A stretch of 64,000 nucleotides of DNA, from NCBI GenBank assembly GCA_963674595.2, contig CAXXFV010000016.1, forward strand, positions 736,001-800,000. Direction: 5' to 3'. A program made the translations under genes and the position numbers. Numbering within the stretch: position 1 is the first letter of the stretch; every line of letters begins with the position of its first letter. This stretch comes from a bacterium (GTDB taxonomy: Bacteria; Zhuqueibacterota; Zhuqueibacteria; Residuimicrobiales; Krinioviventaceae). The notes below the pieces were generated by a model. The model worked only from the letters and a program-made list of their open reading frames with translations. It was not told where the DNA came from and ran no database searches. Positions 1 through 64,000 of this stretch are shown piece by piece.

Positions 1-272
1 AAGACTATTTCCTGATCAGTTGTTTCAAGTATTTTGAATCCTTTTTTTTCCAGTTGACTTAACAGGGGAGTATCAGGACGAAAACCGATATAGTCCCTTC
101 CCAGTATTCTGGGCGGAAGGGAACGAATAAAGAACAATAAATTGAATAAAAATGAGATTTCATTTGGAGCAAGATCTATAATGGTTTTTAAAATTTGATC
201 TTTGGTTGCATTGACTTTGATTGTATGCTTTTCTGAGAAATGAAATTCAGGTATATATTCGTTAATAAGCAT
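1..272 (-). CDS. Hypothetical protein, SRPBCC/DUF2867-like (5' part; runs off the window edge)
   Basis: Not in the ORF track. Manual translation from ATG at 272 gives an open frame to the edge: MLINEYIPEFHFSEKHTIKVNATKDQILKTIIDLAPNEISFLFNLLFFIRSLPPR... An alternative in-frame ATG lies at 332. Confidence 0.6.
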   Translation of the reverse strand, partial: MLINEYIPEFHFSEKHTIKVNATKDQILKTIIDLAPNEISFLFNLLFFIRSLPPRILGRDYIGFRPDTPLLSQLEKKGFKILETTDQEIV

Positions 273-376
273 TTTATTATTTCGATTGTATAATTTTAAA
301 AAAAATAGACCCTTTTTTACTCTTCCATACATTCTCGGATTTCAACCTCTGGGTATTCAATAATATATAGCTATTA

Positions 377-452
377 AACTATTGTGCAAGTGAAAAAACA
401 GATATTTGTGTTTTTACTGGTTGAACTGCATTTAATCAAATAATTAGTTTTT
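377..452. repeat. Inter-cassette repeat family R, copy A
   Basis: Core 377-419 aactattgtgcaagtgaaaaaacagatatttgtgtttttactg is 35/43 identical to copy B. Imperfect inverted arms are aaaaac/gttttt and atttg/caaat. Confidence 0.8.
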
Positions 453-655
453 GTTGAATTATTGGGAGACGATAATACTTGGTTGACTATGCCTTGATTG
501 CAATCCGAGGATGAGCAGAGAGTCTTTAAATAACACCTGTGTAAACGGCGGGAAATTTTAACACACTTTAATTACTTGTTGATAGTAATAAAGTCCGAAA
601 CTTTTAATGATGCAGCAACCATTGCTATTGGGTGATGCTGATGGTAGACCATACA

Positions 656-1582
656 TCAGTCAAACCGATTGATCTCAAATTTGAAAACATCGGATCTTGA
701 ATAATGACCTGCCGCGTCAAACATCCTTTTGCACATCGTGACAAGAGTGAGGTCAATTTCAGCATAGAGAATTTCCTCTTTCATTTCAACAGGACCCGCA
801 ATGACCTCGCCGGTGGGACTGACGATGCAACTGTTCCCGGAATTGATCCACTCCCTGCCTTTCGGATAGTTCTGCTTAAATCCATAGCTATCCGGAACAT
901 CCTGCATTCTCAAAGCCAAACAGCAACTAATGACATACATACCACCTTCTCTGGCAATATGTCTCAGGCTCAATTGCCAATTTTCACTTTTGTCCCAGGT
1001 TGGGGCTGCCAGAATCTGTGTGCCGCCCATATACATGGCATTACGGGCAAGCGGCATATAATTTTCCCAGCAAATGAGGCCGCCCAGTTTTGCAAATGAT
1101 GTGTTAAATACCTGTAAAGTAGTGCCGTCGCCTTGTGCCCAAATGAGGCGTTCACCGCCTGTGGGAATTAATTTACGGTGTTTGCCCATGATATTGCCGT
1201 TTGAATCAATGAACAGCAGTGTGTTAAAAAGGCTGGCGTTGCTCGCTTCTGCATTGCGTTCATTTACTCCCATTACAACATGAATTTTCGCCTTATTCGC
1301 TGCCTTGCACAGTTTGTCAGTTGATTCATCAGGAATTGTTACAGCATTCTGAACCAGTTCTGCATACAGTTCATTTAATATAGCGCCGTTGCTGTTGGGT
1401 ACATTCCAAACCCAGTCCGGATAACCCGATATAAACGCTTCAGGAAACACTATTAGTTTGGCACCTTTTCTCCCAGCCTCTGCGATTAAGCTGCACGCTT
1501 TTTCAACAGTCTTTTCTTTGTTTAAATATATTGGGGCCGCTTGAGCAGCGCCGACTTTGAAAGGATTTCGTGTTAACGCCAC
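656..1582 (-). CDS. Nitrilase / carbon-nitrogen hydrolase
   Basis: Catalytic triad motifs FPEAF, HRKLIPT and LICWEN. The likely start is GTG at 1582, with GAGGAGG 5 nt upstream (the ORF track starts at 1627). Confidence 0.92.
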   Translation of the reverse strand: MALTRNPFKVGAAQAAPIYLNKEKTVEKACSLIAEAGRKGAKLIVFPEAFISGYPDWVWNVPNSNGAILNELYAELVQNAVTIPDESTDKLCKAANKAKIHVVMGVNERNAEASNASLFNTLLFIDSNGNIMGKHRKLIPTGGERLIWAQGDGTTLQVFNTSFAKLGGLICWENYMPLARNAMYMGGTQILAAPTWDKSENWQLSLRHIAREGGMYVISCCLALRMQDVPDSYGFKQNYPKGREWINSGNSCIVSPTGEVIAGPVEMKEEILYAEIDLTLVTMCKRMFDAAGHYSRSDVFKFEINRFD

Positions 1583-1904
1583 ATTCACCTCCTCAAGTGA
1601 TAATTGAACAAAACGTGTAATTGTCACTCACCTTGAGGTCCCAATCTCCGGAAGCTAAAATTATAATATATATAACCCAACTTTTGTATTAAATATTCAA
1701 TGTGCAAATTTTTTCAGGTTGAATTCCTCTTGTTGTAATTTTATGTTTTTGATGGATGTTACTGTTTTTTGAGAAATTTATGAAATCAGTGTTGAATTTC
1801 AAGCTGTTTAGGTATGTTTAATGGCGGGTAATGTTACCAGCTATGCGATTCATCGCAAAAAAAGCAGTGGAGTAATATGAACGTTTGGCCCGGCGATGTC
1901 GACT

Positions 1905-2981
1905 TTATTTGTAATTTAATGGTAATGTGTCTGCTATACGCAGATCTCTCCAATATCCATTTATTTTAAAAGCATCATTATATGGATTGCCCAAAGTATC
2001 AACAAGCGCTTCATCGGTTTTCATTTTAATAAAGGATAATTCAGAATACCAAAGATTTTTTGGTCTTTTCTTTGTTGGATGTTTTTTTTGCGGGAAATAT
2101 TTTGATTCTATTACTAAAATATCGTTGAAATGTATTTTTTTTATACCATTCAAATTCGTATCAGTAACCAATTCGTTACTATATTTATTAATTTCGCCTG
2201 GTTCTATTCCAAAACGATTATTTACCGACACAATTCCTTTGTAAATGTGAAATTGTTCTTTATCTATTTTATTACGAGCTAACGCAGACAAAAAATGTTT
2301 GAATGAACCTTGATATGTTTTATATCTCTGTTTTTCCCACTTTTCCATTTCTTTTGGATTTTTGGGCTGCATTTCTTTAAAAAAGAGAATGGTGTTATAT
2401 TTAACATAATCCTGCAAAATGAAATTTTCTAATATTATTTCAATGTGATATCCCAGTGCTCTATTTTCTACATGAATGAGACTATCTGAAGAAGCAATTA
2501 ATGCACCCGTATCATTCTCTTTAGTGAAATTAATTACTTCAGGATTTAGAATTTTACACTTGGCTGCATTTGTCGTTTCACCCAAAAATTCTCTGGTAAA
2601 AGTTTGTAATCTCTTCTTCCATTCTTTTGGTATATCTCCGGTAACCTGGACCATTTCGCCTTTAATTATGGCAGGTTGGAGTTCGATCAAAATATTGTTA
2701 TTGTGATTTGATTTTGAAACATCAATAGATAATTTTTTTAACTCATAGCCAATATGTTGAATTATTAAATCATATCTTCCCGCTGGAATATTATTTATAA
2801 TGAAATTACCCTCAGATGTTGTAGTGCTCCCCAATGTTGTATTTGAAAGAAAAACGTTAACAAAAAAAATGGGTTCTTTTGTTTGGGCGTCAATGACTTG
2901 TCCATTAACCGAATAATGCGATATTGAATAAGCACGAGCTGAAACCAACAATATGAATATTAGAAAAATTTTATTTTTCAA
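1905..2981 (-). CDS. Secreted protein with a carboxypeptidase-regulatory-like (CarboxypepD_reg_2) domain
   Basis: Signal peptide, then GQVIDAQTKEPIFFVNVFLSNTTLGSTTTSEGNF...IGYE. The likely start is TTG at 2981 after AGGAGG. Confidence 0.8.
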   Translation of the reverse strand: MKNKIFLIFILLVSARAYSISHYSVNGQVIDAQTKEPIFFVNVFLSNTTLGSTTTSEGNFIINNIPAGRYDLIIQHIGYELKKLSIDVSKSNHNNNILIELQPAIIKGEMVQVTGDIPKEWKKRLQTFTREFLGETTNAAKCKILNPEVINFTKENDTGALIASSDSLIHVENRALGYHIEIILENFILQDYVKYNTILFFKEMQPKNPKEMEKWEKQRYKTYQGSFKHFLSALARNKIDKEQFHIYKGIVSVNNRFGIEPGEINKYSNELVTDTNLNGIKKIHFNDILVIESKYFPQKKHPTKKRPKNLWYSELSFIKMKTDEALVDTLGNPYNDAFKINGYWRDLRIADTLPLNYK

Positions 2982-3134
2982 TTTTATCCTCCTGCTTAAT
3001 TTTTCACCTATTACGGGAGTTTGCTCGTTCACTTAAATGGTTATGCCAACTTAATCAATCCTGTAAATTCCAGGTTTTTCCTGAAAATTAAAATCTCCGG
3101 GCTGTCAAAAATATCGGCCCGGTGCTGAGAAACG

Positions 3135-3551
3135 TTATTCAGACCCGTTATTCATATCGAGTTTTCCGGAAAGGAAATAACTCATGATCATGGTGATAAA
3201 TAAAAATGATGTTTTGAACACGATCCATAAACTGGAAGGATTTCCTGCTAAATAGGCAATGAGACTTACAATGATTAAACCAAAAACCACAGGAAAAGCT
3301 GTAATCAGTATGACACATCTTCTTTCAACAGGATTTTGAACTCCCCAAATGAGAAGTATTGTCCAGCCTGCCATCAATACGCCGCCGATACTCATGGTTA
3401 GTTTATACTGAATATCCGGATTAAATTCCGAGTTGCCGATTAACAGTCCATACAGGGGAGGACATAACAATGCGGCTGCCCATACTGCGTCTGCAACAAT
3501 TCCCAGCCAGTAAGGAAATTTAATTAGAAAGATTATAGTCTTTTTATTCAT
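3135..3551 (-). CDS. Hypothetical membrane protein (about 4 TM helices)
   Basis: 138 aa with four hydrophobic segments and an AAGGA RBS. Confidence 0.75.
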   Translation of the reverse strand: MNKKTIIFLIKFPYWLGIVADAVWAAALLCPPLYGLLIGNSEFNPDIQYKLTMSIGGVLMAGWTILLIWGVQNPVERRCVILITAFPVVFGLIIVSLIAYLAGNPSSLWIVFKTSFLFITMIMSYFLSGKLDMNNGSE

Positions 3552-3637
3552 TTTAACTATTTCCTTTATCTAACATGGTTACATAAAATTAGGAAAATTG
3601 GATTAATTTACGGGAACCCTGTTTTTCAATTCTCCTG

Positions 3638-4594
<957 letters not shown>

Positions 4595-4667
4595 TGTGCC
4601 GACTCCTTTTTATATAACAGTTAGAGTACATACTACTGACATGAAATATGATACGTTGATGCCTGGA

Positions 4668-4748
4668 AAGTTTTACACCACCTTATCAAAAATACATAAA
4701 CATGGAACGATTATGCAAGTAGAAAAATAGATATTTGTATTTGTGCTG
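4668..4748. repeat. Inter-cassette repeat family R, copy B (contains a promoter-like TTGCAT-N18-TATTTT on the minus strand)
   Basis: Core 4706-4748 aacgattatgcaagtagaaaaatagatatttgtatttgtgctg. About 38 further bp on the left (aaagttttacaccaccttatcaaaaatacataaacatgg) resemble the same side of copy D. Confidence 0.85.
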
Positions 4749-4756
4749 TTTTTTGA

Positions 4757-6103
4757 TCATGCTTTAAATTCTTGTTTATAGAGGTCAAACATTATTTTTG
4801 CGGTACCGGATATGGTTGTTCGGTTATACCCTGAAACAGAGGTTAACAGTGTATCATTCAATGGGCTGGTCCATTTGTCAGGTAACGCATCCGCGCCCAG
4901 GACCATGCCCATGATTGAACCAACGGTTGCACCGTTGCAGTCGGTATCAAAACCGGGCCATACAGATTTTGTAATTGCCTGCTCAAAGTCTCCTTCCGAC
5001 CATAGCAGTGCCATCGTTACAATCTGAGCATTCGAGATTACATGGCACCAGTCATGTGAGTGATATTCATCCCATTGTTGATGAATTCGTTTCACCGCGT
5101 CTTGATAAGTTATGCCCTCGTCGTGCCATGCAAGAACTGATCGTACTTTTTCGCTAAAACGGCTGTTGAATGGAATTTCGTTCAAGCCAATTTCAATAAT
5201 CCTGCAAATATCGTTTTCCACACCGGCCGCGGCTAATGCGGCAGCAACCCACATTTCGCCGTAAATGCCATTTTTAACATGAGAGATACTCGCGTCACGC
5301 CAGGCCAGTTCTGCCGCTAATTCAGGCCGGCCCAGGGCAACATACCCATAAAAATCCGCTCGTATTTGGGCACCAATCCATTCGCGATATGGATTTCGCA
5401 CGACAGCCGAAAGTGGTGGACTGATTTGGTTGGCAAAATTTCGATAAGCCACACGTTCGGCCGTACATGTGCTTAATAATGGAATTTGCGTCATCCAAAA
5501 CTGAGCAACGTCATTTGAAGTAAACTGTATACCTTTTGATTTAACAAGAGCCATACCGGTTATTGTATAATCTGCATCATCATCTCTGGGCATGTGATCA
5601 AACTCTGTGAACATCTGTGCATCCGGTTTGAGTTCGGCTAAAATATCTTTAGTAATCCCTAACCGCCAAAAATAATCTGTTAGCATCTCATGTCCAGCCG
5701 CCTTCACTATCGGCCATAATTGATCCGTACGCCAACCTTCAACCGGTTTTCCCAGTAAGCAGCCGGCACAACGCCCCAGCCAGGCTCCGTGGATTTTATC
5801 CGCAGTAACGTTATCTGTATATTTTTTTGCCGATATTCTGTCTTTTGTTTGAGGCCGTGTATCCCGGATGGCTTGCAAATCAGAAGGTTCCTCAAAAGTA
5901 TAATCATCTCGAATCGGTAATGTTTGTACTGTGTCCAGCAAATTATTCATTTTTTGCTGTAAATCAAGAGTATGCTCAATACCTTCTTTGGAGAGTAAAT
6001 TAAATTCTTGCTCAACAGAAGAAATATCCCGACCTTCCTGGACAGCTTGTAGTTTTTCAATTTCCACATCCTCGGAATTCCACCATAGCCATAAATTTTT
6101 CAT
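4757..6103 (-). CDS. ADP-ribosylglycohydrolase family protein
   Basis: Motifs GAWLGRCAGCLLGKPVEG, RDDD, EWIGAQIRAD and GFDTDCNGATVGS. Confidence 0.9.
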   Translation of the reverse strand: MKNLWLWWNSEDVEIEKLQAVQEGRDISSVEQEFNLLSKEGIEHTLDLQQKMNNLLDTVQTLPIRDDYTFEEPSDLQAIRDTRPQTKDRISAKKYTDNVTADKIHGAWLGRCAGCLLGKPVEGWRTDQLWPIVKAAGHEMLTDYFWRLGITKDILAELKPDAQMFTEFDHMPRDDDADYTITGMALVKSKGIQFTSNDVAQFWMTQIPLLSTCTAERVAYRNFANQISPPLSAVVRNPYREWIGAQIRADFYGYVALGRPELAAELAWRDASISHVKNGIYGEMWVAAALAAAGVENDICRIIEIGLNEIPFNSRFSEKVRSVLAWHDEGITYQDAVKRIHQQWDEYHSHDWCHVISNAQIVTMALLWSEGDFEQAITKSVWPGFDTDCNGATVGSIMGMVLGADALPDKWTSPLNDTLLTSVSGYNRTTISGTAKIMFDLYKQEFKA

Positions 6104-6231
6104 AATTATTCCCAAGTTGTTCCATATACTGCTTGCGATCTTGAGACGACATCGTTTTATACAACGACTTTTTTAGCCTTAGCAGTGACATTTTTTGAAT
6201 TTTATATTACCTGCCCTCAGTTCTGGAATAA

Positions 6232-6259
6232 ATAGTGTTAAACCATATATTAACACTAT
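6232..6259. promoter_or_regulatory. Perfect 10-8-10 inverted repeat (candidate operator or recombinase site)
   Basis: atagtgttaa-accatata-ttaacactat in the intergenic gap upstream of the ADP-ribosylglycohydrolase gene. Confidence 0.45.
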
Positions 6260-6459
6260 GTTTACGGGGCAGTTGATCGCACGGCAAAACGTCTCGGTCA
6301 AACATAAAATATATAAAAACAGTTTTGAATTTTCAAGTTTAAACTGTTTAACCATTTTGGAAAAGATATATCCAATTATTAATAATGCTATACGGTCAAT
6401 AGGCTTTCAAATAGTCTGCTATAATTTGGATTTATCGTTCTTATTAAAAAGCAGCCCCT

Positions 6460-6545
6460 GAACGATTATGCAAGTGAATAATAGATATTTGTGCTATTGC
6501 TGATTTAACAGTGTTTTGAAATATTATTTGGGTTGTGTTTCTGTC
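6460..6545. repeat. Inter-cassette repeat family R, copy C
   Basis: Core 6461-6502 aacgattatgcaagtgaataatagatatttgtgctattgctg is 36/42 identical to copy D. A degenerate tail aaatattatttgggttgtgtttctgtc follows. Confidence 0.85.
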
Positions 6546-6559
6546 ATTTATTTATGGAT

Positions 6560-7549
6560 TCACCGCACCGCTTTTTTTATGATTCCAAGCTTCCACGTTA
6601 ACATGGCATAGGAACCCTGATAATCGTTTTTAAGGATTCCCTGAATAAGCCATTCGCAATCGTCTGGTTGATATTCCATTAACTGATTGCAGTCTGACCG
6701 GATAACTTCACCATGAGAAATCATCTCCAACCAGGGTTTGGACTGCCCTGTATATTTGAGCTGGGCACCGGTTGCATAGGTGTCGGTCACTTTATGCCAG
6801 GGTCCGTTCAAGTCGTCAGCAACGGCAATTCCAAATGATCGAATCGTCTCGTTCTTTAATTCATATATCATATGGTATTCCTGGGTATCTTTAACCTTAT
6901 AGATATGAACAGCCTCATGAACACCCTGTAAAGCAATTTCAGGGGCGCTCCAACCGGTTGGAAAATTTTCAATTTCTGTTGTTCTAACAATCACATCCTT
7001 TTGTGATTGTGTATAAAATAGATAAACATTTTTTTTGTCACATATCACCCAAAAATCAATCCATTTTTCCGGACTGTCTTTTTGCAGCAATTGTATCGGG
7101 TTTTGCCAGGTTTCAGGTTGTGAAATTGTCGTTGTTGTTGAAAATGCCGGTTGATAGTTGGCGTCCTTGTTTTGAAAAATGAGATACCATTTATTTTGAG
7201 GCTCAAAAAAGAAAATTTGCGGTGCACAGCCGTATCTGCTTTTTCCGCGAATCGTTTTTAATTCGTGCCTTGGAGCTGTTTGTAAATCCTCCTGTTTTTT
7301 GGCTGATACATATCCTGTTGTATATTCATTCTTGTCCCGGGCCGTATAGAAAACATGCCACATGTTCTCATAAAATACAACAGAGGGATCTTTAACGGCA
7401 ATTTCATCAAATGAACCTTCCGGACCAGGCAACAGAACAGGATCACCAACGAGCCATGTATTCGATTCTGCATGACGGGTACATCCGGTTAATAAAATCG
7501 AACTTAATGAGATAAAAATCATTAAAACTTTTATAGTGATATTTTTCAT
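6560..7549 (-). CDS. GH62-like alpha-L-arabinofuranosidase, lipoprotein
   Basis: Lipobox LTGC and GH62 motifs KDPSVV...WHVFYT, APQIFFFEPQNKWYLIFQ, WIDFWVICD, HEA..IYKV and ISHGEVIR. Confidence 0.85.
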   Translation of the reverse strand: MKNITIKVLMIFISLSSILLTGCTRHAESNTWLVGDPVLLPGPEGSFDEIAVKDPSVVFYENMWHVFYTARDKNEYTTGYVSAKKQEDLQTAPRHELKTIRGKSRYGCAPQIFFFEPQNKWYLIFQNKDANYQPAFSTTTTISQPETWQNPIQLLQKDSPEKWIDFWVICDKKNVYLFYTQSQKDVIVRTTEIENFPTGWSAPEIALQGVHEAVHIYKVKDTQEYHMIYELKNETIRSFGIAVADDLNGPWHKVTDTYATGAQLKYTGQSKPWLEMISHGEVIRSDCNQLMEYQPDDCEWLIQGILKNDYQGSYAMLTWKLGIIKKAVR

Positions 7550-7618
7550 TGAAATTATTTCCTTAAACGGCTGATATGAAAGTAATCTATCGGGATATGA
7601 TAGGTAAATAGTAATAGC

Positions 7619-7760
7619 AAAGTTTTACCACGCTTTATTAAAAATAAATAATCAAGGAACGAATATGCAAGTGAAAAATAAATATTTGTTACATTGCTGA
7701 ATTTTATATTTCATCATATTATCTGGTGTTATCAAATTATTTTGGGGTAGAAATCCCTGT
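7619..7760. repeat. Inter-cassette repeat family R, copy D (core plus tail)
   Basis: Core 7658-7699 aacgaatatgcaagtgaaaaataaatatttgttacattgctg. Tail 7734-7760 aaattattttggggtagaaatccctgt matches the tail of copy E. Confidence 0.85.
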
Positions 7761-8463
7761 TGATTACTTGTGCTTTAATTGATGATGGTTTATAATCGTA
7801 AAGGCCAAGTCTTTGTTCTTATGTGTGCAAAAATCGGAACCTCTGGACGATCAAAAATAACTATTAATTAGATTTTAACTGTTCTTTGAGTACAAGTCCA
7901 TATCCTTTTCGCCACTCTTTATCAATCAATATAAAATTTTCAAAATTTCCAGTTTCAATTTCTTTCCATTCAATATGCTCTAAAACAATAATTTGAAAAT
8001 CTTGCTTCAATTCATTTTTAAAAAAATTAATATGGTTATCAAGTGTTTGTAAAGCCTTGAAAAATGTTTTTCTTTAATAACTATCTTTGTCATTAGTCTC
8101 ATAGTATGGACTATCTGGTTGATCTAAGATTAGAAAAGGGGGAATATAGGGAATTTCTTTTTTAGCAAATAATCTATGGATAGCAGCAAAAAATGCTAAA
8201 TGTAAAAAAAGGTGATTCGACGAACTTCCAATATTTCTAACAGTATTATCTCTATATATCACTTTTTCATCTATTTTTTTTAAATGGATTAATTTTGTTT
8301 TAAAGTCAAAAATTGGTTTATAGTCCTTATACCCACTTAAGCTAAAATCAACTTCTCTAAAAATTTCTTGCATATATTCACCAAGTGTGTCTAATGTATC
8401 GCTTCTATCAACTTCAGTTATTTCTTTCTTTAATGCTTTAATTGTAAGAAAAGCAAGCGTTGT

Positions 8464-9270
8464 TTACAAAATATCGGGATAAAAATATTGAATTAGTTTT
8501 TCTTCAGGAGTTAGTCCATCAATGCCTTTATGAGGTCTTACTCCGTTGTAATAATTGACAAATCTTTTTAGCTCATTTTTACGATGGGCTGATGATTTAA
8601 AAACAGTTTTATTATGCCAAAGCTCGACAAGAGTTCGTATAACTCTTTCAGCTTTGCCATTTGTTTGTGGCCTTTTAACTTTGGTAAATTTTTGTTCAAT
8701 ACCATGTTCTTTGCACAACTTCATAAACTTATGATTATTCGGATCACCTCGGTACTCTCGGCCATTATCAGTATAAAATTGTTCTATTGTATATGGACAT
8801 TCATCCACGACTTGCTCCAAAAACTTTTTAGCTGAATATTGGGTTTTATCAGGTAAAATAGCAGCATACAGTTCTCTAGAAAAGTCATCAATGGCCACAA
8901 ACAGGTATTCCGTTCGTTCAAAAGGAGATTCCCCCTTAATTAAGGGAAGTTTTTTAGTGTCACCATGTATCATTTGTCCTGGATAGTCTTTATTATATCG
9001 TTTGGCCTGACGTTTTAGCTTGTCCTCAAGTTTTTTTTCGATTTTAGCCAAACGTTTAATGCCGTATTTTAAACAGCGAAAACGCTTGTTTACACTCTTG
9101 TGAATTGAATAATCTTTTTGTCGGCCATTATGGATTATTTTATAAATTGTAGGTCGACTGACATGAAACTCTCGTGCTAAATCACAAACACGTCTTTTTT
9201 CGGAAAAATATAATGTGCAAACTTTTTCCCGTTGAATCGGCGTTAATCTGGTCTTTTTATGAATTACCAT
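8464..9270 (-). CDS. IS481-family DDE transposase
   Basis: N-terminal HKKTRLTP..R and HTH, then IHGDTK, VAIDDFSR, TDNGREY, PQTNGKAER and YYN..RPH. Confidence 0.93.
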   Translation of the reverse strand: MVIHKKTRLTPIQREKVCTLYFSEKRRVCDLAREFHVSRPTIYKIIHNGRQKDYSIHKSVNKRFRCLKYGIKRLAKIEKKLEDKLKRQAKRYNKDYPGQMIHGDTKKLPLIKGESPFERTEYLFVAIDDFSRELYAAILPDKTQYSAKKFLEQVVDECPYTIEQFYTDNGREYRGDPNNHKFMKLCKEHGIEQKFTKVKRPQTNGKAERVIRTLVELWHNKTVFKSSAHRKNELKRFVNYYNGVRPHKGIDGLTPEEKLIQYFYPDIL

Positions 9271-9329
9271 AGGATCTCCTTTTATTAAAAATTAGGAAAT
9301 CCCGAAATTGCAAACAACATTAAATTTGC

Positions 9330-9383
9330 TTCTCATGAATTGAATCCTATCTCTTTATAAGGAACGGATTCAATTCATGAGAA
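9330..9383. promoter_or_regulatory. Perfect 18 bp hairpin inside the IS end, upstream of the transposase
   Basis: ttctcatgaattgaatcc (9330-9347) pairs with ggattcaattcatgagaa (9366-9383). Confidence 0.7.
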
Positions 9384-10702
9384 AACTGTAAACAACTCTA
9401 ATTTAATTTACACTTTAATATCATTTTCAATTTTTTCTATTGACTTAGTATAGTCAATGCTTACATGATCATGACTATAGAATTCTAACGAACTTTTTAC
9501 TTCACCTAAAAATATTAGTTGTTGTTTTCTATTTGTGTCTACCACCTTTTCATCAACTGAAATGTTTTGAATATTTGCATCTATTCGTTGAAGTTTATCT
9601 TTTATCTCTTTAATTTTTCCTGTTAAATCTATGATCGCAGGTGATTCTTTTTGAGCAATAAAATTTTTTATTGCTTGATACTCTATGGCAATTGAGTTTA
9701 TGATTGTATCAGTTTTACTGATGTTAATAACATCAGTAAAATTTTCTTGTAAATATAAAATAGGTTTTAAACTGTCGGTATCATTTTTGAGTAAATTTTT
9801 ATATTTTTTGTATTGTGTAATATATTTTTCATATTTTGAAAGTTTAATCTGGAGTCTTAATTTTTCTTGTTCATAATTTTCAAGTTCTAATTGGTTGTCC
9901 AAAATTGGTATCTTCGATATATCTTGAAGTTGTTGTTTTAACTCGACGATACACTCTTCGTTGGACATTTTTAAACTTACTATGTTTAACGATTTTGCTT
10001 TTTGACATAATTTATCAATTTCTTCTTCAAAAGTATTGAACTTTTTACTGAGATGCTCTTCTTGTCTTATAAGCTTTGCTAATTCTTTCTCTTTCTCTAC
10101 AACCATCTCGTGCTTTATTAAATTATCAATTGTTGTTACTCCCAATGCTATATCAAAAATTCTTGCCAAAGCCTCTTGATATCGAATGTATTTTTCGCCA
10201 GATTGTTTGTCAAATAGAACTTCATCACTTGATAATACATTTCTTCTTTGAGTGTTGAATAACAAAAAATATCTTGGAGATATTTTTGTACCTTTTGTAA
10301 TTTTATTGCCACCATACGGAAATACTACGTTATCAGTTATCTGGAATTCCAAATTTATAATATTCCTAATTTTATCTTCAGGGAAATTGGGAAAGGGGGC
10401 CTCAGGGATCTCTCCAGAAGATGAAAAATAATAATCGTTTATGCTTTTACTGTGTCTTACAATTGTTAAATGCTTATCATTGATAATAAAGTTTATACCA
10501 AACCATGCAATTTGATCAATGTACTCGTCCCCTTGAACTATTGGGCTCGAACTCGCAAAGAAGCAAAAGTCTATTATCTCAATAATAGTAGACTTTCCTG
10601 TTGATTGCTCTCCAGTTATTATATTAACTTTATTATTAAAAAATACAAGTTCTCTAAATGATCCATTATTTAACCATATTCCTATTTTTTTTAAGTAAAA
10701 TT

Positions 10703-11161
10703 TCATAATTCAATCCTAAGTTTGAAATATAATTCTCCTGAATTTTCTTGTAACATATTAGATACTATTTTAGACGCTTGTACAATTTTTTGTGCTCTCT
10801 TTCCTAACTTATTATTATTAAAATCAAACTTTTCTAGTTTATCTTTTACAATTATAATCTTATTTTGCTTAGTTTTAATAAAACCTAATTTTTCAGCAAA
10901 CAAAATTGTGTTAAGAGATAGTGGTAAAAAGGCAATAAATCTATTATTAAAATTTAAAAAGCATTCAATTTTTGATAATATCAGATCTTCGATACCTCTT
11001 ATTTTTACCCGCTCATCTTTCATATAATTTGTTAATGGTTTGTGGAGTAATAATGGTTGAATCAACATTGCTTTAGCGTAGTTGATTTCCTCATACTCTC
11101 TTATAGTAGATAAAAATGCAACAAGGGAAATACCAATATTGTTATATATTTCAATCTTCAT
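10703..11161 (-). CDS. lmuC: Lamassu LmuC / ABC-three-component middle component
   Basis: About 152 aa (MKIEIYNN..., LIQPLLLH) lying between the effector and the ATPase, overlapping both neighbours. Confidence 0.78.
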   Translation of the reverse strand: MKIEIYNNIGISLVAFLSTIREYEEINYAKAMLIQPLLLHKPLTNYMKDERVKIRGIEDLILSKIECFLNFNNRFIAFLPLSLNTILFAEKLGFIKTKQNKIIIVKDKLEKFDFNNNKLGKRAQKIVQASKIVSNMLQENSGELYFKLRIEL

Positions 11162-12362
11162 AGTTATATTCTTGCTTCCATGTATATTTCCACCCAATTT
11201 TGGGTATATCTGATATTTTTATGAATTGTCCATTTGATATAGCTCTATATTCAATTGTATGACCTGATAAATTCAAATCAATTTTTTTGATATTTATAAA
11301 TACTTTTTTAGCGTTTTTATTATTGTATTCTTCCTCCCAATATGCTTCTTCAAATAATGGTCTCCATTTGTCTATGGTATTTTTATCTAGTTGTTCTATA
11401 TCTTTTTGAGATATTTCTCCGTTTTGTTTTAACTCAATTAAATTATTTACAGCCAAATTTCTATTATAGTCATACTCATAAATTTCTTCATCTGTATATC
11501 CAATATCATTTAATTGTTTGGCAAAAATTCTATTTTTAATTCTAACATCTTTTGTATAGTTATCTAGCTTATCAAAAAATGGTAGTCGATCACTATTTGC
11601 ATTTTGAAAGATTTTTATTGTTTTAAAATAGAAATCATCTCCACTATATTTTACTGACTCCTTATTTGCTACTTTATTATAAAAATCGATTTTAAGTTCT
11701 CCTATGAGCTCTTTTAATGTGTTATCAATTCGATTTTCTTTGATAGACTTTCTGAATTTGAGTGCTTCTTTTATTTCGCCGCTAATATCATCGAGGTCCA
11801 ATTGAAAAGAAATGTTCTTAAAAAATATTTCTAGTAGATTATCATTTAACAACAATACGTTTTTTAGATAATCTATTTTTTTGTCTTGTTTTTCCGTTTT
11901 GTCTGTTTTTTTCTTTTCTTGATGAACCTTTTCCAATTCATCTAAATAATTAGTTAAAAATGTTTTTAAATCAGCAAAATGGCCCTTTATTTTGAAGTTT
12001 TTAAAAGAATTTAAAAAACTATTGTTTTCATTGTCTGACTTATTTGAAATAAATATAAATTTAGTATTTTGAAGATATTTTGACTTATCATTTTCTCTTT
12101 GTATTTTATCTATCCATAATGATAATGTTTTCCATAAATCCTTATCTGATGTGCTAAGATTAATTGGTTTGTTATCTTTGTTTGTTTGAATTGTATGTTT
12201 GAGTTGGTATAAAATTAATTTTTCACCGTTTTCTGTATGAACATCTTCATTTACTTCGAAACCAGCAATTTCATTTTTTTCTAATTTTAATAATTTTAAT
12301 AGGAAATATAGAAATTGATATTCATATCCTAAAAGTTTATCATCTGCCTTGGTGTCAGTCAT
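11151..12362 (-). CDS. lmuA: Lamassu LmuA effector: Cap4/DUF4297-like PD-(D/E)xK nuclease plus ABC-3C C-terminal domain
   Basis: N-terminal A...GYEYQ, EVNEDV, LYQLKH and DLWKTL..W. The C-terminus ends SNGQF..ISD.PKIGW..W. It is the first gene of a three-gene operon with a middle component and an SMC-like ATPase. Confidence 0.8.
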   Translation of the reverse strand: MTDTKADDKLLGYEYQFLYFLLKLLKLEKNEIAGFEVNEDVHTENGEKLILYQLKHTIQTNKDNKPINLSTSDKDLWKTLSLWIDKIQRENDKSKYLQNTKFIFISNKSDNENNSFLNSFKNFKIKGHFADLKTFLTNYLDELEKVHQEKKKTDKTEKQDKKIDYLKNVLLLNDNLLEIFFKNISFQLDLDDISGEIKEALKFRKSIKENRIDNTLKELIGELKIDFYNKVANKESVKYSGDDFYFKTIKIFQNANSDRLPFFDKLDNYTKDVRIKNRIFAKQLNDIGYTDEEIYEYDYNRNLAVNNLIELKQNGEISQKDIEQLDKNTIDKWRPLFEEAYWEEEYNNKNAKKVFINIKKIDLNLSGHTIEYRAISNGQFIKISDIPKIGWKYTWKQEYNYED

Positions 12363-12641
12363 CTACAAACCTTTTCGAAAAATTATATTTGGTAATTTAA
12401 GATAATCAGATTGATAATTAAATTTTTCATTAAATATTATTCTGAGTTACTATAACATAGTTTTAGGAATGAACTTTGATCCAATATTTTAATCAATTCT
12501 ATTCGTTTTGAAATTATATCATAAGGATTTATATAATATTCACATTTTGGAACAAGATAACAGGTATGCATATTTTCCCCCAAACCCAATAATTTTGTCA
12601 GCGGGTCAACAGGAATATGATTTTAATTCCGACGCAATCTT

Positions 12642-12785
12642 TCCTCGTATGTGCTGTGAGACCCGTTTTTATGATGGAGACCAGTAAAGGACTTTTCAGG
12701 AACGCCCGTGATTTTCCAATTGTCCTGAAAAAAGTGTCCTTGTACCAACAAAAGAATTGTACAAATTATTTAAAAACAACGCAAG
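12642..12785 (-). repeat. Repeat family L, copy 1: sigma70-like promoter plus structured leader
   Basis: Minus-strand TTGCGT (12779-12784)-N17-TACAAT (12756-12761). 12758-12785 is identical to 17277-17304. Stem ttttcagga/tcctgaaaa is extended by aaggac/gtcctt. Confidence 0.85.
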
Positions 12786-12834
12786 AGGTTTTTGCAAGAA
12801 TTGTTAAAATCCGCCCGCTTGTTTCGATCCGGGC

Positions 12835-12902
12835 GTGCGAAAATAGATATTTGTGTTATTGCTGATTCTATAAAATTATTTTTAGGGTAGAGAACCCTGT
12901 CC
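12835..12902. repeat. Inter-cassette repeat family R, copy E (partial core plus tail)
   Basis: gtgcgaaaatagatatttgtgttattgctg followed by the tail aaaattatttttagggtagagaaccctgtcc. The TTGCAT-bearing half is replaced by a GC hairpin cgcccg/cgggcg (12812-12835). Confidence 0.8.
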
Positions 12903-12905
12903 ATT

Positions 12906-12931
12906 TCTCCCCGGGAAAAATCCCAGGGAGA
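12906..12931 (-). terminator. Probable terminator hairpin downstream of the SSS transporter
   Basis: GC-rich stem-loop tctccccgggaaaaatcccagggaga about 80 bp past the stop codon. Confidence 0.45.
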
Positions 12932-13009
12932 GCAATTTATTATCCTTGTCATCGCCGATAAACCCGGTTCTCAAAAAAGCAGACAGGTATATAACATATA
13001 TCTAAAACT

Positions 13010-14680
13010 CTAATTCAAAATTGAATATTTAATAAACATAAATAAATACACAAAAAGAAAAACACTTAACAAAATTATAGTCCATAAACCCAGACTTTTG
13101 TAAAAAGGGATGCTCTCCCGCTCATTTGCCGGTAAACGAGAGTATTTGCGGTTCCATATAATTCCGCCACCAGTTTTTTCCGGTTTAGGTGGTGACGTTA
13201 AATAACTTGCCACAATCATATACAGCAAACTTGCTGCCCAGCTTATAAATGCGCGATTTAAAAAACTGTTCAGCCAGAGAATGATATTATAATATGAAGC
13301 ATCCGTATAACCGCGCAAAACATAACATATAATCTTGAGCAATACACTAAACACAATCCCAAAAATAAGCGTCCCCGTGGCTGCATTGGCTGTTGCCCGT
13401 TTCCACAGAATACCGACTGTAAAAATAACAATAATGGGAGCAGCGATATAGGAACTCATATCCTGGATATAAATAAAAAGACCACGGCCGAATTTTACGA
13501 TATTCGGCGCCCAAATCGTTGCGAGTATAATAAAAGTCGTTGTTGTCCACCGTCCGAATTTGACCAGATCGTTTTCATCGGCATTTTTGTTGATAAATCT
13601 TTTATAGATATCTAATGAAAACATGGTAGACGATGAGTTAAGTACGCTCGAAATCGTGGACATAACAGCAGATGCCATGGCCGCTAATAATAGTCCCTGC
13701 AATCCGACCGGAAATAAATCTTTAATCAACGTCAGATAAACGCTATCTCGTTCAAGACCGCCACCGTATATTGCAAAAGCTAAAATTCCGGGGATTACTA
13801 CAAAAAACGGAAGCGCGATTTTTATAAATCCCGCAAAGATTACTCCCATCCGGGCATCCCATTCGCTTCTGGCTGCCAGGCATCTCTGGACGTAATATTG
13901 CTTGGTAGCAACCGCCCAGAGACACACCGTAAACCAAAAAGAGAAAATCCCTGTCCACGGTGCAAAATCGTGTGTTGCCGGCTGCAAGAGACTCATCCGC
14001 TCCGGTGAAGCAGCAATATTCGCATTAATTGCTGTTAAAAGTCCGCCGGCTTTATCTCTTGCGAGAAATAAGATCATACCCGCTCCGATAAACATCACAA
14101 TTACCTGGATCACGTCGGTCCAAATTACTGAAAGCAAACCACCATATATACAGTATGCGCCGGTAGAAACAGCAATTATTATTATACCGGTAACAAGACC
14201 ATATTCAGGGTGTGTATTGAATAACTCTATATTTTGAAGAAATAAATCATTTATGATTTTTCCGCCCGCGTATAATGCACCAGCCAGTACAACGAAAACA
14301 CCCTGCGTGATTAACATAGAAGATAAAATTATCCGTGTACGGTGGTCAAAACGGCGTTCCAAAAATTCCGGTATTGTGTAGAGTTTTGACCGGTAATAAT
14401 AAGGCAGGAACAACCATACCAGGATGACGAATGAAACGACTGTCAGCCATTCCCAGTTTGCCGGTAAAATACCGTAAAAGTAGGCGGCCCCAACCATACC
14501 GATAAAATGTTCAGTGGAAATATTGGAGCCGATATATGATAATCCTACCGCATACCACGGTACATCACGACCCGCCAGGAAATATTGTTCAATTGTATTC
14601 TTTTTATTTCTGGCAACAAGGATACCAACCAGAACAATAATGAAAAAGTATAGAAAGAAAACACTCAGGCTAATAGTCAT
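13010..14680 (-). CDS. Sodium:solute symporter (SSS/SGLT-like)
   Basis: Motifs YFLAGR, SNISTEHFIG..G, TIPEFLERRF, YGGLLSVIWTDVIQ, QRCLAARS and MSTISSVLNS, with about 14 TM helices. Confidence 0.95.
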   Translation of the reverse strand: MTISLSVFFLYFFIIVLVGILVARNKKNTIEQYFLAGRDVPWYAVGLSYIGSNISTEHFIGMVGAAYFYGILPANWEWLTVVSFVILVWLFLPYYYRSKLYTIPEFLERRFDHRTRIILSSMLITQGVFVVLAGALYAGGKIINDLFLQNIELFNTHPEYGLVTGIIIIAVSTGAYCIYGGLLSVIWTDVIQVIVMFIGAGMILFLARDKAGGLLTAINANIAASPERMSLLQPATHDFAPWTGIFSFWFTVCLWAVATKQYYVQRCLAARSEWDARMGVIFAGFIKIALPFFVVIPGILAFAIYGGGLERDSVYLTLIKDLFPVGLQGLLLAAMASAVMSTISSVLNSSSTMFSLDIYKRFINKNADENDLVKFGRWTTTTFIILATIWAPNIVKFGRGLFIYIQDMSSYIAAPIIVIFTVGILWKRATANAATGTLIFGIVFSVLLKIICYVLRGYTDASYYNIILWLNSFLNRAFISWAASLLYMIVASYLTSPPKPEKTGGGIIWNRKYSRLPANERESIPFYKSLGLWTIILLSVFLFVYLFMFIKYSILN

Positions 14681-14729
14681 CTTGCAAATTCCTCATTATG
14701 CTAATTCACGCCGGTAAATTAATTTAATT

Positions 14730-15152
14730 CTATGAATTACTTTTTCCTTTTAAGGCCTGGTCTTTCAGATCAGGGAACCGATCGAACACCCATCCCGCCG
14801 GAGAGATAATCCACAGTGCTTCAAGCGGAGTTTTGTTTGGATTTTTTATAGAGTGATAGGTCCCGATGGGAAAAAATACCGCATCTTTTGGTGAGATGGG
14901 TATTTCTTTATGATCTTCATCTGCAATGACAATACCTTTTCCGTTAAGACAGAAAAATATTTCCTCCTGATCATCATGGTAGTGACCCGGTTCGGCTGTT
15001 CCGCCTGGTTCAATGACAACCATGCCAAACGTCAGGTGTTTTGATCCGACAGTCGTGGGATCAACCATTTTGAAATTTACACGTTGTGAAAGAACAATGG
15101 GTTCACAATCATTTGGATTAACTTTTATCGCTTTGTTTTTTCCTCGTTCCAT
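14730..15152 (-). CDS. Cupin domain protein
   Basis: Metal-binding cupin motifs GHYHDDQEEIF...G and P.GTYH..KN. Confidence 0.88.
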   Translation of the reverse strand: MERGKNKAIKVNPNDCEPIVLSQRVNFKMVDPTTVGSKHLTFGMVVIEPGGTAEPGHYHDDQEEIFFCLNGKGIVIADEDHKEIPISPKDAVFFPIGTYHSIKNPNKTPLEALWIISPAGWVFDRFPDLKDQALKGKSNS

Positions 15153-15213
15153 CTAGTACTCCTGTATTTGATAACCTGCCTGATATTTTCATTACATTTA
15201 GTTGTCGAATTTT

Positions 15214-15639
15214 TTAAAAGTCTGTGTTGTTTATTTCCGGGAATTCAACAAAACCTTCTCTGAAATTTTTATCTCCATAAAAGGTCAGCATGAGCAACGG
15301 AGTATCACCGACATTTTTTACCATATGTTTGCATCCTTCAGGGACGAGAATTGCTTCTCCTGCATTTACAGCATAGGTTTTGCCGTCACCCCACAGCTTT
15401 GCAGATCCTTTGAGGATGTACATGACTTCTTCCATATTTTCGTGCATATGGGCAGGTGTTGTGCATGCTCCAACATCAATTTCTACATCAATGATGGTAA
15501 GATCGTTCGAATTGTTTGTTTGTCCTGAAAATAAAATTCGGGCTACTCGTCCCGGTAATTCTAAAAGCTCTGCTGTATTTCGTGATTCTACTTGTGGCAA
15601 CCGCTGAGAATTATTTTCTTTTATGTTATTGCTATTCAT
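15214..15639 (-). CDS. Cupin domain protein
   Basis: Motifs AHMHENMEEVMYILKG and VPEGCKHMVKN. Confidence 0.88.
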   Translation of the reverse strand: MNSNNIKENNSQRLPQVESRNTAELLELPGRVARILFSGQTNNSNDLTIIDVEIDVGACTTPAHMHENMEEVMYILKGSAKLWGDGKTYAVNAGEAILVPEGCKHMVKNVGDTPLLMLTFYGDKNFREGFVEFPEINNTDF

Positions 15640-15641
15640 TG

Positions 15642-16526
15642 TTATAATGTCTCCTTTAACTTTTCGAACTTTAATTGCAGACTTCTTAACTCATCGAATC
15701 CGATTAGTCTGTTAAAATCCTGGAACGAAATCATTTTATCAAACAGTGCTTTTGTGGTCCCTTTTTCCTTTAATTCCTGTAGCGCCATTTGAGCTGCAAA
15801 TGTAGCTGCGTACATTGCCGAATTGCAATAATATACAACATCAAATCCTATCTCTTCCAGCTCCGTAATCGATAGAAAGGGGTATCCTGAACCTTCAACC
15901 ATCACGGCAAGTGTCGGACCTTCTACTTCCTTTACCACACGATCCATGGACTCTCTATCATGAATATCTTCAATAAAAAGCAAGTCTGCCCCATGTTCGT
16001 AATATAAATTTGCACGGTCGATTGCATCGGAGAGGTCTTCTGCATCAGTCCGGGCAATAATTAACAGATCCGTTGTGCGGGCATCTGTTACCGCTTTTAA
16101 CCGCATAACCATGTCTTTTGGTTTTACGACTTCACGTCCGGCTGTTAGTCCTGCCCGTTTTGGGAAAAACTGATCTTCGATTTGAATTCCCGATGCTCCG
16201 GCCAATTCCATCCCTTTGATCACTCTGCGAATATTCAAGAGCGCCCCGCCGCCGGTATCAATATCGGCAACAATAGGTATATCCACCACGGCCCGCATTC
16301 GACGAACAGTATCAAGCATTTCGGTCGGAGTAATCATCTCCATATCAGGTAATCCCAGTTGGGTAGCGGATACCGCATATCCCCCGGCTAAAATAGCAGG
16401 AAAACCACAATCTGCCGCAATACGGGCAGTTAACGGATCGTATACTCCGGGAATGACGAGTATGGATGGATCTTTTACCAGTTCTACCAGGCTTTTTTTA
16501 CTTCCGGATTTTTGTTTTGGTGACAT
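15642..16526 (-). CDS. Isocitrate lyase/PEP mutase superfamily enzyme with an atypical active-site loop
   Basis: Motifs PGVYD, GLPD, PIVADIDTG, GIQIEDQ, IIARTDA and GAD.LFIE. The loop reads PKRAGL instead of PKRCGH. Confidence 0.9.
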   Translation of the reverse strand: MSPKQKSGSKKSLVELVKDPSILVIPGVYDPLTARIAADCGFPAILAGGYAVSATQLGLPDMEMITPTEMLDTVRRMRAVVDIPIVADIDTGGGALLNIRRVIKGMELAGASGIQIEDQFFPKRAGLTAGREVVKPKDMVMRLKAVTDARTTDLLIIARTDAEDLSDAIDRANLYYEHGADLLFIEDIHDRESMDRVVKEVEGPTLAVMVEGSGYPFLSITELEEIGFDVVYYCNSAMYAATFAAQMALQELKEKGTTKALFDKMISFQDFNRLIGFDELRSLQLKFEKLKETL

Positions 16527-16659
16527 AATTCTAACTATCCTTTAATTATCATGTTAAATTTTTCCAGTTTATTATTAAACTATTGAAATTAAATCTCTTT
16601 GAATCAGATAGCAAATTGAGTCAGATATTGCCGGACGATTTTTTTGCAGCTTTGTTTGA

Positions 16660-17070
16660 TTAAAAAAAAGTCATGTTTATAAATCGCCCATTTTCTTTAA
16701 AATGTTTATTGTTCAATTTAATTATGTTTTTGATATATTTGGGTATTTTAGGGAGAGGGTTGGTATGGCGTGGTAAATCCCGCCGAATCTGTGTGTGCGG
16801 GTGAAATTTTAACGGCGACAAATGGTCTGTCTCATTTTCAATTATTTTCGCCTCTTTGCCCCGATTTTTTTCTGCGCAATAGGGTAGAATAAAAGCAAAT
16901 TCAACCTGCGCCAAGGTTTCGGATTTGTGACCCCTGTTATTTTTGTAACCTAAAATATTTCCATCGGTTAACGAAACTCTTGTGTTAAAACCGTATTCAA
17001 ACTTTTGAATGATACTTTTTACCAGTTTTTTCAGATCAATAAGCGTATCCCGGATGCGAATACTTTTCAT
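16660..17070 (-). CDS. Hypothetical protein
   Basis: 136 aa ATG-initiated ORF directly behind leader L copy 2. No recognisable domain; it may be a remnant. Confidence 0.4.
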   Translation of the reverse strand: MKSIRIRDTLIDLKKLVKSIIQKFEYGFNTRVSLTDGNILGYKNNRGHKSETLAQVEFAFILPYCAEKNRGKEAKIIENETDHLSPLKFHPHTQIRRDLPRHTNPLPKIPKYIKNIIKLNNKHFKENGRFINMTFF

Positions 17071-17164
17071 GTTAAAAATTCTTCTTTCTCGATTTCAGTT
17101 CGGTTTTTACCTGTTACCTGCAAAAATTTTTTAAGTGAAACTATATGAAAATAATTTTCAACTG

Positions 17165-17304
17165 TCCTTGTATGTGCTGCTAAAAACCGTGTTTAAAATA
17201 GAGACCAGTAAAGGGCCTTTCAGGAACGTCGTGGTTACCTGATTTTCCTGAAAATTTTTTAACCGATAAAAACAAGTGTACAAATTATTTAAAAACAACG
17301 CAAG
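17165..17304 (-). repeat. Repeat family L, copy 2: promoter plus structured leader
   Basis: TTGCGT (17298-17303)-N17-TACACT (17275-17280). It shares blocks gtatgtgctg, gagaccagtaaagg and tttcaggaacg with copy 1, and has stem tttcaggaa/ttcctgaaa. Confidence 0.85.
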
Positions 17305-17451
17305 GGATTTATGAAAAATTTATATATATAGAATTTCAATAATTATTCATCAAAATAGAACCGAATTAGCTTTTGTTTGCATTAATGTCAAGACTGTTTT
17401 ATATTTCAGAAGAATATAAAACACTAAAACAGATGAAACGGAGATAATAAT

Positions 17452-19503
17452 ATGAGATGTTCCTGGTTTCGGGACCATTACCGTCAGGTACACATGGATT
17501 TTCACATGCCTGAATTTCCCGGCGACGCCATAAAAAATTTTAACGCCAAAAAATTTGTCGATGAACTGGAATACGGCAAGGTCAACATGGTAGCCTTGTT
17601 TGCCAAATGTCATTTCGGTAATTCCTTTTATAATACACAAATCGGCCATAAACACAGCGGCCTTTTACAGGATTTTTTAATGGAAACCAGCACCGAGTGC
17701 CGCAAACGGGGCATTCGCACGCTGGGTTATTATTCCTTGTGCGTGGACAAACGGGCCTATGATGAAAATCCTGATTGGCGCTATGTGGACGATGAGGGCA
17801 AGGCCCATAGCGGTACGTTTGGTTCGGTTTGTATGAACACCCCTTACAAAGACGAACTGGCCATGCCCCAGCTTGAAGAGATCATCCGCAACTATCCGGT
17901 TGACGGTATTTTTATCGATATCCCTTTTCCCTGGGGCGCCGTGGATTATTTTTGTATGTGCAAGTTTTGCCAAAAACGCTGGAAAACCGAACTGAATCTG
18001 GAAATTTCCCCGTCTCTGTCCACGGTTGAACGGCAGCGATTGAACATGCGAATTGTTGAAAGCTGGCTGCTGGAAATACGCAACATTATTGACCGGGTTA
18101 ATCCGGAGATGGTGCTGTGTGTGAACCTTGTGGGCAGTGCGGCTGTAAATAAACGCATTAAAGAATTGTGTGAAATCGGTGTGTGCGAAAGTCAGCCGCA
18201 TCCCGGAGATTATTTGGGACACAGTTTCTCAAGCCGTTTGGGCCGTAATGATATTATGGATATGCAGGTTATGACCGTGCGTTTTTACGAAGGGTGGGGC
18301 GACATGTCCCTGAAACCGGAAGCCCAGTTGACCACGGAACTGGCCGCCATTATCGGCAACGGCATGGTGCCGAATGTCGGTGACCAGGTAAATATAGACG
18401 GCACGCTTCAGCATCCGGTGTATGAAACATTTAAAAATTCTTTTGATTTTGTTGAGCAGCGGGAAAAAATCCTCAAAGATGCGGAACCTGTTCGTCATAC
18501 CAGTGTTTTACTGCCGGTTCCTGACCCGGAACTGCCGTTTATCGCCGGGCCGGGATCACTCGATAAAAATTTAAACTGGAAAGAAATTGCGCCGCAATGG
18601 CGCGGTGTGCATAAAATGCTGGTGGAAAGTCATATTCAAACGGATTTGTTATACAGCGTTTTGGAAGATGATTTGTCAAAATATCCCATGCTTATCCTGC
18701 CCGAACCCGGAACCTACCAACCCGGCATGTTTCAGGCATTACGGGAGTATGTGGCGCAGGGCGGATTACTTTTAGCTGTGGGAAATTCAATTCTGGAAAA
18801 CGGCGTCTGTCCTTTGGAGGACGTGTTCGGCATCAACTACGTTGAACCGTTGACTTTTTCCATGGGGCATTTTAAACCGGCAAAAACCGTTAAAGGTGAC
18901 ACCCCGGATATTCCGTTGCAGGTGCGGGGACAGATTTTTAAGGTCATTGGAAACGGCGCTGAGGAACTGGCATCCTTGTATTACCCGGTCGGTGAAACCC
19001 AGCCGCCGGTCAAAGGGTTCCGGCACCCGTGTCCCCCTGCTTTATCGCAGCCCAGTCCTTTTCCTTTTACGACAATCAATAAATACGGCAAAGGGAGGGC
19101 CGTTTATGTGGCTGCCTCGATTTTTGAGGTTTACTGGCGGACCAATCATCACTGGCTGCGTCAGTTTATGGAAACATTGATTCGTTATGTTGATAAAAAT
19201 CAGCCCTGTCACATTCAGGCATCCGGCCGGATTGAGGCCAATTTGATGAAATCCGGGAAGGATTTGCTGCTTAACTTGATCCACTATAATCTTGGTCACC
19301 AGGGCGGACAGTCTGCCATTGCCGGTATTGAATATGTGGAGCCGGTTTACAATATTCCCTGTCAGGTAACATGCGAAAAGGTTTCGGGGGTTGTGCTGGA
19401 GCCGGAGGGAGAGTTGCTTGATTTTAGTTTTGAAAACGGAATATGTAGTTTTACAGTCCCCAAAACCGAGTATCTCAGTATTGTTCGGATAAAGACGAGT
19501 TAA
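17452..19503 (+). CDS. GHL6/GH151-like glycoside hydrolase (alpha-L-fucosidase-like) with a beta-galactosidase trimerisation domain
   Basis: Motifs RQVHMDFH, LFAKCHFG..FY.T..G..H and YPVDGIFID, with a C-terminal GATase-like domain (LREYVAQGG, YGKGRAVY). Confidence 0.78.
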   Translation: MRCSWFRDHYRQVHMDFHMPEFPGDAIKNFNAKKFVDELEYGKVNMVALFAKCHFGNSFYNTQIGHKHSGLLQDFLMETSTECRKRGIRTLGYYSLCVDKRAYDENPDWRYVDDEGKAHSGTFGSVCMNTPYKDELAMPQLEEIIRNYPVDGIFIDIPFPWGAVDYFCMCKFCQKRWKTELNLEISPSLSTVERQRLNMRIVESWLLEIRNIIDRVNPEMVLCVNLVGSAAVNKRIKELCEIGVCESQPHPGDYLGHSFSSRLGRNDIMDMQVMTVRFYEGWGDMSLKPEAQLTTELAAIIGNGMVPNVGDQVNIDGTLQHPVYETFKNSFDFVEQREKILKDAEPVRHTSVLLPVPDPELPFIAGPGSLDKNLNWKEIAPQWRGVHKMLVESHIQTDLLYSVLEDDLSKYPMLILPEPGTYQPGMFQALREYVAQGGLLLAVGNSILENGVCPLEDVFGINYVEPLTFSMGHFKPAKTVKGDTPDIPLQVRGQIFKVIGNGAEELASLYYPVGETQPPVKGFRHPCPPALSQPSPFPFTTINKYGKGRAVYVAASIFEVYWRTNHHWLRQFMETLIRYVDKNQPCHIQASGRIEANLMKSGKDLLLNLIHYNLGHQGGQSAIAGIEYVEPVYNIPCQVTCEKVSGVVLEPEGELLDFSFENGICSFTVPKTEYLSIVRIKTS

Positions 19504-19509
19504 AAACAA

Positions 19510-19536
19510 AAAAGGGAACCATTAAGGTTCCCTTTT
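19510..19536. terminator. Bidirectional rho-independent terminator
   Basis: aaaagggaacc-attaa-ggttccctttt between convergent genes. Confidence 0.85.
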
Positions 19537-19538
19537 AT

Positions 19539-20954
19539 TTATTTTTGTTTTCCTTTTTCAAACCAGTAATGTTCGATCTGTTCCAGGGTCTTGCCTTTTG
19601 TTTCCGGGACCAGTTTCCAGGTAATTAAAAACGCCGGAATACACAGGACGGCAAAAAACCAGAACGTACCGGGTTCACCCATGTTTTCAAAAAACCAGGG
19701 GACAAGTTGTCCGATAAGATAGGTGCCTATCCACAGAGAAAAGGTAGCAATCGCCATTGCCCGGCCTCTGATATAGGTGGGATAAATTTCCGACAAAAGC
19801 GTCCAGATAACCGGACCAAACGAAAAGGCAAAACAGGCAATATACAAGAGTACGAAAATTAAAAGCCAGATTCCGTTGGCTATATTTAAATAGAAAAAGA
19901 GACCAATTAATATAAGAAATATAAACAAACCGGAAACACCCACCATCAACAGCGGTCTTCTGCCAAAATGGTCGATTTTCCAGATGGCGACAAGTGTAAA
20001 CAATACGTTAATCACGCCGATGATGACCTGACTGTTTAATGAACCGCCGACACCGAATCCTGCTTTTTCGAAAATACGTGGACCGTAATAGATGATCGTA
20101 TTAATTCCGGTCAATTGGGACAATATCGCCAGAGACACACCGATAAATAAGGCCAGGCGCAAGCCAGGTTTGAATAATTGGCTTAATGAACCGGTTTCCT
20201 GTTCCAAGGTTTGTCGAATTTCCTGCATTTCTTTTTTTGCTTCTGTGGTACCGACAACCCGTGCCAAAATGCCTTCTGCTTTTTCAGCATGTCCTTTTGC
20301 CGTCAACCACCTTGGACTTTTGGGTACAAAAAATAACAGCAGAAAAAACAAAATTGCGGGTATTGTTTCCGCACCGAACATGCTACGCCAGACCTCATCC
20401 GTAACCACCCATTGTGTAAACGACCACCCGTCCTGAATGGTTGATTTGGTGGCCATCGTTAATAAAAGTGCATTAGAATAATAGGCACAAAGAATACCGA
20501 CGGTTATGGCAAACTGATATAGAGAAACCAAACGTCCCCGGTATTGCGGAGAGGAAATTTCAGAAATATACAGGGGAGATAACATGGACGCCATGCCGAC
20601 ACCGAGTCCGCCGATTAAACGATAAATAATTAGCATGGATTGGGTTATAGCAATCATACAACCAGCGGCTGATACGGCAAACAGAATGGCGGACACGAAT
20701 AACATTCGTTTCCGTCCGAATTTATCAGACAGTGGACCGGCAAAAGCCACGCCGATGATACATCCCAATAATGCAGACCCAACAAACCATCCTTCCATAA
20801 CAGCGTTGAGAGTGAATTTATGTTTTACAAAACCGACAGTCCCTGAAATAACAGCGGTATCAAATCCAAACAAAAAACCGCCCAGTGCGGCAACAAGAGA
20901 AATCGCGAAAAGATATTTCAGACTTCCGTTTTGTGTATTCGAGTTGGTGCTCAT
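19539..20954 (-). CDS. MFS sugar porter (XylE/AraE-like)
   Basis: Motifs GFLFGFDTAVISG, DKFGRK, PLYISE, P.SPRWL, QLTGIN..IYY, GPVIW..LSEIYP and PETKGKTLEQI. Confidence 0.95.
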   Translation of the reverse strand: MSTNSNTQNGSLKYLFAISLVAALGGFLFGFDTAVISGTVGFVKHKFTLNAVMEGWFVGSALLGCIIGVAFAGPLSDKFGRKRMLFVSAILFAVSAAGCMIAITQSMLIIYRLIGGLGVGMASMLSPLYISEISSPQYRGRLVSLYQFAITVGILCAYYSNALLLTMATKSTIQDGWSFTQWVVTDEVWRSMFGAETIPAILFFLLLFFVPKSPRWLTAKGHAEKAEGILARVVGTTEAKKEMQEIRQTLEQETGSLSQLFKPGLRLALFIGVSLAILSQLTGINTIIYYGPRIFEKAGFGVGGSLNSQVIIGVINVLFTLVAIWKIDHFGRRPLLMVGVSGLFIFLILIGLFFYLNIANGIWLLIFVLLYIACFAFSFGPVIWTLLSEIYPTYIRGRAMAIATFSLWIGTYLIGQLVPWFFENMGEPGTFWFFAVLCIPAFLITWKLVPETKGKTLEQIEHYWFEKGKQK

Positions 20955-21183
20955 TTAATTCTCCTTTAGCCTATTTTACTTTTGGTCCAATATGGCGTTT
21001 TAGAATTTTTTTAAATATAAAGCGAATGATAAATTTATATGGAAAAATGATACAGGCAGAAAAATATAAAGAAATGTTGTGAATTATCCAAGATATAAGG
21101 TTATAAAATAACCAGGCCGGAAAATAAAATTGTAAAAATTCAATCTTGAAGATATAGATTTTTATTATCATATTGAGTTTGTT

Positions 21184-22905
21184 ATGGAAACTCTGATTAT
21201 ATATTCTAAAAAAGAAAAAAAATGGCTGAAATTTGATCAGCCAAAAGTGGTTTTGCGGGCAAACGCCCTTACCGAAATTAAAGATATGTTGGCTCATATT
21301 GATTTTTATTTGAATAAAGGATTTCACGTTGCCGGTTTTATGAGTTATGAAGCTGCGTCAGCTCTGGATTACGCTCTGCAGACTCATGAGCTAAAACACT
21401 TTCCCTATTGCTGGTTTGGGGTGTTTGAAGCACCGGTGCGGTTTAATTGTTTACCAGATAAAAACAAAGACTATTCCCTGTCCGATTGGCACCCCGAAAT
21501 TAATAAAGAAAAATATGTTCAGGATATAAAAAAGATAAAACAATACATAAAAGAGGGTTATACCTACCAGGTCAACTATACCTATAAGCTAAAAGGTAAA
21601 ATTAAGGGCGATCCGTTTTCTTTTTTTACTGATATAGCATCCAGGCAATCCGAACTGTATGCTGCTTATATTTATATAGACGGTTTTTCGATTTGTTCTT
21701 TTTCACCGGAACTGTTTTTTGAACTGGAAGGTGAAAATATTCAAACGCGCCCTATGAAAGGCACGGGTACCCGTGGGCGTTTTTTAAGTGAAGATATTTT
21801 AAACGCCGAAACACTGGCGGCATGTCCTAAAAATCGTGCTGAAAATGTCATGATTGTCGATATGCTGCGCAATGATCTCGGCCGTGTCGCTCAAATCGGA
21901 ACGGTCACTGTGCCTGAGCTTTACCATATAGAAACCTATCCGACGGTTTTACAAATGACATCAACCGTTCAGGCAAAAACCAATGCTCCTTTCAGTGAAA
22001 TTTTAGCAGCTCTTTTTCCCTGTGCTTCCATTACCGGCGCGCCAAAACCAAAAACCATGCAGATTATTGCCGAACTGGAACCTTTCCCGCGAAATATCTA
22101 TACCGGAAGCATCGGCTATATTTCACCGGACCGGTATGCACAGTTTAATGTGGCAATACGGACGGCATTGATCAATAAAAAAAACAATACGGTTGAATAC
22201 GGTGTTGGCGGCGGCATTGTTTGGGACTCGGATATGGAGAGCGAATGGCAGGAAAGTATTATCAAATCAAAAGTACTAAAATATAAACAGCCCGAGTTTG
22301 ATCTTGTTGAAACACTGCTCTGGGAGCCGCAAAAAGGATTTAGACTTTTGGATTATCATTTGAAACGTCTGCGTGATTCAGCGAGATTTTTTGATTATCA
22401 TTTTTGTAAGGAAAAAATTTTGGATGCCTTGAGGTCGGCGGTGGTGCATTGTAACCAAAATTTTAGAGTACGTTTGCTTTTATCGAAAAAGGGGAGTATA
22501 GATATATCCATAACACCATTTGAAAAATCCGATAAAACAGTGAAAATAAAATTTGCCGAGACTCCCGTTGATTCATCCAATGTGTTTTTGTTTCACAAAA
22601 CAACACACCGGCCCTGGTATTCCGTAGAACACCGGGACCGGATTGATGATTTTCTTTTTTATAATGAAAAAGGGCACATTACCGAAACCACGATTTATAA
22701 CATTGTTGTTGAACATTGCGGTAAACAACTAACCCCGCTTATAACCTGCGGTTTGCTGAACGGGACCTATCGGCAATGGCTGTTGGACCAGGGTCAGGTA
22801 TCCGAAGGGATATTAACCCGTCAGGACGTTGAACAGGCAGAGGCTATCTATTTAATCAACTCGGTCCGCGGATGGCAAAAAGCGGTTTTGACGGACAATT
22901 CCTAA
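21184..22905 (+). CDS. pabB: Aminodeoxychorismate synthase component I fused to an aminodeoxychorismate lyase-like (class IV aminotransferase) domain
   Basis: YQVN, SPELF, TRPMKGT, KNRAENVMIVDMLRNDLG, FPCASITGAPK, FNVAIRT and GGGIVWDS, followed by LVET, HLKRL..SA, HKTT and GLLNGT.R. Confidence 0.92.
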   Translation: METLIIYSKKEKKWLKFDQPKVVLRANALTEIKDMLAHIDFYLNKGFHVAGFMSYEAASALDYALQTHELKHFPYCWFGVFEAPVRFNCLPDKNKDYSLSDWHPEINKEKYVQDIKKIKQYIKEGYTYQVNYTYKLKGKIKGDPFSFFTDIASRQSELYAAYIYIDGFSICSFSPELFFELEGENIQTRPMKGTGTRGRFLSEDILNAETLAACPKNRAENVMIVDMLRNDLGRVAQIGTVTVPELYHIETYPTVLQMTSTVQAKTNAPFSEILAALFPCASITGAPKPKTMQIIAELEPFPRNIYTGSIGYISPDRYAQFNVAIRTALINKKNNTVEYGVGGGIVWDSDMESEWQESIIKSKVLKYKQPEFDLVETLLWEPQKGFRLLDYHLKRLRDSARFFDYHFCKEKILDALRSAVVHCNQNFRVRLLLSKKGSIDISITPFEKSDKTVKIKFAETPVDSSNVFLFHKTTHRPWYSVEHRDRIDDFLFYNEKGHITETTIYNIVVEHCGKQLTPLITCGLLNGTYRQWLLDQGQVSEGILTRQDVEQAEAIYLINSVRGWQKAVLTDNS

Positions 22906-24299
22906 TCAAAGGAAATGTTTTTACCGCCAAGAGCAAATGCCGCCTTATTACCGGGAAAGGCGGATGTTCCTGAAAAATTTTGTATTTTGAGGCCGTCTAC
23001 TTTATGGGATTCTATTGCATGTCCGTAATAATCCGGGGGATTTGTTCCCCATTGTACGGAACAGTTTTTCAATGTTATCTGTTCAGCCTCATCGATTAAA
23101 AATCCGCATGTTTCTCTTTTTACCAGTCCATCAATGGCTGTGGGGCGCTGATCATAAACGCCGCCGTCATGTTTGGTCCATTTTTTAATCTCAACCTGAA
23201 CATTTTCGAAAAGGATATTTTCCGGTCTGGCGTCGGAGCATCCTTTTATATAAACTCCGTTTTCACTTTTGCAGATAATATTGTTAAAGCGAATATTTTT
23301 TACCTTGCCAACCTCGGTTTGTTTATCGTTGTTTGGAAACCGGTAGGGACTGGCGTCTGTGTTTCGGGGAATAGATGTTACATATATCGGCTCGGACTTG
23401 CCCCACCAGATATTATCGAAAAACCGGCTTTCAATAATGCAATTGGAAAAGATGACGTTTTCAACACATCCTTCGTCCCGGTTTTGAATGCCGATACCGC
23501 GATTGCTGGATGAAATGATACATGAATCCACGACCATATTACGAATGGCGTCCATGTTTTCACTTCCCAGTTTAATGGCGCAGCTTGTGGAAATGAGTGT
23601 ACAGCCGGTAACGGTTATGTTTTCACAAGGGCCATATTCGGCGTATTCGCGGCGGGTTTTCGGACAAATACAGTCATCTCCCGATTCGATATAGCAGTCA
23701 CTGATACGTACATTGCGGCTGTGGTCAGGATCGATGCCGTCACAGTTTGGCACTTTGAGGCCGTTTAAAATTCGAATGCCATGCACAACAACATCCTCGC
23801 AGCCGACCAAATGAACACACCAATAAGCGGCATTGCTTAATATAACATCTTTGATAGTGACGTTTTTACATCCGATGAGCGTCAACAAATGCGGACGCGG
23901 ATCAAAATCTGTTATCGGTTTTAATTTATAAATTGCCGGTAATTCTTTTTCCATAAATAAATGGCCCTGGCCGTCGATTTCTCCGCCGCCGGTAATGCTG
24001 ATATTCTCGGCATCATCGCCGCCTATCCATATCGTACCTTCGGCGCGGTTTTCGCGAAAAGCGCTTTCCGTATATACGGATTCGTCTGGATTGGCAATTA
24101 TTTTTGCCCCTCGTTCAACATATAATTCAACAAAAGATTTTAATTTAAATGGTCCGGTTAAAAATTGGTGTCCTGCCGGAAAAACGACACGGCCGCCGCC
24201 ATTGCCGGAACATGTGTCAATTGTTTTTTGGATTGCTGCTGCGTTATCTGTTTTGGCGTCACCTTTGGCGCCAAAGTCCAGAACAGAATATAAAGTCAT
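22902..24299 (-). CDS. GH28 glycoside hydrolase (polygalacturonase-like)
   Basis: Motifs DFGAKGD, PNCDGIDPD, SGDDCI..K and AIKLGSE, with beta-helix repeats. Confidence 0.9.
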   Translation of the reverse strand: MTLYSVLDFGAKGDAKTDNAAAIQKTIDTCSGNGGGRVVFPAGHQFLTGPFKLKSFVELYVERGAKIIANPDESVYTESAFRENRAEGTIWIGGDDAENISITGGGEIDGQGHLFMEKELPAIYKLKPITDFDPRPHLLTLIGCKNVTIKDVILSNAAYWCVHLVGCEDVVVHGIRILNGLKVPNCDGIDPDHSRNVRISDCYIESGDDCICPKTRREYAEYGPCENITVTGCTLISTSCAIKLGSENMDAIRNMVVDSCIISSSNRGIGIQNRDEGCVENVIFSNCIIESRFFDNIWWGKSEPIYVTSIPRNTDASPYRFPNNDKQTEVGKVKNIRFNNIICKSENGVYIKGCSDARPENILFENVQVEIKKWTKHDGGVYDQRPTAIDGLVKRETCGFLIDEAEQITLKNCSVQWGTNPPDYYGHAIESHKVDGLKIQNFSGTSAFPGNKAAFALGGKNISFD

Positions 24300-24501
24300 G
24301 AAACCTCCGGGTTAATATTTAATCCGTGTTAATATAATGAAAAAACCTTTTTTTTCAGATAAAAAAAGATTTGTTTTACCTGATAAAATTATTATGTTGA
24401 CATATACCAGTATATTTCAGGGATACTGCAACAAGTAAAGAATGTATGATGGTTGTTTAAGATATTATTTTCGATTCTGTTAATTTAGACCAGGAGGGGT
24501 T

Positions 24502-26799
24502 TTGATGATGAACAATATTTTTTTTCGGGTCGTATTATCCAGTACATTGTTTTTATTTTACTCCTGCCTTTTTAGCAATCCTGTAGAGCCTCCTGTTGAT
24601 TATAAAAGTCTGTATGAACAATTGACGCAAATAGAATTAGACGAGAATTTAGTCTCAGAAATTAATGATATCTATTTAAAGCGTGATGTCGGTATTTTTC
24701 ATTTTAAAAAGGGGAATTTTTATATAACCAAACCAATTGGTGACCGAAGGACCGGTGCATTGTTTGTTGGTAAAGGTGTGTTTGGAATGAAACCGCCAAC
24801 CAAAATTGAGCAGGACCAGTTGGCCCGCTTTTTTAAAAAGGATTCCTTAAAACAGTCTTTCGGGATACTGTATATTATCTTTGCTGATTCGACCTTTGAA
24901 GAACTGTGCCGAAAGACGCGATTTCAACCGGGGAAAATAAGCAAAGATGCAAAAAATCATTTAAAGTACCTGGCTCATCAGGATGACGAAAGCGGCCGGT
25001 TTGAAACATCAATTATGAAAACATTTTTGGAGGGCAGGCATAATGAGTTATTTTATACACTTTTTTATAAAGATAAATTAGCAAAATTTACCTTTTCGGT
25101 TAATCCCTTTGGTATGGAAGAAATTCGGTTTCAGTCTCGGAAGGGTTTAATAAATCAGTTTCACCGGCAGCAGGATTATTTAAATCATACTGATTTTGAT
25201 AAAGAGTCAAAGGACGAATTTCATATACAAAATTATGATATTGAATGCACAATTCCCAAAAATTTGGATTTTTCTGCTCATACAAAGCTTGATTTTAAAA
25301 TGATTGATTCGCAATCAAAGTGGATTTATTTTTATATACATGATGATCTGGAAGTCGATTCTGTAAAATGGGGTGACGGTTCAACGGCCCATTTTTTTCA
25401 TCATAAAAATAATCCGGTAGTTTGGGTTTATAGAAATGATTTTAATCCCGATGAATGTTGCAAACTGTCATTTTATTACCATGGGGATTATTTCAATATT
25501 GACAATTATGGGAATCCGGATTTAAAGTCCACCACGCGATGGTACCCTCAAAGATGGAATGTCGGCCCGAATCCTGTATTCAACATGACATTTCACACAC
25601 ATAAAAGCTTTGATTTTATAGCAAGCGGTGATAAAATTTCTGAAGAAAGTAATGATGATTTTATTACCACGAAATGGAAAACCCCGGGACCGGCTGTTCA
25701 TGCGTCCTTTTGTGTCGGTTATTTTGCTGTTGAGACGGTTCAGGACGAAAGAATTCCACCGATTTCAGCCTATATGTTTGAAAAAGGGCATATACAGAAA
25801 ACTCAAAACCTCGCTGAACGTGGTGTTATCTCCGGACAGAACATGGCTAAACAGGTTGTTGAAGATGTGGCGAACAGTCTTTTCTTTTATCAAAACGTGT
25901 TTGGTGAAACAAATGTCAGTCATTTTAACGCCACAGAAATTATGAAAAAGTATGGGCAGGCATTTCCCGGTATGATACAATTATCCTGGTGGACTTTTCA
26001 AAAGCGAAACCTTGCTGGGTATTCAGAATTGTTTCGGGCTCATGAAGTAGCTCATCAATGGTGGGGATTGGGCCTGGGTTTTCGATTTTATCATGATCAA
26101 TGGCTGGATGAAGCGCTTGCGACATTTTCCGCCCTGTGGTATCTACAGACGGTTTTTCAGGATAATAATAAATATTTTAACATTTTAAAGGAATATCAAC
26201 ACGAGATTTTTAACAATAGAAATTATTTGGTTAAAGACGGACTGGAAGCCGGGCCGGTGTGGCTGGGAAACCGGACCAACACCGTAGCAACAAATGGTGA
26301 TTATGATTTGATTGTTTACAAAAAGGGCGCCTGGATCATGCACATGCTTCGGGTTATAATGCTGGACTTGAGGGATATGAACGAAGACCGTTTTATTAAT
26401 ATGCTTCGGGATTATTATCAAACATATAAAGGTAAAAAAGTTACAACGACGGATTTTTTCAATATTGTTTCAAAACATGTAGATCAGGACATGTCCTGGT
26501 TTTTTGATCAATGGGTCTATGGTGTTGACATCCCGGAATATAAATTCTCTTATTCAATCAAAGAAACCAATATGGGCAGATATTGGGTCAATTGTCGTAT
26601 TTTGCAGAAAAATATGCCGGATGATTTCAAAGCCTACGCTATTGTTGCTGTAGATTTTGGTAACAACCGTTTTGCCAGAAAACGGATTTTAATTGACAAG
26701 CCGGAAGTGCAATTCAAGTTTCCAACGTTTACAGAAAAACCGCTTAAAGTCATTTTTAACGATTTTAGCTCTGTTTTGTGTAAGGTTGAACTGGAGTAG
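24502..26799 (+). CDS. M1-family zinc aminopeptidase, secreted
   Basis: AHEVAHQWWG...WLDEALAT (HExxH-x18-E), VYKKGAW..HMLR and WFFDQWVY, with an N-terminal signal and an AGGAGG RBS. Confidence 0.88.
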   Translation: MMMNNIFFRVVLSSTLFLFYSCLFSNPVEPPVDYKSLYEQLTQIELDENLVSEINDIYLKRDVGIFHFKKGNFYITKPIGDRRTGALFVGKGVFGMKPPTKIEQDQLARFFKKDSLKQSFGILYIIFADSTFEELCRKTRFQPGKISKDAKNHLKYLAHQDDESGRFETSIMKTFLEGRHNELFYTLFYKDKLAKFTFSVNPFGMEEIRFQSRKGLINQFHRQQDYLNHTDFDKESKDEFHIQNYDIECTIPKNLDFSAHTKLDFKMIDSQSKWIYFYIHDDLEVDSVKWGDGSTAHFFHHKNNPVVWVYRNDFNPDECCKLSFYYHGDYFNIDNYGNPDLKSTTRWYPQRWNVGPNPVFNMTFHTHKSFDFIASGDKISEESNDDFITTKWKTPGPAVHASFCVGYFAVETVQDERIPPISAYMFEKGHIQKTQNLAERGVISGQNMAKQVVEDVANSLFFYQNVFGETNVSHFNATEIMKKYGQAFPGMIQLSWWTFQKRNLAGYSELFRAHEVAHQWWGLGLGFRFYHDQWLDEALATFSALWYLQTVFQDNNKYFNILKEYQHEIFNNRNYLVKDGLEAGPVWLGNRTNTVATNGDYDLIVYKKGAWIMHMLRVIMLDLRDMNEDRFINMLRDYYQTYKGKKVTTTDFFNIVSKHVDQDMSWFFDQWVYGVDIPEYKFSYSIKETNMGRYWVNCRILQKNMPDDFKAYAIVAVDFGNNRFARKRILIDKPEVQFKFPTFTEKPLKVIFNDFSSVLCKVELE

Positions 26800-26902
26800 G
26801 TTGCCGTGTTGGGGCGACAATCTGCTTAAAAAAAACTCCCTTTTTAAAATTTGGGGACATTGGATAATTATATAACCATTCACATAAATACAAGGATTCT
26901 AT

Positions 26903-27904
26903 ATGAGATGTGTGTTTTTAGCGTTAATGATTTTTATAACAAGCGGTTATGCGCAGCAATCAACGGCACGGTTTTTACTTTGGCAGCCCAGCGCCCGGTC
27001 CATGGCCATGGGCGGAGTTGGTACGGCCTTGCATGAGAACGGCTTTTCCGCCTATTATAATCCGGCAGGATTAGGCTTTGCCAATTCACTACAGCTTGAC
27101 GGATCATTTACACGGCCTTATTCCTTTTTCGAAAACATGACTCATTTTTACTCATCGCTGGTACTTCCAGGAACAAATCTTGGTGTGTTTGCTCTTTCTT
27201 TTAATGCTATTTGGAAAGACATAGATGCTGTTTGTTCTGAGGTCGGCCCCGATGTATTCAGAATTGATGATGATTTGAGTTGGAGCAACCCGACACATTT
27301 TGATGCCAAGCTGACTTATGCTTTGCTTCTATCAAAAAATGTTACAATGGGAATGAATGTCAGTTTTTTCAAGATGAATACAACAAAAGTATTTATAAAC
27401 GAGAGAGATACTTTTTTTAATTTATTATTTGGGTGTGGAATATTAGCTAAAAATCTATTTTCAAATCTAACCTATCGTGACGGCCGGGTGAACAAAAATG
27501 TCAATTCCGGAATTAGTTTGGGGTGTGCTGTTTTAAATGCCGGGCAGAAAATTATATTTATCGATGCCCAACAGGCAGACCCGCCGCCGACATACATGAT
27601 GCTGGGTTGCACTTATACGCCTGTTATTATGGAAAATTTTTCCTGGCTGGTAGCGGCTGATTTTGAAAAACAACTGTTTGAATCGTCTGTTTTTGATTAT
27701 GTGCATTTCGGGACTGAAGCCCGGTTGTTTGATATTATTAATCTTCGTACCGGCTATGCTCTTGATACTTATGAATCTCAGACTTCCTATGCGACCTATG
27801 GTTTTGGCCTTTGTCTGTTTTTCTTTGATTTAAATGTTGCCCGTTACAACCGTTCTTTATTACCGGCCTGGCATTTTGAGGCCTCTGTAAAAATGGAGAT
27901 ATAA
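26903..27904 (+). CDS. PorV/PorQ-family outer-membrane beta-barrel protein
   Basis: Signal peptide, FLLWQPSARSMAMGG...YYNPAGL, QQADPPPT, LRTGY and TYGFGL. Confidence 0.85.
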   Translation: MRCVFLALMIFITSGYAQQSTARFLLWQPSARSMAMGGVGTALHENGFSAYYNPAGLGFANSLQLDGSFTRPYSFFENMTHFYSSLVLPGTNLGVFALSFNAIWKDIDAVCSEVGPDVFRIDDDLSWSNPTHFDAKLTYALLLSKNVTMGMNVSFFKMNTTKVFINERDTFFNLLFGCGILAKNLFSNLTYRDGRVNKNVNSGISLGCAVLNAGQKIIFIDAQQADPPPTYMMLGCTYTPVIMENFSWLVAADFEKQLFESSVFDYVHFGTEARLFDIINLRTGYALDTYESQTSYATYGFGLCLFFFDLNVARYNRSLLPAWHFEASVKMEI

Positions 27905-27906
27905 AA

Positions 27907-28293
27907 ATGAAAAAATTATTGTTTTTAATATGTATGACAGTATTGTTTGCCTGCGAGTCCCCGACTATTATGGCTATTGTTAAAGATGGTGAAAGTGTGG
28001 ACCAGCTTAATAATGCCAAGTTTGTGCTTTACCAAAATTACCCAAATCCATTTAATCCAACAACGTCAATTGAATATAAAGTATATGCCCCTGTGAAATT
28101 GCAAATGAATGTGTACACCGAAGACTGGCAAAAGGTGGCCACAATTGTCGATGGGTATCATGAACCTAAATCTTATCAAGTTTGTTTTTCATGCAGAACG
28201 GATAATAATGATGAATTACCAAGCGGGGAATATTTTTATACTCTTGAGGGCGATGGTGTGGTTCTGGTCCGCCGGATGAAACTTGTTAAATAA
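27907..28293 (+). CDS. Small lipoprotein consisting mainly of a T9SS-type/FlgD-like C-terminal sorting domain
   Basis: Lipobox LFAC, then LYQNYPNPFNPTTSIEY...LPSGEYFYTL...RRMKLVK. Confidence 0.82.
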   Translation: MKKLLFLICMTVLFACESPTIMAIVKDGESVDQLNNAKFVLYQNYPNPFNPTTSIEYKVYAPVKLQMNVYTEDWQKVATIVDGYHEPKSYQVCFSCRTDNNDELPSGEYFYTLEGDGVVLVRRMKLVK

Positions 28294-28364
28294 GGACCAT
28301 TTTATATCAGGCGAATATAGAGGATAATCCATTGTTCATTTTCAGAAAAAATGAAAGGGAACTG

Positions 28365-30362
28365 ATGCGTCGAAATAATTACACAGAACCGAAATTTATA
28401 AATCTGCAAAAAGCTTTAATATGGGTGTTTGTTACAATGTTGATCGTTTCCGGCACCGTAAGGGGTGCGGAACAGGACAAATCTTTTCGTATTTTGGAAA
28501 AACCGGAAAAGTGGATCTGTTGTCAGACAGAAAATTTTACCATTTTTAGCAATGCCAAAGAGAAAAAGACAAAAAATATCGGTCTTAAGCTGGAAATGTT
28601 TCGCAAAACACTGCAGTTGCTTTCCGGTATAGCATCACTCAATTCTCCTGTTCCCACCTATATTTTTGTGTTTAAAGATGACAAGTCTTTTGAACCTTTT
28701 ATATATGAAAGAAGCAAAGAATCAGCCCAGGTGATTGGATTTTTTATTAATCATTCCGATGCCAACTATATTGCGCTCAATGCGGAACATCCTGATTTGC
28801 AGACGATTTTTCATGAGTATATTCATTTTTTTGTTGAATACAATATGCCGGCTTTACCCTTGTGGTATAACGAAGGTCTGGCTGAGTATTACAGCACCAT
28901 GGAAATTGACGATGATAAAGTTGTGGTCGGGCGTGTTATAGACAATCATTTGGCATTTTTATGGACTGTCGGGAAAATTAATCTACAAGAATTATATAAT
29001 ACAGAGTATGGTGCTTTAAATTATGAAAATGCGGACGATGCAATTAATTTTTATGCACAATCCTGGTTGTTTATACATTATCTTTTTCACAGCGGCAATA
29101 ATGAATTGTTGGCCCAGGTGGACAAATTTATTAATTTTACAAGTCAGGGAAAGGATCCAAAAGAGGCCTTTCAAACTGCTTTTTCTGCCGGTGATTCTTT
29201 TTACGAAAACGAACTTTTGGGATATTCGCAGCAAAAACATTTCAAATGCACCATGATTCGTTCTGATGAATTGCATGTAAATGAACAAGTCGATATTTCT
29301 CCGCTCAATTATGACGATACGCTTTATCGTTTGGGTGATTTGTTGGCAAGAACCGGTAAGGGGCAATTTGATGACGCTAATAAGTTTTTTGCCAAGTCTG
29401 TCTCTGTTAATCCGGATTTTGCGTTAGCTTATACCGGGCTGGCTTACCTGGCTGAAAAAAAAGGTGAAAGACAAACAGCCTTGGAATATTGTCAGCAAGC
29501 TGTTGAAAAGGCCCCACTTGATCCGTTTGTGCAGTATAAATATGGCCGTTGTTTAATTTCTACACAGATTATAAATCATTTTCTTCGCACACAGGAAGCT
29601 GAAGCGGCTGTTAAAGCACGCGGGGCATTCCAGGTTGTTATAAATAACAAACCTGAGTTAATCGACGCTTATGCCGGATTTGGAGAAACCTTTATTTATG
29701 ACAAATCCAGCCCTGCGACACCGGGAATTGCTGCACTGCAGGTTGCCCTGAAAAAGATGCCGTCCCGAATGGATGTTGCAACAAATCTGCTTATACTTTA
29801 TGGTCGAAAGGGAGATTTAAAAAGCGCCCACTATATATATGATAATATTATAAAACCACGTGGTAATCTTTTTGACGTGAAAACTGCTGAAGAAAAACTG
29901 CTTTCTTTTAAGATTGAACAATATGGAAAAGAGCTTGCTCATGGAAATCGTCAACAAGCTTTGGAAAATTTGAAAAAAATTCAATCGACTGTAAAGGATA
30001 AAAATTTACAGGAACGAATTAATAACATGTTGGCAAAGGACGATTATTTATATTATCATGACCTATATTTAAAAGCTTCAAGAATCGGTGATGAACATGA
30101 CTTTGAACAGGCTTATAAATTGTTGAATGAGGTTATTAAAGGTTGCCGGGATTCTGTTTTGGTAAGTGACAGTCGTAAGCATTACAGACGGTTGACCCTA
30201 AAACAGCATGTACAGTGGTTTAATGAGGCAAGGGCGTTTTTTCGCGAGAACCAGTTTGCGAAAGCAAAGGTGTTGTTGGAAAAAATTGTCGCAAACCCGG
30301 TTGATCAAAATCTTGCTAAAGAAGCTCAGGAATTTTTGGATTTTATTTTAAAAAACAGCTAG
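28365..30362 (+). CDS. DUF1570/peptidase-MA-like zincin with TPR repeats
   Basis: FHEYIHF...PLWYNEGLAEY and FYAQSWLFIHYL, with C-terminal TPR repeats (NPDFALAYTGLA). Confidence 0.75.
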   Translation: MRRNNYTEPKFINLQKALIWVFVTMLIVSGTVRGAEQDKSFRILEKPEKWICCQTENFTIFSNAKEKKTKNIGLKLEMFRKTLQLLSGIASLNSPVPTYIFVFKDDKSFEPFIYERSKESAQVIGFFINHSDANYIALNAEHPDLQTIFHEYIHFFVEYNMPALPLWYNEGLAEYYSTMEIDDDKVVVGRVIDNHLAFLWTVGKINLQELYNTEYGALNYENADDAINFYAQSWLFIHYLFHSGNNELLAQVDKFINFTSQGKDPKEAFQTAFSAGDSFYENELLGYSQQKHFKCTMIRSDELHVNEQVDISPLNYDDTLYRLGDLLARTGKGQFDDANKFFAKSVSVNPDFALAYTGLAYLAEKKGERQTALEYCQQAVEKAPLDPFVQYKYGRCLISTQIINHFLRTQEAEAAVKARGAFQVVINNKPELIDAYAGFGETFIYDKSSPATPGIAALQVALKKMPSRMDVATNLLILYGRKGDLKSAHYIYDNIIKPRGNLFDVKTAEEKLLSFKIEQYGKELAHGNRQQALENLKKIQSTVKDKNLQERINNMLAKDDYLYYHDLYLKASRIGDEHDFEQAYKLLNEVIKGCRDSVLVSDSRKHYRRLTLKQHVQWFNEARAFFRENQFAKAKVLLEKIVANPVDQNLAKEAQEFLDFILKNS

Positions 30363-30619
30363 TGTAAATATACCGGATCAGGCAGATATAATTCAGTTTT
30401 GGTGGTCAATTTTTTTTCAGGAATAGTTAATAAATTTGTTTGGTGCAAAATTTGCAATATATCACTGTGAAAGTTGTACTGAAATGTCAACGCCATAATA
30501 ACAATGAGTTATGATGGTAGTTAATTGTGTATATTCCCTATCATAACCGCAAGTATGTATTTTATGTCACAGTTTTGTTATTAAAAATGAGTTTGATAAC
30601 CAAAAAGCAAAATATTCCT

Positions 30620-32068
30620 ATGAAATTTAAAACGCTATTTTTATGTTTATCTGTTTTTTTCATAACTGCTTCGGTCAATGGCCAGGCTGTTTATGAAAGA
30701 CTCATCTATTCTCATCCTTTAACTGATGGTTCCGCTGTAGCAGGTGAAACCATAACCCGTACCGGCGGTACATTTTTACCGGATAGTGGCTGGAAAGCGG
30801 ATACGGAAACCAGTCAGTTGATTATTAATCTGTCACAAACTTTACCATTTGAAGGAATGTTTGTCATTGATGTAACCAATTTTGACCCGGTTTCGCAGAA
30901 TGTGGCTGATAAACAACAAATAATAAATTTGTATTCTCGGTTATATTCAAATAACAAAGATATTTTTTATACGGTTGGTTCCTGGTGGAACGTTCGCACC
31001 GGAATTGGATATTCAGATGGACCGGGTGTGGCAGGATTCAAGTTTTTATCCGCACCTAAGGGGCTTGATACACGGGAAGAAATTCGTTGTATTCAAAGTG
31101 CAACCTGGGACCTGACCCGGACCTATGAGTTTAAAATCATCTGGAACCAGACAAATATTTACTGTTATCTGGACGATGTTGAGTTGGCTAATTTGAATTT
31201 TAATGGTCAGGTAGAGCCGTTTAAATATATTTTAATTGGCAGAGATAACATAGATATTTACAGAGGTCAGCCTGGTGTTGTTTACTCAAACTTGAGAATT
31301 TATGGTCCGGAACTTCCTCCTGAAGATATTACGCCTCCTGTTGTAAGCAATATCGGCAATATTCAGAATAACAAGATACGCTTGTTTTTTAGTGAAAATA
31401 TTGATAACGTTTCTGCTGAGAATGTTAATAATTATGTAATTAATCCGGCTATTTCTGTTTTATCTTCCACTTTATTAGAAGATAGCAGAACTGTAGAGTT
31501 ACTGGTATCCGGTTTTTCGGACAATAATGATTATTCCATTTCAATATCAAATGTTGCTGATAAAAGTGAGAATGCAAATAAAATTGATACGACTTTTGTA
31601 TATCATCACCCACCGGTTTTTAATGTTGCCGATATTTCCAGAACAGGCTATTATTTAAAGTCGGTCACATATGGTGACAGTGTTTACATCGACAGGGGAT
31701 ATGTCTTTACGGAGTTACCCGGTATTTTAAATAGTTATAAATATTTAATAACTGCGAATGGTGATAAGCTGCAATCCGACCCTGAATTCCTGACATTTAA
31801 TGTTAACATGGAAGCTAGTGTGATTGTTGCTTATGACAGTACATCGGCCCAAATTCCTTCCTGGCTTGCTCAATGGCAAAAATTATCTCTAATTGTAAAA
31901 AGTGACGATACGGTTTATGAATGTTATACGAAAAGTGTATCACCTTTTGAGGTTGTTTTGGGAGGCAATAGCAGCGGTACGTCATCCAGTATGTATCTTG
32001 TGTTTATCGCTCAAAAAGACGAAAATCCACCCGCGTCTCCAACCGGGCTTCAAGTCAGTCGTTTTTAG
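30620..32068 (+). CDS. Secreted beta-rich protein (lectin/Ig-like domains)
   Basis: Signal peptide MKFKTLFLCLSVFFITASVNG and an Ig-like module DITPP...FSENID..SAENVNNY.I. It ends DENPPASPTGL. Confidence 0.7.
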   Translation: MKFKTLFLCLSVFFITASVNGQAVYERLIYSHPLTDGSAVAGETITRTGGTFLPDSGWKADTETSQLIINLSQTLPFEGMFVIDVTNFDPVSQNVADKQQIINLYSRLYSNNKDIFYTVGSWWNVRTGIGYSDGPGVAGFKFLSAPKGLDTREEIRCIQSATWDLTRTYEFKIIWNQTNIYCYLDDVELANLNFNGQVEPFKYILIGRDNIDIYRGQPGVVYSNLRIYGPELPPEDITPPVVSNIGNIQNNKIRLFFSENIDNVSAENVNNYVINPAISVLSSTLLEDSRTVELLVSGFSDNNDYSISISNVADKSENANKIDTTFVYHHPPVFNVADISRTGYYLKSVTYGDSVYIDRGYVFTELPGILNSYKYLITANGDKLQSDPEFLTFNVNMEASVIVAYDSTSAQIPSWLAQWQKLSLIVKSDDTVYECYTKSVSPFEVVLGGNSSGTSSSMYLVFIAQKDENPPASPTGLQVSRF

Positions 32069-32094
32069 TGTTTAGGGTAAAATATAATCTGTAT

Positions 32095-34419
32095 TTAATT
32101 GGTTTCCTCAATTTTTTGATTTTTAAGGTTTAAAATACCATTTTTTATATTGGTAGTTTGGATGTTATGTGTTAACTGGTACATAATATGCAAAGTCGCC
32201 AAACAGAAGATAGTCGATTCAGATCCCTGGTTTTTATTTACCCCGCCACGTTGTAACCCATCGTAACAACCGCCTGTGCTAAAATCATAGAGACATTCAT
32301 TTGTATCGTTTTTCCCTAAATACCAGGAGAATGCAATGTTTATATAGTCTTTCCAGTAGGGATCGTTTGTAATTTCATATGCCTGAATACATGCTTCGAT
32401 TATACCTGGAATTTCTAAAGGTTGTTGATCAAATTGAGCCTTTTCTTTCCCTTTCGGATACCAGCCGGAATTTCCTATCAGGCTTAGTTTTTTATTTTTA
32501 CTGTCGGTTTGTATTTCTAAAAGCCAGTTAAGAGATTCCAAACCCTGGTTTATCATCAAGTTATTGTTAAAATATTTTCCGGCGGCTAACAACGCTTGTG
32601 GTATCCTTGCGTTTGCATAGGTTACTATATTTTCAAACCACGGCCATTTTTTGGTTGCATATTTTTTGTATGTATTGGATAGTTTTTTCGCAAATTCGTC
32701 TAAAGTGTTTTTTGTTTCAGTTTCACCGCTAAATCGATTTAAATAGTTTATACATCCTAAAATAGTATAGGAAATGGCGCGAAGGGCTTCCAATTCATTT
32801 ACAGATTGAAGCGCTTCTCTGAATAGATGGTTTGATAAAGACAGAATTGCATGATTCGGAGCATGCTTAATTGTAAAGCCTAAACTCCAAATCGATCTGC
32901 CATGACTGTCTTCAGAGCCTGCTTCTTTTGCCCACCTTCTTGAAAAGGACATAAAATTTCGAAACCGGTGTGTTTGTGGATGTAATGCATAGTGCAAAAA
33001 TGATAAATATCTATGTATTAATTTTAAGCCGGCCGGATCATGAAACAATTCATAATTCATAATCGCTACCATTAAAGCCCTGGAATTATCGTCTGTTGTA
33101 TAGCCGTCGAACCGGCTTGGAGTCCTGTAAATCGCATGTTGAAATATTCCTGTATCATCGGTAAGCTGCATCATATGATCTAGTGTGATTTCCGGTATTG
33201 AGATAGAGGTTTTAATGGAAATTATTTTTATCTGCCTGGTTTTATTATAATCGTAAATTGATTTTTCAAAAATTTGTTTGTAATGCTGTGCCACTTGGGG
33301 CCAAATCATTTTTCTTCCATATTTATAGGCATTTTTTCTGATTTTGTTTCTTTTGGATATATCGCCAAGTAAATAAAGGATTTTTTCTTCAATTTTTTTA
33401 AAATTCTTAAAAGGGACTAAAATACCCCGGTGATCAGCCAAAAGTTCCTGAGCATACCAATAAGGCGTTGAAATGATGGCTTTTCCGCAAGCCAGGGCAT
33501 AGGCCAATGTCCCTGAAGAAATTTGTTCTTTCGATAAATAGGGAGTGATATATACATCCGCAGCAACAAGAAACTGAATTAATTTGTCCAGCGAAACAAA
33601 TTGATTGTAAAAAATAACATGGTGCTCAAGACCAAGTTCCTTAACACGATGTTCAAGAGAAATTCTGTACTTTTCACCTTCATGTTTTTTTACATTAGGG
33701 TGTGTTGCTCCAAGTACAATGTAAAGAATTTCCGGATATTCTTTAACAACATTCGGTAAAGCCTCAATCACGTATTCAATGCCTTTGTTTTGGCTTAATA
33801 ATCCGAATGTAAGAATAACCTGTTTGTCTTCTGCATGAAAATTTGATTTATAGTACGAAGAGTCCAGAAAAGGGATGTCTGGTGTTCCATGAGGAATAAT
33901 ATGAATTTTTTGAGCAGGAACATCAAATATATCTGTGAGTAAATGGACTGCTTTTTGAGCCAAAACAACAACATTGGTAGACAATGTGCAAATTGCTTTT
34001 AATGTTTTTTTTTGAGAAGGGGTTGGTGATTCAAGCACCGTATGAAGTGTTGTTACAACCGGTTTTTTAAGATTGTTTAAAACATGAAGAATGTAATCAC
34101 CGTCATTACCTCCGAAAATTCCGAATTCGTGTTGAAGAGATATAACGTCGGCCTGTGAAATGTTTAGAAATTCAGCAGCTTCTAAATAATCTTCTCTGCG
34201 TTGTTGCCGTATTTCAAAATTGACTTCTTGAGGATATAAAAATTTTTCCAGAGTGTTCCTCATGGCAATAACACTGAAATTATTATTTGTATTTACTTCC
34301 AGTTGAGATATTTTTTGGAGGTTTGTTACAAGATCGTTTGTAAATGTGCCTATCCCGCAACGTTGTGGCGGATATGTGGCGATAAAAGCTGTGGAGAGAT
34401 TGTTTGTATTCAAACTCAT
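32095..34419 (-). CDS. GT4 glycosyltransferase fused to an (alpha/alpha)-barrel glycosidase-like domain
   Basis: TYPPQRCGIGTFT, LQHEFGIFGG, TFGLLSQNKGIE and SGTLAYALACGKAIISTPY. The C-terminal part has TDDTGIFQHA, GYTTDDNSRAL and FDQQP.E. Confidence 0.88.
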   Translation of the reverse strand: MSLNTNNLSTAFIATYPPQRCGIGTFTNDLVTNLQKISQLEVNTNNNFSVIAMRNTLEKFLYPQEVNFEIRQQRREDYLEAAEFLNISQADVISLQHEFGIFGGNDGDYILHVLNNLKKPVVTTLHTVLESPTPSQKKTLKAICTLSTNVVVLAQKAVHLLTDIFDVPAQKIHIIPHGTPDIPFLDSSYYKSNFHAEDKQVILTFGLLSQNKGIEYVIEALPNVVKEYPEILYIVLGATHPNVKKHEGEKYRISLEHRVKELGLEHHVIFYNQFVSLDKLIQFLVAADVYITPYLSKEQISSGTLAYALACGKAIISTPYWYAQELLADHRGILVPFKNFKKIEEKILYLLGDISKRNKIRKNAYKYGRKMIWPQVAQHYKQIFEKSIYDYNKTRQIKIISIKTSISIPEITLDHMMQLTDDTGIFQHAIYRTPSRFDGYTTDDNSRALMVAIMNYELFHDPAGLKLIHRYLSFLHYALHPQTHRFRNFMSFSRRWAKEAGSEDSHGRSIWSLGFTIKHAPNHAILSLSNHLFREALQSVNELEALRAISYTILGCINYLNRFSGETETKNTLDEFAKKLSNTYKKYATKKWPWFENIVTYANARIPQALLAAGKYFNNNLMINQGLESLNWLLEIQTDSKNKKLSLIGNSGWYPKGKEKAQFDQQPLEIPGIIEACIQAYEITNDPYWKDYINIAFSWYLGKNDTNECLYDFSTGGCYDGLQRGGVNKNQGSESTIFCLATLHIMYQLTHNIQTTNIKNGILNLKNQKIEETN

Positions 34420-34687
34420 ATCTACAATCCTTTTTCATGCGTTAATGTTTTTTTGTCGCATGCCCATTTTACATTTTAAACCTATATCGCAACAGAATGA
34501 ATGACTTGGGAGTTTTTAGATAGAAAATTCATGGAATTAAGTTTTTAAAGAAAAGTGTTTAGGAATCAAATAACGAGAATAGTCAAATTAAGATAACTGA
34601 AATATAATATTACTGTAAAAGTGTTGTCTATAATAACAAAAAGTTATTCCGAAAACTTTCATAAATTATTAAAAAAATGAGGTTCCG

Positions 34688-36553
34688 ATGTCTCTTGATG
34701 TGAGGAGAAGTTCAATTCGTTTTTATCCAAATTCCAAACGTGTAATTACTCGTTTTTTTGATTTGGGAAATGATTCCCGAAAAAAAAATATTATTAAAAA
34801 TATTTTATCTCTTTCTACAGTTGAATGTAATTTTCAGTTAAATCAGGTGCTCAGAGAGTTTTCCAATCGTCATAGAAATATTACCAAAGTTTTTAAAAAT
34901 CATTTTGAAAAGGTGCAAGACATTGTTGCCTCTCTGGATAATGATGTAAAGGCACTGCCTCGTGAAAAAAAGTTATTGATAGGCGCCTTTTTTACAAACG
35001 AGTATTCTTTAGAGTCCACTGCCTTTTTTAATCCGTCGATTGTTGAAGACCCTTATCAGGGTAATTTAAGCAAAGGAGAAAAACGGGTTATTCTAAGTTT
35101 TAGGGCTACCGGTGAAGGACATATTTCTTCAATTGCCTTTCGAAATGGCATTCTTTCAGAAAACAATCAACTAAACCTTGAAGAACCCGGTGATCTCGTG
35201 GACATGCCGGAGTTTGTAACACGATTTGAATATGAAAAGAGTACTTTTCTCAGCAAACTGGATGAGATGAATATTAAAAAAGACGTTATTGGAACGATAA
35301 TGGATAAATTGGATGAAAAGTTTACTTATGGACTGCTTTTGGGGGCCATTGATTCGGTTATTAAAAATCAGGAACTCTCCTATTCCAGAAAGAAAGTCAT
35401 TCAGGCAATGAAATGGCTGGCCTGTTCTCACTATGAAGTAACTTTTTCGATGGATACGGCCATTTCGGACAGGGTGTTGTTTCCGGTTTCCTATGCCGAA
35501 AAAAACGGAATTGAAGATGCAAGGTTTGTTAAATTTGTTGATGATGATGGTAGTGTTACTTATTATGCGACTTATACAGCCTATGACGGTTATGCCATTT
35601 TACCCAAGTTGATAGAAACGAAAGATTTTTATCATTTTGTTGTCAAACCTCTTCATGGTGATTACGCACAAAATAAAGGTCTGGCTCTTTTCCCCCGAAA
35701 AATTAATGGTTCTTATGCCATGTTATCGCGAATTGATGGCGTGAGCAATTATGTTATGTTCTCTGACGATATAACATTATGGGATTCCGCAAGTATCATC
35801 CAGTCGCCAAAATATCCCTGGGAATTTGTTCAAATTGGAAATGCGGGTTCACCGATTGAAACAGAATACGGTTGGCTGGTGATAACGCACAGTGTGGGCC
35901 CTGTAAGAACCTATAGTCTCGGGGCGATTTTATTGGACCTTGATGATCCAACAAGATTAATTGCTCGTTTAAAAGAACCTTTATTAAAGGCAAATGAAAA
36001 GGAAAGAGAAGGATATGTACCGAACGCCATTTATTCCTGTGGTGTAATGATTCATAATGGTGAAGTTATTATACCCTATGCGATGTCGGATTTTGCTTCT
36101 TCAATTGCAACAATTTCTCTGGAAAATTTGCTGTCTGAAATGGTGACCGAAAACAATACATCGTTTAAAGATTTTTTAAATACTAATAAAACATCCATTT
36201 TACTGGCAGATGATGATGCAACAATACGAAGATTATTAACAAAATTTTTAAGCGAACAGGGATTTTTGGTAACAGCCGTCAGTGATGGAATTGATGCGTT
36301 AATGCTGTTAGGGAGAGAAAAATTTGATCTTGTTTTATCAGATGTCGGCATGCCCAATTTTGATGGATTTCAATTGTTGCGGTTAATGAATGAAAAGGGT
36401 ATTGATATTCCTGTTGTGTTTCTTACAGGAAATTATACCAGTGAAAGTCTTGAAAAAAGTGCCGCTTTGGGTGCTGTGGAATATATTAAAAAGCCTGTTA
36501 AAGTAGATGAACTTTTGAAAATTCTTAACCGTTTGCTTGTTATTTCACAATAA
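34688..36553 (+). CDS. GH130-like glycosidase/phosphorylase with a C-terminal response-regulator receiver domain
   Basis: FNPSIV, GIEDARFV, NKG.ALFPRKING and REGYVPN..YSCG. The receiver starts near 36191: ILLADDD, DLVLSDVGMP..DG, FLTG and KP. Confidence 0.88.
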   Translation: MSLDVRRSSIRFYPNSKRVITRFFDLGNDSRKKNIIKNILSLSTVECNFQLNQVLREFSNRHRNITKVFKNHFEKVQDIVASLDNDVKALPREKKLLIGAFFTNEYSLESTAFFNPSIVEDPYQGNLSKGEKRVILSFRATGEGHISSIAFRNGILSENNQLNLEEPGDLVDMPEFVTRFEYEKSTFLSKLDEMNIKKDVIGTIMDKLDEKFTYGLLLGAIDSVIKNQELSYSRKKVIQAMKWLACSHYEVTFSMDTAISDRVLFPVSYAEKNGIEDARFVKFVDDDGSVTYYATYTAYDGYAILPKLIETKDFYHFVVKPLHGDYAQNKGLALFPRKINGSYAMLSRIDGVSNYVMFSDDITLWDSASIIQSPKYPWEFVQIGNAGSPIETEYGWLVITHSVGPVRTYSLGAILLDLDDPTRLIARLKEPLLKANEKEREGYVPNAIYSCGVMIHNGEVIIPYAMSDFASSIATISLENLLSEMVTENNTSFKDFLNTNKTSILLADDDATIRRLLTKFLSEQGFLVTAVSDGIDALMLLGREKFDLVLSDVGMPNFDGFQLLRLMNEKGIDIPVVFLTGNYTSESLEKSAALGAVEYIKKPVKVDELLKILNRLLVISQ

Positions 36554-36626
36554 TATTCTAAAAATTAATTCATTTTTTCATAAAGTTTTTGTAATATAAT
36601 TTTGACCTTATTATTACGGAAACGTT

Positions 36627-37478
36627 ATGAACAGTTTATGTTATATTAAAGCTTTATTCGTCCTTTATTTTTTGCTGATTTTACCGCAATTGGCCTTTAC
36701 CTTCTCTTCTGAATTGAACAATTCTATAGAATGTCATTCCTTTTTTTCAAATTCGTTAAATAAAAGAGTTGATTTCTCTATTTATATTCCTCAACAAACA
36801 CCGCCGGAAAATGGCTGGCCGATGTTATTTTTATTACATGGGCGGGGAAGGAATTATCGCTCTGTTATTGACGATTCCTTGCTTGTATCGTTTGTACTCA
36901 AGCAGCCCTATGTAATTGTTTTTCCAAACGGAGATGATGGGTGGTATATTGACAGCCCGGTTGTAAAAAATTCAAAATATCAATCGATGTTGCTGGAATT
37001 ATTAACACAAATTCGTTCAGAATATCCGGTTTCAAATCAAATTGAAAAAACAGGTGTTGCAGGCTGGAGCATGGGTGGATTTGGCGCTGTTCGATTGGCC
37101 CAGGATTCGGAATTGTTTGGCGCTGTTGCAACAACGATAGGTTTGATGGACTATCCAAATCCAAATTTGGACCCTGAACAAAATTATAAAAAAGGCCGGG
37201 ATGTTCCAACGGTTTTTACTCAAGACACGCTTGTTTGGAAGAGATATAATTGTTTGACCAATGCACATAAATTATCCGGGAAAAGAGTTCTGATTATTGG
37301 AGGACGGGGTGGTGCTGATTTACATATGAATTTTAATTTTCATAATGAACTGTTGTCCGAGGGTATTCCTCATAAATATATTTCTTATAACGGAGAGCAC
37401 GTTTGGAGCACGGTTCAGGCGACATTGCCGGTTATTTTTGATTTTATGAATCAAGTATTTTACTTAAAATCAGAATAG
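36627..37478 (+). CDS. Putative esterase (alpha/beta hydrolase, CE1-like)
   Basis: LFLLHG, nucleophile motif GWSMGG and GEH.W, with a signal peptide. Confidence 0.85.
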   Translation: MNSLCYIKALFVLYFLLILPQLAFTFSSELNNSIECHSFFSNSLNKRVDFSIYIPQQTPPENGWPMLFLLHGRGRNYRSVIDDSLLVSFVLKQPYVIVFPNGDDGWYIDSPVVKNSKYQSMLLELLTQIRSEYPVSNQIEKTGVAGWSMGGFGAVRLAQDSELFGAVATTIGLMDYPNPNLDPEQNYKKGRDVPTVFTQDTLVWKRYNCLTNAHKLSGKRVLIIGGRGGADLHMNFNFHNELLSEGIPHKYISYNGEHVWSTVQATLPVIFDFMNQVFYLKSE

Positions 37479-37568
37479 TTGGATATGGTAGGGATTTACC
37501 ACCTTTTATAAAACTAATATGAGTAATGCAAAATATTATTACTTTGGTTTGATTTTATTGTTTAGAGG

Positions 37569-37922
37569 ATGGGAATTATGTTTTGTCCAAAATGTAAAGC
37601 AGAATACCGGGAAGGATTTACAGAGTGTGCGGATTGTAAAGTAGCGCTGGTATGGGCGTTGGATGAACCTGAGCCGCCAGATCATGAATTTGAGGACGTT
37701 GAATTTGTAAAACTTTTGTATACTTATAACCTTGGTGATATTGTATTTATAAAAAGTGTTCTGGATGAACAAGATATCGTTTATTTTATCCAGGGTGAAA
37801 ATTTTACCTATGTTCGCGGTGGAATAGAACCCGCTGTTTTAATGGTAAAAAAACAAGATGTGGACGCCGCATCTGAGCTTTTAAAAGATATGGATATTAC
37901 TTTTTTACATTATAAATCCTGA
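37569..37922 (+). CDS. Zinc-ribbon plus DUF2007 (putative signal-transducing) protein
   Basis: MFCPKCKAEYREGFTECADC.V.LV followed by IKSVL....I.Y. Confidence 0.8.
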   Translation: MGIMFCPKCKAEYREGFTECADCKVALVWALDEPEPPDHEFEDVEFVKLLYTYNLGDIVFIKSVLDEQDIVYFIQGENFTYVRGGIEPAVLMVKKQDVDAASELLKDMDITFLHYKS

Positions 37923-37944
37923 TTAATATATTGGAAAATCAGAG

Positions 37945-40701
37945 GTGTTTATGCGCTTTCGTTTAAAACTGATTGTGTTTTTTTTGATTTTAGTATCTGG
38001 TTGTTTTGCTGATATAATACCGACATCTTTAAAATGTGAATATCGTGAAAATCCTGTTGGGATTGATGAACCGAAACCACGGTTTAGTTGGGTTTTAGAA
38101 TCAAACCAAAGGAACCAGGGCCAAACGGCTTTTCAAATTATTTGCGCCGGTAAAAAAGAACTTTTGCAAGACAAGGTCGGAGATTTGTGGGATAGCGGCA
38201 AAGTAAATTCTGATCAAACAGTACATGTGGTATATAATGGCAAACCATTTCAATCTAATAAAACTTATTATTGGAAAGTGAAAGTTTGGGATTCTCAAAA
38301 TCGTGCTTCCGAGTGGAGTGAACCTGAAAGTTTTACGATGGGATTGCTGAATTCTTCCGATTGGCAGGCGAAATGGATTCAGTATGATACCAATCCATTA
38401 AATGAAAATACGGAATTGCATTTACCCCCATGTCCGTATTTACGTAAAGATTTTACCGTTCAAAAAAAGGTTCAAAGAGCTTTTTTATACGTGTCTGCAC
38501 TTGGGCTGGTTGAAATGTCATTAAACGGACAAAAGGTTGGAAACGATTTTTTTACACCAGGCTGGACGGATTATAATAAACGGGTCTATTATTTTTCCTA
38601 TGATGTTACCCCTCTGATAAATTCCGGTGAAAATGTGATTGGGGCGATACTTGCCGAGGGGTGGTTTGCGGATTATATAGGTTATTCCATTCTCGTGAAC
38701 TGGCCGCAAAAAAAGAATTTTTATGGCAAAGTACCTGCCCTTTTAGCCCAACTGGTCGTCGAATATGCAGATGGTTCTCAGACAATCATTAAAACAGATG
38801 ACACATGGAAGGCGGCAACAGGTCCGATTAAGGAAGCAAGTATTCTCATGGGCGAAACCTTTGATGCACGATTAAAAATGGATGGTTGGAACACACCCGG
38901 TTTTAACGACAAAGAATGGACACCAGTCCAACCGGGACCTGTGTACTACGGAAAATTGCAAGCTTTTCCGGGAGTGCCGGTTCGGGAAACCCAGGAAATT
39001 AAACCGACAGAGATAACCGAACCCCGGTCCGGTGTTTATATTTTTAATATGGGACAAAATTTTGCCGGTCGGGTTCGGTTGAATATAAAAGGGGAAGTCG
39101 GTACCAAGGTTACATTACGTTTCGGTGAAATGTTACATCAGGATGGCACTTTGATGACGGAAAATCTACGTAAAGCCAGGGCCACCGATACATATATTTT
39201 GCGTGGTGATGCTGAAGGTGAAGTTTGGGAGCCTCAATTTACCTATCACGGATTTCAATATGTAGAGTTGACCGGATTACCCAATTCGCCGGACTTGGAA
39301 ACTTTGACCGGTATTGTTTTAAATTCCAACACACCGCGGACCGGTTTTTTTGAATGTTCAAACGATACGGTCAATAAACTTTATTCAAATATTGTCTGGA
39401 CGCAGCGGGCAAATTATTTTGATGTTCCTACGGACTGTCCACAGCGTGACGAACGTTTGGGGTGGACCGGTGATGCACAGATTTATACACGGTCAGCATC
39501 CTATAATATGGATATTGATGCTTTTTTTACAAAATGGTTGAGGGACCTTAACGACGCGCAGGACCCAAAAGGTTATTATCCGAATTTTGCACCGGTTGCT
39601 TTTCACCGTACCAGCGGTCAGCATTACTTTTTTTCGCCGGGCTGGATGGATGCGGGGATTATATGCCCCTATACTATTTATCAGGTGTATCAGGACAAGC
39701 GGGTGCTCGAACATTATTATGATAATATGAAAAAGCAAATCGAATTTTACGGCACTGTCAGTGAAAATTATACCTGTAAACAGGATATTGAAGCATGGGG
39801 CGACTGGCTTTCTTTTGGTTCCAAAACATCCAATCATTATATTGCAACCGCCTATTATGCTTATGATACCTTGTTAATGTCTGAGGTGGCTGCGATACTG
39901 GGTAAGGATGATGACAGCCGGTATTTTAAAAATTTGTTTACAAAAATTCAAAATGCTTTTCTTGAAAAATATTGGAAATCTGAAGGCATTTTTGTCGACG
40001 ATTCACAGACAACTTGTGCTATGGCAATTTATATGAAATTGCTGCCGGAAGATATTGAAAAAAGAGCGGCTGTAAGGCTGGCAGAACTTATTCGACAGAA
40101 CGGTAACCGTTTATCAACCGGTTTTATCGGCTGTAAACATTTACTACCGGCATTATCCGAACATGGCTATGATGACCTGGCTTATACTTTATTAACCAGT
40201 ACCGAATTTCCTTCATGGGGGTATGAAGTTGTAAATAATGCAACAACGATTTGGGAACGATGGGACAGTTATACGATTAAAGATGGTTTTAAAAAAGGAA
40301 TGAATTCATTCAGTCACTACGCTTTTGGCGCGGTTTGCGAATGGATGTTTCGATATATGGCCGGTATTGATATGGAAGGGTATGGTTTTAAAAATATTAT
40401 TATCAGGCCGCGAATTTCCAGGGATAAAATTTCCTATGTTAATGCCGATTACAATTCCATACATGGAAAAATCTCATCTCATTGGCAAAGGGAGGGAAAT
40501 AACGTTAAATTGGATGTAACGATTCCGGCTAATACCACGGCGTTGGTATATGTTCCATCTCCGAATAAAAAAGAGATATTCGAAAATGGAACCGTAATTG
40601 GTAAGCATAAAGATATAAAAAGTATTTCATCTGATGACGGATGTACTGTTGTTCAGATCGGATCAGGGCCTTATAAATTTTCTTTCAATCTGACCGACTA
40701 A
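37945..40701 (+). CDS. GH78 alpha-L-rhamnosidase
   Basis: Motifs PRFSW, PGWTDY.KR, GQNFAG, FTYHGFQYVE, PTDCPQRDERLGWTGDA, TTIWERW and MNSFSHYAFG. Confidence 0.95.
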   Translation: MFMRFRLKLIVFFLILVSGCFADIIPTSLKCEYRENPVGIDEPKPRFSWVLESNQRNQGQTAFQIICAGKKELLQDKVGDLWDSGKVNSDQTVHVVYNGKPFQSNKTYYWKVKVWDSQNRASEWSEPESFTMGLLNSSDWQAKWIQYDTNPLNENTELHLPPCPYLRKDFTVQKKVQRAFLYVSALGLVEMSLNGQKVGNDFFTPGWTDYNKRVYYFSYDVTPLINSGENVIGAILAEGWFADYIGYSILVNWPQKKNFYGKVPALLAQLVVEYADGSQTIIKTDDTWKAATGPIKEASILMGETFDARLKMDGWNTPGFNDKEWTPVQPGPVYYGKLQAFPGVPVRETQEIKPTEITEPRSGVYIFNMGQNFAGRVRLNIKGEVGTKVTLRFGEMLHQDGTLMTENLRKARATDTYILRGDAEGEVWEPQFTYHGFQYVELTGLPNSPDLETLTGIVLNSNTPRTGFFECSNDTVNKLYSNIVWTQRANYFDVPTDCPQRDERLGWTGDAQIYTRSASYNMDIDAFFTKWLRDLNDAQDPKGYYPNFAPVAFHRTSGQHYFFSPGWMDAGIICPYTIYQVYQDKRVLEHYYDNMKKQIEFYGTVSENYTCKQDIEAWGDWLSFGSKTSNHYIATAYYAYDTLLMSEVAAILGKDDDSRYFKNLFTKIQNAFLEKYWKSEGIFVDDSQTTCAMAIYMKLLPEDIEKRAAVRLAELIRQNGNRLSTGFIGCKHLLPALSEHGYDDLAYTLLTSTEFPSWGYEVVNNATTIWERWDSYTIKDGFKKGMNSFSHYAFGAVCEWMFRYMAGIDMEGYGFKNIIIRPRISRDKISYVNADYNSIHGKISSHWQREGNNVKLDVTIPANTTALVYVPSPNKKEIFENGTVIGKHKDIKSISSDDGCTVVQIGSGPYKFSFNLTD

Positions 40702-40710
40702 GAGTACGTT

Positions 40711-42162
40711 TTAATCGCTAAATTGAATTGCAAACACATCGGCATCGGACATGACAAATAAAAGTCTAATCTCTTTACCGACAAGTTTTGATAAATCGCT
40801 GCCGTTCTGCCATTCAACTTTTTGTGCCAGTTTGTCACCGAACATCGGCGTCATATTGCCCAGTTCAAAGCCGGGTATTGCATTTCCGGCAGCATCCTGA
40901 ATTTCTATCTGCACACTGCCGATAGCACTGGTGGAGAAATTGATTATCAGATGTGAACCGGAAAATATAAACGGTTTTGTCAAACATTGGCCTGTTTTAT
41001 AATCAGCATGTATGGAACAAAATCCATGGGGACGAATGGACAAACGTCGTAACTGTGGTTTTACCAGCGGATGACGATAATGTTCGCTGACATACATGGA
41101 CCATTCTGTTTCGGACGATTCAACAATACCCCAGGTCGGATAGTTGTTTCTGTCAGTCCAGTTTTTTTCATCAAGACCCGGTCGTATCCATGCTTCCGGG
41201 AACCGGTTCCAGTGAACAGCGTCCCTGCTTGACATAAACAAAGCGTCATTAATACCCGGATAGGGGTGGTCAGCATCGGTTATCCGTTCCTGCACATAGC
41301 GGTTTGGAAAAGCGAGATAGATATGACCGGCGCCCGGACAGGGGAGTGTGGCATTGGTATACATCTGGAACCCGTAATCATCATTATATTTATTATGTTC
41401 CACCTTTGTCCAGTTAAAAAAATCTCTAGATGTAGAACTTTGGATCGCCCTGACAACAGTCGGTTTTGCACCAAGTACATCTTCCTCATTTGAATCCGGT
41501 TTCAGGTTTTCAAAATATCGGGTAAAACAGCGATATGCTTTAATTTGCGGGTCCCAAAATGATGTGTTAATCGTATCAAACGTCCCTTCCATATCCAACG
41601 TGTCTTTAGTAATGGGTTTCCAGTGGATTCCGTCCGGAGAACCCATTATAAAACATCGTTTCCATTCACCACTCAGGCCTTTATATTTTTCTTCCGGTTT
41701 ACAGTCCGGATTTGTATCTATGAATGGAGGAGGAACATTGGGTGTATCGCCGATAAAAAGTATATTGTTTTCTGTTGAACCGTTATAGTCTACCAAGTTC
41801 AATGTCGGTCTGGTGAATGTAAAACCGTTGTCATAACTTTCAGCAAGCGCGATGACCGGGACTCGCTCGTTATCTTTTTCTGTCATGGATGCGCGATAGT
41901 ATAAACGTATTTTATTACTGTCTTTTAATACGCGATAAAAAAACATGCCTTTATTTTCCCACTCTGTTTCCCCCTTGAAAACAATTTCTCTTCGTTCCGG
42001 TTTGTGTAATTTAATTTCCATATTTACAAGATTATCGATCAAATAGTTGTCGACAAATAATTCCATACGATTACCGATGTTGATGGCTGTTTGACTTTGT
42101 AACGGTAAAAAGGACAGGAGACAAATATATAAGGGGATGAGAATGGTTCGTCTAACCAACAT
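40711..42162 (-). CDS. Secreted putative five-bladed beta-propeller glycoside hydrolase-like protein
   Basis: Signal peptide, ELFVDNYLID, Asp-box-like repeats (S.DNG.TF, SPDGIHW, SRDA.HW) and a C-terminal beta-sandwich. Confidence 0.65.
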   Translation of the reverse strand: MLVRRTILIPLYICLLSFLPLQSQTAINIGNRMELFVDNYLIDNLVNMEIKLHKPERREIVFKGETEWENKGMFFYRVLKDSNKIRLYYRASMTEKDNERVPVIALAESYDNGFTFTRPTLNLVDYNGSTENNILFIGDTPNVPPPFIDTNPDCKPEEKYKGLSGEWKRCFIMGSPDGIHWKPITKDTLDMEGTFDTINTSFWDPQIKAYRCFTRYFENLKPDSNEEDVLGAKPTVVRAIQSSTSRDFFNWTKVEHNKYNDDYGFQMYTNATLPCPGAGHIYLAFPNRYVQERITDADHPYPGINDALFMSSRDAVHWNRFPEAWIRPGLDEKNWTDRNNYPTWGIVESSETEWSMYVSEHYRHPLVKPQLRRLSIRPHGFCSIHADYKTGQCLTKPFIFSGSHLIINFSTSAIGSVQIEIQDAAGNAIPGFELGNMTPMFGDKLAQKVEWQNGSDLSKLVGKEIRLLFVMSDADVFAIQFSD

Positions 42163-42190
42163 TTACATTTCCTCACTTTTGTTTGAGATA

Positions 42191-43879
42191 TTATCGGTTT
42201 TGTTTTACCGGAATGGTGATTAAAAATTCGGTTCCTTTTTCCGAACTGTTAACCTTAATTTCGCCCTGATGTTTTTTAATTATATTATAGGAAATAGATA
42301 ACCCAAGCCCGGTCCCTACACCCACCCCTTTTGTTGTAAAACCTGGATCAAAAATTTTGGACAGATTCTCTTTGGAAATGCCTTCACCCGAATCAGCGAT
42401 GGATATGGTTACTGTTTTACCATCTGTTGATGTTTTTATAGTAATTTTTCCGGTATCTTTAATGGCATGGGCCGCATTTACAAACAGGTTCATAAATACT
42501 TGATTTAGTTCGTTCGGAAAACATTGTACCTCAGGAATAGCACCGTATTGTTTTTCAACGGTAATACGATTTTTTATTTCGTGATGAACGAGTGTTAATG
42601 TGCTATCTATACCTTCATGAATATTGGCAGACTGAAAATCCGCTTCGTCCAACCTTGCAAACATTTTCAGGCTTTTAACGATTTTTGTGATTCGTTCACT
42701 GGCAATAATTGAAACTTGCGAATTTTCTTCTAATAAATGAAATGTTTTAAGCAGCCGCTTGTCCTGGTGAAGATCATTGATGTCTTTTGCCTGTTCCAAG
42801 TAGGTTTTTATTTTTAAAATCGCGCGTTTCATTGTATCGGAAGCACTGTGTACAGCACCTATGGGATTATTTATTTCATGTGCAATGCCGGCAACCAGGT
42901 TTCCCAATGAAGCCATTTTCTCTTTCATAATAAGTTGCTCTTGCGTTTCCTGGAGCTGTAGCATTGCTTTTTCCAGTTCCTGGTTCTTTTTTTCCAGTTC
43001 TACAAATGTGTTCTGCAGTGTCAGGTTTTGCTGTTTTAGCTTTTCAGCCTGTTCTTCGGTTTTTGTTCTTGACTCCTGAAGTGATTTGGTCATATTGTTA
43101 AATGACCGCGAGAGGCTTGCAAATTCATCATCCCCTTTAACAGGTAACCGGACTGTCAGGTCTCCCTGTGAAATTACTCCGGCAGCTTTTTTTAGCTGAT
43201 AGATAGGTACTACAATCATACGTACTAAAATAATGACCATACAAATTGAAATAATAATAGTAATTATAAATATATTAAAGCTTATTTTTTTTGTTTTATG
43301 TAGAGTAACATCCGATGACTGTGCTGCCAGTAATGCATTTTCCTGGTTAACGGAAACCAGTTTTTCAAGATCTGTATTTAAAGCATTAAAAACCGTCAAC
43401 ATTTTTCCGTTTAATAAATCCATAGCCTCGTCTGCGGACCGCGGTAACCTGGCAAGCCTGAAAAACGATAAGCTGAGGTCCTGATATTCTTCCCAGTTCT
43501 GATCAAATTGTTTAAAAAGTTCATTTTCTTCTGTTGAGTAAAGCTTGTTCCCCTTACTATCTGTTTTGAGATTTTCGTAAATATCTAAATTTTTATTAAT
43601 TCGGTCAATTAATGAAATTAAAATAGCTGCCTGGTCTTGTTTTATTTTCGGATCTTCAGATATTACGTATTGAAGCTGGTTAAGTCTTAAAATTGCAATA
43701 TTATAATCAATATTAGATATAGAAACGGCTCTTGGCAACCAAATTCTGGATACTTTATCCAATTGCTCTTTTAGAGAAATGAACTGAATGTTTGTAAAGG
43801 AGACGGATGCTACCATACAAACGATAATAATACCAGCAAAGAAAATTTGTTTTCCGGCAATTTTTAATTTGTGAAACAT
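42191..43879 (-). CDS. Sensor histidine kinase (4HB_MCP-like periplasmic domain, HAMP, HisKA, HATPase)
   Basis: Two TM segments, HAMP (GDL...DEF..L...FN.M), EKMASLG.LVAGIAHEINNP, NQVFMNL..NA, DSG.G, FTTK and GTGLGL. Confidence 0.93.
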   Translation of the reverse strand: MFHKLKIAGKQIFFAGIIIVCMVASVSFTNIQFISLKEQLDKVSRIWLPRAVSISNIDYNIAILRLNQLQYVISEDPKIKQDQAAILISLIDRINKNLDIYENLKTDSKGNKLYSTEENELFKQFDQNWEEYQDLSLSFFRLARLPRSADEAMDLLNGKMLTVFNALNTDLEKLVSVNQENALLAAQSSDVTLHKTKKISFNIFIITIIISICMVIILVRMIVVPIYQLKKAAGVISQGDLTVRLPVKGDDEFASLSRSFNNMTKSLQESRTKTEEQAEKLKQQNLTLQNTFVELEKKNQELEKAMLQLQETQEQLIMKEKMASLGNLVAGIAHEINNPIGAVHSASDTMKRAILKIKTYLEQAKDINDLHQDKRLLKTFHLLEENSQVSIIASERITKIVKSLKMFARLDEADFQSANIHEGIDSTLTLVHHEIKNRITVEKQYGAIPEVQCFPNELNQVFMNLFVNAAHAIKDTGKITIKTSTDGKTVTISIADSGEGISKENLSKIFDPGFTTKGVGVGTGLGLSISYNIIKKHQGEIKVNSSEKGTEFLITIPVKQNR

Positions 43880-43915
43880 GATAATGTTTTTCCCTTATCC
43901 AGAATATTCAGAGCA

Positions 43916-44329
43916 TTAATCTATGAGTATTAGTGTTTTAACGGAATTGTTTTTAAAACTTGAAGGGACGTAGCCGATAGCCCCTTTATTTTTCAGGATT
44001 TTTTTTATCATTTCTTCTTCAGATTTTAAGGCTGTGGGTGGATCGCCTTCTCCCATCAAAAGTCGTTTCATCCAGATAGATTTCATCCGCGAAGCACTTT
44101 TGCCCAACATTTCAAAGAATATTTTGCGTACAGTAATATTCATTTCATAATCGTACACAATTACCGGTGTACCGTCCTCCCAAACGCGTATATCTCCCGT
44201 ATAATAATCAAGCAGGCGTTCTTTGGAGATTTTTTCCGTTTTATTATCCGGGTGGGTAATTATTGATACCTGACTATGACTCGTGGAACATATAAGTAGA
44301 ATAAATAATATTATAAAATATTTTTTCAT
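43916..44329 (-). CDS. Small periplasmic PBP2/PstS-like single-domain protein
   Basis: Signal peptide and II.HP.N...IS...L...Y.G....W.DG...F...LG.S......W....G...P........GAIGYV pattern. Confidence 0.78.
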   Translation of the reverse strand: MKKYFIILFILLICSTSHSQVSIITHPDNKTEKISKERLLDYYTGDIRVWEDGTPVIVYDYEMNITVRKIFFEMLGKSASRMKSIWMKRLLMGEGDPPTALKSEEEMIKKILKNKGAIGYVPSSFKNNSVKTLILID

Positions 44330-44344
44330 GTCTTATCCGTTGGC

Positions 44345-45484
44345 TTAAAAGAAAACCGAAATAGCGACTGAATAAAAGAAAAATTTGTTTGTTGGAATCA
44401 ATTCACTGCAATCACTTTTAATTTTTCCTTTTGCAGCTTGTGCTTTAAGTGTTATTCTATCGTTCAAGTTGTATGAAAGTCCCAGGTTAAAAACACGTAT
44501 ATCAATGTCACCGTTTTTTATGATAAATGATTGTTCATCAGGCATATCAATTGTTGTAAAATTTTCGTCCGTAACCCAATAACTTGTATATGTTAATAAA
44601 CGCTCTGTTAAATAATATCCTAAGGTCATATAATAAAAAGATTTAGCGATTTTTAATTCTTCAATGTCATCATCATAATTGACTTTAATATATTCTGATT
44701 CACCAAAAACAGATTTATAACGATAAGAGATATCCACCCCTAAACGGGTGCGGGGAATCCGGTTAAACCTTGATATCGGCACTTGAAATGCTTGTAAAAC
44801 ATGTTCGTCTACGTTCAGATTCATTTTGTCATGTGAATAGGAAATACCGGTTTTAAATTCGCCATTACGAATTCCAATTCGACCGCCTATAAGAATTGTT
44901 GATGACGTATCTGTTCCTGTCAGGCCTTTATATTTATCGGCATTGATGTTTGGACTGTTTCCCAGATATACTGCATAGTCTATTTTGGATTTATTCCAGG
45001 GAATAAATCCAAAAACCTGAAAATGTGCCCTTGCCGGTAAATATTCATCAAGATCAAGAATTTCTTTAAAAGATGTTTCATAAATTAGCGGTCGAATAAT
45101 ATACGGCAAAAGGGGAGATTTGTTTTTGATTTCATTTAAATTATTAAATATTGGTATCTGTAAACCTAATTTTATATTAAATACACGGCCATATCGATAT
45201 CGGACCCAGGCCTCTTCCAGGTTAAATGAACCCCATTGTTTTATTGAAGAATAATTATTGACCAATTCAAGGTTTACCAATGCAGACCAGTCAGGGGCAA
45301 TATCTTTTTGCATAAATATGTTTAATTGCTGCATTGAAAAAGAGGTTACATCATATTCATTTTCGTAATTGTTGTATTCAAATTGATTTTGAAAATAGCC
45401 AAAGGTTTTTAAAGGGGATTCTGTGATTTGTGGGTAGGCGTTCCATGAAAATAAATACATTAAAAGTAAACTGTATCGACGCAT
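44345..45484 (-). CDS. Putative outer-membrane porin/beta-barrel
   Basis: Signal peptide, amphipathic beta strands, LEEAWVRY and a C-terminal Phe (SVAISVFF). Confidence 0.75.
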   Translation of the reverse strand: MRRYSLLLMYLFSWNAYPQITESPLKTFGYFQNQFEYNNYENEYDVTSFSMQQLNIFMQKDIAPDWSALVNLELVNNYSSIKQWGSFNLEEAWVRYRYGRVFNIKLGLQIPIFNNLNEIKNKSPLLPYIIRPLIYETSFKEILDLDEYLPARAHFQVFGFIPWNKSKIDYAVYLGNSPNINADKYKGLTGTDTSSTILIGGRIGIRNGEFKTGISYSHDKMNLNVDEHVLQAFQVPISRFNRIPRTRLGVDISYRYKSVFGESEYIKVNYDDDIEELKIAKSFYYMTLGYYLTERLLTYTSYWVTDENFTTIDMPDEQSFIIKNGDIDIRVFNLGLSYNLNDRITLKAQAAKGKIKSDCSELIPTNKFFFYSVAISVFF

Positions 45485-45715
45485 AAATGGTTCTCCTGAA
45501 CGGTTTTTGTTTTATTATTAAAAAAATACATTATATAGAGCATTAAATCAATAATTTAATTTTTCTTTTTTACCGGATTTGTTAGTATTAATGGTGCTTG
45601 ACACTCATTTTAGAGTTTAGTACTTTAAAGTTTTAAAAGAGCTTTACTGGTTAATTTAGGTTAGAATAATTATTTTAAAAAATTAATTTACTGTTTTTAA
45701 CCAAAAGGCAATACT

Positions 45716-46537
45716 TTGTTAAACAGTGTTGTGAATATCCGTGATATAAATTATAACGAAATTGATTTTGTTAAGGAATTCCCCCCGGCAGATTGGAATG
45801 CTGATTTACCATCATCAATAAAATTCCATTTTGGTAAAAAATACTTTACTACCATTGTTGCGGAAAAACAGCAACGAATAGTTGGTGTAGCAAATGGCAT
45901 AAATAATAATAATGCTGCATGGCTTGGTAACATTATTGTTGTTCCCGAGTTTTGGCGACAGGGAATAGGGACAAAATTAACCCAAACTTTAATTGAATAT
46001 TATAATGATCGGGATGTTCCCGGTATTTTATTAATAGCGACAGAGGCCGGTGAAAAAGTATACAAGAAATTAGGATTTCAGATCAGCTCCGAGTATATTT
46101 TTTACAAGGGCGGTCCTGTTCCTGAAAAAGATTTTAAAGGTGAAATTGTAAAAATAAATTCTCATTCCATTCAGGATGTTTTGGAAATGGATTGGCGGAT
46201 AACAGGTGAACTTCGTTCAAATTTATTGATGCAATATATTGATAAAAGCTTTTTATATTTAAATACCAGAGGAAAGTTGGAAGGTTATCATATACCAACA
46301 TTTGGAAATGGCTTTATTGGTGCTGAGACAGAATACGCGGGATTGACTTTACTGGCTCAAAAATTGAACAGGCCTGAAAACACTCTAGTCATTCCGCAAA
46401 GTAATGAAACGGCTTTATTGTTTTTGAAAGAGAATGGGTACGAGGAATTTAAACGTGTTCCCAGGATGTTTTTAGGAGAACATGTAGCCTGGAGACCGGA
46501 ATGTATTTACAGCCGGGCATCCGGCGATTGTGGTTAA
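45716..46537 (+). CDS. GNAT N-acetyltransferase (two-domain)
   Basis: Acetyl-CoA motif V.PEFWRQGIG..L and AT..G..VYKKLGF. Confidence 0.88.
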   Translation: MLNSVVNIRDINYNEIDFVKEFPPADWNADLPSSIKFHFGKKYFTTIVAEKQQRIVGVANGINNNNAAWLGNIIVVPEFWRQGIGTKLTQTLIEYYNDRDVPGILLIATEAGEKVYKKLGFQISSEYIFYKGGPVPEKDFKGEIVKINSHSIQDVLEMDWRITGELRSNLLMQYIDKSFLYLNTRGKLEGYHIPTFGNGFIGAETEYAGLTLLAQKLNRPENTLVIPQSNETALLFLKENGYEEFKRVPRMFLGEHVAWRPECIYSRASGDCG

Positions 46538-46659
46538 ACAATATAAATATAAAAATTATTTTTGATTTGTAACTTTATTATCTTTAAATTTTAAGGTCGA
46601 GATAAACAAGATTTTATAAAACACATTTGCATGAAAATCAATATGAGGAGAAGTCGCAG

Positions 46660-47841
46660 GTGAGCAATCAAACAAAAAAACTGATGACCGAAAGAGAAAA
46701 TTTTTTAGCAATCTTGAAATATCAAGATTACAGCCATATACCCATCGTACATTTCGGTTTTTGGGATGAATTGCTGGAAAAATGGAGCCAGGAAGGGTAC
46801 ATTCTTACCGAAGAGGCTGAAAACTGGTCGGATGGAAACTATTATGATCTGAAAATTACCAGACATCTTGGTTTTGATTATAACTATCATAATATGTTTT
46901 GCCCAAAATCCCGGATTTTCCCGGAATTTGAGGAAAAAGTTATTGAAAAATTTGATGATGGTACAATGCATTTGCAAAACATAGACGGTGTAATTGTACT
47001 CAAACGCGACGAAGCCGGCTCAATTCCGGGTGAAATAGACCATTTGTTAAAAGACCGTGCTGCCTGGGAAGAGCATTATAAATGGCGATACCAGTTTTCT
47101 CCTAAACGTGTTGAAGATTCAATGGTACGTGTTAATGATAAATTTGTACCATATAATCAAGGCGGACTCGAATTCCTAAAAAAGGATGAGCGAGATTATC
47201 CCTATGGCCTGCATTGCGGCAGTTTATATGGTCAAATTCGTGATGTTATCGGTTTGGTGGGCATCAGCTATATGATGGTTGATGACGAACCCTTGTTTGA
47301 TGAGATTATTGAAACTGTTGCAGATATGAACTATCAGATGGTTAAATATGTTTTGGAAAGTGGCGCCAAATTTGACTTTGCTCATTTTTGGGAAGATATT
47401 TGTTTTAAAAGCGGTCCGCTTATTTCTCCAAAAGTGTTTGATGTTAAAGTCGGTCCTCATTATAAGAGAATAACGGATTTGGTGAAACAGTACGGAATTG
47501 ATATCATTTCTCTTGATTGTGATGGTTTAATCGATGAATTAATTCCTACCTGGTTAAATAATGGTGTAAACACAATGTTTCCAATTGAAGTCGGCACATG
47601 GAATGCCAGTATAGGTCCCTGGCGTGAAAAATATGGCAAAGAAATCCGTGGTGTGGGCGGCGTTAATAAAGTTGTGTTTGCAAAAGACAGAGAGGCCATT
47701 AATAAAGAAATTGAAAGATTAAAACCACTGGTTGAAATGGGAGGGTATATTCCTTGTCCTGATCACCGGTTGCCGACTGATGCAAAATGGGAATTGGTAC
47801 AGTATTATTGTGAACAAATGCGGAATACATTTGAAAAATAG
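46660..47841 (+). CDS. Uroporphyrinogen decarboxylase (UroD/MtaA-like) family protein
   Basis: FWEDICFKSGPLISP, LDCDG, GGVNK and GGYIPCPDHRLP. GTG start after GAGGAG. Confidence 0.82.
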   Translation: MSNQTKKLMTERENFLAILKYQDYSHIPIVHFGFWDELLEKWSQEGYILTEEAENWSDGNYYDLKITRHLGFDYNYHNMFCPKSRIFPEFEEKVIEKFDDGTMHLQNIDGVIVLKRDEAGSIPGEIDHLLKDRAAWEEHYKWRYQFSPKRVEDSMVRVNDKFVPYNQGGLEFLKKDERDYPYGLHCGSLYGQIRDVIGLVGISYMMVDDEPLFDEIIETVADMNYQMVKYVLESGAKFDFAHFWEDICFKSGPLISPKVFDVKVGPHYKRITDLVKQYGIDIISLDCDGLIDELIPTWLNNGVNTMFPIEVGTWNASIGPWREKYGKEIRGVGGVNKVVFAKDREAINKEIERLKPLVEMGGYIPCPDHRLPTDAKWELVQYYCEQMRNTFEK

Positions 47842-48244
47842 TTTTGACGGTAAAAACAGTCTGGTGCTTTTTGACGGTATTTGTTCATTGTGTACGACAT
47901 CTGTACAATTTATTCTGAAACGTGATTCTAAAAAGCGATTTTTGTTTGCATCACTACAGTCGCCTTTTGGACAAGATATCCTTGAAAAATATAAAATAAG
48001 TGGTAAAGTCCGGACAGTTGTTTTGATAGAGAAGGATAAAGTCTTTACAAAAAGTACAGCCGCATTGATAATTACCCGTCACTTGAATGGATTTTGGCCT
48101 TTATTTTATGTTTTTATTTTGCTGCCAAAATGTTTTCGGGACCGTGTATATGATTTTATTGCCAAAAACCGTTTCCGCTGGTTCCCAAAACATAAAGTTT
48201 GTCAGTTTTCTATATCAAAATTTGATGATAGATTTTTAAGTTAG
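47831..48244 (+). CDS. DCC1-like thiol-disulfide oxidoreductase (DUF393)
   Basis: LFDGICSLC, FASLQS, KSTA.L.I and RD.VY.FIAKNR.RW. Confidence 0.85.
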   Translation: MKNSFDGKNSLVLFDGICSLCTTSVQFILKRDSKKRFLFASLQSPFGQDILEKYKISGKVRTVVLIEKDKVFTKSTAALIITRHLNGFWPLFYVFILLPKCFRDRVYDFIAKNRFRWFPKHKVCQFSISKFDDRFLS

Positions 48245-48269
48245 TCCATTCAACAATTGTGGGTAAATT

Positions 48270-49223
48270 ATGACAAACGACTCAATTAAATTAGGAATCA
48301 GTTCCTGCCTGTTGGGCGAAAATGTACGATATGATGGGGGACATAAATTAGACAGATATTTAACAGATACTTTGGGGCCTTTTGTGGAATGGGTTTCTGT
48401 GTGCCCTGAAGTTGAATGCGGATTGCCGACACCGCGTGAATCCATGCACCTTGTCGGTCGTCCGGAAAATCCTCGCTTGGTGACCACAAAAACCGGGCGA
48501 GATTTAACCGACCGGATGCAGCAATGGATTGTCAAACGTTTGGATGAGCTTGAAAAGGAAAATCTCTGCGGTTTTGTTTTTAAAACAAAATCTCCAAGCT
48601 CAGGGATGCGTGATGTTAAAATTTATAATGAAAAAGGGAGTCCGGCCGGTAAAGGCGCCGGACTTTTTGCCCAGGCATTTATGCAACGGTTTCCTATCAT
48701 TCCCGTTGAAGATGAGGGGCGACTGTGTGATGCTAAAATTCGTGAAAATTTTATCGAGCGGGTTTTTATCTATTATAGATGGTTGCGGTTTGTGAATAAC
48801 AATCCAACAGCCAAGGGGTTTGTTGACTTTCATACCGATAATAAATATTTAATTATGGCACACAGCCCAAAGGTATTGACCGAACTCGGACAAATAACGG
48901 CAAAAGCCCATACCATTTTGAATAGTGATATTTTAAAAATTTATATTACGATTTTAATGGATTGTTTAAAACTTTTGGCAACGGTAAAAAAGCAGGTTAA
49001 TGTCATGCACCATATTATGGGGTATTTTAAAAAAGAATTAACCGCAGATGAAAAACAAGAGCTGCTGCAAGTGATAGAACAATATCATAATGGCCTTGTT
49101 CCCGTTATTGTTCCAATTGTTCTTTTAAAACATTATACCCGTAAATACAACAAGTCTTATTTACAGAGACAAACTTTTCTCAATCCTCATCCGGATGAGC
49201 TGATGTTGAGAAATCATGTTTGA
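48270..49223 (+). CDS. DUF523 (2-thiouracil desulfurase-like) plus DUF1722 (YbgA) protein
   Basis: GISSCLLGENVRYDGGHK, VCPEVECGL.TPR, KSPSSG, EDEGRL, GYFKK and YL..Q..L.PHP.EL.LRNH. Confidence 0.9.
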   Translation: MTNDSIKLGISSCLLGENVRYDGGHKLDRYLTDTLGPFVEWVSVCPEVECGLPTPRESMHLVGRPENPRLVTTKTGRDLTDRMQQWIVKRLDELEKENLCGFVFKTKSPSSGMRDVKIYNEKGSPAGKGAGLFAQAFMQRFPIIPVEDEGRLCDAKIRENFIERVFIYYRWLRFVNNNPTAKGFVDFHTDNKYLIMAHSPKVLTELGQITAKAHTILNSDILKIYITILMDCLKLLATVKKQVNVMHHIMGYFKKELTADEKQELLQVIEQYHNGLVPVIVPIVLLKHYTRKYNKSYLQRQTFLNPHPDELMLRNHV

Positions 49224-49293
49224 CTTTATTTCGAACCAAACCCAGCTACCTTCATTCAGGGTAATTTTTAGAAAAATGTAATAAAGGACATAA

Positions 49294-50439
49294 ATGAAAT
49301 TAATCGACGTTTTTCGAATAATTACTTTAATTGCCATGTTTCAATTTTTATTTTTTTCAGTATTTCTTTTTACAAAATCAAATAAAAATTTAAGCAATAA
49401 AGTACTCGCTTTTTTCCTGTTAACAAAATCTATTTGTTTATTCGGTATCATTACCCCCTGGTTTAATAAAACTATTTTTACTCATTTCCCATATCTGTTT
49501 TTTATTTCAGGCCTGACTGATTTTCTTTTTGGCCCGCTCATTTATTTTTATGTTAAAAGTTATTTAAATTCTTCTTTTCGTTTTAAAAAGGTCCACCTTT
49601 TACATGCCATCCCGTTTTTACTCTATTTTCTGTATGTTTATTATTATGTTTTTAGTAAAGAGATGTCCGTATTACAAAATTTGCTTCTCAACAATAAGGT
49701 TTTTCCGGTTGTGTTAGAGAATGTCACCGTACTTGCGATTTATATACATGTGATAACTTATATCGTCATTTCCCTGATATTATTTTATAAGCAAAATACA
49801 AAAATAGTAAATTATTTTTCTGAGCCGGTTCATCAAAAAATGAACTGGATGAAAATAGTCCTTTATGGTCTTTTGTTGATTTCGGTTAGTGGATTTTTTA
49901 GTTTTGTTCAATTTCTGATTTTTGATAATTATTTAACAAGTTTGATGATGATTAGAGAAGTTATGTTTTTTGCTTTTGCCAATATTATTGTTTATAAAGC
50001 ATTATGCCAGCCTTTTCTTTTTAATGACTTTTCGGACTTTATAACCGATAAAAAATATACATTATCTGTTGATAAGGACTTGATAGAAAAAGTCCAGTCT
50101 TATATGAGGACACAAAAACCCTATCTTGAACCGGATTTAACATTGGATGATTTGGCATTGGGACTTGGTATTTCTGCAAAAAAAATGTCTTTTATTATCA
50201 ATCAGGAATTTAATATGAATTTTTTCAATTTTATTAACAATTATCGAATTGAAGAATTTAAAAATAATTTTGTTGCAGCCGGGGATTCAAAAACAACAAT
50301 TCTTGAAACAATGTACAAGGTTGGATTTAACAGCAAGTCTGTATTTAATTCTTTTTTTAAAAAACAGACAGGAATGACGCCCAGTGAATTTAAACGATTA
50401 CATCAATCAACTGTTGTGACTGTAGACAATGATGACTGA
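49294..50439 (+). CDS. Membrane-anchored AraC-family transcriptional regulator
   Basis: Multi-TM N-terminus, then PYL.PDLTL..LA, NF..FIN.YRIEE and VGFNSKS.FN..FKK.TGMTPSEF. Confidence 0.9.
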   Translation: MKLIDVFRIITLIAMFQFLFFSVFLFTKSNKNLSNKVLAFFLLTKSICLFGIITPWFNKTIFTHFPYLFFISGLTDFLFGPLIYFYVKSYLNSSFRFKKVHLLHAIPFLLYFLYVYYYVFSKEMSVLQNLLLNNKVFPVVLENVTVLAIYIHVITYIVISLILFYKQNTKIVNYFSEPVHQKMNWMKIVLYGLLLISVSGFFSFVQFLIFDNYLTSLMMIREVMFFAFANIIVYKALCQPFLFNDFSDFITDKKYTLSVDKDLIEKVQSYMRTQKPYLEPDLTLDDLALGLGISAKKMSFIINQEFNMNFFNFINNYRIEEFKNNFVAAGDSKTTILETMYKVGFNSKSVFNSFFKKQTGMTPSEFKRLHQSTVVTVDNDD

Positions 50440-50727
50440 GGAATTTTTTCTTGTACTCTAACTTTTTTTATAAACCATTCAATATCTTTTCGTCTTTATC
50501 ATATTTATTTGTCCCGGGGATACTAGTTTTTAATAGTTAATTATTATTTAAAAGGTTCTACTTTTCGCTTTTTCCTTTATCCGGTCGATTTATTCTAGGT
50601 GTTTATTTATCTTTAATCGAATCGGTAAATGTTATTGTATTCTGTTTTCAGAAAAGGCCGTGATAGTGTTTTGAACATGACTCTGATCATAGAATGTTAA
50701 AAGTATTTATATGTTAAAAGAGGTAAT

Positions 50728-51786
50728 ATGGGCAAAGTATTTCAGACTATTTGGGCGGCGATTTTGATGTTGAATGTCACCGTTATTTATTCCGGACAAG
50801 GGTTGTCTTATGTCCCTGAACTTGTCGATGAAGAACCTAAATATGCTGAATATTTGTTTGAAAAAACAAAAATAGCAGGTCAGGACAGTTGTTGTAAGCT
50901 GATTGAAAATTTGGTTTCGGAACTCGAACCAACCCTGAACAAATCCGATAGTCTTGCTATGGAAATAAAAAAAGATAAATTGGGGCAACTTTTTCCAATG
51001 GTCACTACCGAACGCTATACTCATGAAATTGCGACAAAGGTCCTGTTATGGTATTATGCTCAAAATATAAATTCAGATACGGGTATTCAATTTTTATCGC
51101 AAATTTATGATTCATTGGATTGTACCTTTATTTGGCCTCTTTTACATACCTGTGCGGTTAAATGTTCTTCTAAAGCTGATGGCTTGAAAAGTGTTTTAAA
51201 AATTTTGGACCAGCGCAGATGGTGGAGTTTTGTTGATGTTGAATTTTTACAGCAATTTTTACCGGATGCTAGAGAACAATTAGTCGATTATATTCGAAAC
51301 TATCCGTTAAATGAAAATCCCTTAATGGGAGATATATATGGTTATGATTCTTCCGATCTTTTTGCCATACCTTATAGCGAATTTGGGCCGGTGTTTTATT
51401 ATCCGTTGTATAATATTTATTCACGCATAAAATGCAGCCAATTACTGATGGATGAACATATTTTTTCAAAAAAGTTTTTGGAGCAGCAATTAACCGTTAG
51501 TGATAATTTATTTACTAAAATGACGACAAGCGCTGCTTTATGTGCGCGAAATAATCCTAAAGGAATTAATGCGTTATCTGATATATTGGAACAGACCCGA
51601 ATTATAAACAGGGGTATTATTTATGATATTTGTTATTCTTTAAAAGGTGAAATATTAAAAAATGAAAAGGCCACTGAATTAAGCAGGTCCTTACGTACAA
51701 AATTAGATACGTTTTACTTTCCTAAAGCAATATTATTAGCCATGGTGGATGCTGTTGATGTTGAACTGGCAGGATTTAAAGAATAA
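50728..51786 (+). CDS. Hypothetical secreted protein
   Basis: 352 aa ORF with a signal-like N-terminus and an AGAGG RBS; no recognisable motif. Confidence 0.65.
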   Translation: MGKVFQTIWAAILMLNVTVIYSGQGLSYVPELVDEEPKYAEYLFEKTKIAGQDSCCKLIENLVSELEPTLNKSDSLAMEIKKDKLGQLFPMVTTERYTHEIATKVLLWYYAQNINSDTGIQFLSQIYDSLDCTFIWPLLHTCAVKCSSKADGLKSVLKILDQRRWWSFVDVEFLQQFLPDAREQLVDYIRNYPLNENPLMGDIYGYDSSDLFAIPYSEFGPVFYYPLYNIYSRIKCSQLLMDEHIFSKKFLEQQLTVSDNLFTKMTTSAALCARNNPKGINALSDILEQTRIINRGIIYDICYSLKGEILKNEKATELSRSLRTKLDTFYFPKAILLAMVDAVDVELAGFKE

Positions 51787-51812
51787 TTTATCAAGAAAAA
51801 GTTGGGAGAAAT

Positions 51813-52715
51813 ATGATACAAACTAAATCATCATCCAGAAGAAGTTTTTTAAAATGGTGTTTGTTATCAGGATCAAGCACAATATTGGGAAAATATGTGA
51901 ATGCCGCTGAATCCCGTACTGATGTATGGGTAATTCATGGAAACGATAAAATCCTGTTGATGGATAAATGCCTTGAAATTATTGGAGAAAATGGAGGTTT
52001 GGCATCAGGTACAATGGCCCTAAAAGTCAATGCCGCATGGTCGAGAACGCCTGAGCAGGGCGCTAATACCCATCCGGTTTTGGTTGATCGGTTTCTTCAG
52101 GGCGTTAAAAATCTGGGTATAACTGAAAGTGTATTGCCGGAACATGCTTGTCAGAGGGGAGAACAAACTTTTGAACGCAGTGGTATATTGCAGGTTGCTA
52201 AAAAAAACAAAACGGACATGATCGATATGCAGCGTGAGCAAGATCATTTTGTTGAGGTGTCGATACCCTCTGCTGTAACTTTAAAACAAGCTCAGGTACC
52301 GAAAGAATTAATAGAGGCTGATGTTATTGTCAACATGCCGGTTGCTAAGGACCATCGGGCGTCAATATTAACTATTGCCATGAAAAACTGGATGGGCTCG
52401 GTTAATGATAGAGGTGTTTTTCATCGTGAAAATTTACATCAGTGTATAGCAGATATCAGCTCTTTTTTCAAACCTTCATGGACCATAGTTGATGCCACGA
52501 GAATAATGATGGATAAAGGACCACAGGGACCAACATCCAATATGCGTTATCCGAATTTACTTGTTGTTTCCAGAGACCAGGTGGCAGCCGATGTTTTTAC
52601 TTCTACGCTTTTTTATGATGATCCGATGCAAATCGGTTACTTGAATTTGGCCCGTAAAATGAATTTGGGAGAAACAGATTTGAATAAAATGAGCCTGCAT
52701 CGTATAGAGGCATAA
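51813..52715 (+). CDS. DUF362 domain protein with a Tat signal
   Basis: SRRSFLK twin-arginine motif, ANTHP, NMPVAKDH, TIAMKNWMG and D.VAAD. Confidence 0.85.
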   Translation: MIQTKSSSRRSFLKWCLLSGSSTILGKYVNAAESRTDVWVIHGNDKILLMDKCLEIIGENGGLASGTMALKVNAAWSRTPEQGANTHPVLVDRFLQGVKNLGITESVLPEHACQRGEQTFERSGILQVAKKNKTDMIDMQREQDHFVEVSIPSAVTLKQAQVPKELIEADVIVNMPVAKDHRASILTIAMKNWMGSVNDRGVFHRENLHQCIADISSFFKPSWTIVDATRIMMDKGPQGPTSNMRYPNLLVVSRDQVAADVFTSTLFYDDPMQIGYLNLARKMNLGETDLNKMSLHRIEA

Positions 52716-52716
52716 G

Positions 52717-53913
52717 ATGAAAATATTTCGGCGTTCAAGGTTTCCGGTAATCAGGCTTTTTATAATAGTTGTATTTATTTTTTTAACGATCCCTGTTCTT
52801 TTCCCTGTCTGGACTGTAAGAATTTGCCCTTCATCGAGTCCGTTTGTAACATTGTTGGATGTGCTTGCTCCCAGAGAGTGGTTTGTTCCTCAGTTTTGGT
52901 TTTTGCCTATGCTGGCGATTCTGGTTCTCGGACTTTTTAAGGGACGGTTCTTTTGTCGTACTATATGTCCGCTGGGAACGATTTATAAAATATTTTCCAG
53001 ATGGAGTTTTAAAAAAGTAATATTAAAAAAGCGACTCAACAGGACTATTTTCTGGTTCACATTTTGGGCGGCTGTTTGTGGAACCCCAATGGTTCTTTTT
53101 CTTGATCCTTTATCAACTTTTACCCGGTTAATGACGGGAATTACCAGTTATCATTTTTGGATTATTTTAATACCCTTGTCTGTATTTGTTTTATTTTTTT
53201 TTATTCATTTCATTCAACCAATGATGTGGTGCACACACATTTGTCCATTGGGATATTCGTTTGAATCTTCCATACGAATTCGCCAAAATGTATTATTTCA
53301 AAATGAGCGCAGGGAAATAATAAAAGGCTTTGTTCTTGCACTGCCTTCAGCCTTTCTCTTTAATAAAACAGCTTTACCTGATGAGAAAACGCAACATTTA
53401 CCTGTTTTACCACCTGGTGCGGTCGATCAGGCTTCTTTTTCCAATGTGTGTAGTCGCTGTTATGCCTGTGTTAATGTTTGTCCGACTGAGGTTATTCAAA
53501 TTGGATTTTTTAAACATAGAACCCTGGGCCAGTTTTTTCAACCGGAACTGGCAACCCGCACCAGTTATTGTGATGAATTTTGCAACAAATGTTCCATTGT
53601 ATGCCCAACGGGAGCAATTCGGTTTTTAAGTTTGGAAGATAAAAAGAAACAGCAAATTGGTGTTGCCGTATTGGATAAAGAAAGCTGTTTGGCCTGGGCG
53701 GATGATAAATTTTGCATGGTCTGTGATGAATACTGCTCCTATCATGCTATTGAATTTGAATATCGGGAGGGACGTATCCCATTACCTTCCGTTAATAAAG
53801 ATATTTGCAGAGGTTGTGGTAGTTGTGAATATGCATGTCCGGCAATACGTAATGGAAAAGCTATACATGTTAATGGTGTCTATAAGCAGAGAGTATTAAA
53901 TAATATAGTTTAA
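52717..53913 (+). CDS. Membrane polyferredoxin (NapH/MauN-like 4Fe-4S binding protein)
   Basis: GRFFCRTICPLG, WCTHICPLG and several CxxCxxCxxxCP clusters. Confidence 0.9.
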   Translation: MKIFRRSRFPVIRLFIIVVFIFLTIPVLFPVWTVRICPSSSPFVTLLDVLAPREWFVPQFWFLPMLAILVLGLFKGRFFCRTICPLGTIYKIFSRWSFKKVILKKRLNRTIFWFTFWAAVCGTPMVLFLDPLSTFTRLMTGITSYHFWIILIPLSVFVLFFFIHFIQPMMWCTHICPLGYSFESSIRIRQNVLFQNERREIIKGFVLALPSAFLFNKTALPDEKTQHLPVLPPGAVDQASFSNVCSRCYACVNVCPTEVIQIGFFKHRTLGQFFQPELATRTSYCDEFCNKCSIVCPTGAIRFLSLEDKKKQQIGVAVLDKESCLAWADDKFCMVCDEYCSYHAIEFEYREGRIPLPSVNKDICRGCGSCEYACPAIRNGKAIHVNGVYKQRVLNNIV

Positions 53914-53921
53914 GGACGACA

Positions 53922-55151
53922 ATGAGATATAATTATTCCAAAAGTTTGTTGGTAATCTATTTTTTATATGTTGTTACAATGTTTACAGGTATAAGTTGTA
54001 GTAAAGAACTTGTTTCCGGGAATGACAAAGATGATTTTAATGGCGAGGGAACAGCTATTGCTTTAACAGGTGGAAAAATAATTGATGGGACCGGTAATAG
54101 TCGGGTTGAAAACGGTCTTCTACTTGTTAACGATGGTAAAATTGCATTTGTCGGTTCCGGTGATCAAAAACAAATACCGGAAAGTTTCAGAGTTATTAAT
54201 GTAAACGGATGTACTGTTCTTCCCGGTTTTATAAATGCTCATATTCATCATGGTTATAGTGAATCAGATTTGAAAAAATGGGCCTGGAATGGTGTCACAA
54301 CGGTACGGGATTTAGCGGCAAATGGTCCAAATACGGATCTAAAGGAATTAATTAAATTCAGAGACAGGGTTAATTCAAATCCAAATTGTGCGCGGTTGGT
54401 AAGTGCCGGTTTTATTTTGGCAAAGAAAAACGGTTATTGTTCTTCGTATTATAACTCTTTCAATTCCCCTAAAGAGGCCCGTCAATTGGTCATTAATGAA
54501 ATAAATGCAGGAGTGGAAATTATTAAATTTGCATTAGAGGACGGATATGCAGGTGTTACAAATCTTCCGAATGCGACTGATGAAGAAATGTCGGCAATTG
54601 TCAATACAGCCCATGAATATAACACCCCTGTTTCCGTGCATATAACAGATTCCAAGTATTTGCAAAAGGTAATCGATCTTGGAGTAGATGATGTTGCCCA
54701 TATCACGTGGAATGTTGTTGACCCGGAGATTTATAAAGAAATGGTTGCCAAAAATATTTATATGGTACCGACAGTGACTGTTTTTAATTTTTATGGTTCA
54801 CCAATAAACAATTGTATTACAAATATTCGTAATTTTGTCAACGTTGGCGGCAAAATAGCTCTCGGCAATGATTATGATAACGGTTACCCGGCTGGTTATT
54901 TTGAGTTGGGTATCCCCATGTATGAGGTACAATGTATGAAAGATGCTGATATGACGCCTATGCAGATAATTGAAGCATGTACTAAAAATGCTGCTCATGT
55001 ATCAAATATTATAAATGAGACAGGTACACTGGAACCAGGTAAAGATGCTGATGTTTTAATAATTAATGGCGATCCTTTAAAAAATCTGCAAACATTAAAA
55101 GATATAAAAATGGTCATTCACCGAGGTGTCATCATTCGGGATGAGCTTTAG
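53922..55151 (+). CDS. Amidohydrolase family lipoprotein
   Basis: Lipobox GISC, LPGFINAHIH, GVTTVRD, VSVH, ALGND and GTLEPGKDAD...GDPL. Confidence 0.88.
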   Translation: MRYNYSKSLLVIYFLYVVTMFTGISCSKELVSGNDKDDFNGEGTAIALTGGKIIDGTGNSRVENGLLLVNDGKIAFVGSGDQKQIPESFRVINVNGCTVLPGFINAHIHHGYSESDLKKWAWNGVTTVRDLAANGPNTDLKELIKFRDRVNSNPNCARLVSAGFILAKKNGYCSSYYNSFNSPKEARQLVINEINAGVEIIKFALEDGYAGVTNLPNATDEEMSAIVNTAHEYNTPVSVHITDSKYLQKVIDLGVDDVAHITWNVVDPEIYKEMVAKNIYMVPTVTVFNFYGSPINNCITNIRNFVNVGGKIALGNDYDNGYPAGYFELGIPMYEVQCMKDADMTPMQIIEACTKNAAHVSNIINETGTLEPGKDADVLIINGDPLKNLQTLKDIKMVIHRGVIIRDEL

Positions 55152-55246
55152 TATTTAAGGTTTTAAACAAATACTAAATAATTTGGAGCTTTTAAATGCA
55201 CTGGCCGGGTAAATCCCCCTTTTTTTTATCTATTAATAACCGGAAA

Positions 55247-55960
55247 TTACTCTTTTACAGCACTGATAATTGCCAGATTTAAAAATTTCCAGGGGACTTC
55301 AATAGTTTGATAACCTGCTTGTTTAAGCCAGGAGACTTTTTCGTCAATAGTACAGACGTGATGGTCTTTACGTAAAATATGAGAGTTTGATAATATTTCA
55401 ATCTGTTCTTTCGTAATATGACCGTCAATTAATGCCCGTTGTATAAATTGAATTTCAAGATCGTGAAAGACCCTGTTTACCTGGTTGTCTTCTGAGCGGA
55501 AGAATTCACAGGTTATCCAACGGCCCTGGGGTGTTAATAATGAGTTGACATGTTTGATAATGTTTTGGTGTTGTTCGAACGGCAAAAAGTCAAGCGTAAA
55601 CGAAGATAAAAGAACATCGATTTCGTTAATATCCGTGTCCCAGTTGTCTGTGGAAATATCCGTTTCAACAGGAACAATACGTTCTTTAAACTCATTTAAT
55701 CGTTCACGTCCTCGTTGTAATATCATTTTATTTTTTTCAACAGCCAAAACAACACTGCTGGGGTAAAGTGTAAGCGCTCTTTGTGCCAGGTGTCCAAAAC
55801 CAAAACCCAGATCAGCAATTTTAATTTCATTTTCAGCCGGAAAATCAATCATTGATACCATAATATCATGGGCTTCGTGAAATTTTGGAATGATAAAGTG
55901 GTAAAATTTTTCCAATATGTCCAGTTCTTGAAATGAATCGTTGTTGTTTAAATTAGTCAC
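55247..55960 (-). CDS. Class I SAM-dependent methyltransferase
   Basis: Motif I IADLGFGFG, DVLLSSF.L and L.P.G. Confidence 0.82.
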   Translation of the reverse strand: MTNLNNNDSFQELDILEKFYHFIIPKFHEAHDIMVSMIDFPAENEIKIADLGFGFGHLAQRALTLYPSSVVLAVEKNKMILQRGRERLNEFKERIVPVETDISTDNWDTDINEIDVLLSSFTLDFLPFEQHQNIIKHVNSLLTPQGRWITCEFFRSEDNQVNRVFHDLEIQFIQRALIDGHITKEQIEILSNSHILRKDHHVCTIDEKVSWLKQAGYQTIEVPWKFLNLAIISAVKE

Positions 55961-58262
55961 TTAGATTAAACTCCATTGTTTTTGTTACTTTTTGTTCGGA
56001 TTCAGGAAATTCGGCTATAACCTCTAACTGATAATGTCCGTTATTATATTTACTCAAGTCCAATGCTATATATTCTGCTGAAAATTCCTGATTGGAATAT
56101 CGTTCAACTTTAATTGTTGTTTTTGGTTTGCCTCCACCAAAAATACCGGCGATTTTTGAAAAAATGTTTGATTTTTCTTTTTTCAAAAGTTTTAGATTAT
56201 ATTCCAGATAATAGAGAACGTTTTGGTTATTTTTCACCGGTATATTATATAATTCAAAGTATACAAAGAACGAATTATTTTTTTTAAATGCAAGTGTTGG
56301 ATTCGGAATGACCTGTAATCCGTGTTTTGAAAATTTATTTTTTTTATCAAAAGGTTTTATATCTCTAGCCAGTTCAATATCGCTTATCATAACAGTCGGT
56401 TTGTTAAAGGAAACCGGAGCAAGCAGGAATTTATAGCCGCCAATGCGTTTTTGTTTGGGTATATTTGCAAAAAAACTGAGATAGTGGTTGACCGGATCAA
56501 GCTCGATGTTATACTGATCTATCCATATTCCCAATGAATCATTTTGGTGTTTTATCGTTTGAGATAAAATATTTTTTGAAGAGTTGAACACAATGTTCCA
56601 CAGTGTGTCGTGGATGCTTATTCCCAGCTCAATATTAATATCGGGTTCGTATTTTATATCATCAGACCATAGATTTTTTGTCTCAAGCCCATAATAAATT
56701 TCATATCTGTTTTTTGTGCTGTCGCCTTTAAATGAACTCATATAAAACGGTATAAAAAGCGGTGTTGTTCCTTTTTCCCATTTATGCCGGTCACTGTTTA
56801 AACCGACAAAGGTCTCTTTTTGTATTTTTTGTTCCAGTTCAAAATTAATTTGTGTAATGTCCAGATCTGTACGTGCTGAGTACATGCGTTGGAAAACAGG
56901 GTCCCAGTTTAGCATATTTGCGGCTTGCTTTGGATCAATGGTTCCTGTTAGACGCCAATTGTTACCGGCAGCATTTTTGTCGATGGTAAAGTGAAAGATC
57001 ATCTTGTCAAGATTATTTGACGAATAATAGAGCCAGGATTCATTTGGTTGTATAGCCTTGTCGCCCACTCTTTGTTGCAATGCCTGGTCCATGGTAAATG
57101 CCTTGTTGTCCGGTTCCCCATGACGAATATAGACAAGACCTTTGTCATTGTATTTGTCGTCAAGAGAAAAAACCTTGGGGAATTTAAGTACGGCTTTTTT
57201 ATCCGGATTGTTGAACCAAACTTTAAGGCCGTCATATCGGTAATTTTCATCTGCGTACATGATCCGATTCACATGCTCAATTAAACGATAGTTTATTTTT
57301 GCGGCAGGCGCCGGATTTTTCCGTGCCCACAGATTTTTTATGAAAACTTTACGTTGGTCTATTGTTTTGAGCTGTTCAAATTGTGCTAATTCGTGATCTG
57401 TAATTATATATTTAACATCCTGAAATAACATACTTATATCGAGTATTGAATTTACAGAGTCGATTGCCTGGTAATAAAAATCCTGGGCTTTTTCATTATC
57501 TTTTTTGACGAAATTTGTTTTAACCAGGGAAAGATATATGGGGATATTTGAAAAAACAGATTCCGGGGTATTTAAAAGAAGATGAAATATGGAATCTGAT
57601 TTTACAAACTGTTCATTGCGTCTGTACAATTCTCCGATATAATAGGTGTTGATAAATGTTTGTGGTTGTTTTTTCAACCACTCATAAGAATCATCAAAAT
57701 TTGTGTTTGCTAAAAGAAAATCATAATATAAATAAAGATCTGTAATTACATACAAATCGGATGGTTTTAATTTGACCTGTATGTTTAATAAAGAGACGGC
57801 TTTTTTAAAGTTTCGGGCGTACCTTTCAAGAATACCGTACTGATAAAATACATCCTTAAAGAGAGAGTCCTGTTCGATAATATAATTGAAATGTTTTTTT
57901 GCTTTGTCCCATTCTAGTTTTCTGAAAATAAGGGCTTTAAATTTTCCTGATTCGCGATGGCTAATGCCAAGAATATATCGGGCAGTCAGGTCCTGCGGAT
58001 GAATTTTTAGAACTTTATTCATCCAGTCTTTTGCGTCACCCCAGTTTGATTGATTGGCTTTAATTTGTCCGAGTGTTTTAAGAATTCCAATATCGCCGGG
58101 ATTTTCCTGATGTGCCTTTTCAAACATTTGTAGTGCTGATTCGATCTGGCCGTTACGGTAAAGCGTTATGGCTTTATCAAGTGTTGACTGTTCCGGCTGC
58201 TGTGCAGTGATCAAATTCGCAGTTAAAAAAACAGAGCACAAAACAGTAATTATAAGTCTCAT
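55953..58262 (-). CDS. GWxTD-domain protein with N-terminal TPR repeats, secreted
   Basis: Signal peptide and TPRs, then W..KNP.P....N..L.EH..R..YAD..Y and NDKGLVYIRHGEPD. Confidence 0.78.
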   Translation of the reverse strand: MRLIITVLCSVFLTANLITAQQPEQSTLDKAITLYRNGQIESALQMFEKAHQENPGDIGILKTLGQIKANQSNWGDAKDWMNKVLKIHPQDLTARYILGISHRESGKFKALIFRKLEWDKAKKHFNYIIEQDSLFKDVFYQYGILERYARNFKKAVSLLNIQVKLKPSDLYVITDLYLYYDFLLANTNFDDSYEWLKKQPQTFINTYYIGELYRRNEQFVKSDSIFHLLLNTPESVFSNIPIYLSLVKTNFVKKDNEKAQDFYYQAIDSVNSILDISMLFQDVKYIITDHELAQFEQLKTIDQRKVFIKNLWARKNPAPAAKINYRLIEHVNRIMYADENYRYDGLKVWFNNPDKKAVLKFPKVFSLDDKYNDKGLVYIRHGEPDNKAFTMDQALQQRVGDKAIQPNESWLYYSSNNLDKMIFHFTIDKNAAGNNWRLTGTIDPKQAANMLNWDPVFQRMYSARTDLDITQINFELEQKIQKETFVGLNSDRHKWEKGTTPLFIPFYMSSFKGDSTKNRYEIYYGLETKNLWSDDIKYEPDINIELGISIHDTLWNIVFNSSKNILSQTIKHQNDSLGIWIDQYNIELDPVNHYLSFFANIPKQKRIGGYKFLLAPVSFNKPTVMISDIELARDIKPFDKKNKFSKHGLQVIPNPTLAFKKNNSFFVYFELYNIPVKNNQNVLYYLEYNLKLLKKEKSNIFSKIAGIFGGGKPKTTIKVERYSNQEFSAEYIALDLSKYNNGHYQLEVIAEFPESEQKVTKTMEFNLSD

Positions 58263-58412
58263 TGGAATCCTTTCTGTTTTTTTAGTATAGTTATATTTTC
58301 AGCAAGAGTCAATAGTTGTTCAAAGATTTTTGATAAAGGGAATTTTAATGCCTGTTTGTTCTGTTAAGAAATAAATTTATCTTTTATTACCCGGAATGAG
58401 GAGGTAAGCAGA

Positions 58413-59024
58413 ATGGAATTAGTAAAAGCGATAGAAAATAGATCCACAGTACGAAATTTTACAAACGATGCCGTTGATCCTAATGATTTAAAAGAGATGG
58501 TGCAATTAGCCGGCCTGGCGCCCAGTGTTAATAATTCACAACCGTGGAAATTTATAGCTATTACAAATACAGAATTAATTGCAAAAATGGCTGAAACTGT
58601 TCATCAAAAAGTCGATCAGATGTTTCATACTGTTTCAGAAAAAGACGAACAGGTGAAAAATACCATAGATTATTTTTCAACAGTTTTTGAAAAAGCGCCC
58701 TCGGTTATTGTTGTTGTTTCAAAGTCCTATGAGGCTATAGCAGACAAGCTGTTTGACCATGACCAGATTAATAAACTACGGAATTATCCAAATATAGAAA
58801 GTATCGGGGCGAGTGTTCAGAATATTTTATTAGCTGCAGTGGAAAAGGGTTTGGGCGCTTGTTGGCTAAGTGGATTGATGATTGCGCAACACGAGCTGGA
58901 ACAGGTATTAGACATTCAGCCCCCCTGGCAATTGGCCACAGCCATTGCAGTTGGTAAACCCGCTTCAGAAACCGGGAAAAAAACCAAAAAATCTTTGGAT
59001 GAAATTTTTGAATTACGTGAATAA
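58413..59024 (+). CDS. Nitroreductase family protein
   Basis: AIENRSTVR.F, APS..NSQPWKF and QNILLAA...GLGACW. Confidence 0.92.
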   Translation: MELVKAIENRSTVRNFTNDAVDPNDLKEMVQLAGLAPSVNNSQPWKFIAITNTELIAKMAETVHQKVDQMFHTVSEKDEQVKNTIDYFSTVFEKAPSVIVVVSKSYEAIADKLFDHDQINKLRNYPNIESIGASVQNILLAAVEKGLGACWLSGLMIAQHELEQVLDIQPPWQLATAIAVGKPASETGKKTKKSLDEIFELRE

Positions 59025-59029
59025 TAAAT

Positions 59030-59527
59030 TCATTCTTTTAAAGAATCCGTTTTTGTTGTGTCTGTCTTTACCAGCTTTAATGCAAGAGAATTTATACAAT
59101 ATCTCAAATTTGTAGGAGCCGGACCGTCGTTGAAAACATGTCCCAAGTGTGAGCCGCATACACTGCATAAAACCTCGGTCCGCTCCATTGACAGACTTTT
59201 ATCTTTTTGTTCGTTGACGGTTTTATTGGAAATTGGCTCCCAAAAACTCGGCCATCCGCTTCCTGAATCATATTTTGTGTCGGAACTGAACAATGGATTC
59301 CCGCATGCTGCACAGGTGTAAACTCCTTTATCCGTTGTTTTATAATATTTTCCGGTAAAGGCTTGTTCCGTACCCTTTTCACGCAATACACGAAATTGTT
59401 CCGGTGACAGGCAGGTTTGCCACTCTTTATCGCTTTTTATTATTTTTTCCGTTTTAATTGTTGCCTCCTGTGCAAATAAACTATTAAATAATAAAACAGA
59501 CAAGAAAAAAGCTGCTATTTTCATCAT
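59030..59527 (-). CDS. msrB: Peptide-methionine (R)-S-oxide reductase with a signal peptide
   Basis: [34 protein letters not shown] and RYCINS. Confidence 0.95.
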
Positions 59528-59588
59528 GATAAATTCCTTTTTTACCTATTTAAACATGAATTCAGCCTGACTTATTTCCCGGCCGGTA

Positions 59589-59912
59589 TCAACCATTTAT
59601 ATTTTTTTCGATTTCTGATTTTAAGGCATGATATGGCAGGGCGCCGGCAACCCGCATCAACGTTTTCCCTTTATGAAACATCATAATTGTGGGAATACTG
59701 CTGATTTGATATTGAGCAGCTACGTGCTGTTTGTGATCAACATTAACTTTTATCGTTAACAGTTTTCCTTTATACTCCTGTGCAAGTTGTTGAATGACAG
59801 GTGATACCATTCGACAGGGACCACACCATTCTGCCCAAAAATCGACAAGAACAGGAATATCTGAATTTTGGATCAATTCATTAAAGGATTTTGGTAGTTC
59901 ATGCTGTGTCAT
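59589..59912 (-). CDS. trxA: Thioredoxin
   Basis: VLVDFWAEWCGPCR and SIPT. The likely start is ATG at 59912 after GAGG. Confidence 0.95.
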   Translation of the reverse strand: MTQHELPKSFNELIQNSDIPVLVDFWAEWCGPCRMVSPVIQQLAQEYKGKLLTIKVNVDHKQHVAAQYQISSIPTIMMFHKGKTLMRVAGALPYHALKSEIEKNING

Positions 59913-60155
59913 TTTTACCTCTTTATAAAGAAAATAATGTTTTACTATTTTCAATATTAGATGCATGAATTATCAAAATGATTAAGAGATTAAATATAAT
60001 TTTAAAACTTTTGTCGATGTGTTACTAAAAAATAATAGTAGTAAAGAGTGAAGCAGGTTTTTGGGGATGGTAAATTATTGTCGATATAGGACTGGTAAAA
60101 AATTAATTAGCTGAAATGTCATATTAAAGAATATGCTGTAATCAGCACTTTTCTG

Positions 60156-60854
60156 TTAAAAAGTTATGCTGATTTTTAATAATGCCGGATTTTGTACATT
60201 TTCAACGTTTTTGTATTTATCCTTGTACAATTCTCCAAAACCGTTACCGATGAGTGTGCCTAATAAGGCTCCGGTCAAAACGTCGGACAACCAATGCTTG
60301 TTGTCATAAATTCGCTGATAGCCGGTTAATGAAGCAATAATATAGGCAGGAATTCCGACCGAGTTGCCGTAGATTTGTTGTAACGTTGCGGCTACCACAA
60401 ATGACGTCGACGTATGCCCTGATGGGAAGGAATGATAATCTTGTTTCCCGGGTCTTTGACGGCGACAGATATGTTTTAATACAAAAGTGACTGCAAGGTT
60501 TGCTGCATAAGCTTCTCCCATAATTTTAGCACGGTTCCAGGTTTTACTGCCGTGATAATTATTTGCCCAACTGTCTGTTAGTATGTAACCTTCTGCAATG
60601 AAAAAATTACTGCCAAAACCATAAATGTCAAAAATTTTGCTGGTTGTATTATTAAGATATTTGTTGGTAAATTTTTCTTTTACAGGATGATCCAGTTTTG
60701 ACGCCAGGGCAATGCCACCGGCAAAACCAAGCCATGCTGGTTTGTCGAAAAAAGCGTTGTTAAATCCGTCTTTAAAATCGTTGGAATAATCTTTGAATGA
60801 ATCTTGTGAGTATAAACTTCCTGTGAAAAGTAATAGAATTAATAATTTTTTCAT
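60156..60854 (-). CDS. PAP2-family phosphatase
   Basis: Motifs K....R.RP, SFPSGH and R.....HW.SDV..G. Confidence 0.9.
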   Translation of the reverse strand: MKKLLILLLFTGSLYSQDSFKDYSNDFKDGFNNAFFDKPAWLGFAGGIALASKLDHPVKEKFTNKYLNNTTSKIFDIYGFGSNFFIAEGYILTDSWANNYHGSKTWNRAKIMGEAYAANLAVTFVLKHICRRQRPGKQDYHSFPSGHTSTSFVVAATLQQIYGNSVGIPAYIIASLTGYQRIYDNKHWLSDVLTGALLGTLIGNGFGELYKDKYKNVENVQNPALLKISITF

Positions 60855-60899
60855 TCTTACCCGTCTGTTTGAATTTTCCTGTACTGCAAATTTTGTTCG

Positions 60900-61895
60900 T
60901 TAATTAATTTTATAAAAAGGTTCAATGATCTTGATGGAGGAAAAATGTTCTTTTATCAAGTTGGTGTCTTTTTTCAAGAATAAAAGTTTTACGTTTGGTC
61001 CGGCGTCAATAGTTATATATAGATGGTGCTGTTGTTTTCGAAGTTCCCAGACGTTTTCAATGATTGTCAATGTCTCCGGTTTCCAAAAAAATACCGGTGG
61101 CCAGGCCGACAGCATTGTTGCATGCATGGAAAAGGCGTTCGTTTCAGCCGTTTGTCCAAAAAGCTCAAAATCTTTTGTTGCAATAGCTTTTTTTAAGGTG
61201 GCTAAATCAGTACTGGATTTTTCCGGCCAGCTTTTATAAAGTAATGATGTTGAAACAGTATGCTGCATCGCTTGCCCGGAGCTTTGTCCTTTTGCCTCAC
61301 TGCTTACGGTTACGATACCGATACATAATTCATTCCATTGCTCAGATATTTGTTCTGCATAACAGTCCATTCCATTTGGATCTTTCCCGGCATGCCATTC
61401 CACAAAACCTTCATATATTGACCGGCTGGCGCTGCCGCTGCCGAGTCTGGCGAGCTGGGAGAGTGTTTTTTTATCCAAATTCCAGTTAAAAAATTTATCA
61501 AGAGCAAGAGTTAATGCGGCAAAGCCGGAAGCGGATGACGCCAAACCTGCGGCTGTCGGTATATTATTTTCTGTTATTACTTTGAAATAAAAATCAGACT
61601 TCGGGCGAAATAATGACAGGAAATTTTTCATCCTGTTATAAAAAGCTGATTCTTTTTCAACAGGATGGTTGTTATGTATAAAAGTGTCACAATCATCTGC
61701 CCGGTCAATTTCGGTTTTGCTTCCCAGGTTTCCCAATGAAACGGACAAGCTGGAATTAACCGGCAGATTCAGTTCAACATCTCTTTTTCCCCAATATTTA
61801 CATAGAGCAATGTTTGATGGAGCAAATGCTTTTGCATTATGAAATTGACCGCTTTTTTCTTTTAATAAAAAATTGACATACTCTTGTCTAGTCAA
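60900..61895 (-). CDS. mvaD: Diphosphomevalonate decarboxylase
   Basis: APSNIALCKYWGKR, PTAAGLASSASGFAAL, ARLGSGSASRS and TIDAGPNVK. Confidence 0.95.
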   Translation of the reverse strand: MTRQEYVNFLLKEKSGQFHNAKAFAPSNIALCKYWGKRDVELNLPVNSSLSVSLGNLGSKTEIDRADDCDTFIHNNHPVEKESAFYNRMKNFLSLFRPKSDFYFKVITENNIPTAAGLASSASGFAALTLALDKFFNWNLDKKTLSQLARLGSGSASRSIYEGFVEWHAGKDPNGMDCYAEQISEQWNELCIGIVTVSSEAKGQSSGQAMQHTVSTSLLYKSWPEKSSTDLATLKKAIATKDFELFGQTAETNAFSMHATMLSAWPPVFFWKPETLTIIENVWELRKQQHHLYITIDAGPNVKLLFLKKDTNLIKEHFSSIKIIEPFYKIN

Positions 61896-62814
61896 CGATA
61901 ATTCCTTTCTGTGATATTGTTAACGGTACTGTTTCATATTTACTAAATTTTTCTTTTAAAGTTCCAATTCCAACAACGCAGTCACCTAAACCGGACCCGG
62001 AAATTTTGGAACCATATATTCCGGCATCTTCCCGGAGGGCATAAACAATTTCGGACAATTTTTTATTATTCACACCGATGGCATCCATGAGGCCCTGGTT
62101 TACATTCAGGATTTCCCCAAGTTGTTCCCAATCTTTTTTTTCAACAGCAGGAATGGCCTGAAGAACACTTGTTTCCATGATCTGGTAAATAGGGTTGTAT
62201 ATTTTTAAATTTTGATCATAGCGATGACTGACCTGACTGATGACCTCGGTTGTCGGCATTTTACTGCCGGAATAAATAACAGTTATGGGGAAAATAGTGC
62301 TTAGTTTTATCCAGTCCTGTGGTTCATGGCGGTAAGCCAGCACACCACCGAATATACTTGCCGCCAGGTCTGCACCGGAACCGGTACCCTGGACCTCTTT
62401 AATGGTTTTTAATCCCTGGGTAAAAATTTGTTTACGATTAAGTTGTTGATTATTTAGCAGGGATAATGCTGCCGTTATTGCGGCTGTTACAGCGGCTGAA
62501 GATCCAAGTCCGACATGCGGAGTAAAATCCGATTGGATGTCCAATCGTAACCCTGTTTTTAGATTTTCTTTTTGCCTGGAAATAGCCGTTAAAATAAATT
62601 TAAAATTGGGATGCGGTGTCAGGTTTCCAAGAGTTGACGAATATTCTCCGATATCAGAAAAAATTAGAATTTTATCATCTTTTTGTGGTGTGATTTTAAT
62701 GGTTATCCTTTGGTTAACGGCACATACCATAGACAAAAAGCCGTGTAAAACAGCATGCTCTCCAAGCAGCATAAGTTTCCCCGGTGCTGATATTCTAAAC
62801 GATTCTTGCACCAT
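61888..62814 (-). CDS. GHMP kinase, probable phosphomevalonate kinase
   Basis: APGKLML.GEHAV, GLGSSAA, GSGADLAAS and KISGSG.GDC. It sits between mevalonate kinase and mvaD. Confidence 0.8.
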   Translation of the reverse strand: MVQESFRISAPGKLMLLGEHAVLHGFLSMVCAVNQRITIKITPQKDDKILIFSDIGEYSSTLGNLTPHPNFKFILTAISRQKENLKTGLRLDIQSDFTPHVGLGSSAAVTAAITAALSLLNNQQLNRKQIFTQGLKTIKEVQGTGSGADLAASIFGGVLAYRHEPQDWIKLSTIFPITVIYSGSKMPTTEVISQVSHRYDQNLKIYNPIYQIMETSVLQAIPAVEKKDWEQLGEILNVNQGLMDAIGVNNKKLSEIVYALREDAGIYGSKISGSGLGDCVVGIGTLKEKFSKYETVPLTISQKGIIVD

Positions 62815-63799
62815 TTGCTTCTCCTTTAAGAGTAAACCACGGATAGTTATAATGCTCACAAATTTTTTTGGGCGGTTCTTCGTCAAAGATCAGAACCATA
62901 CCGGCGTTTTCTCCTTTTATCGCGCCTGCCCCGGATATTTTCGCTGATGCTCCGGTTTTTTCAATATCTTTAATAAAACTTTGAATTTTTAAAGGAACCA
63001 CACCGATTTTCACCAAAAGTTGATGGTTTTTTTTAATCAGTGCACGAGTTGTATTTAAATTATTTTCCAGAATGGCCTGTTCCAGAGCACAAGTTGTCGA
63101 TTCAAAATCCTGCCAGACAGAATCGTTTTTAAATTGCGTGGCAACCTGAGAGACACAATCGCTGGTTGTGCTTTCGGGCTTTCCGGTAAACACAACATAG
63201 GCAGGCAAATTCGGCATGGGAATATCTGTAATGTCCCGGTTTTGATAACGAATAAAACCGCCGTGAAAGGATATATATGGGTCCACGCCGCTGGAATAAC
63301 CATGATAAAAATTTTCGGCCCGTAATACAAAATCCAGAAATCTCTTTTTTTCAAAGTTTAGTGAAAAAAATTCCGTCATTAATTTAAAAACACTGACCAG
63401 GGTTGCTGCCGATGAACCCATCCCTGAGCCAATTGGTATTTGCGACGAAAGTTTGATATGCAGACCTTTTTGAATTTTTACATCAAATTCCTGGATAAGA
63501 ATATGCAACAGATAAATATAGGCATCCATTGGGGTGGTGAGAGTATTGTTTTCTGAACTTTTGTTATGTACAAATGAAAGGTATCGTTCTTCAACGAGTG
63601 AAGCGATTTTTGAAATGGCATCCGGCTCTGTTTCAGATGAAATGCCGATATCCGGGCAATCAAATTTTATTTTACAAGATTGTTCTTCAATACTTTGTGC
63701 CTGTGCAAAGCGATCGACTGCCATGACCAGGGCCGGTTTTCCGTAGACAACGGCATGTTCTCCACTGAGAATAATTTTTCCGGGTGCTAAAACTTTCAA
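62795..63799 (-). CDS. mvk: Mevalonate kinase
   Basis: APGKIILSGEHAVVYGKPA, IPIGSGMGSSAA, HG.SSGVD and KISGAG. Confidence 0.88.
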   Translation of the reverse strand: MKVLAPGKIILSGEHAVVYGKPALVMAVDRFAQAQSIEEQSCKIKFDCPDIGISSETEPDAISKIASLVEERYLSFVHNKSSENNTLTTPMDAYIYLLHILIQEFDVKIQKGLHIKLSSQIPIGSGMGSSAATLVSVFKLMTEFFSLNFEKKRFLDFVLRAENFYHGYSSGVDPYISFHGGFIRYQNRDITDIPMPNLPAYVVFTGKPESTTSDCVSQVATQFKNDSVWQDFESTTCALEQAILENNLNTTRALIKKNHQLLVKIGVVPLKIQSFIKDIEKTGASAKISGAGAIKGENAGMVLIFDEEPPKKICEHYNYPWFTLKGEANGARIV

Positions 63800-64000
63800 T
63801 CAATTCTCTGATAAATACGTTGATGGTCTTTTATTCCGGCCAGTCGAAATTTTCCGGTTTTAAATTGTGGTGTAGAAAATTCACTGCCGTCTTGTGGTAA
63901 AGAGAATGTGTAGAAATTTTTATACTCATCCAGTGAGAGTTCTCGTCTTTCATCTATTAAATTTTTATGGTGTTCTTTATGCAGAAAACTCTTGTAATCT
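63796..64000 (-). CDS. mvaS: Hydroxymethylglutaryl-CoA synthase, 3' end (truncated by the window)
   Basis: Manual translation ...LIDERRELSLDEYKNFY...LPQDG...TGKFRLAGIKDHQRIYQRID* matches the typical HMG-CoA synthase C-terminus. Its stop overlaps the mvk start. Confidence 0.75.
   Translation of the reverse strand, partial: DYKSFLHKEHHKNLIDERRELSLDEYKNFYTFSLPQDGSEFSTPQFKTGKFRLAGIKDHQRIYQRID

Follow-up and report, generated by a model that had tools for sequence, protein, structure and literature searches.

A short intergenic repeat, referred to here as R, stands at every junction between unrelated minus-strand gene modules at one locus of a 6.6-Mb bacterial genome, where it behaves like a home-grown cassette joint on which no known enzyme acts. 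With moderate confidence, R is regarded as a promoter-bearing junction repeat at which homology or short-homology recombination adds, removes and swaps accessory modules, and not as an integron-type site. Support for module exchange at this repeat comes from contigs of other samples.

Within the window, the whole stretch of 64,000 nucleotides analysed here, R occurs as five intergenic copies in one orientation (+ strand) over ca. 12.5 kb (Table 1). The first-pass annotation had placed all five in this manner between unrelated modules, and its identities of 36/42 (C vs D) and 35/43 (A vs B) are exact; the repeat is, however, longer than the 42-nt core and measures about 50–110 nt, B and D being alike for ca. 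110 nt. BLAST against the whole genome relates B to D (84.7% over 72 nt, E 6e-15), B to C (85.4% over 48 nt, E 2e-7), C to D (85.1% over 47 nt, E 2e-7), A to B (75.8% over 66 nt, E 3e-6 to 6e-6) and C to E (96% over 26 nt, E 4e-4), while the longest identical run common to B and C is at most 16 bases. When each copy in turn was left out of an nhmmer profile searched against the genome, the omitted copy was the top non-training match in five out of five cases (E 8.7e-5, 2.6e-7, 1.4e-9, 1.3e-4 and 4.6e-3), and a 28-nt core pattern allowing up to 3 mismatches hit 2 places, where 100 shuffles gave an expectation of 0.00. Conservation of R concerns its sequence, not its structure, and is highest in a small dyad, AAATA-GA-TATTT.

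Table 1. Positions in the window of the R copies, neighbouring elements and gene modules.
Feature	Position	Strand	Remarks
Gene A		-	207 aa, no Pfam match; R_A upstream
R_A	357..426	-	full copy (box + promoter-like half), upstream of gene A
Module 1	656..4594	-	aldo/keto reductase, 138-aa protein, CarboxypepD_reg-domain protein, nitrilase (CN_hydrolase)
R_B	4667..4752	-	full copy; TTGCAT, 18 nt, TATTTT
Invariant core AATAGATATTTGT of R_B	4726..4738
Module 2	4757..6115	-	ADP-ribosylglycohydrolase
R_C	6440..6509	-	full copy, promoter-like half weaker
Invariant core AATAGATATTTGT of R_C	6480..6492
Module 3	6560..7549	-	GH62/GH43-like glycoside hydrolase
R_D	7619..7706	-	full copy; 109 nt before GH62 start
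A-run + core of R_D	7674..7689
Module 4, Lamassu island	7867..12362	-	23–30% G+C
LmuB, fragmented	9408–10706, 8074–8373, 7867–8073	-	in-frame stop 8074–8076
Insertion sequence in LmuB	8436..9412	-	rve transposase 8464–9270
MC3-like middle gene	10703–11197	-	Lamassu island
LmuA	11151–12362	-	Lamassu island
S copy 1	12570..12811	-	upstream of LmuA
G+C hairpin then T run (terminator-like)	12812..12835	-	between R_E box and S
R_E	12838..12871	-	box half only (right half kept)
Module 5	13010..17070	-	136-aa protein, PEP-mutase/ICL-family protein, two cupins, sodium:solute symporter
S copy 2	17121..17320	-	head of module 5, right end of co-oriented gene run

Read on the gene strand, R consists of an AT-rich box (CAGCAAT..ACAAATATCTATTTTT) closing one module and a promoter-like half opening the next. 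The latter comprises CACTTGCAT or TTGCAT, 17–18 nt and TATTTT, followed by a common leader, and is predicted to have promoter activity. R_B lies 112 nt before the aldo/keto reductase start and, as had been noticed earlier, its core follows closely, within 8–10 nt, upon the ADP-ribosylglycohydrolase stop at 4757; R_C lies ca. 350 nt upstream of the start of that gene. In R_E a G+C hairpin and an S element stand where the other copies have the promoter-like half. The hexamers of R agree with the sigma-70 consensus at 8 of 12 positions and do not appear among the best 60 of 98 promoter-scan sites, and a better hexamer pair (6336–6308) is found between R_C and its gene. When sigma-70 and Bacteroidota-type motifs were counted across 2473 and 2177 upstream regions of the genome, the strand bias was only weak and no clear promoter consensus emerged; such counts did recover the ribosome-binding site.

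The S element, which precedes accessory and defence genes, numbers 110 copies genome-wide and has the appearance of a promoter with a leader. Its putative promoter (CACTTGC..., 17 nt, TATTAT/TATAAT) is resembled by the promoter-like half of R. RNAalifold on a MAFFT alignment of 58 copies gave no structure for S, a hairpin at positions 51–120 emerging only once copies were aligned to the profile. Taken together, the 110 copies of S and the locus-bound R suggest that this lineage arranges a large part of its flexible genome behind a small set of reusable upstream elements.

Besides the five copies, no R was found in the rest of the window, as already reported, or in the rest of the genome. The array therefore ends within the window on its left, and the earlier expectation that it might run past that edge does not hold. 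Among 40 relatives and two public contig collections no convincing copy was seen, the strict pattern retrieving 0 stretches from public genome contigs and 0 from metagenome contigs. A looser 25-nt pattern retrieved at least 104 and at least 116 single-match stretches, respectively, from unrelated taxa; 80 + 80 of these loci, scored with the R profile model R1, reached at most 24.5 and 25.1 bits, compared with 55–65 bits for true copies, and in all except 9 of 96 the match was confined to the part selected by the pattern, for which reasons they are taken as chance. No orphan halves of R were found in the genome, a weak match on contig C11 falling within a 654-aa open reading frame, and Rfam (E ≤ 1, positions 1–20000) returned nothing at R or S, only two sub-threshold MicX matches near 19.5 kb. 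Other local intergenic repeat families in the genome are mostly G+C-rich coding fragments, with one family, on C14, that is R-like in kind.

The modules between the copies contrast sharply in G+C content (23–30% versus 38–48%), measure 1.2–5.2 kb and contain up to four genes. They share no evident pathway and no regulator gene was recognised among them; the description of gene A as DUF2867-like could not be confirmed with Pfam. The insertion sequence that interrupts LmuB is missing from sequencing run X3, and its end segment (9271–9407) recurs on C4, C8 and C14 at 98.5–100% identity. Five sampled relatives of the same family, a comparison which the first-pass annotation had recommended, keep neither the array genes nor their order.

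Gene content was compared over 18 kb of the locus with contigs from other samples (runs X1–X10), which have a depth of 2–3x; uncovered stretches within a run, and joints whose short side was 20–23 letters, were excluded from the breakpoint set. In X5 (a 1017-nt contig) and X6 (8530 nt), which derive from different studies, position 4725 is joined to 6480 and module 2 (4726–6479) is gone. This joint falls inside the core AATAGATATTTGT, contains no added letters, leaves 11 letters assignable to either side and creates a hybrid of R_B on the left and R_C on the right. It is unlikely to be an assembly artefact, since the run of at most 16 bases shared by B and C seems too short to merge k-mer paths in contigs that were presumably assembled with k = 31. 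In addition, X6 has the Lamassu island (7679–12586) swapped for 2822 other bases: it departs from the reference after 7678, directly past the A-run of R_D, and rejoins it at 12587, near the 3' end of S, retaining GH62 with the left part of R_D as well as S with the symporter operon. In the reference, R_E starts to resemble the other copies at this very A-run. Within R_D of X10, 34 nt are deleted, with 11 shared letters, so short-homology deletion does occur in this population. X5 has a further breakpoint at 7747, 44 nt outside R, and contains 3269 bases unlike the reference. Overall, 3 of roughly nine breakpoints lie in R cores, which make up ca. 1% of the 18 kb. The switch of gene content at R that had been sought in relatives is hence encountered among strains, as a loss-type joint in two runs and as a replacement in one.

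Because five direct R junctions lie within ca. 12.5 kb, recombination between copies can excise or admit modules. Two copies would recombine within the invariant core and loop the intervening module out, or a circle with one R would re-enter by a Campbell-type exchange. The likely driver is homology or short homology, possibly following DNA uptake from other strains, while selection would preserve both functional halves of R. The clean R × R event shares 11–13 nt of identity, so homology-driven recombination fits it equally well; 13 identical bases are, on the other side, few for RecA-dependent exchange. Whether modules were gained or lost, and which enzyme took part, is a matter of inference rather than observation, and half-by-half identity matrices of R did not discriminate between gain and loss of module 2.

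A true non-integron cassette system, in which an unlinked site-specific recombinase would cut R at its A-run or core and modules would have the promoter half at their 5' end and the box half at their 3' end, is the foremost competitor, albeit an unlikely one. Three independent breakpoints, namely the B/C joint, the X6 break at 7678 and the point where homology sets in in copy E, fall within ca. 15 nt of each other in a repeat of 100–140 nt, the conserved dyad would suit such a site, and the borders of the module exchanged in X6 are the R core and the 3' end of S. Furthermore, among these breakpoints those of copy E and of X6 are not R × R and yet share one A-run, something more simply explained by a site-specific cut. 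Eight tyrosine recombinases, including an integron integrase, are encoded in the genome, but none was found linked to R: contig C16 has no tyrosine recombinase, the genome has no serine recombinase, and neither the window nor ca. 18 kb to its left encodes a recombinase. The latter agrees with the first-pass annotation, which saw none in the window and called for inspection of the flank, save that an rve transposase is located inside the array. Confinement of R to one locus means that neither donor sites nor other arrays are seen, the clean R × R joint lies in an identity block as homology alone predicts, selection for intact halves could by itself cluster breakpoints, and the 7747 break of X5 is outside R. 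More doubtful still is the extended form, in which R, possibly with S, constitutes a non-integron cassette system whose unlinked recombinase would cut double-stranded DNA at the A-run/AATAGATATTTGT core, with modules exchanged between strains; if true, R would be a sequence-defined, promoter-supplying counterpart of attC.

Improbable, in our judgement, is that R has a regulatory role only, as a promoter and a site for an activator or repressor that were duplicated before co-regulated genes, with strain differences being incidental. It does possess -35/-10-like blocks and a conserved upstream box, single R-like sequences upstream of genes in two other genera, which count equally for the junction reading, retain the box, a TTGCA/CTGCA AATCGTTC block and a TGTATTTT block, and homologous upstream regions of unrelated genes are a known class (PMC3575422). 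The concentration of breakpoints in R cores speaks against this, as does copy E, which has the box without the promoter half. A genome-wide scan, proposed earlier as the means of recognising a regulon, likewise revealed R to be private to the locus: an operator or promoter motif would be at odds with 0 copies elsewhere, no regulator domain in the array and unrelated functions. A dispersed repeat of the REP/MITE type is equally at odds with 5 copies in 12.5 kb and no hairpin.

That R is an attC site, and the array an integrase-less attC cluster served by the integron integrase on contig C3, is barely credible: the integrase is genuine (C3:115823–116767, the sole one; TIGR02249, 453.7 bits against a cut-off of 265) and the modules are co-oriented with a repeat between them, but they are long (1.2–5.2 kb, with as many as four genes), the integrase is encoded on a different contig and R lacks the features of attC, as the first reading had supposed. 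An attC site folds, as a single strand, into an imperfect hairpin with paired outer and inner boxes and has a 7-nt core-site motif, GTTRRRY, at its 3' end. Folding 121 nt of single-stranded DNA around every copy, for either strand, gave z of -1.35 to +1.15 for A–D; the value for R_E (about -2.1 to -2.5) is due to the neighbouring terminator-like G+C hairpin, not to R. A fitting heptamer (GTTGAAC) is found beside the core in 1/5 copies, copy A, and neither integrase nor attI adjoins the array, which is not required of integrase-less clusters.

Promoter-bearing junction recombination retains part of what the first-pass annotation proposed, namely accretion of modules at a recombination site that also supplies a promoter: private R copies at the junctions and switching between strains uphold it, site-specificity does not follow, and the promoter is predicted from sequence only. 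Should R-mediated exchange be real, it would show how an uncultured, glycan-degrading bacterium assembles and reshuffles its small accessory array, phage defence included, needing no integron, tRNA island or linked recombinase, and each arriving module would gain a ready promoter. The locus offers a concrete place to test whether repeated promoter-like sequences serve regulation alone or are substrates for gene flux as well.

Among known systems, putative mobile promoters are highly similar sequences that precede unrelated genes of the same genome without being attached to any known mobile element (Nijveen, Matus-Garcia and van Passel 2012, PMC3575422); at least 80% identity is required there, over 50 nt or more ahead of genes that are not paralogous. 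R_B and R_D, before the aldo/keto reductase and GH62, attain this (84.7%, 72 nt), with other pairs borderline (75.8–85.4% over 47–66 nt). Unlike mobile promoters, R occurs solely at five successive junctions within a single locus, has a second half belonging to the preceding module and coincides with strain-level gain, loss and replacement, which the survey does not address (PMC3575422). Tandem accretion and cis-mobilizable elements, as reviewed in PMC5704250, similarly involve modules without recombination genes between direct repeats, which arise by repeated integration into a regenerated attachment site; compared with that account, the array modules are far smaller and R includes promoter-like sequence rather than a conserved gene end. 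Indeed R overlaps no gene end, no tRNA or tmRNA that might act as target lies in window positions 1–22000 or in 18.4 kb to the left, and a Pfam search of 22 + 12 open reading frames for integrase or transfer-gene remnants gave only the insertion-sequence transposase inside LmuB.

Integron arrays and integrase-less attC clusters resemble the locus in their co-oriented modules with a repeated site between them, in having a defence system among the modules, and in an exchange unit that starts and ends inside the site, so that each junction is a hybrid of two halves. They differ in that R has no hairpin, core-site motif, adjacent integrase or attI, and in that R modules bring their own promoter-like half and up to four genes. 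Minimal mobile elements, reportedly defined by Saunders and Snyder in 2002, are said to be different genes between conserved flanks, without mobility genes and presumably exchanged by homologous recombination. The Lamassu slot corresponds to such a replacement slot, X6 and the reference differing between the same flanks. For Neisseria the term minimal mobile elements is used in PMC1538595; at the present locus the flanks are short repeats (R and S) rather than conserved genes, and R recurs at successive slots.

R, the repeat at the module junctions of the window, is a genuine repeat. The identities first put forward for it are exact (36/42 for R_C against R_D, 35/43 for R_A against R_B), and pairwise BLAST against the whole 6.6-Mb genome ranges from 84.7% over 72 nt for the strongest pair, R_B-R_D (E 6e-15), to 96% over 26 nt for the weakest, R_C-R_E (E 4e-4). 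With leave-one-out profiles, the copy left out was always the top non-training match genome-wide. The genome scan proposed in the first-pass annotation, run with an nhmmer profile as well as with a covariance model built on sequence alone, recovered the five copies at 55-73 bits, the best non-R match in all 37 contigs reaching 20 bits, while a separate profile for each half found no orphan halves elsewhere in the genome; a weak half match on contig C11 was dismissed, lying inside a 654-aa ORF. Since these searches gave no other copy, R is private to a 12.5-kb stretch. The array does not run past the left edge of the window, as had been thought possible, there being no R copy left of it. R is confined to one locus in the genome-wide search, which also rejects it as a genome-wide operator or as a repeat of the dispersed REP or MITE type. 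No Rfam family matched R.

Features of the R array and of related elements, in window coordinates unless another sequence is named. Contents follow minus-strand order; R copies are from repeat search, mismatch search and MAFFT alignment.
Feature	Coordinates	Strand	Contents or remarks
Module 5 (symporter/cupins)		minus	S element, 136-aa protein, PEP-mutase-family protein, two cupins, sodium:solute symporter
After module 5		minus	R_E box, G+C hairpin with T run, second S element
Module 4 (Lamassu system)	7867-12362	minus	LmuA, MC3-like protein, LmuB (broken)
Module 3		minus	R_D, GH62
Module 2		minus	R_C, ADP-ribosylglycohydrolase
Module 1		minus	R_B, aldo/keto reductase, 138-aa protein, CarboxypepD_reg protein, nitrilase
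Array end		minus	R_A, gene A
R_A	357-426	+	
R_B	4667-4752	+	
R_C	6440-6509	+	
R_D	7619-7706	+	
R_E	12838-12871	+	half copy
S, dispersed family	12570-12811	minus	~240 nt, next to R_E
S, dispersed family	17121-17320	minus	
R-like sequence	L011 967-1021 (genome G011)		between two co-oriented genes
R-like sequence	L010 1373-1432 (genome G020)		beside IS200-like (Y1) transposase gene fragments, upstream of DinD-like gene (both by eye)
Integron integrase	source genome C3:115823-116767 (L240 17820-18812)		TIGR02249, 453.7 bits (cut-off 265); only one in genome

Every gene between position 17070 and a point 18 kb beyond the left edge of the window lies on the minus strand. Read on this strand, R begins with a box, CAGCAAT..ACAAATATCTATTTTT, followed by CACTTGCAT, 17-18 nt and TATTTT; R_B and R_D share about 60 nt more of common leader, and R_E is the box half only, its homology beginning at the A-run. 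Of the 12 positions in the two hexamers, 8 agree with the sigma-70 consensus, and the pair is absent among the 60 promoter-scan matches listed; the second half is for this reason taken as a putative promoter only, R having been proposed earlier to supply one. This reading is supported by the similarly built promoter of the S family (CACTTGC.., 17 nt, TATTAT or TATAAT) and by single R-like sequences (~25 bits) in two other genera, which retain the box together with two blocks, TGCA..AATCGTTC and TGTATTTT. A DinD-like N-terminus, recognised by eye, also lies downstream of one S copy on contig C18. The only other family of the source genome resembling R in kind is a local upstream repeat at C14:96660-104159. 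Its three copies, 190-280 nt long and 73-79% identical, precede large co-oriented genes, and it contains an inverted repeat, TTGTCC..GGACAA.

Other observations support the modules as units. The Lamassu genes have 23-30% G+C against 38-48% in the adjoining modules, and the system is decaying, with LmuB split by an insertion sequence and carrying an in-frame stop at 8074-8076, beyond which 7867-8073 encodes the last 49 LmuB profile positions. Five genomes from other genera of the family were compared. In these, a single good nitrilase homologue occurs (71% identity, genome G015), with the reductase homologue on a different contig; the ADP-ribosylglycohydrolase has only homologues at 30% identity or less, GH62 a single one at 35%, and the symporter only paralogues (36-38%). 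With homologues weak or on separate contigs, module order is not conserved, as the first-pass annotation would expect, although relatives this distant make the comparison a weak test.

The stretch or part of it occurs in 20 public sequencing runs from nine studies, none recorded as RNA, and at least half of its words in four; contigs from four runs, at a depth of only 2-3x, were compared with positions 1-18000. Runs X5 (1017-nt contig) and X6 (8530-nt contig) come from different studies and differ from the window by about 3%. In both, 6480 follows directly on 4725, so that the 1754 nt bearing the ADP-ribosylglycohydrolase are missing and a single R is left, R_B on its left and R_C on its right. 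Eleven letters fit both sides of this joint, placing the crossover inside the common core AATAGATATTTGT. An assembly artefact is unlikely, because the longest run of identical bases between R_B and R_C, 16, seems too short to merge k-mer paths in contigs presumably assembled with k = 31. The same X6 contig follows the reference as far as 7678, where the R_D A-run ends, then carries 2822 other letters before rejoining it at 12587, close to the 3' end of S; the Lamassu slot in this strain thus holds another segment. The 85 nt with the hairpin and R_E box are also exchanged there, for 80 other letters. The predicted switching of gene content at R is therefore seen, in the loss of module 2 at an R core and in the swap starting at the R_D A-run. 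X5 follows the reference across R_D up to 7747, 44 nt beyond R, and then diverges; it has little cover beyond that point, across the Lamassu region. X3 lacks the insertion sequence (8435 to 9413) and is otherwise identical to the window, and X10 carries a deletion within Lamassu (8442 to 12024) and another of 34 nt within R_D, with 11 letters common to both ends. Three of about nine breakpoints fall in R cores, about 1% of the compared stretch.

These observations fit a model in which R marks the junction of modules. Each module would start with the promoter half and end with the box, so that two modules placed head to tail would form one R at their border. Recombination between the cores of two R copies would release a module as a circle with one R, and such a circle would be inserted by the same reaction in reverse. 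Homology or short-homology recombination is placed first, with about an even chance of being correct, because the sole clean R x R joint falls in a block of identity, a deletion with 11-nt homology occurs in the same population, the array has no linked recombinase and no R exists elsewhere; selection that keeps both halves intact could account for the clustering of breakpoints between the two. A site-specific system dedicated to R is appreciably less likely. In its favour three breakpoints fall inside about 15 nt, two of which (R_E and X6 at 7678) lack an R partner on one side, and the invariant core holds a small dyad, AAATA-GA-TATTT. The first-pass statement that no recombinase is encoded in the window stands to the extent that contig C16, which carries it, has no integrase, but not wholly, as the insertion sequence inside LmuB encodes an rve transposase, the sole recombination-type gene in the array; no serine recombinase was found in the whole genome, nor tRNA genes near the array. 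A purely regulatory repeat fits less well than recombination at R and is improbable. That R is an attC site, doubted from the outset, is hardly credible and was rejected: folded as single-stranded DNA, neither strand of any copy does better than shuffled sequence (z -1.35 to +1.15), except in R_E (about -2.1 to -2.5, from the adjoining terminator-like hairpin), and the core-site heptamer stands beside one of five copies.

The S element belongs to a family of 110 copies genome-wide (three nhmmer rounds), about 220-260 nt long, all intergenic and 107 of them pointing the same way as the gene that follows. Their 93 downstream proteins form 75 BLASTP clusters, including LmuA and the integron integrase, and appear mostly unrelated and often of defence or accessory type; some N-termini are TIR-, caspase-, restriction- or DUF262-like by eye. 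S has a strong promoter-like start and then a covarying hairpin at positions 51-120 of 217, in which 74% of cells are paired, a share that falls to 32-50% when the partner column is shifted. G-T pairs are frequent on the sense strand of this hairpin, which favours an RNA leader over a recombination hairpin. S has no Rfam family and, by BLAST, no match in 40 relatives save one of 40 nt; it is specific to this lineage and may be a new family of cis-regulatory leaders or mobile promoters. A G/T-rich tract, GGGTTGGGTGGGGTGTG, follows the leader in many copies (e.g. C9:142264-142489), being degenerate in the window copy, and could form a G-quadruplex. At C29:43501-53500 four co-oriented S copies are spaced 1.1-1.9 kb apart, with a fifth nearby in opposite orientation; small ORFs follow each, including a duplicated pair of 112 and 97 aa (copies 99% identical) that looks like a putative two-gene toxin-antitoxin-type cassette. 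On C3 an S copy abuts the start codon of the integron integrase; a few kb further downstream are CRISPR arrays (period ~74 nt), and a simple repeat search found no attC array.

A limited literature search returned no account of a junction repeat that is private to one locus, has two halves, bears a promoter and has a core coinciding with strain-level module exchange. In layout R is similar to integron arrays but without their defining features, and the same holds for tandem accretion of integrative elements (PMC5704250). The Lamassu slot behaves as a minimal mobile element, a term used in PMC1538595. Nijveen et al. (PMC3575422) give a criterion for putative mobile promoters under which R_B and R_D count as a pair.
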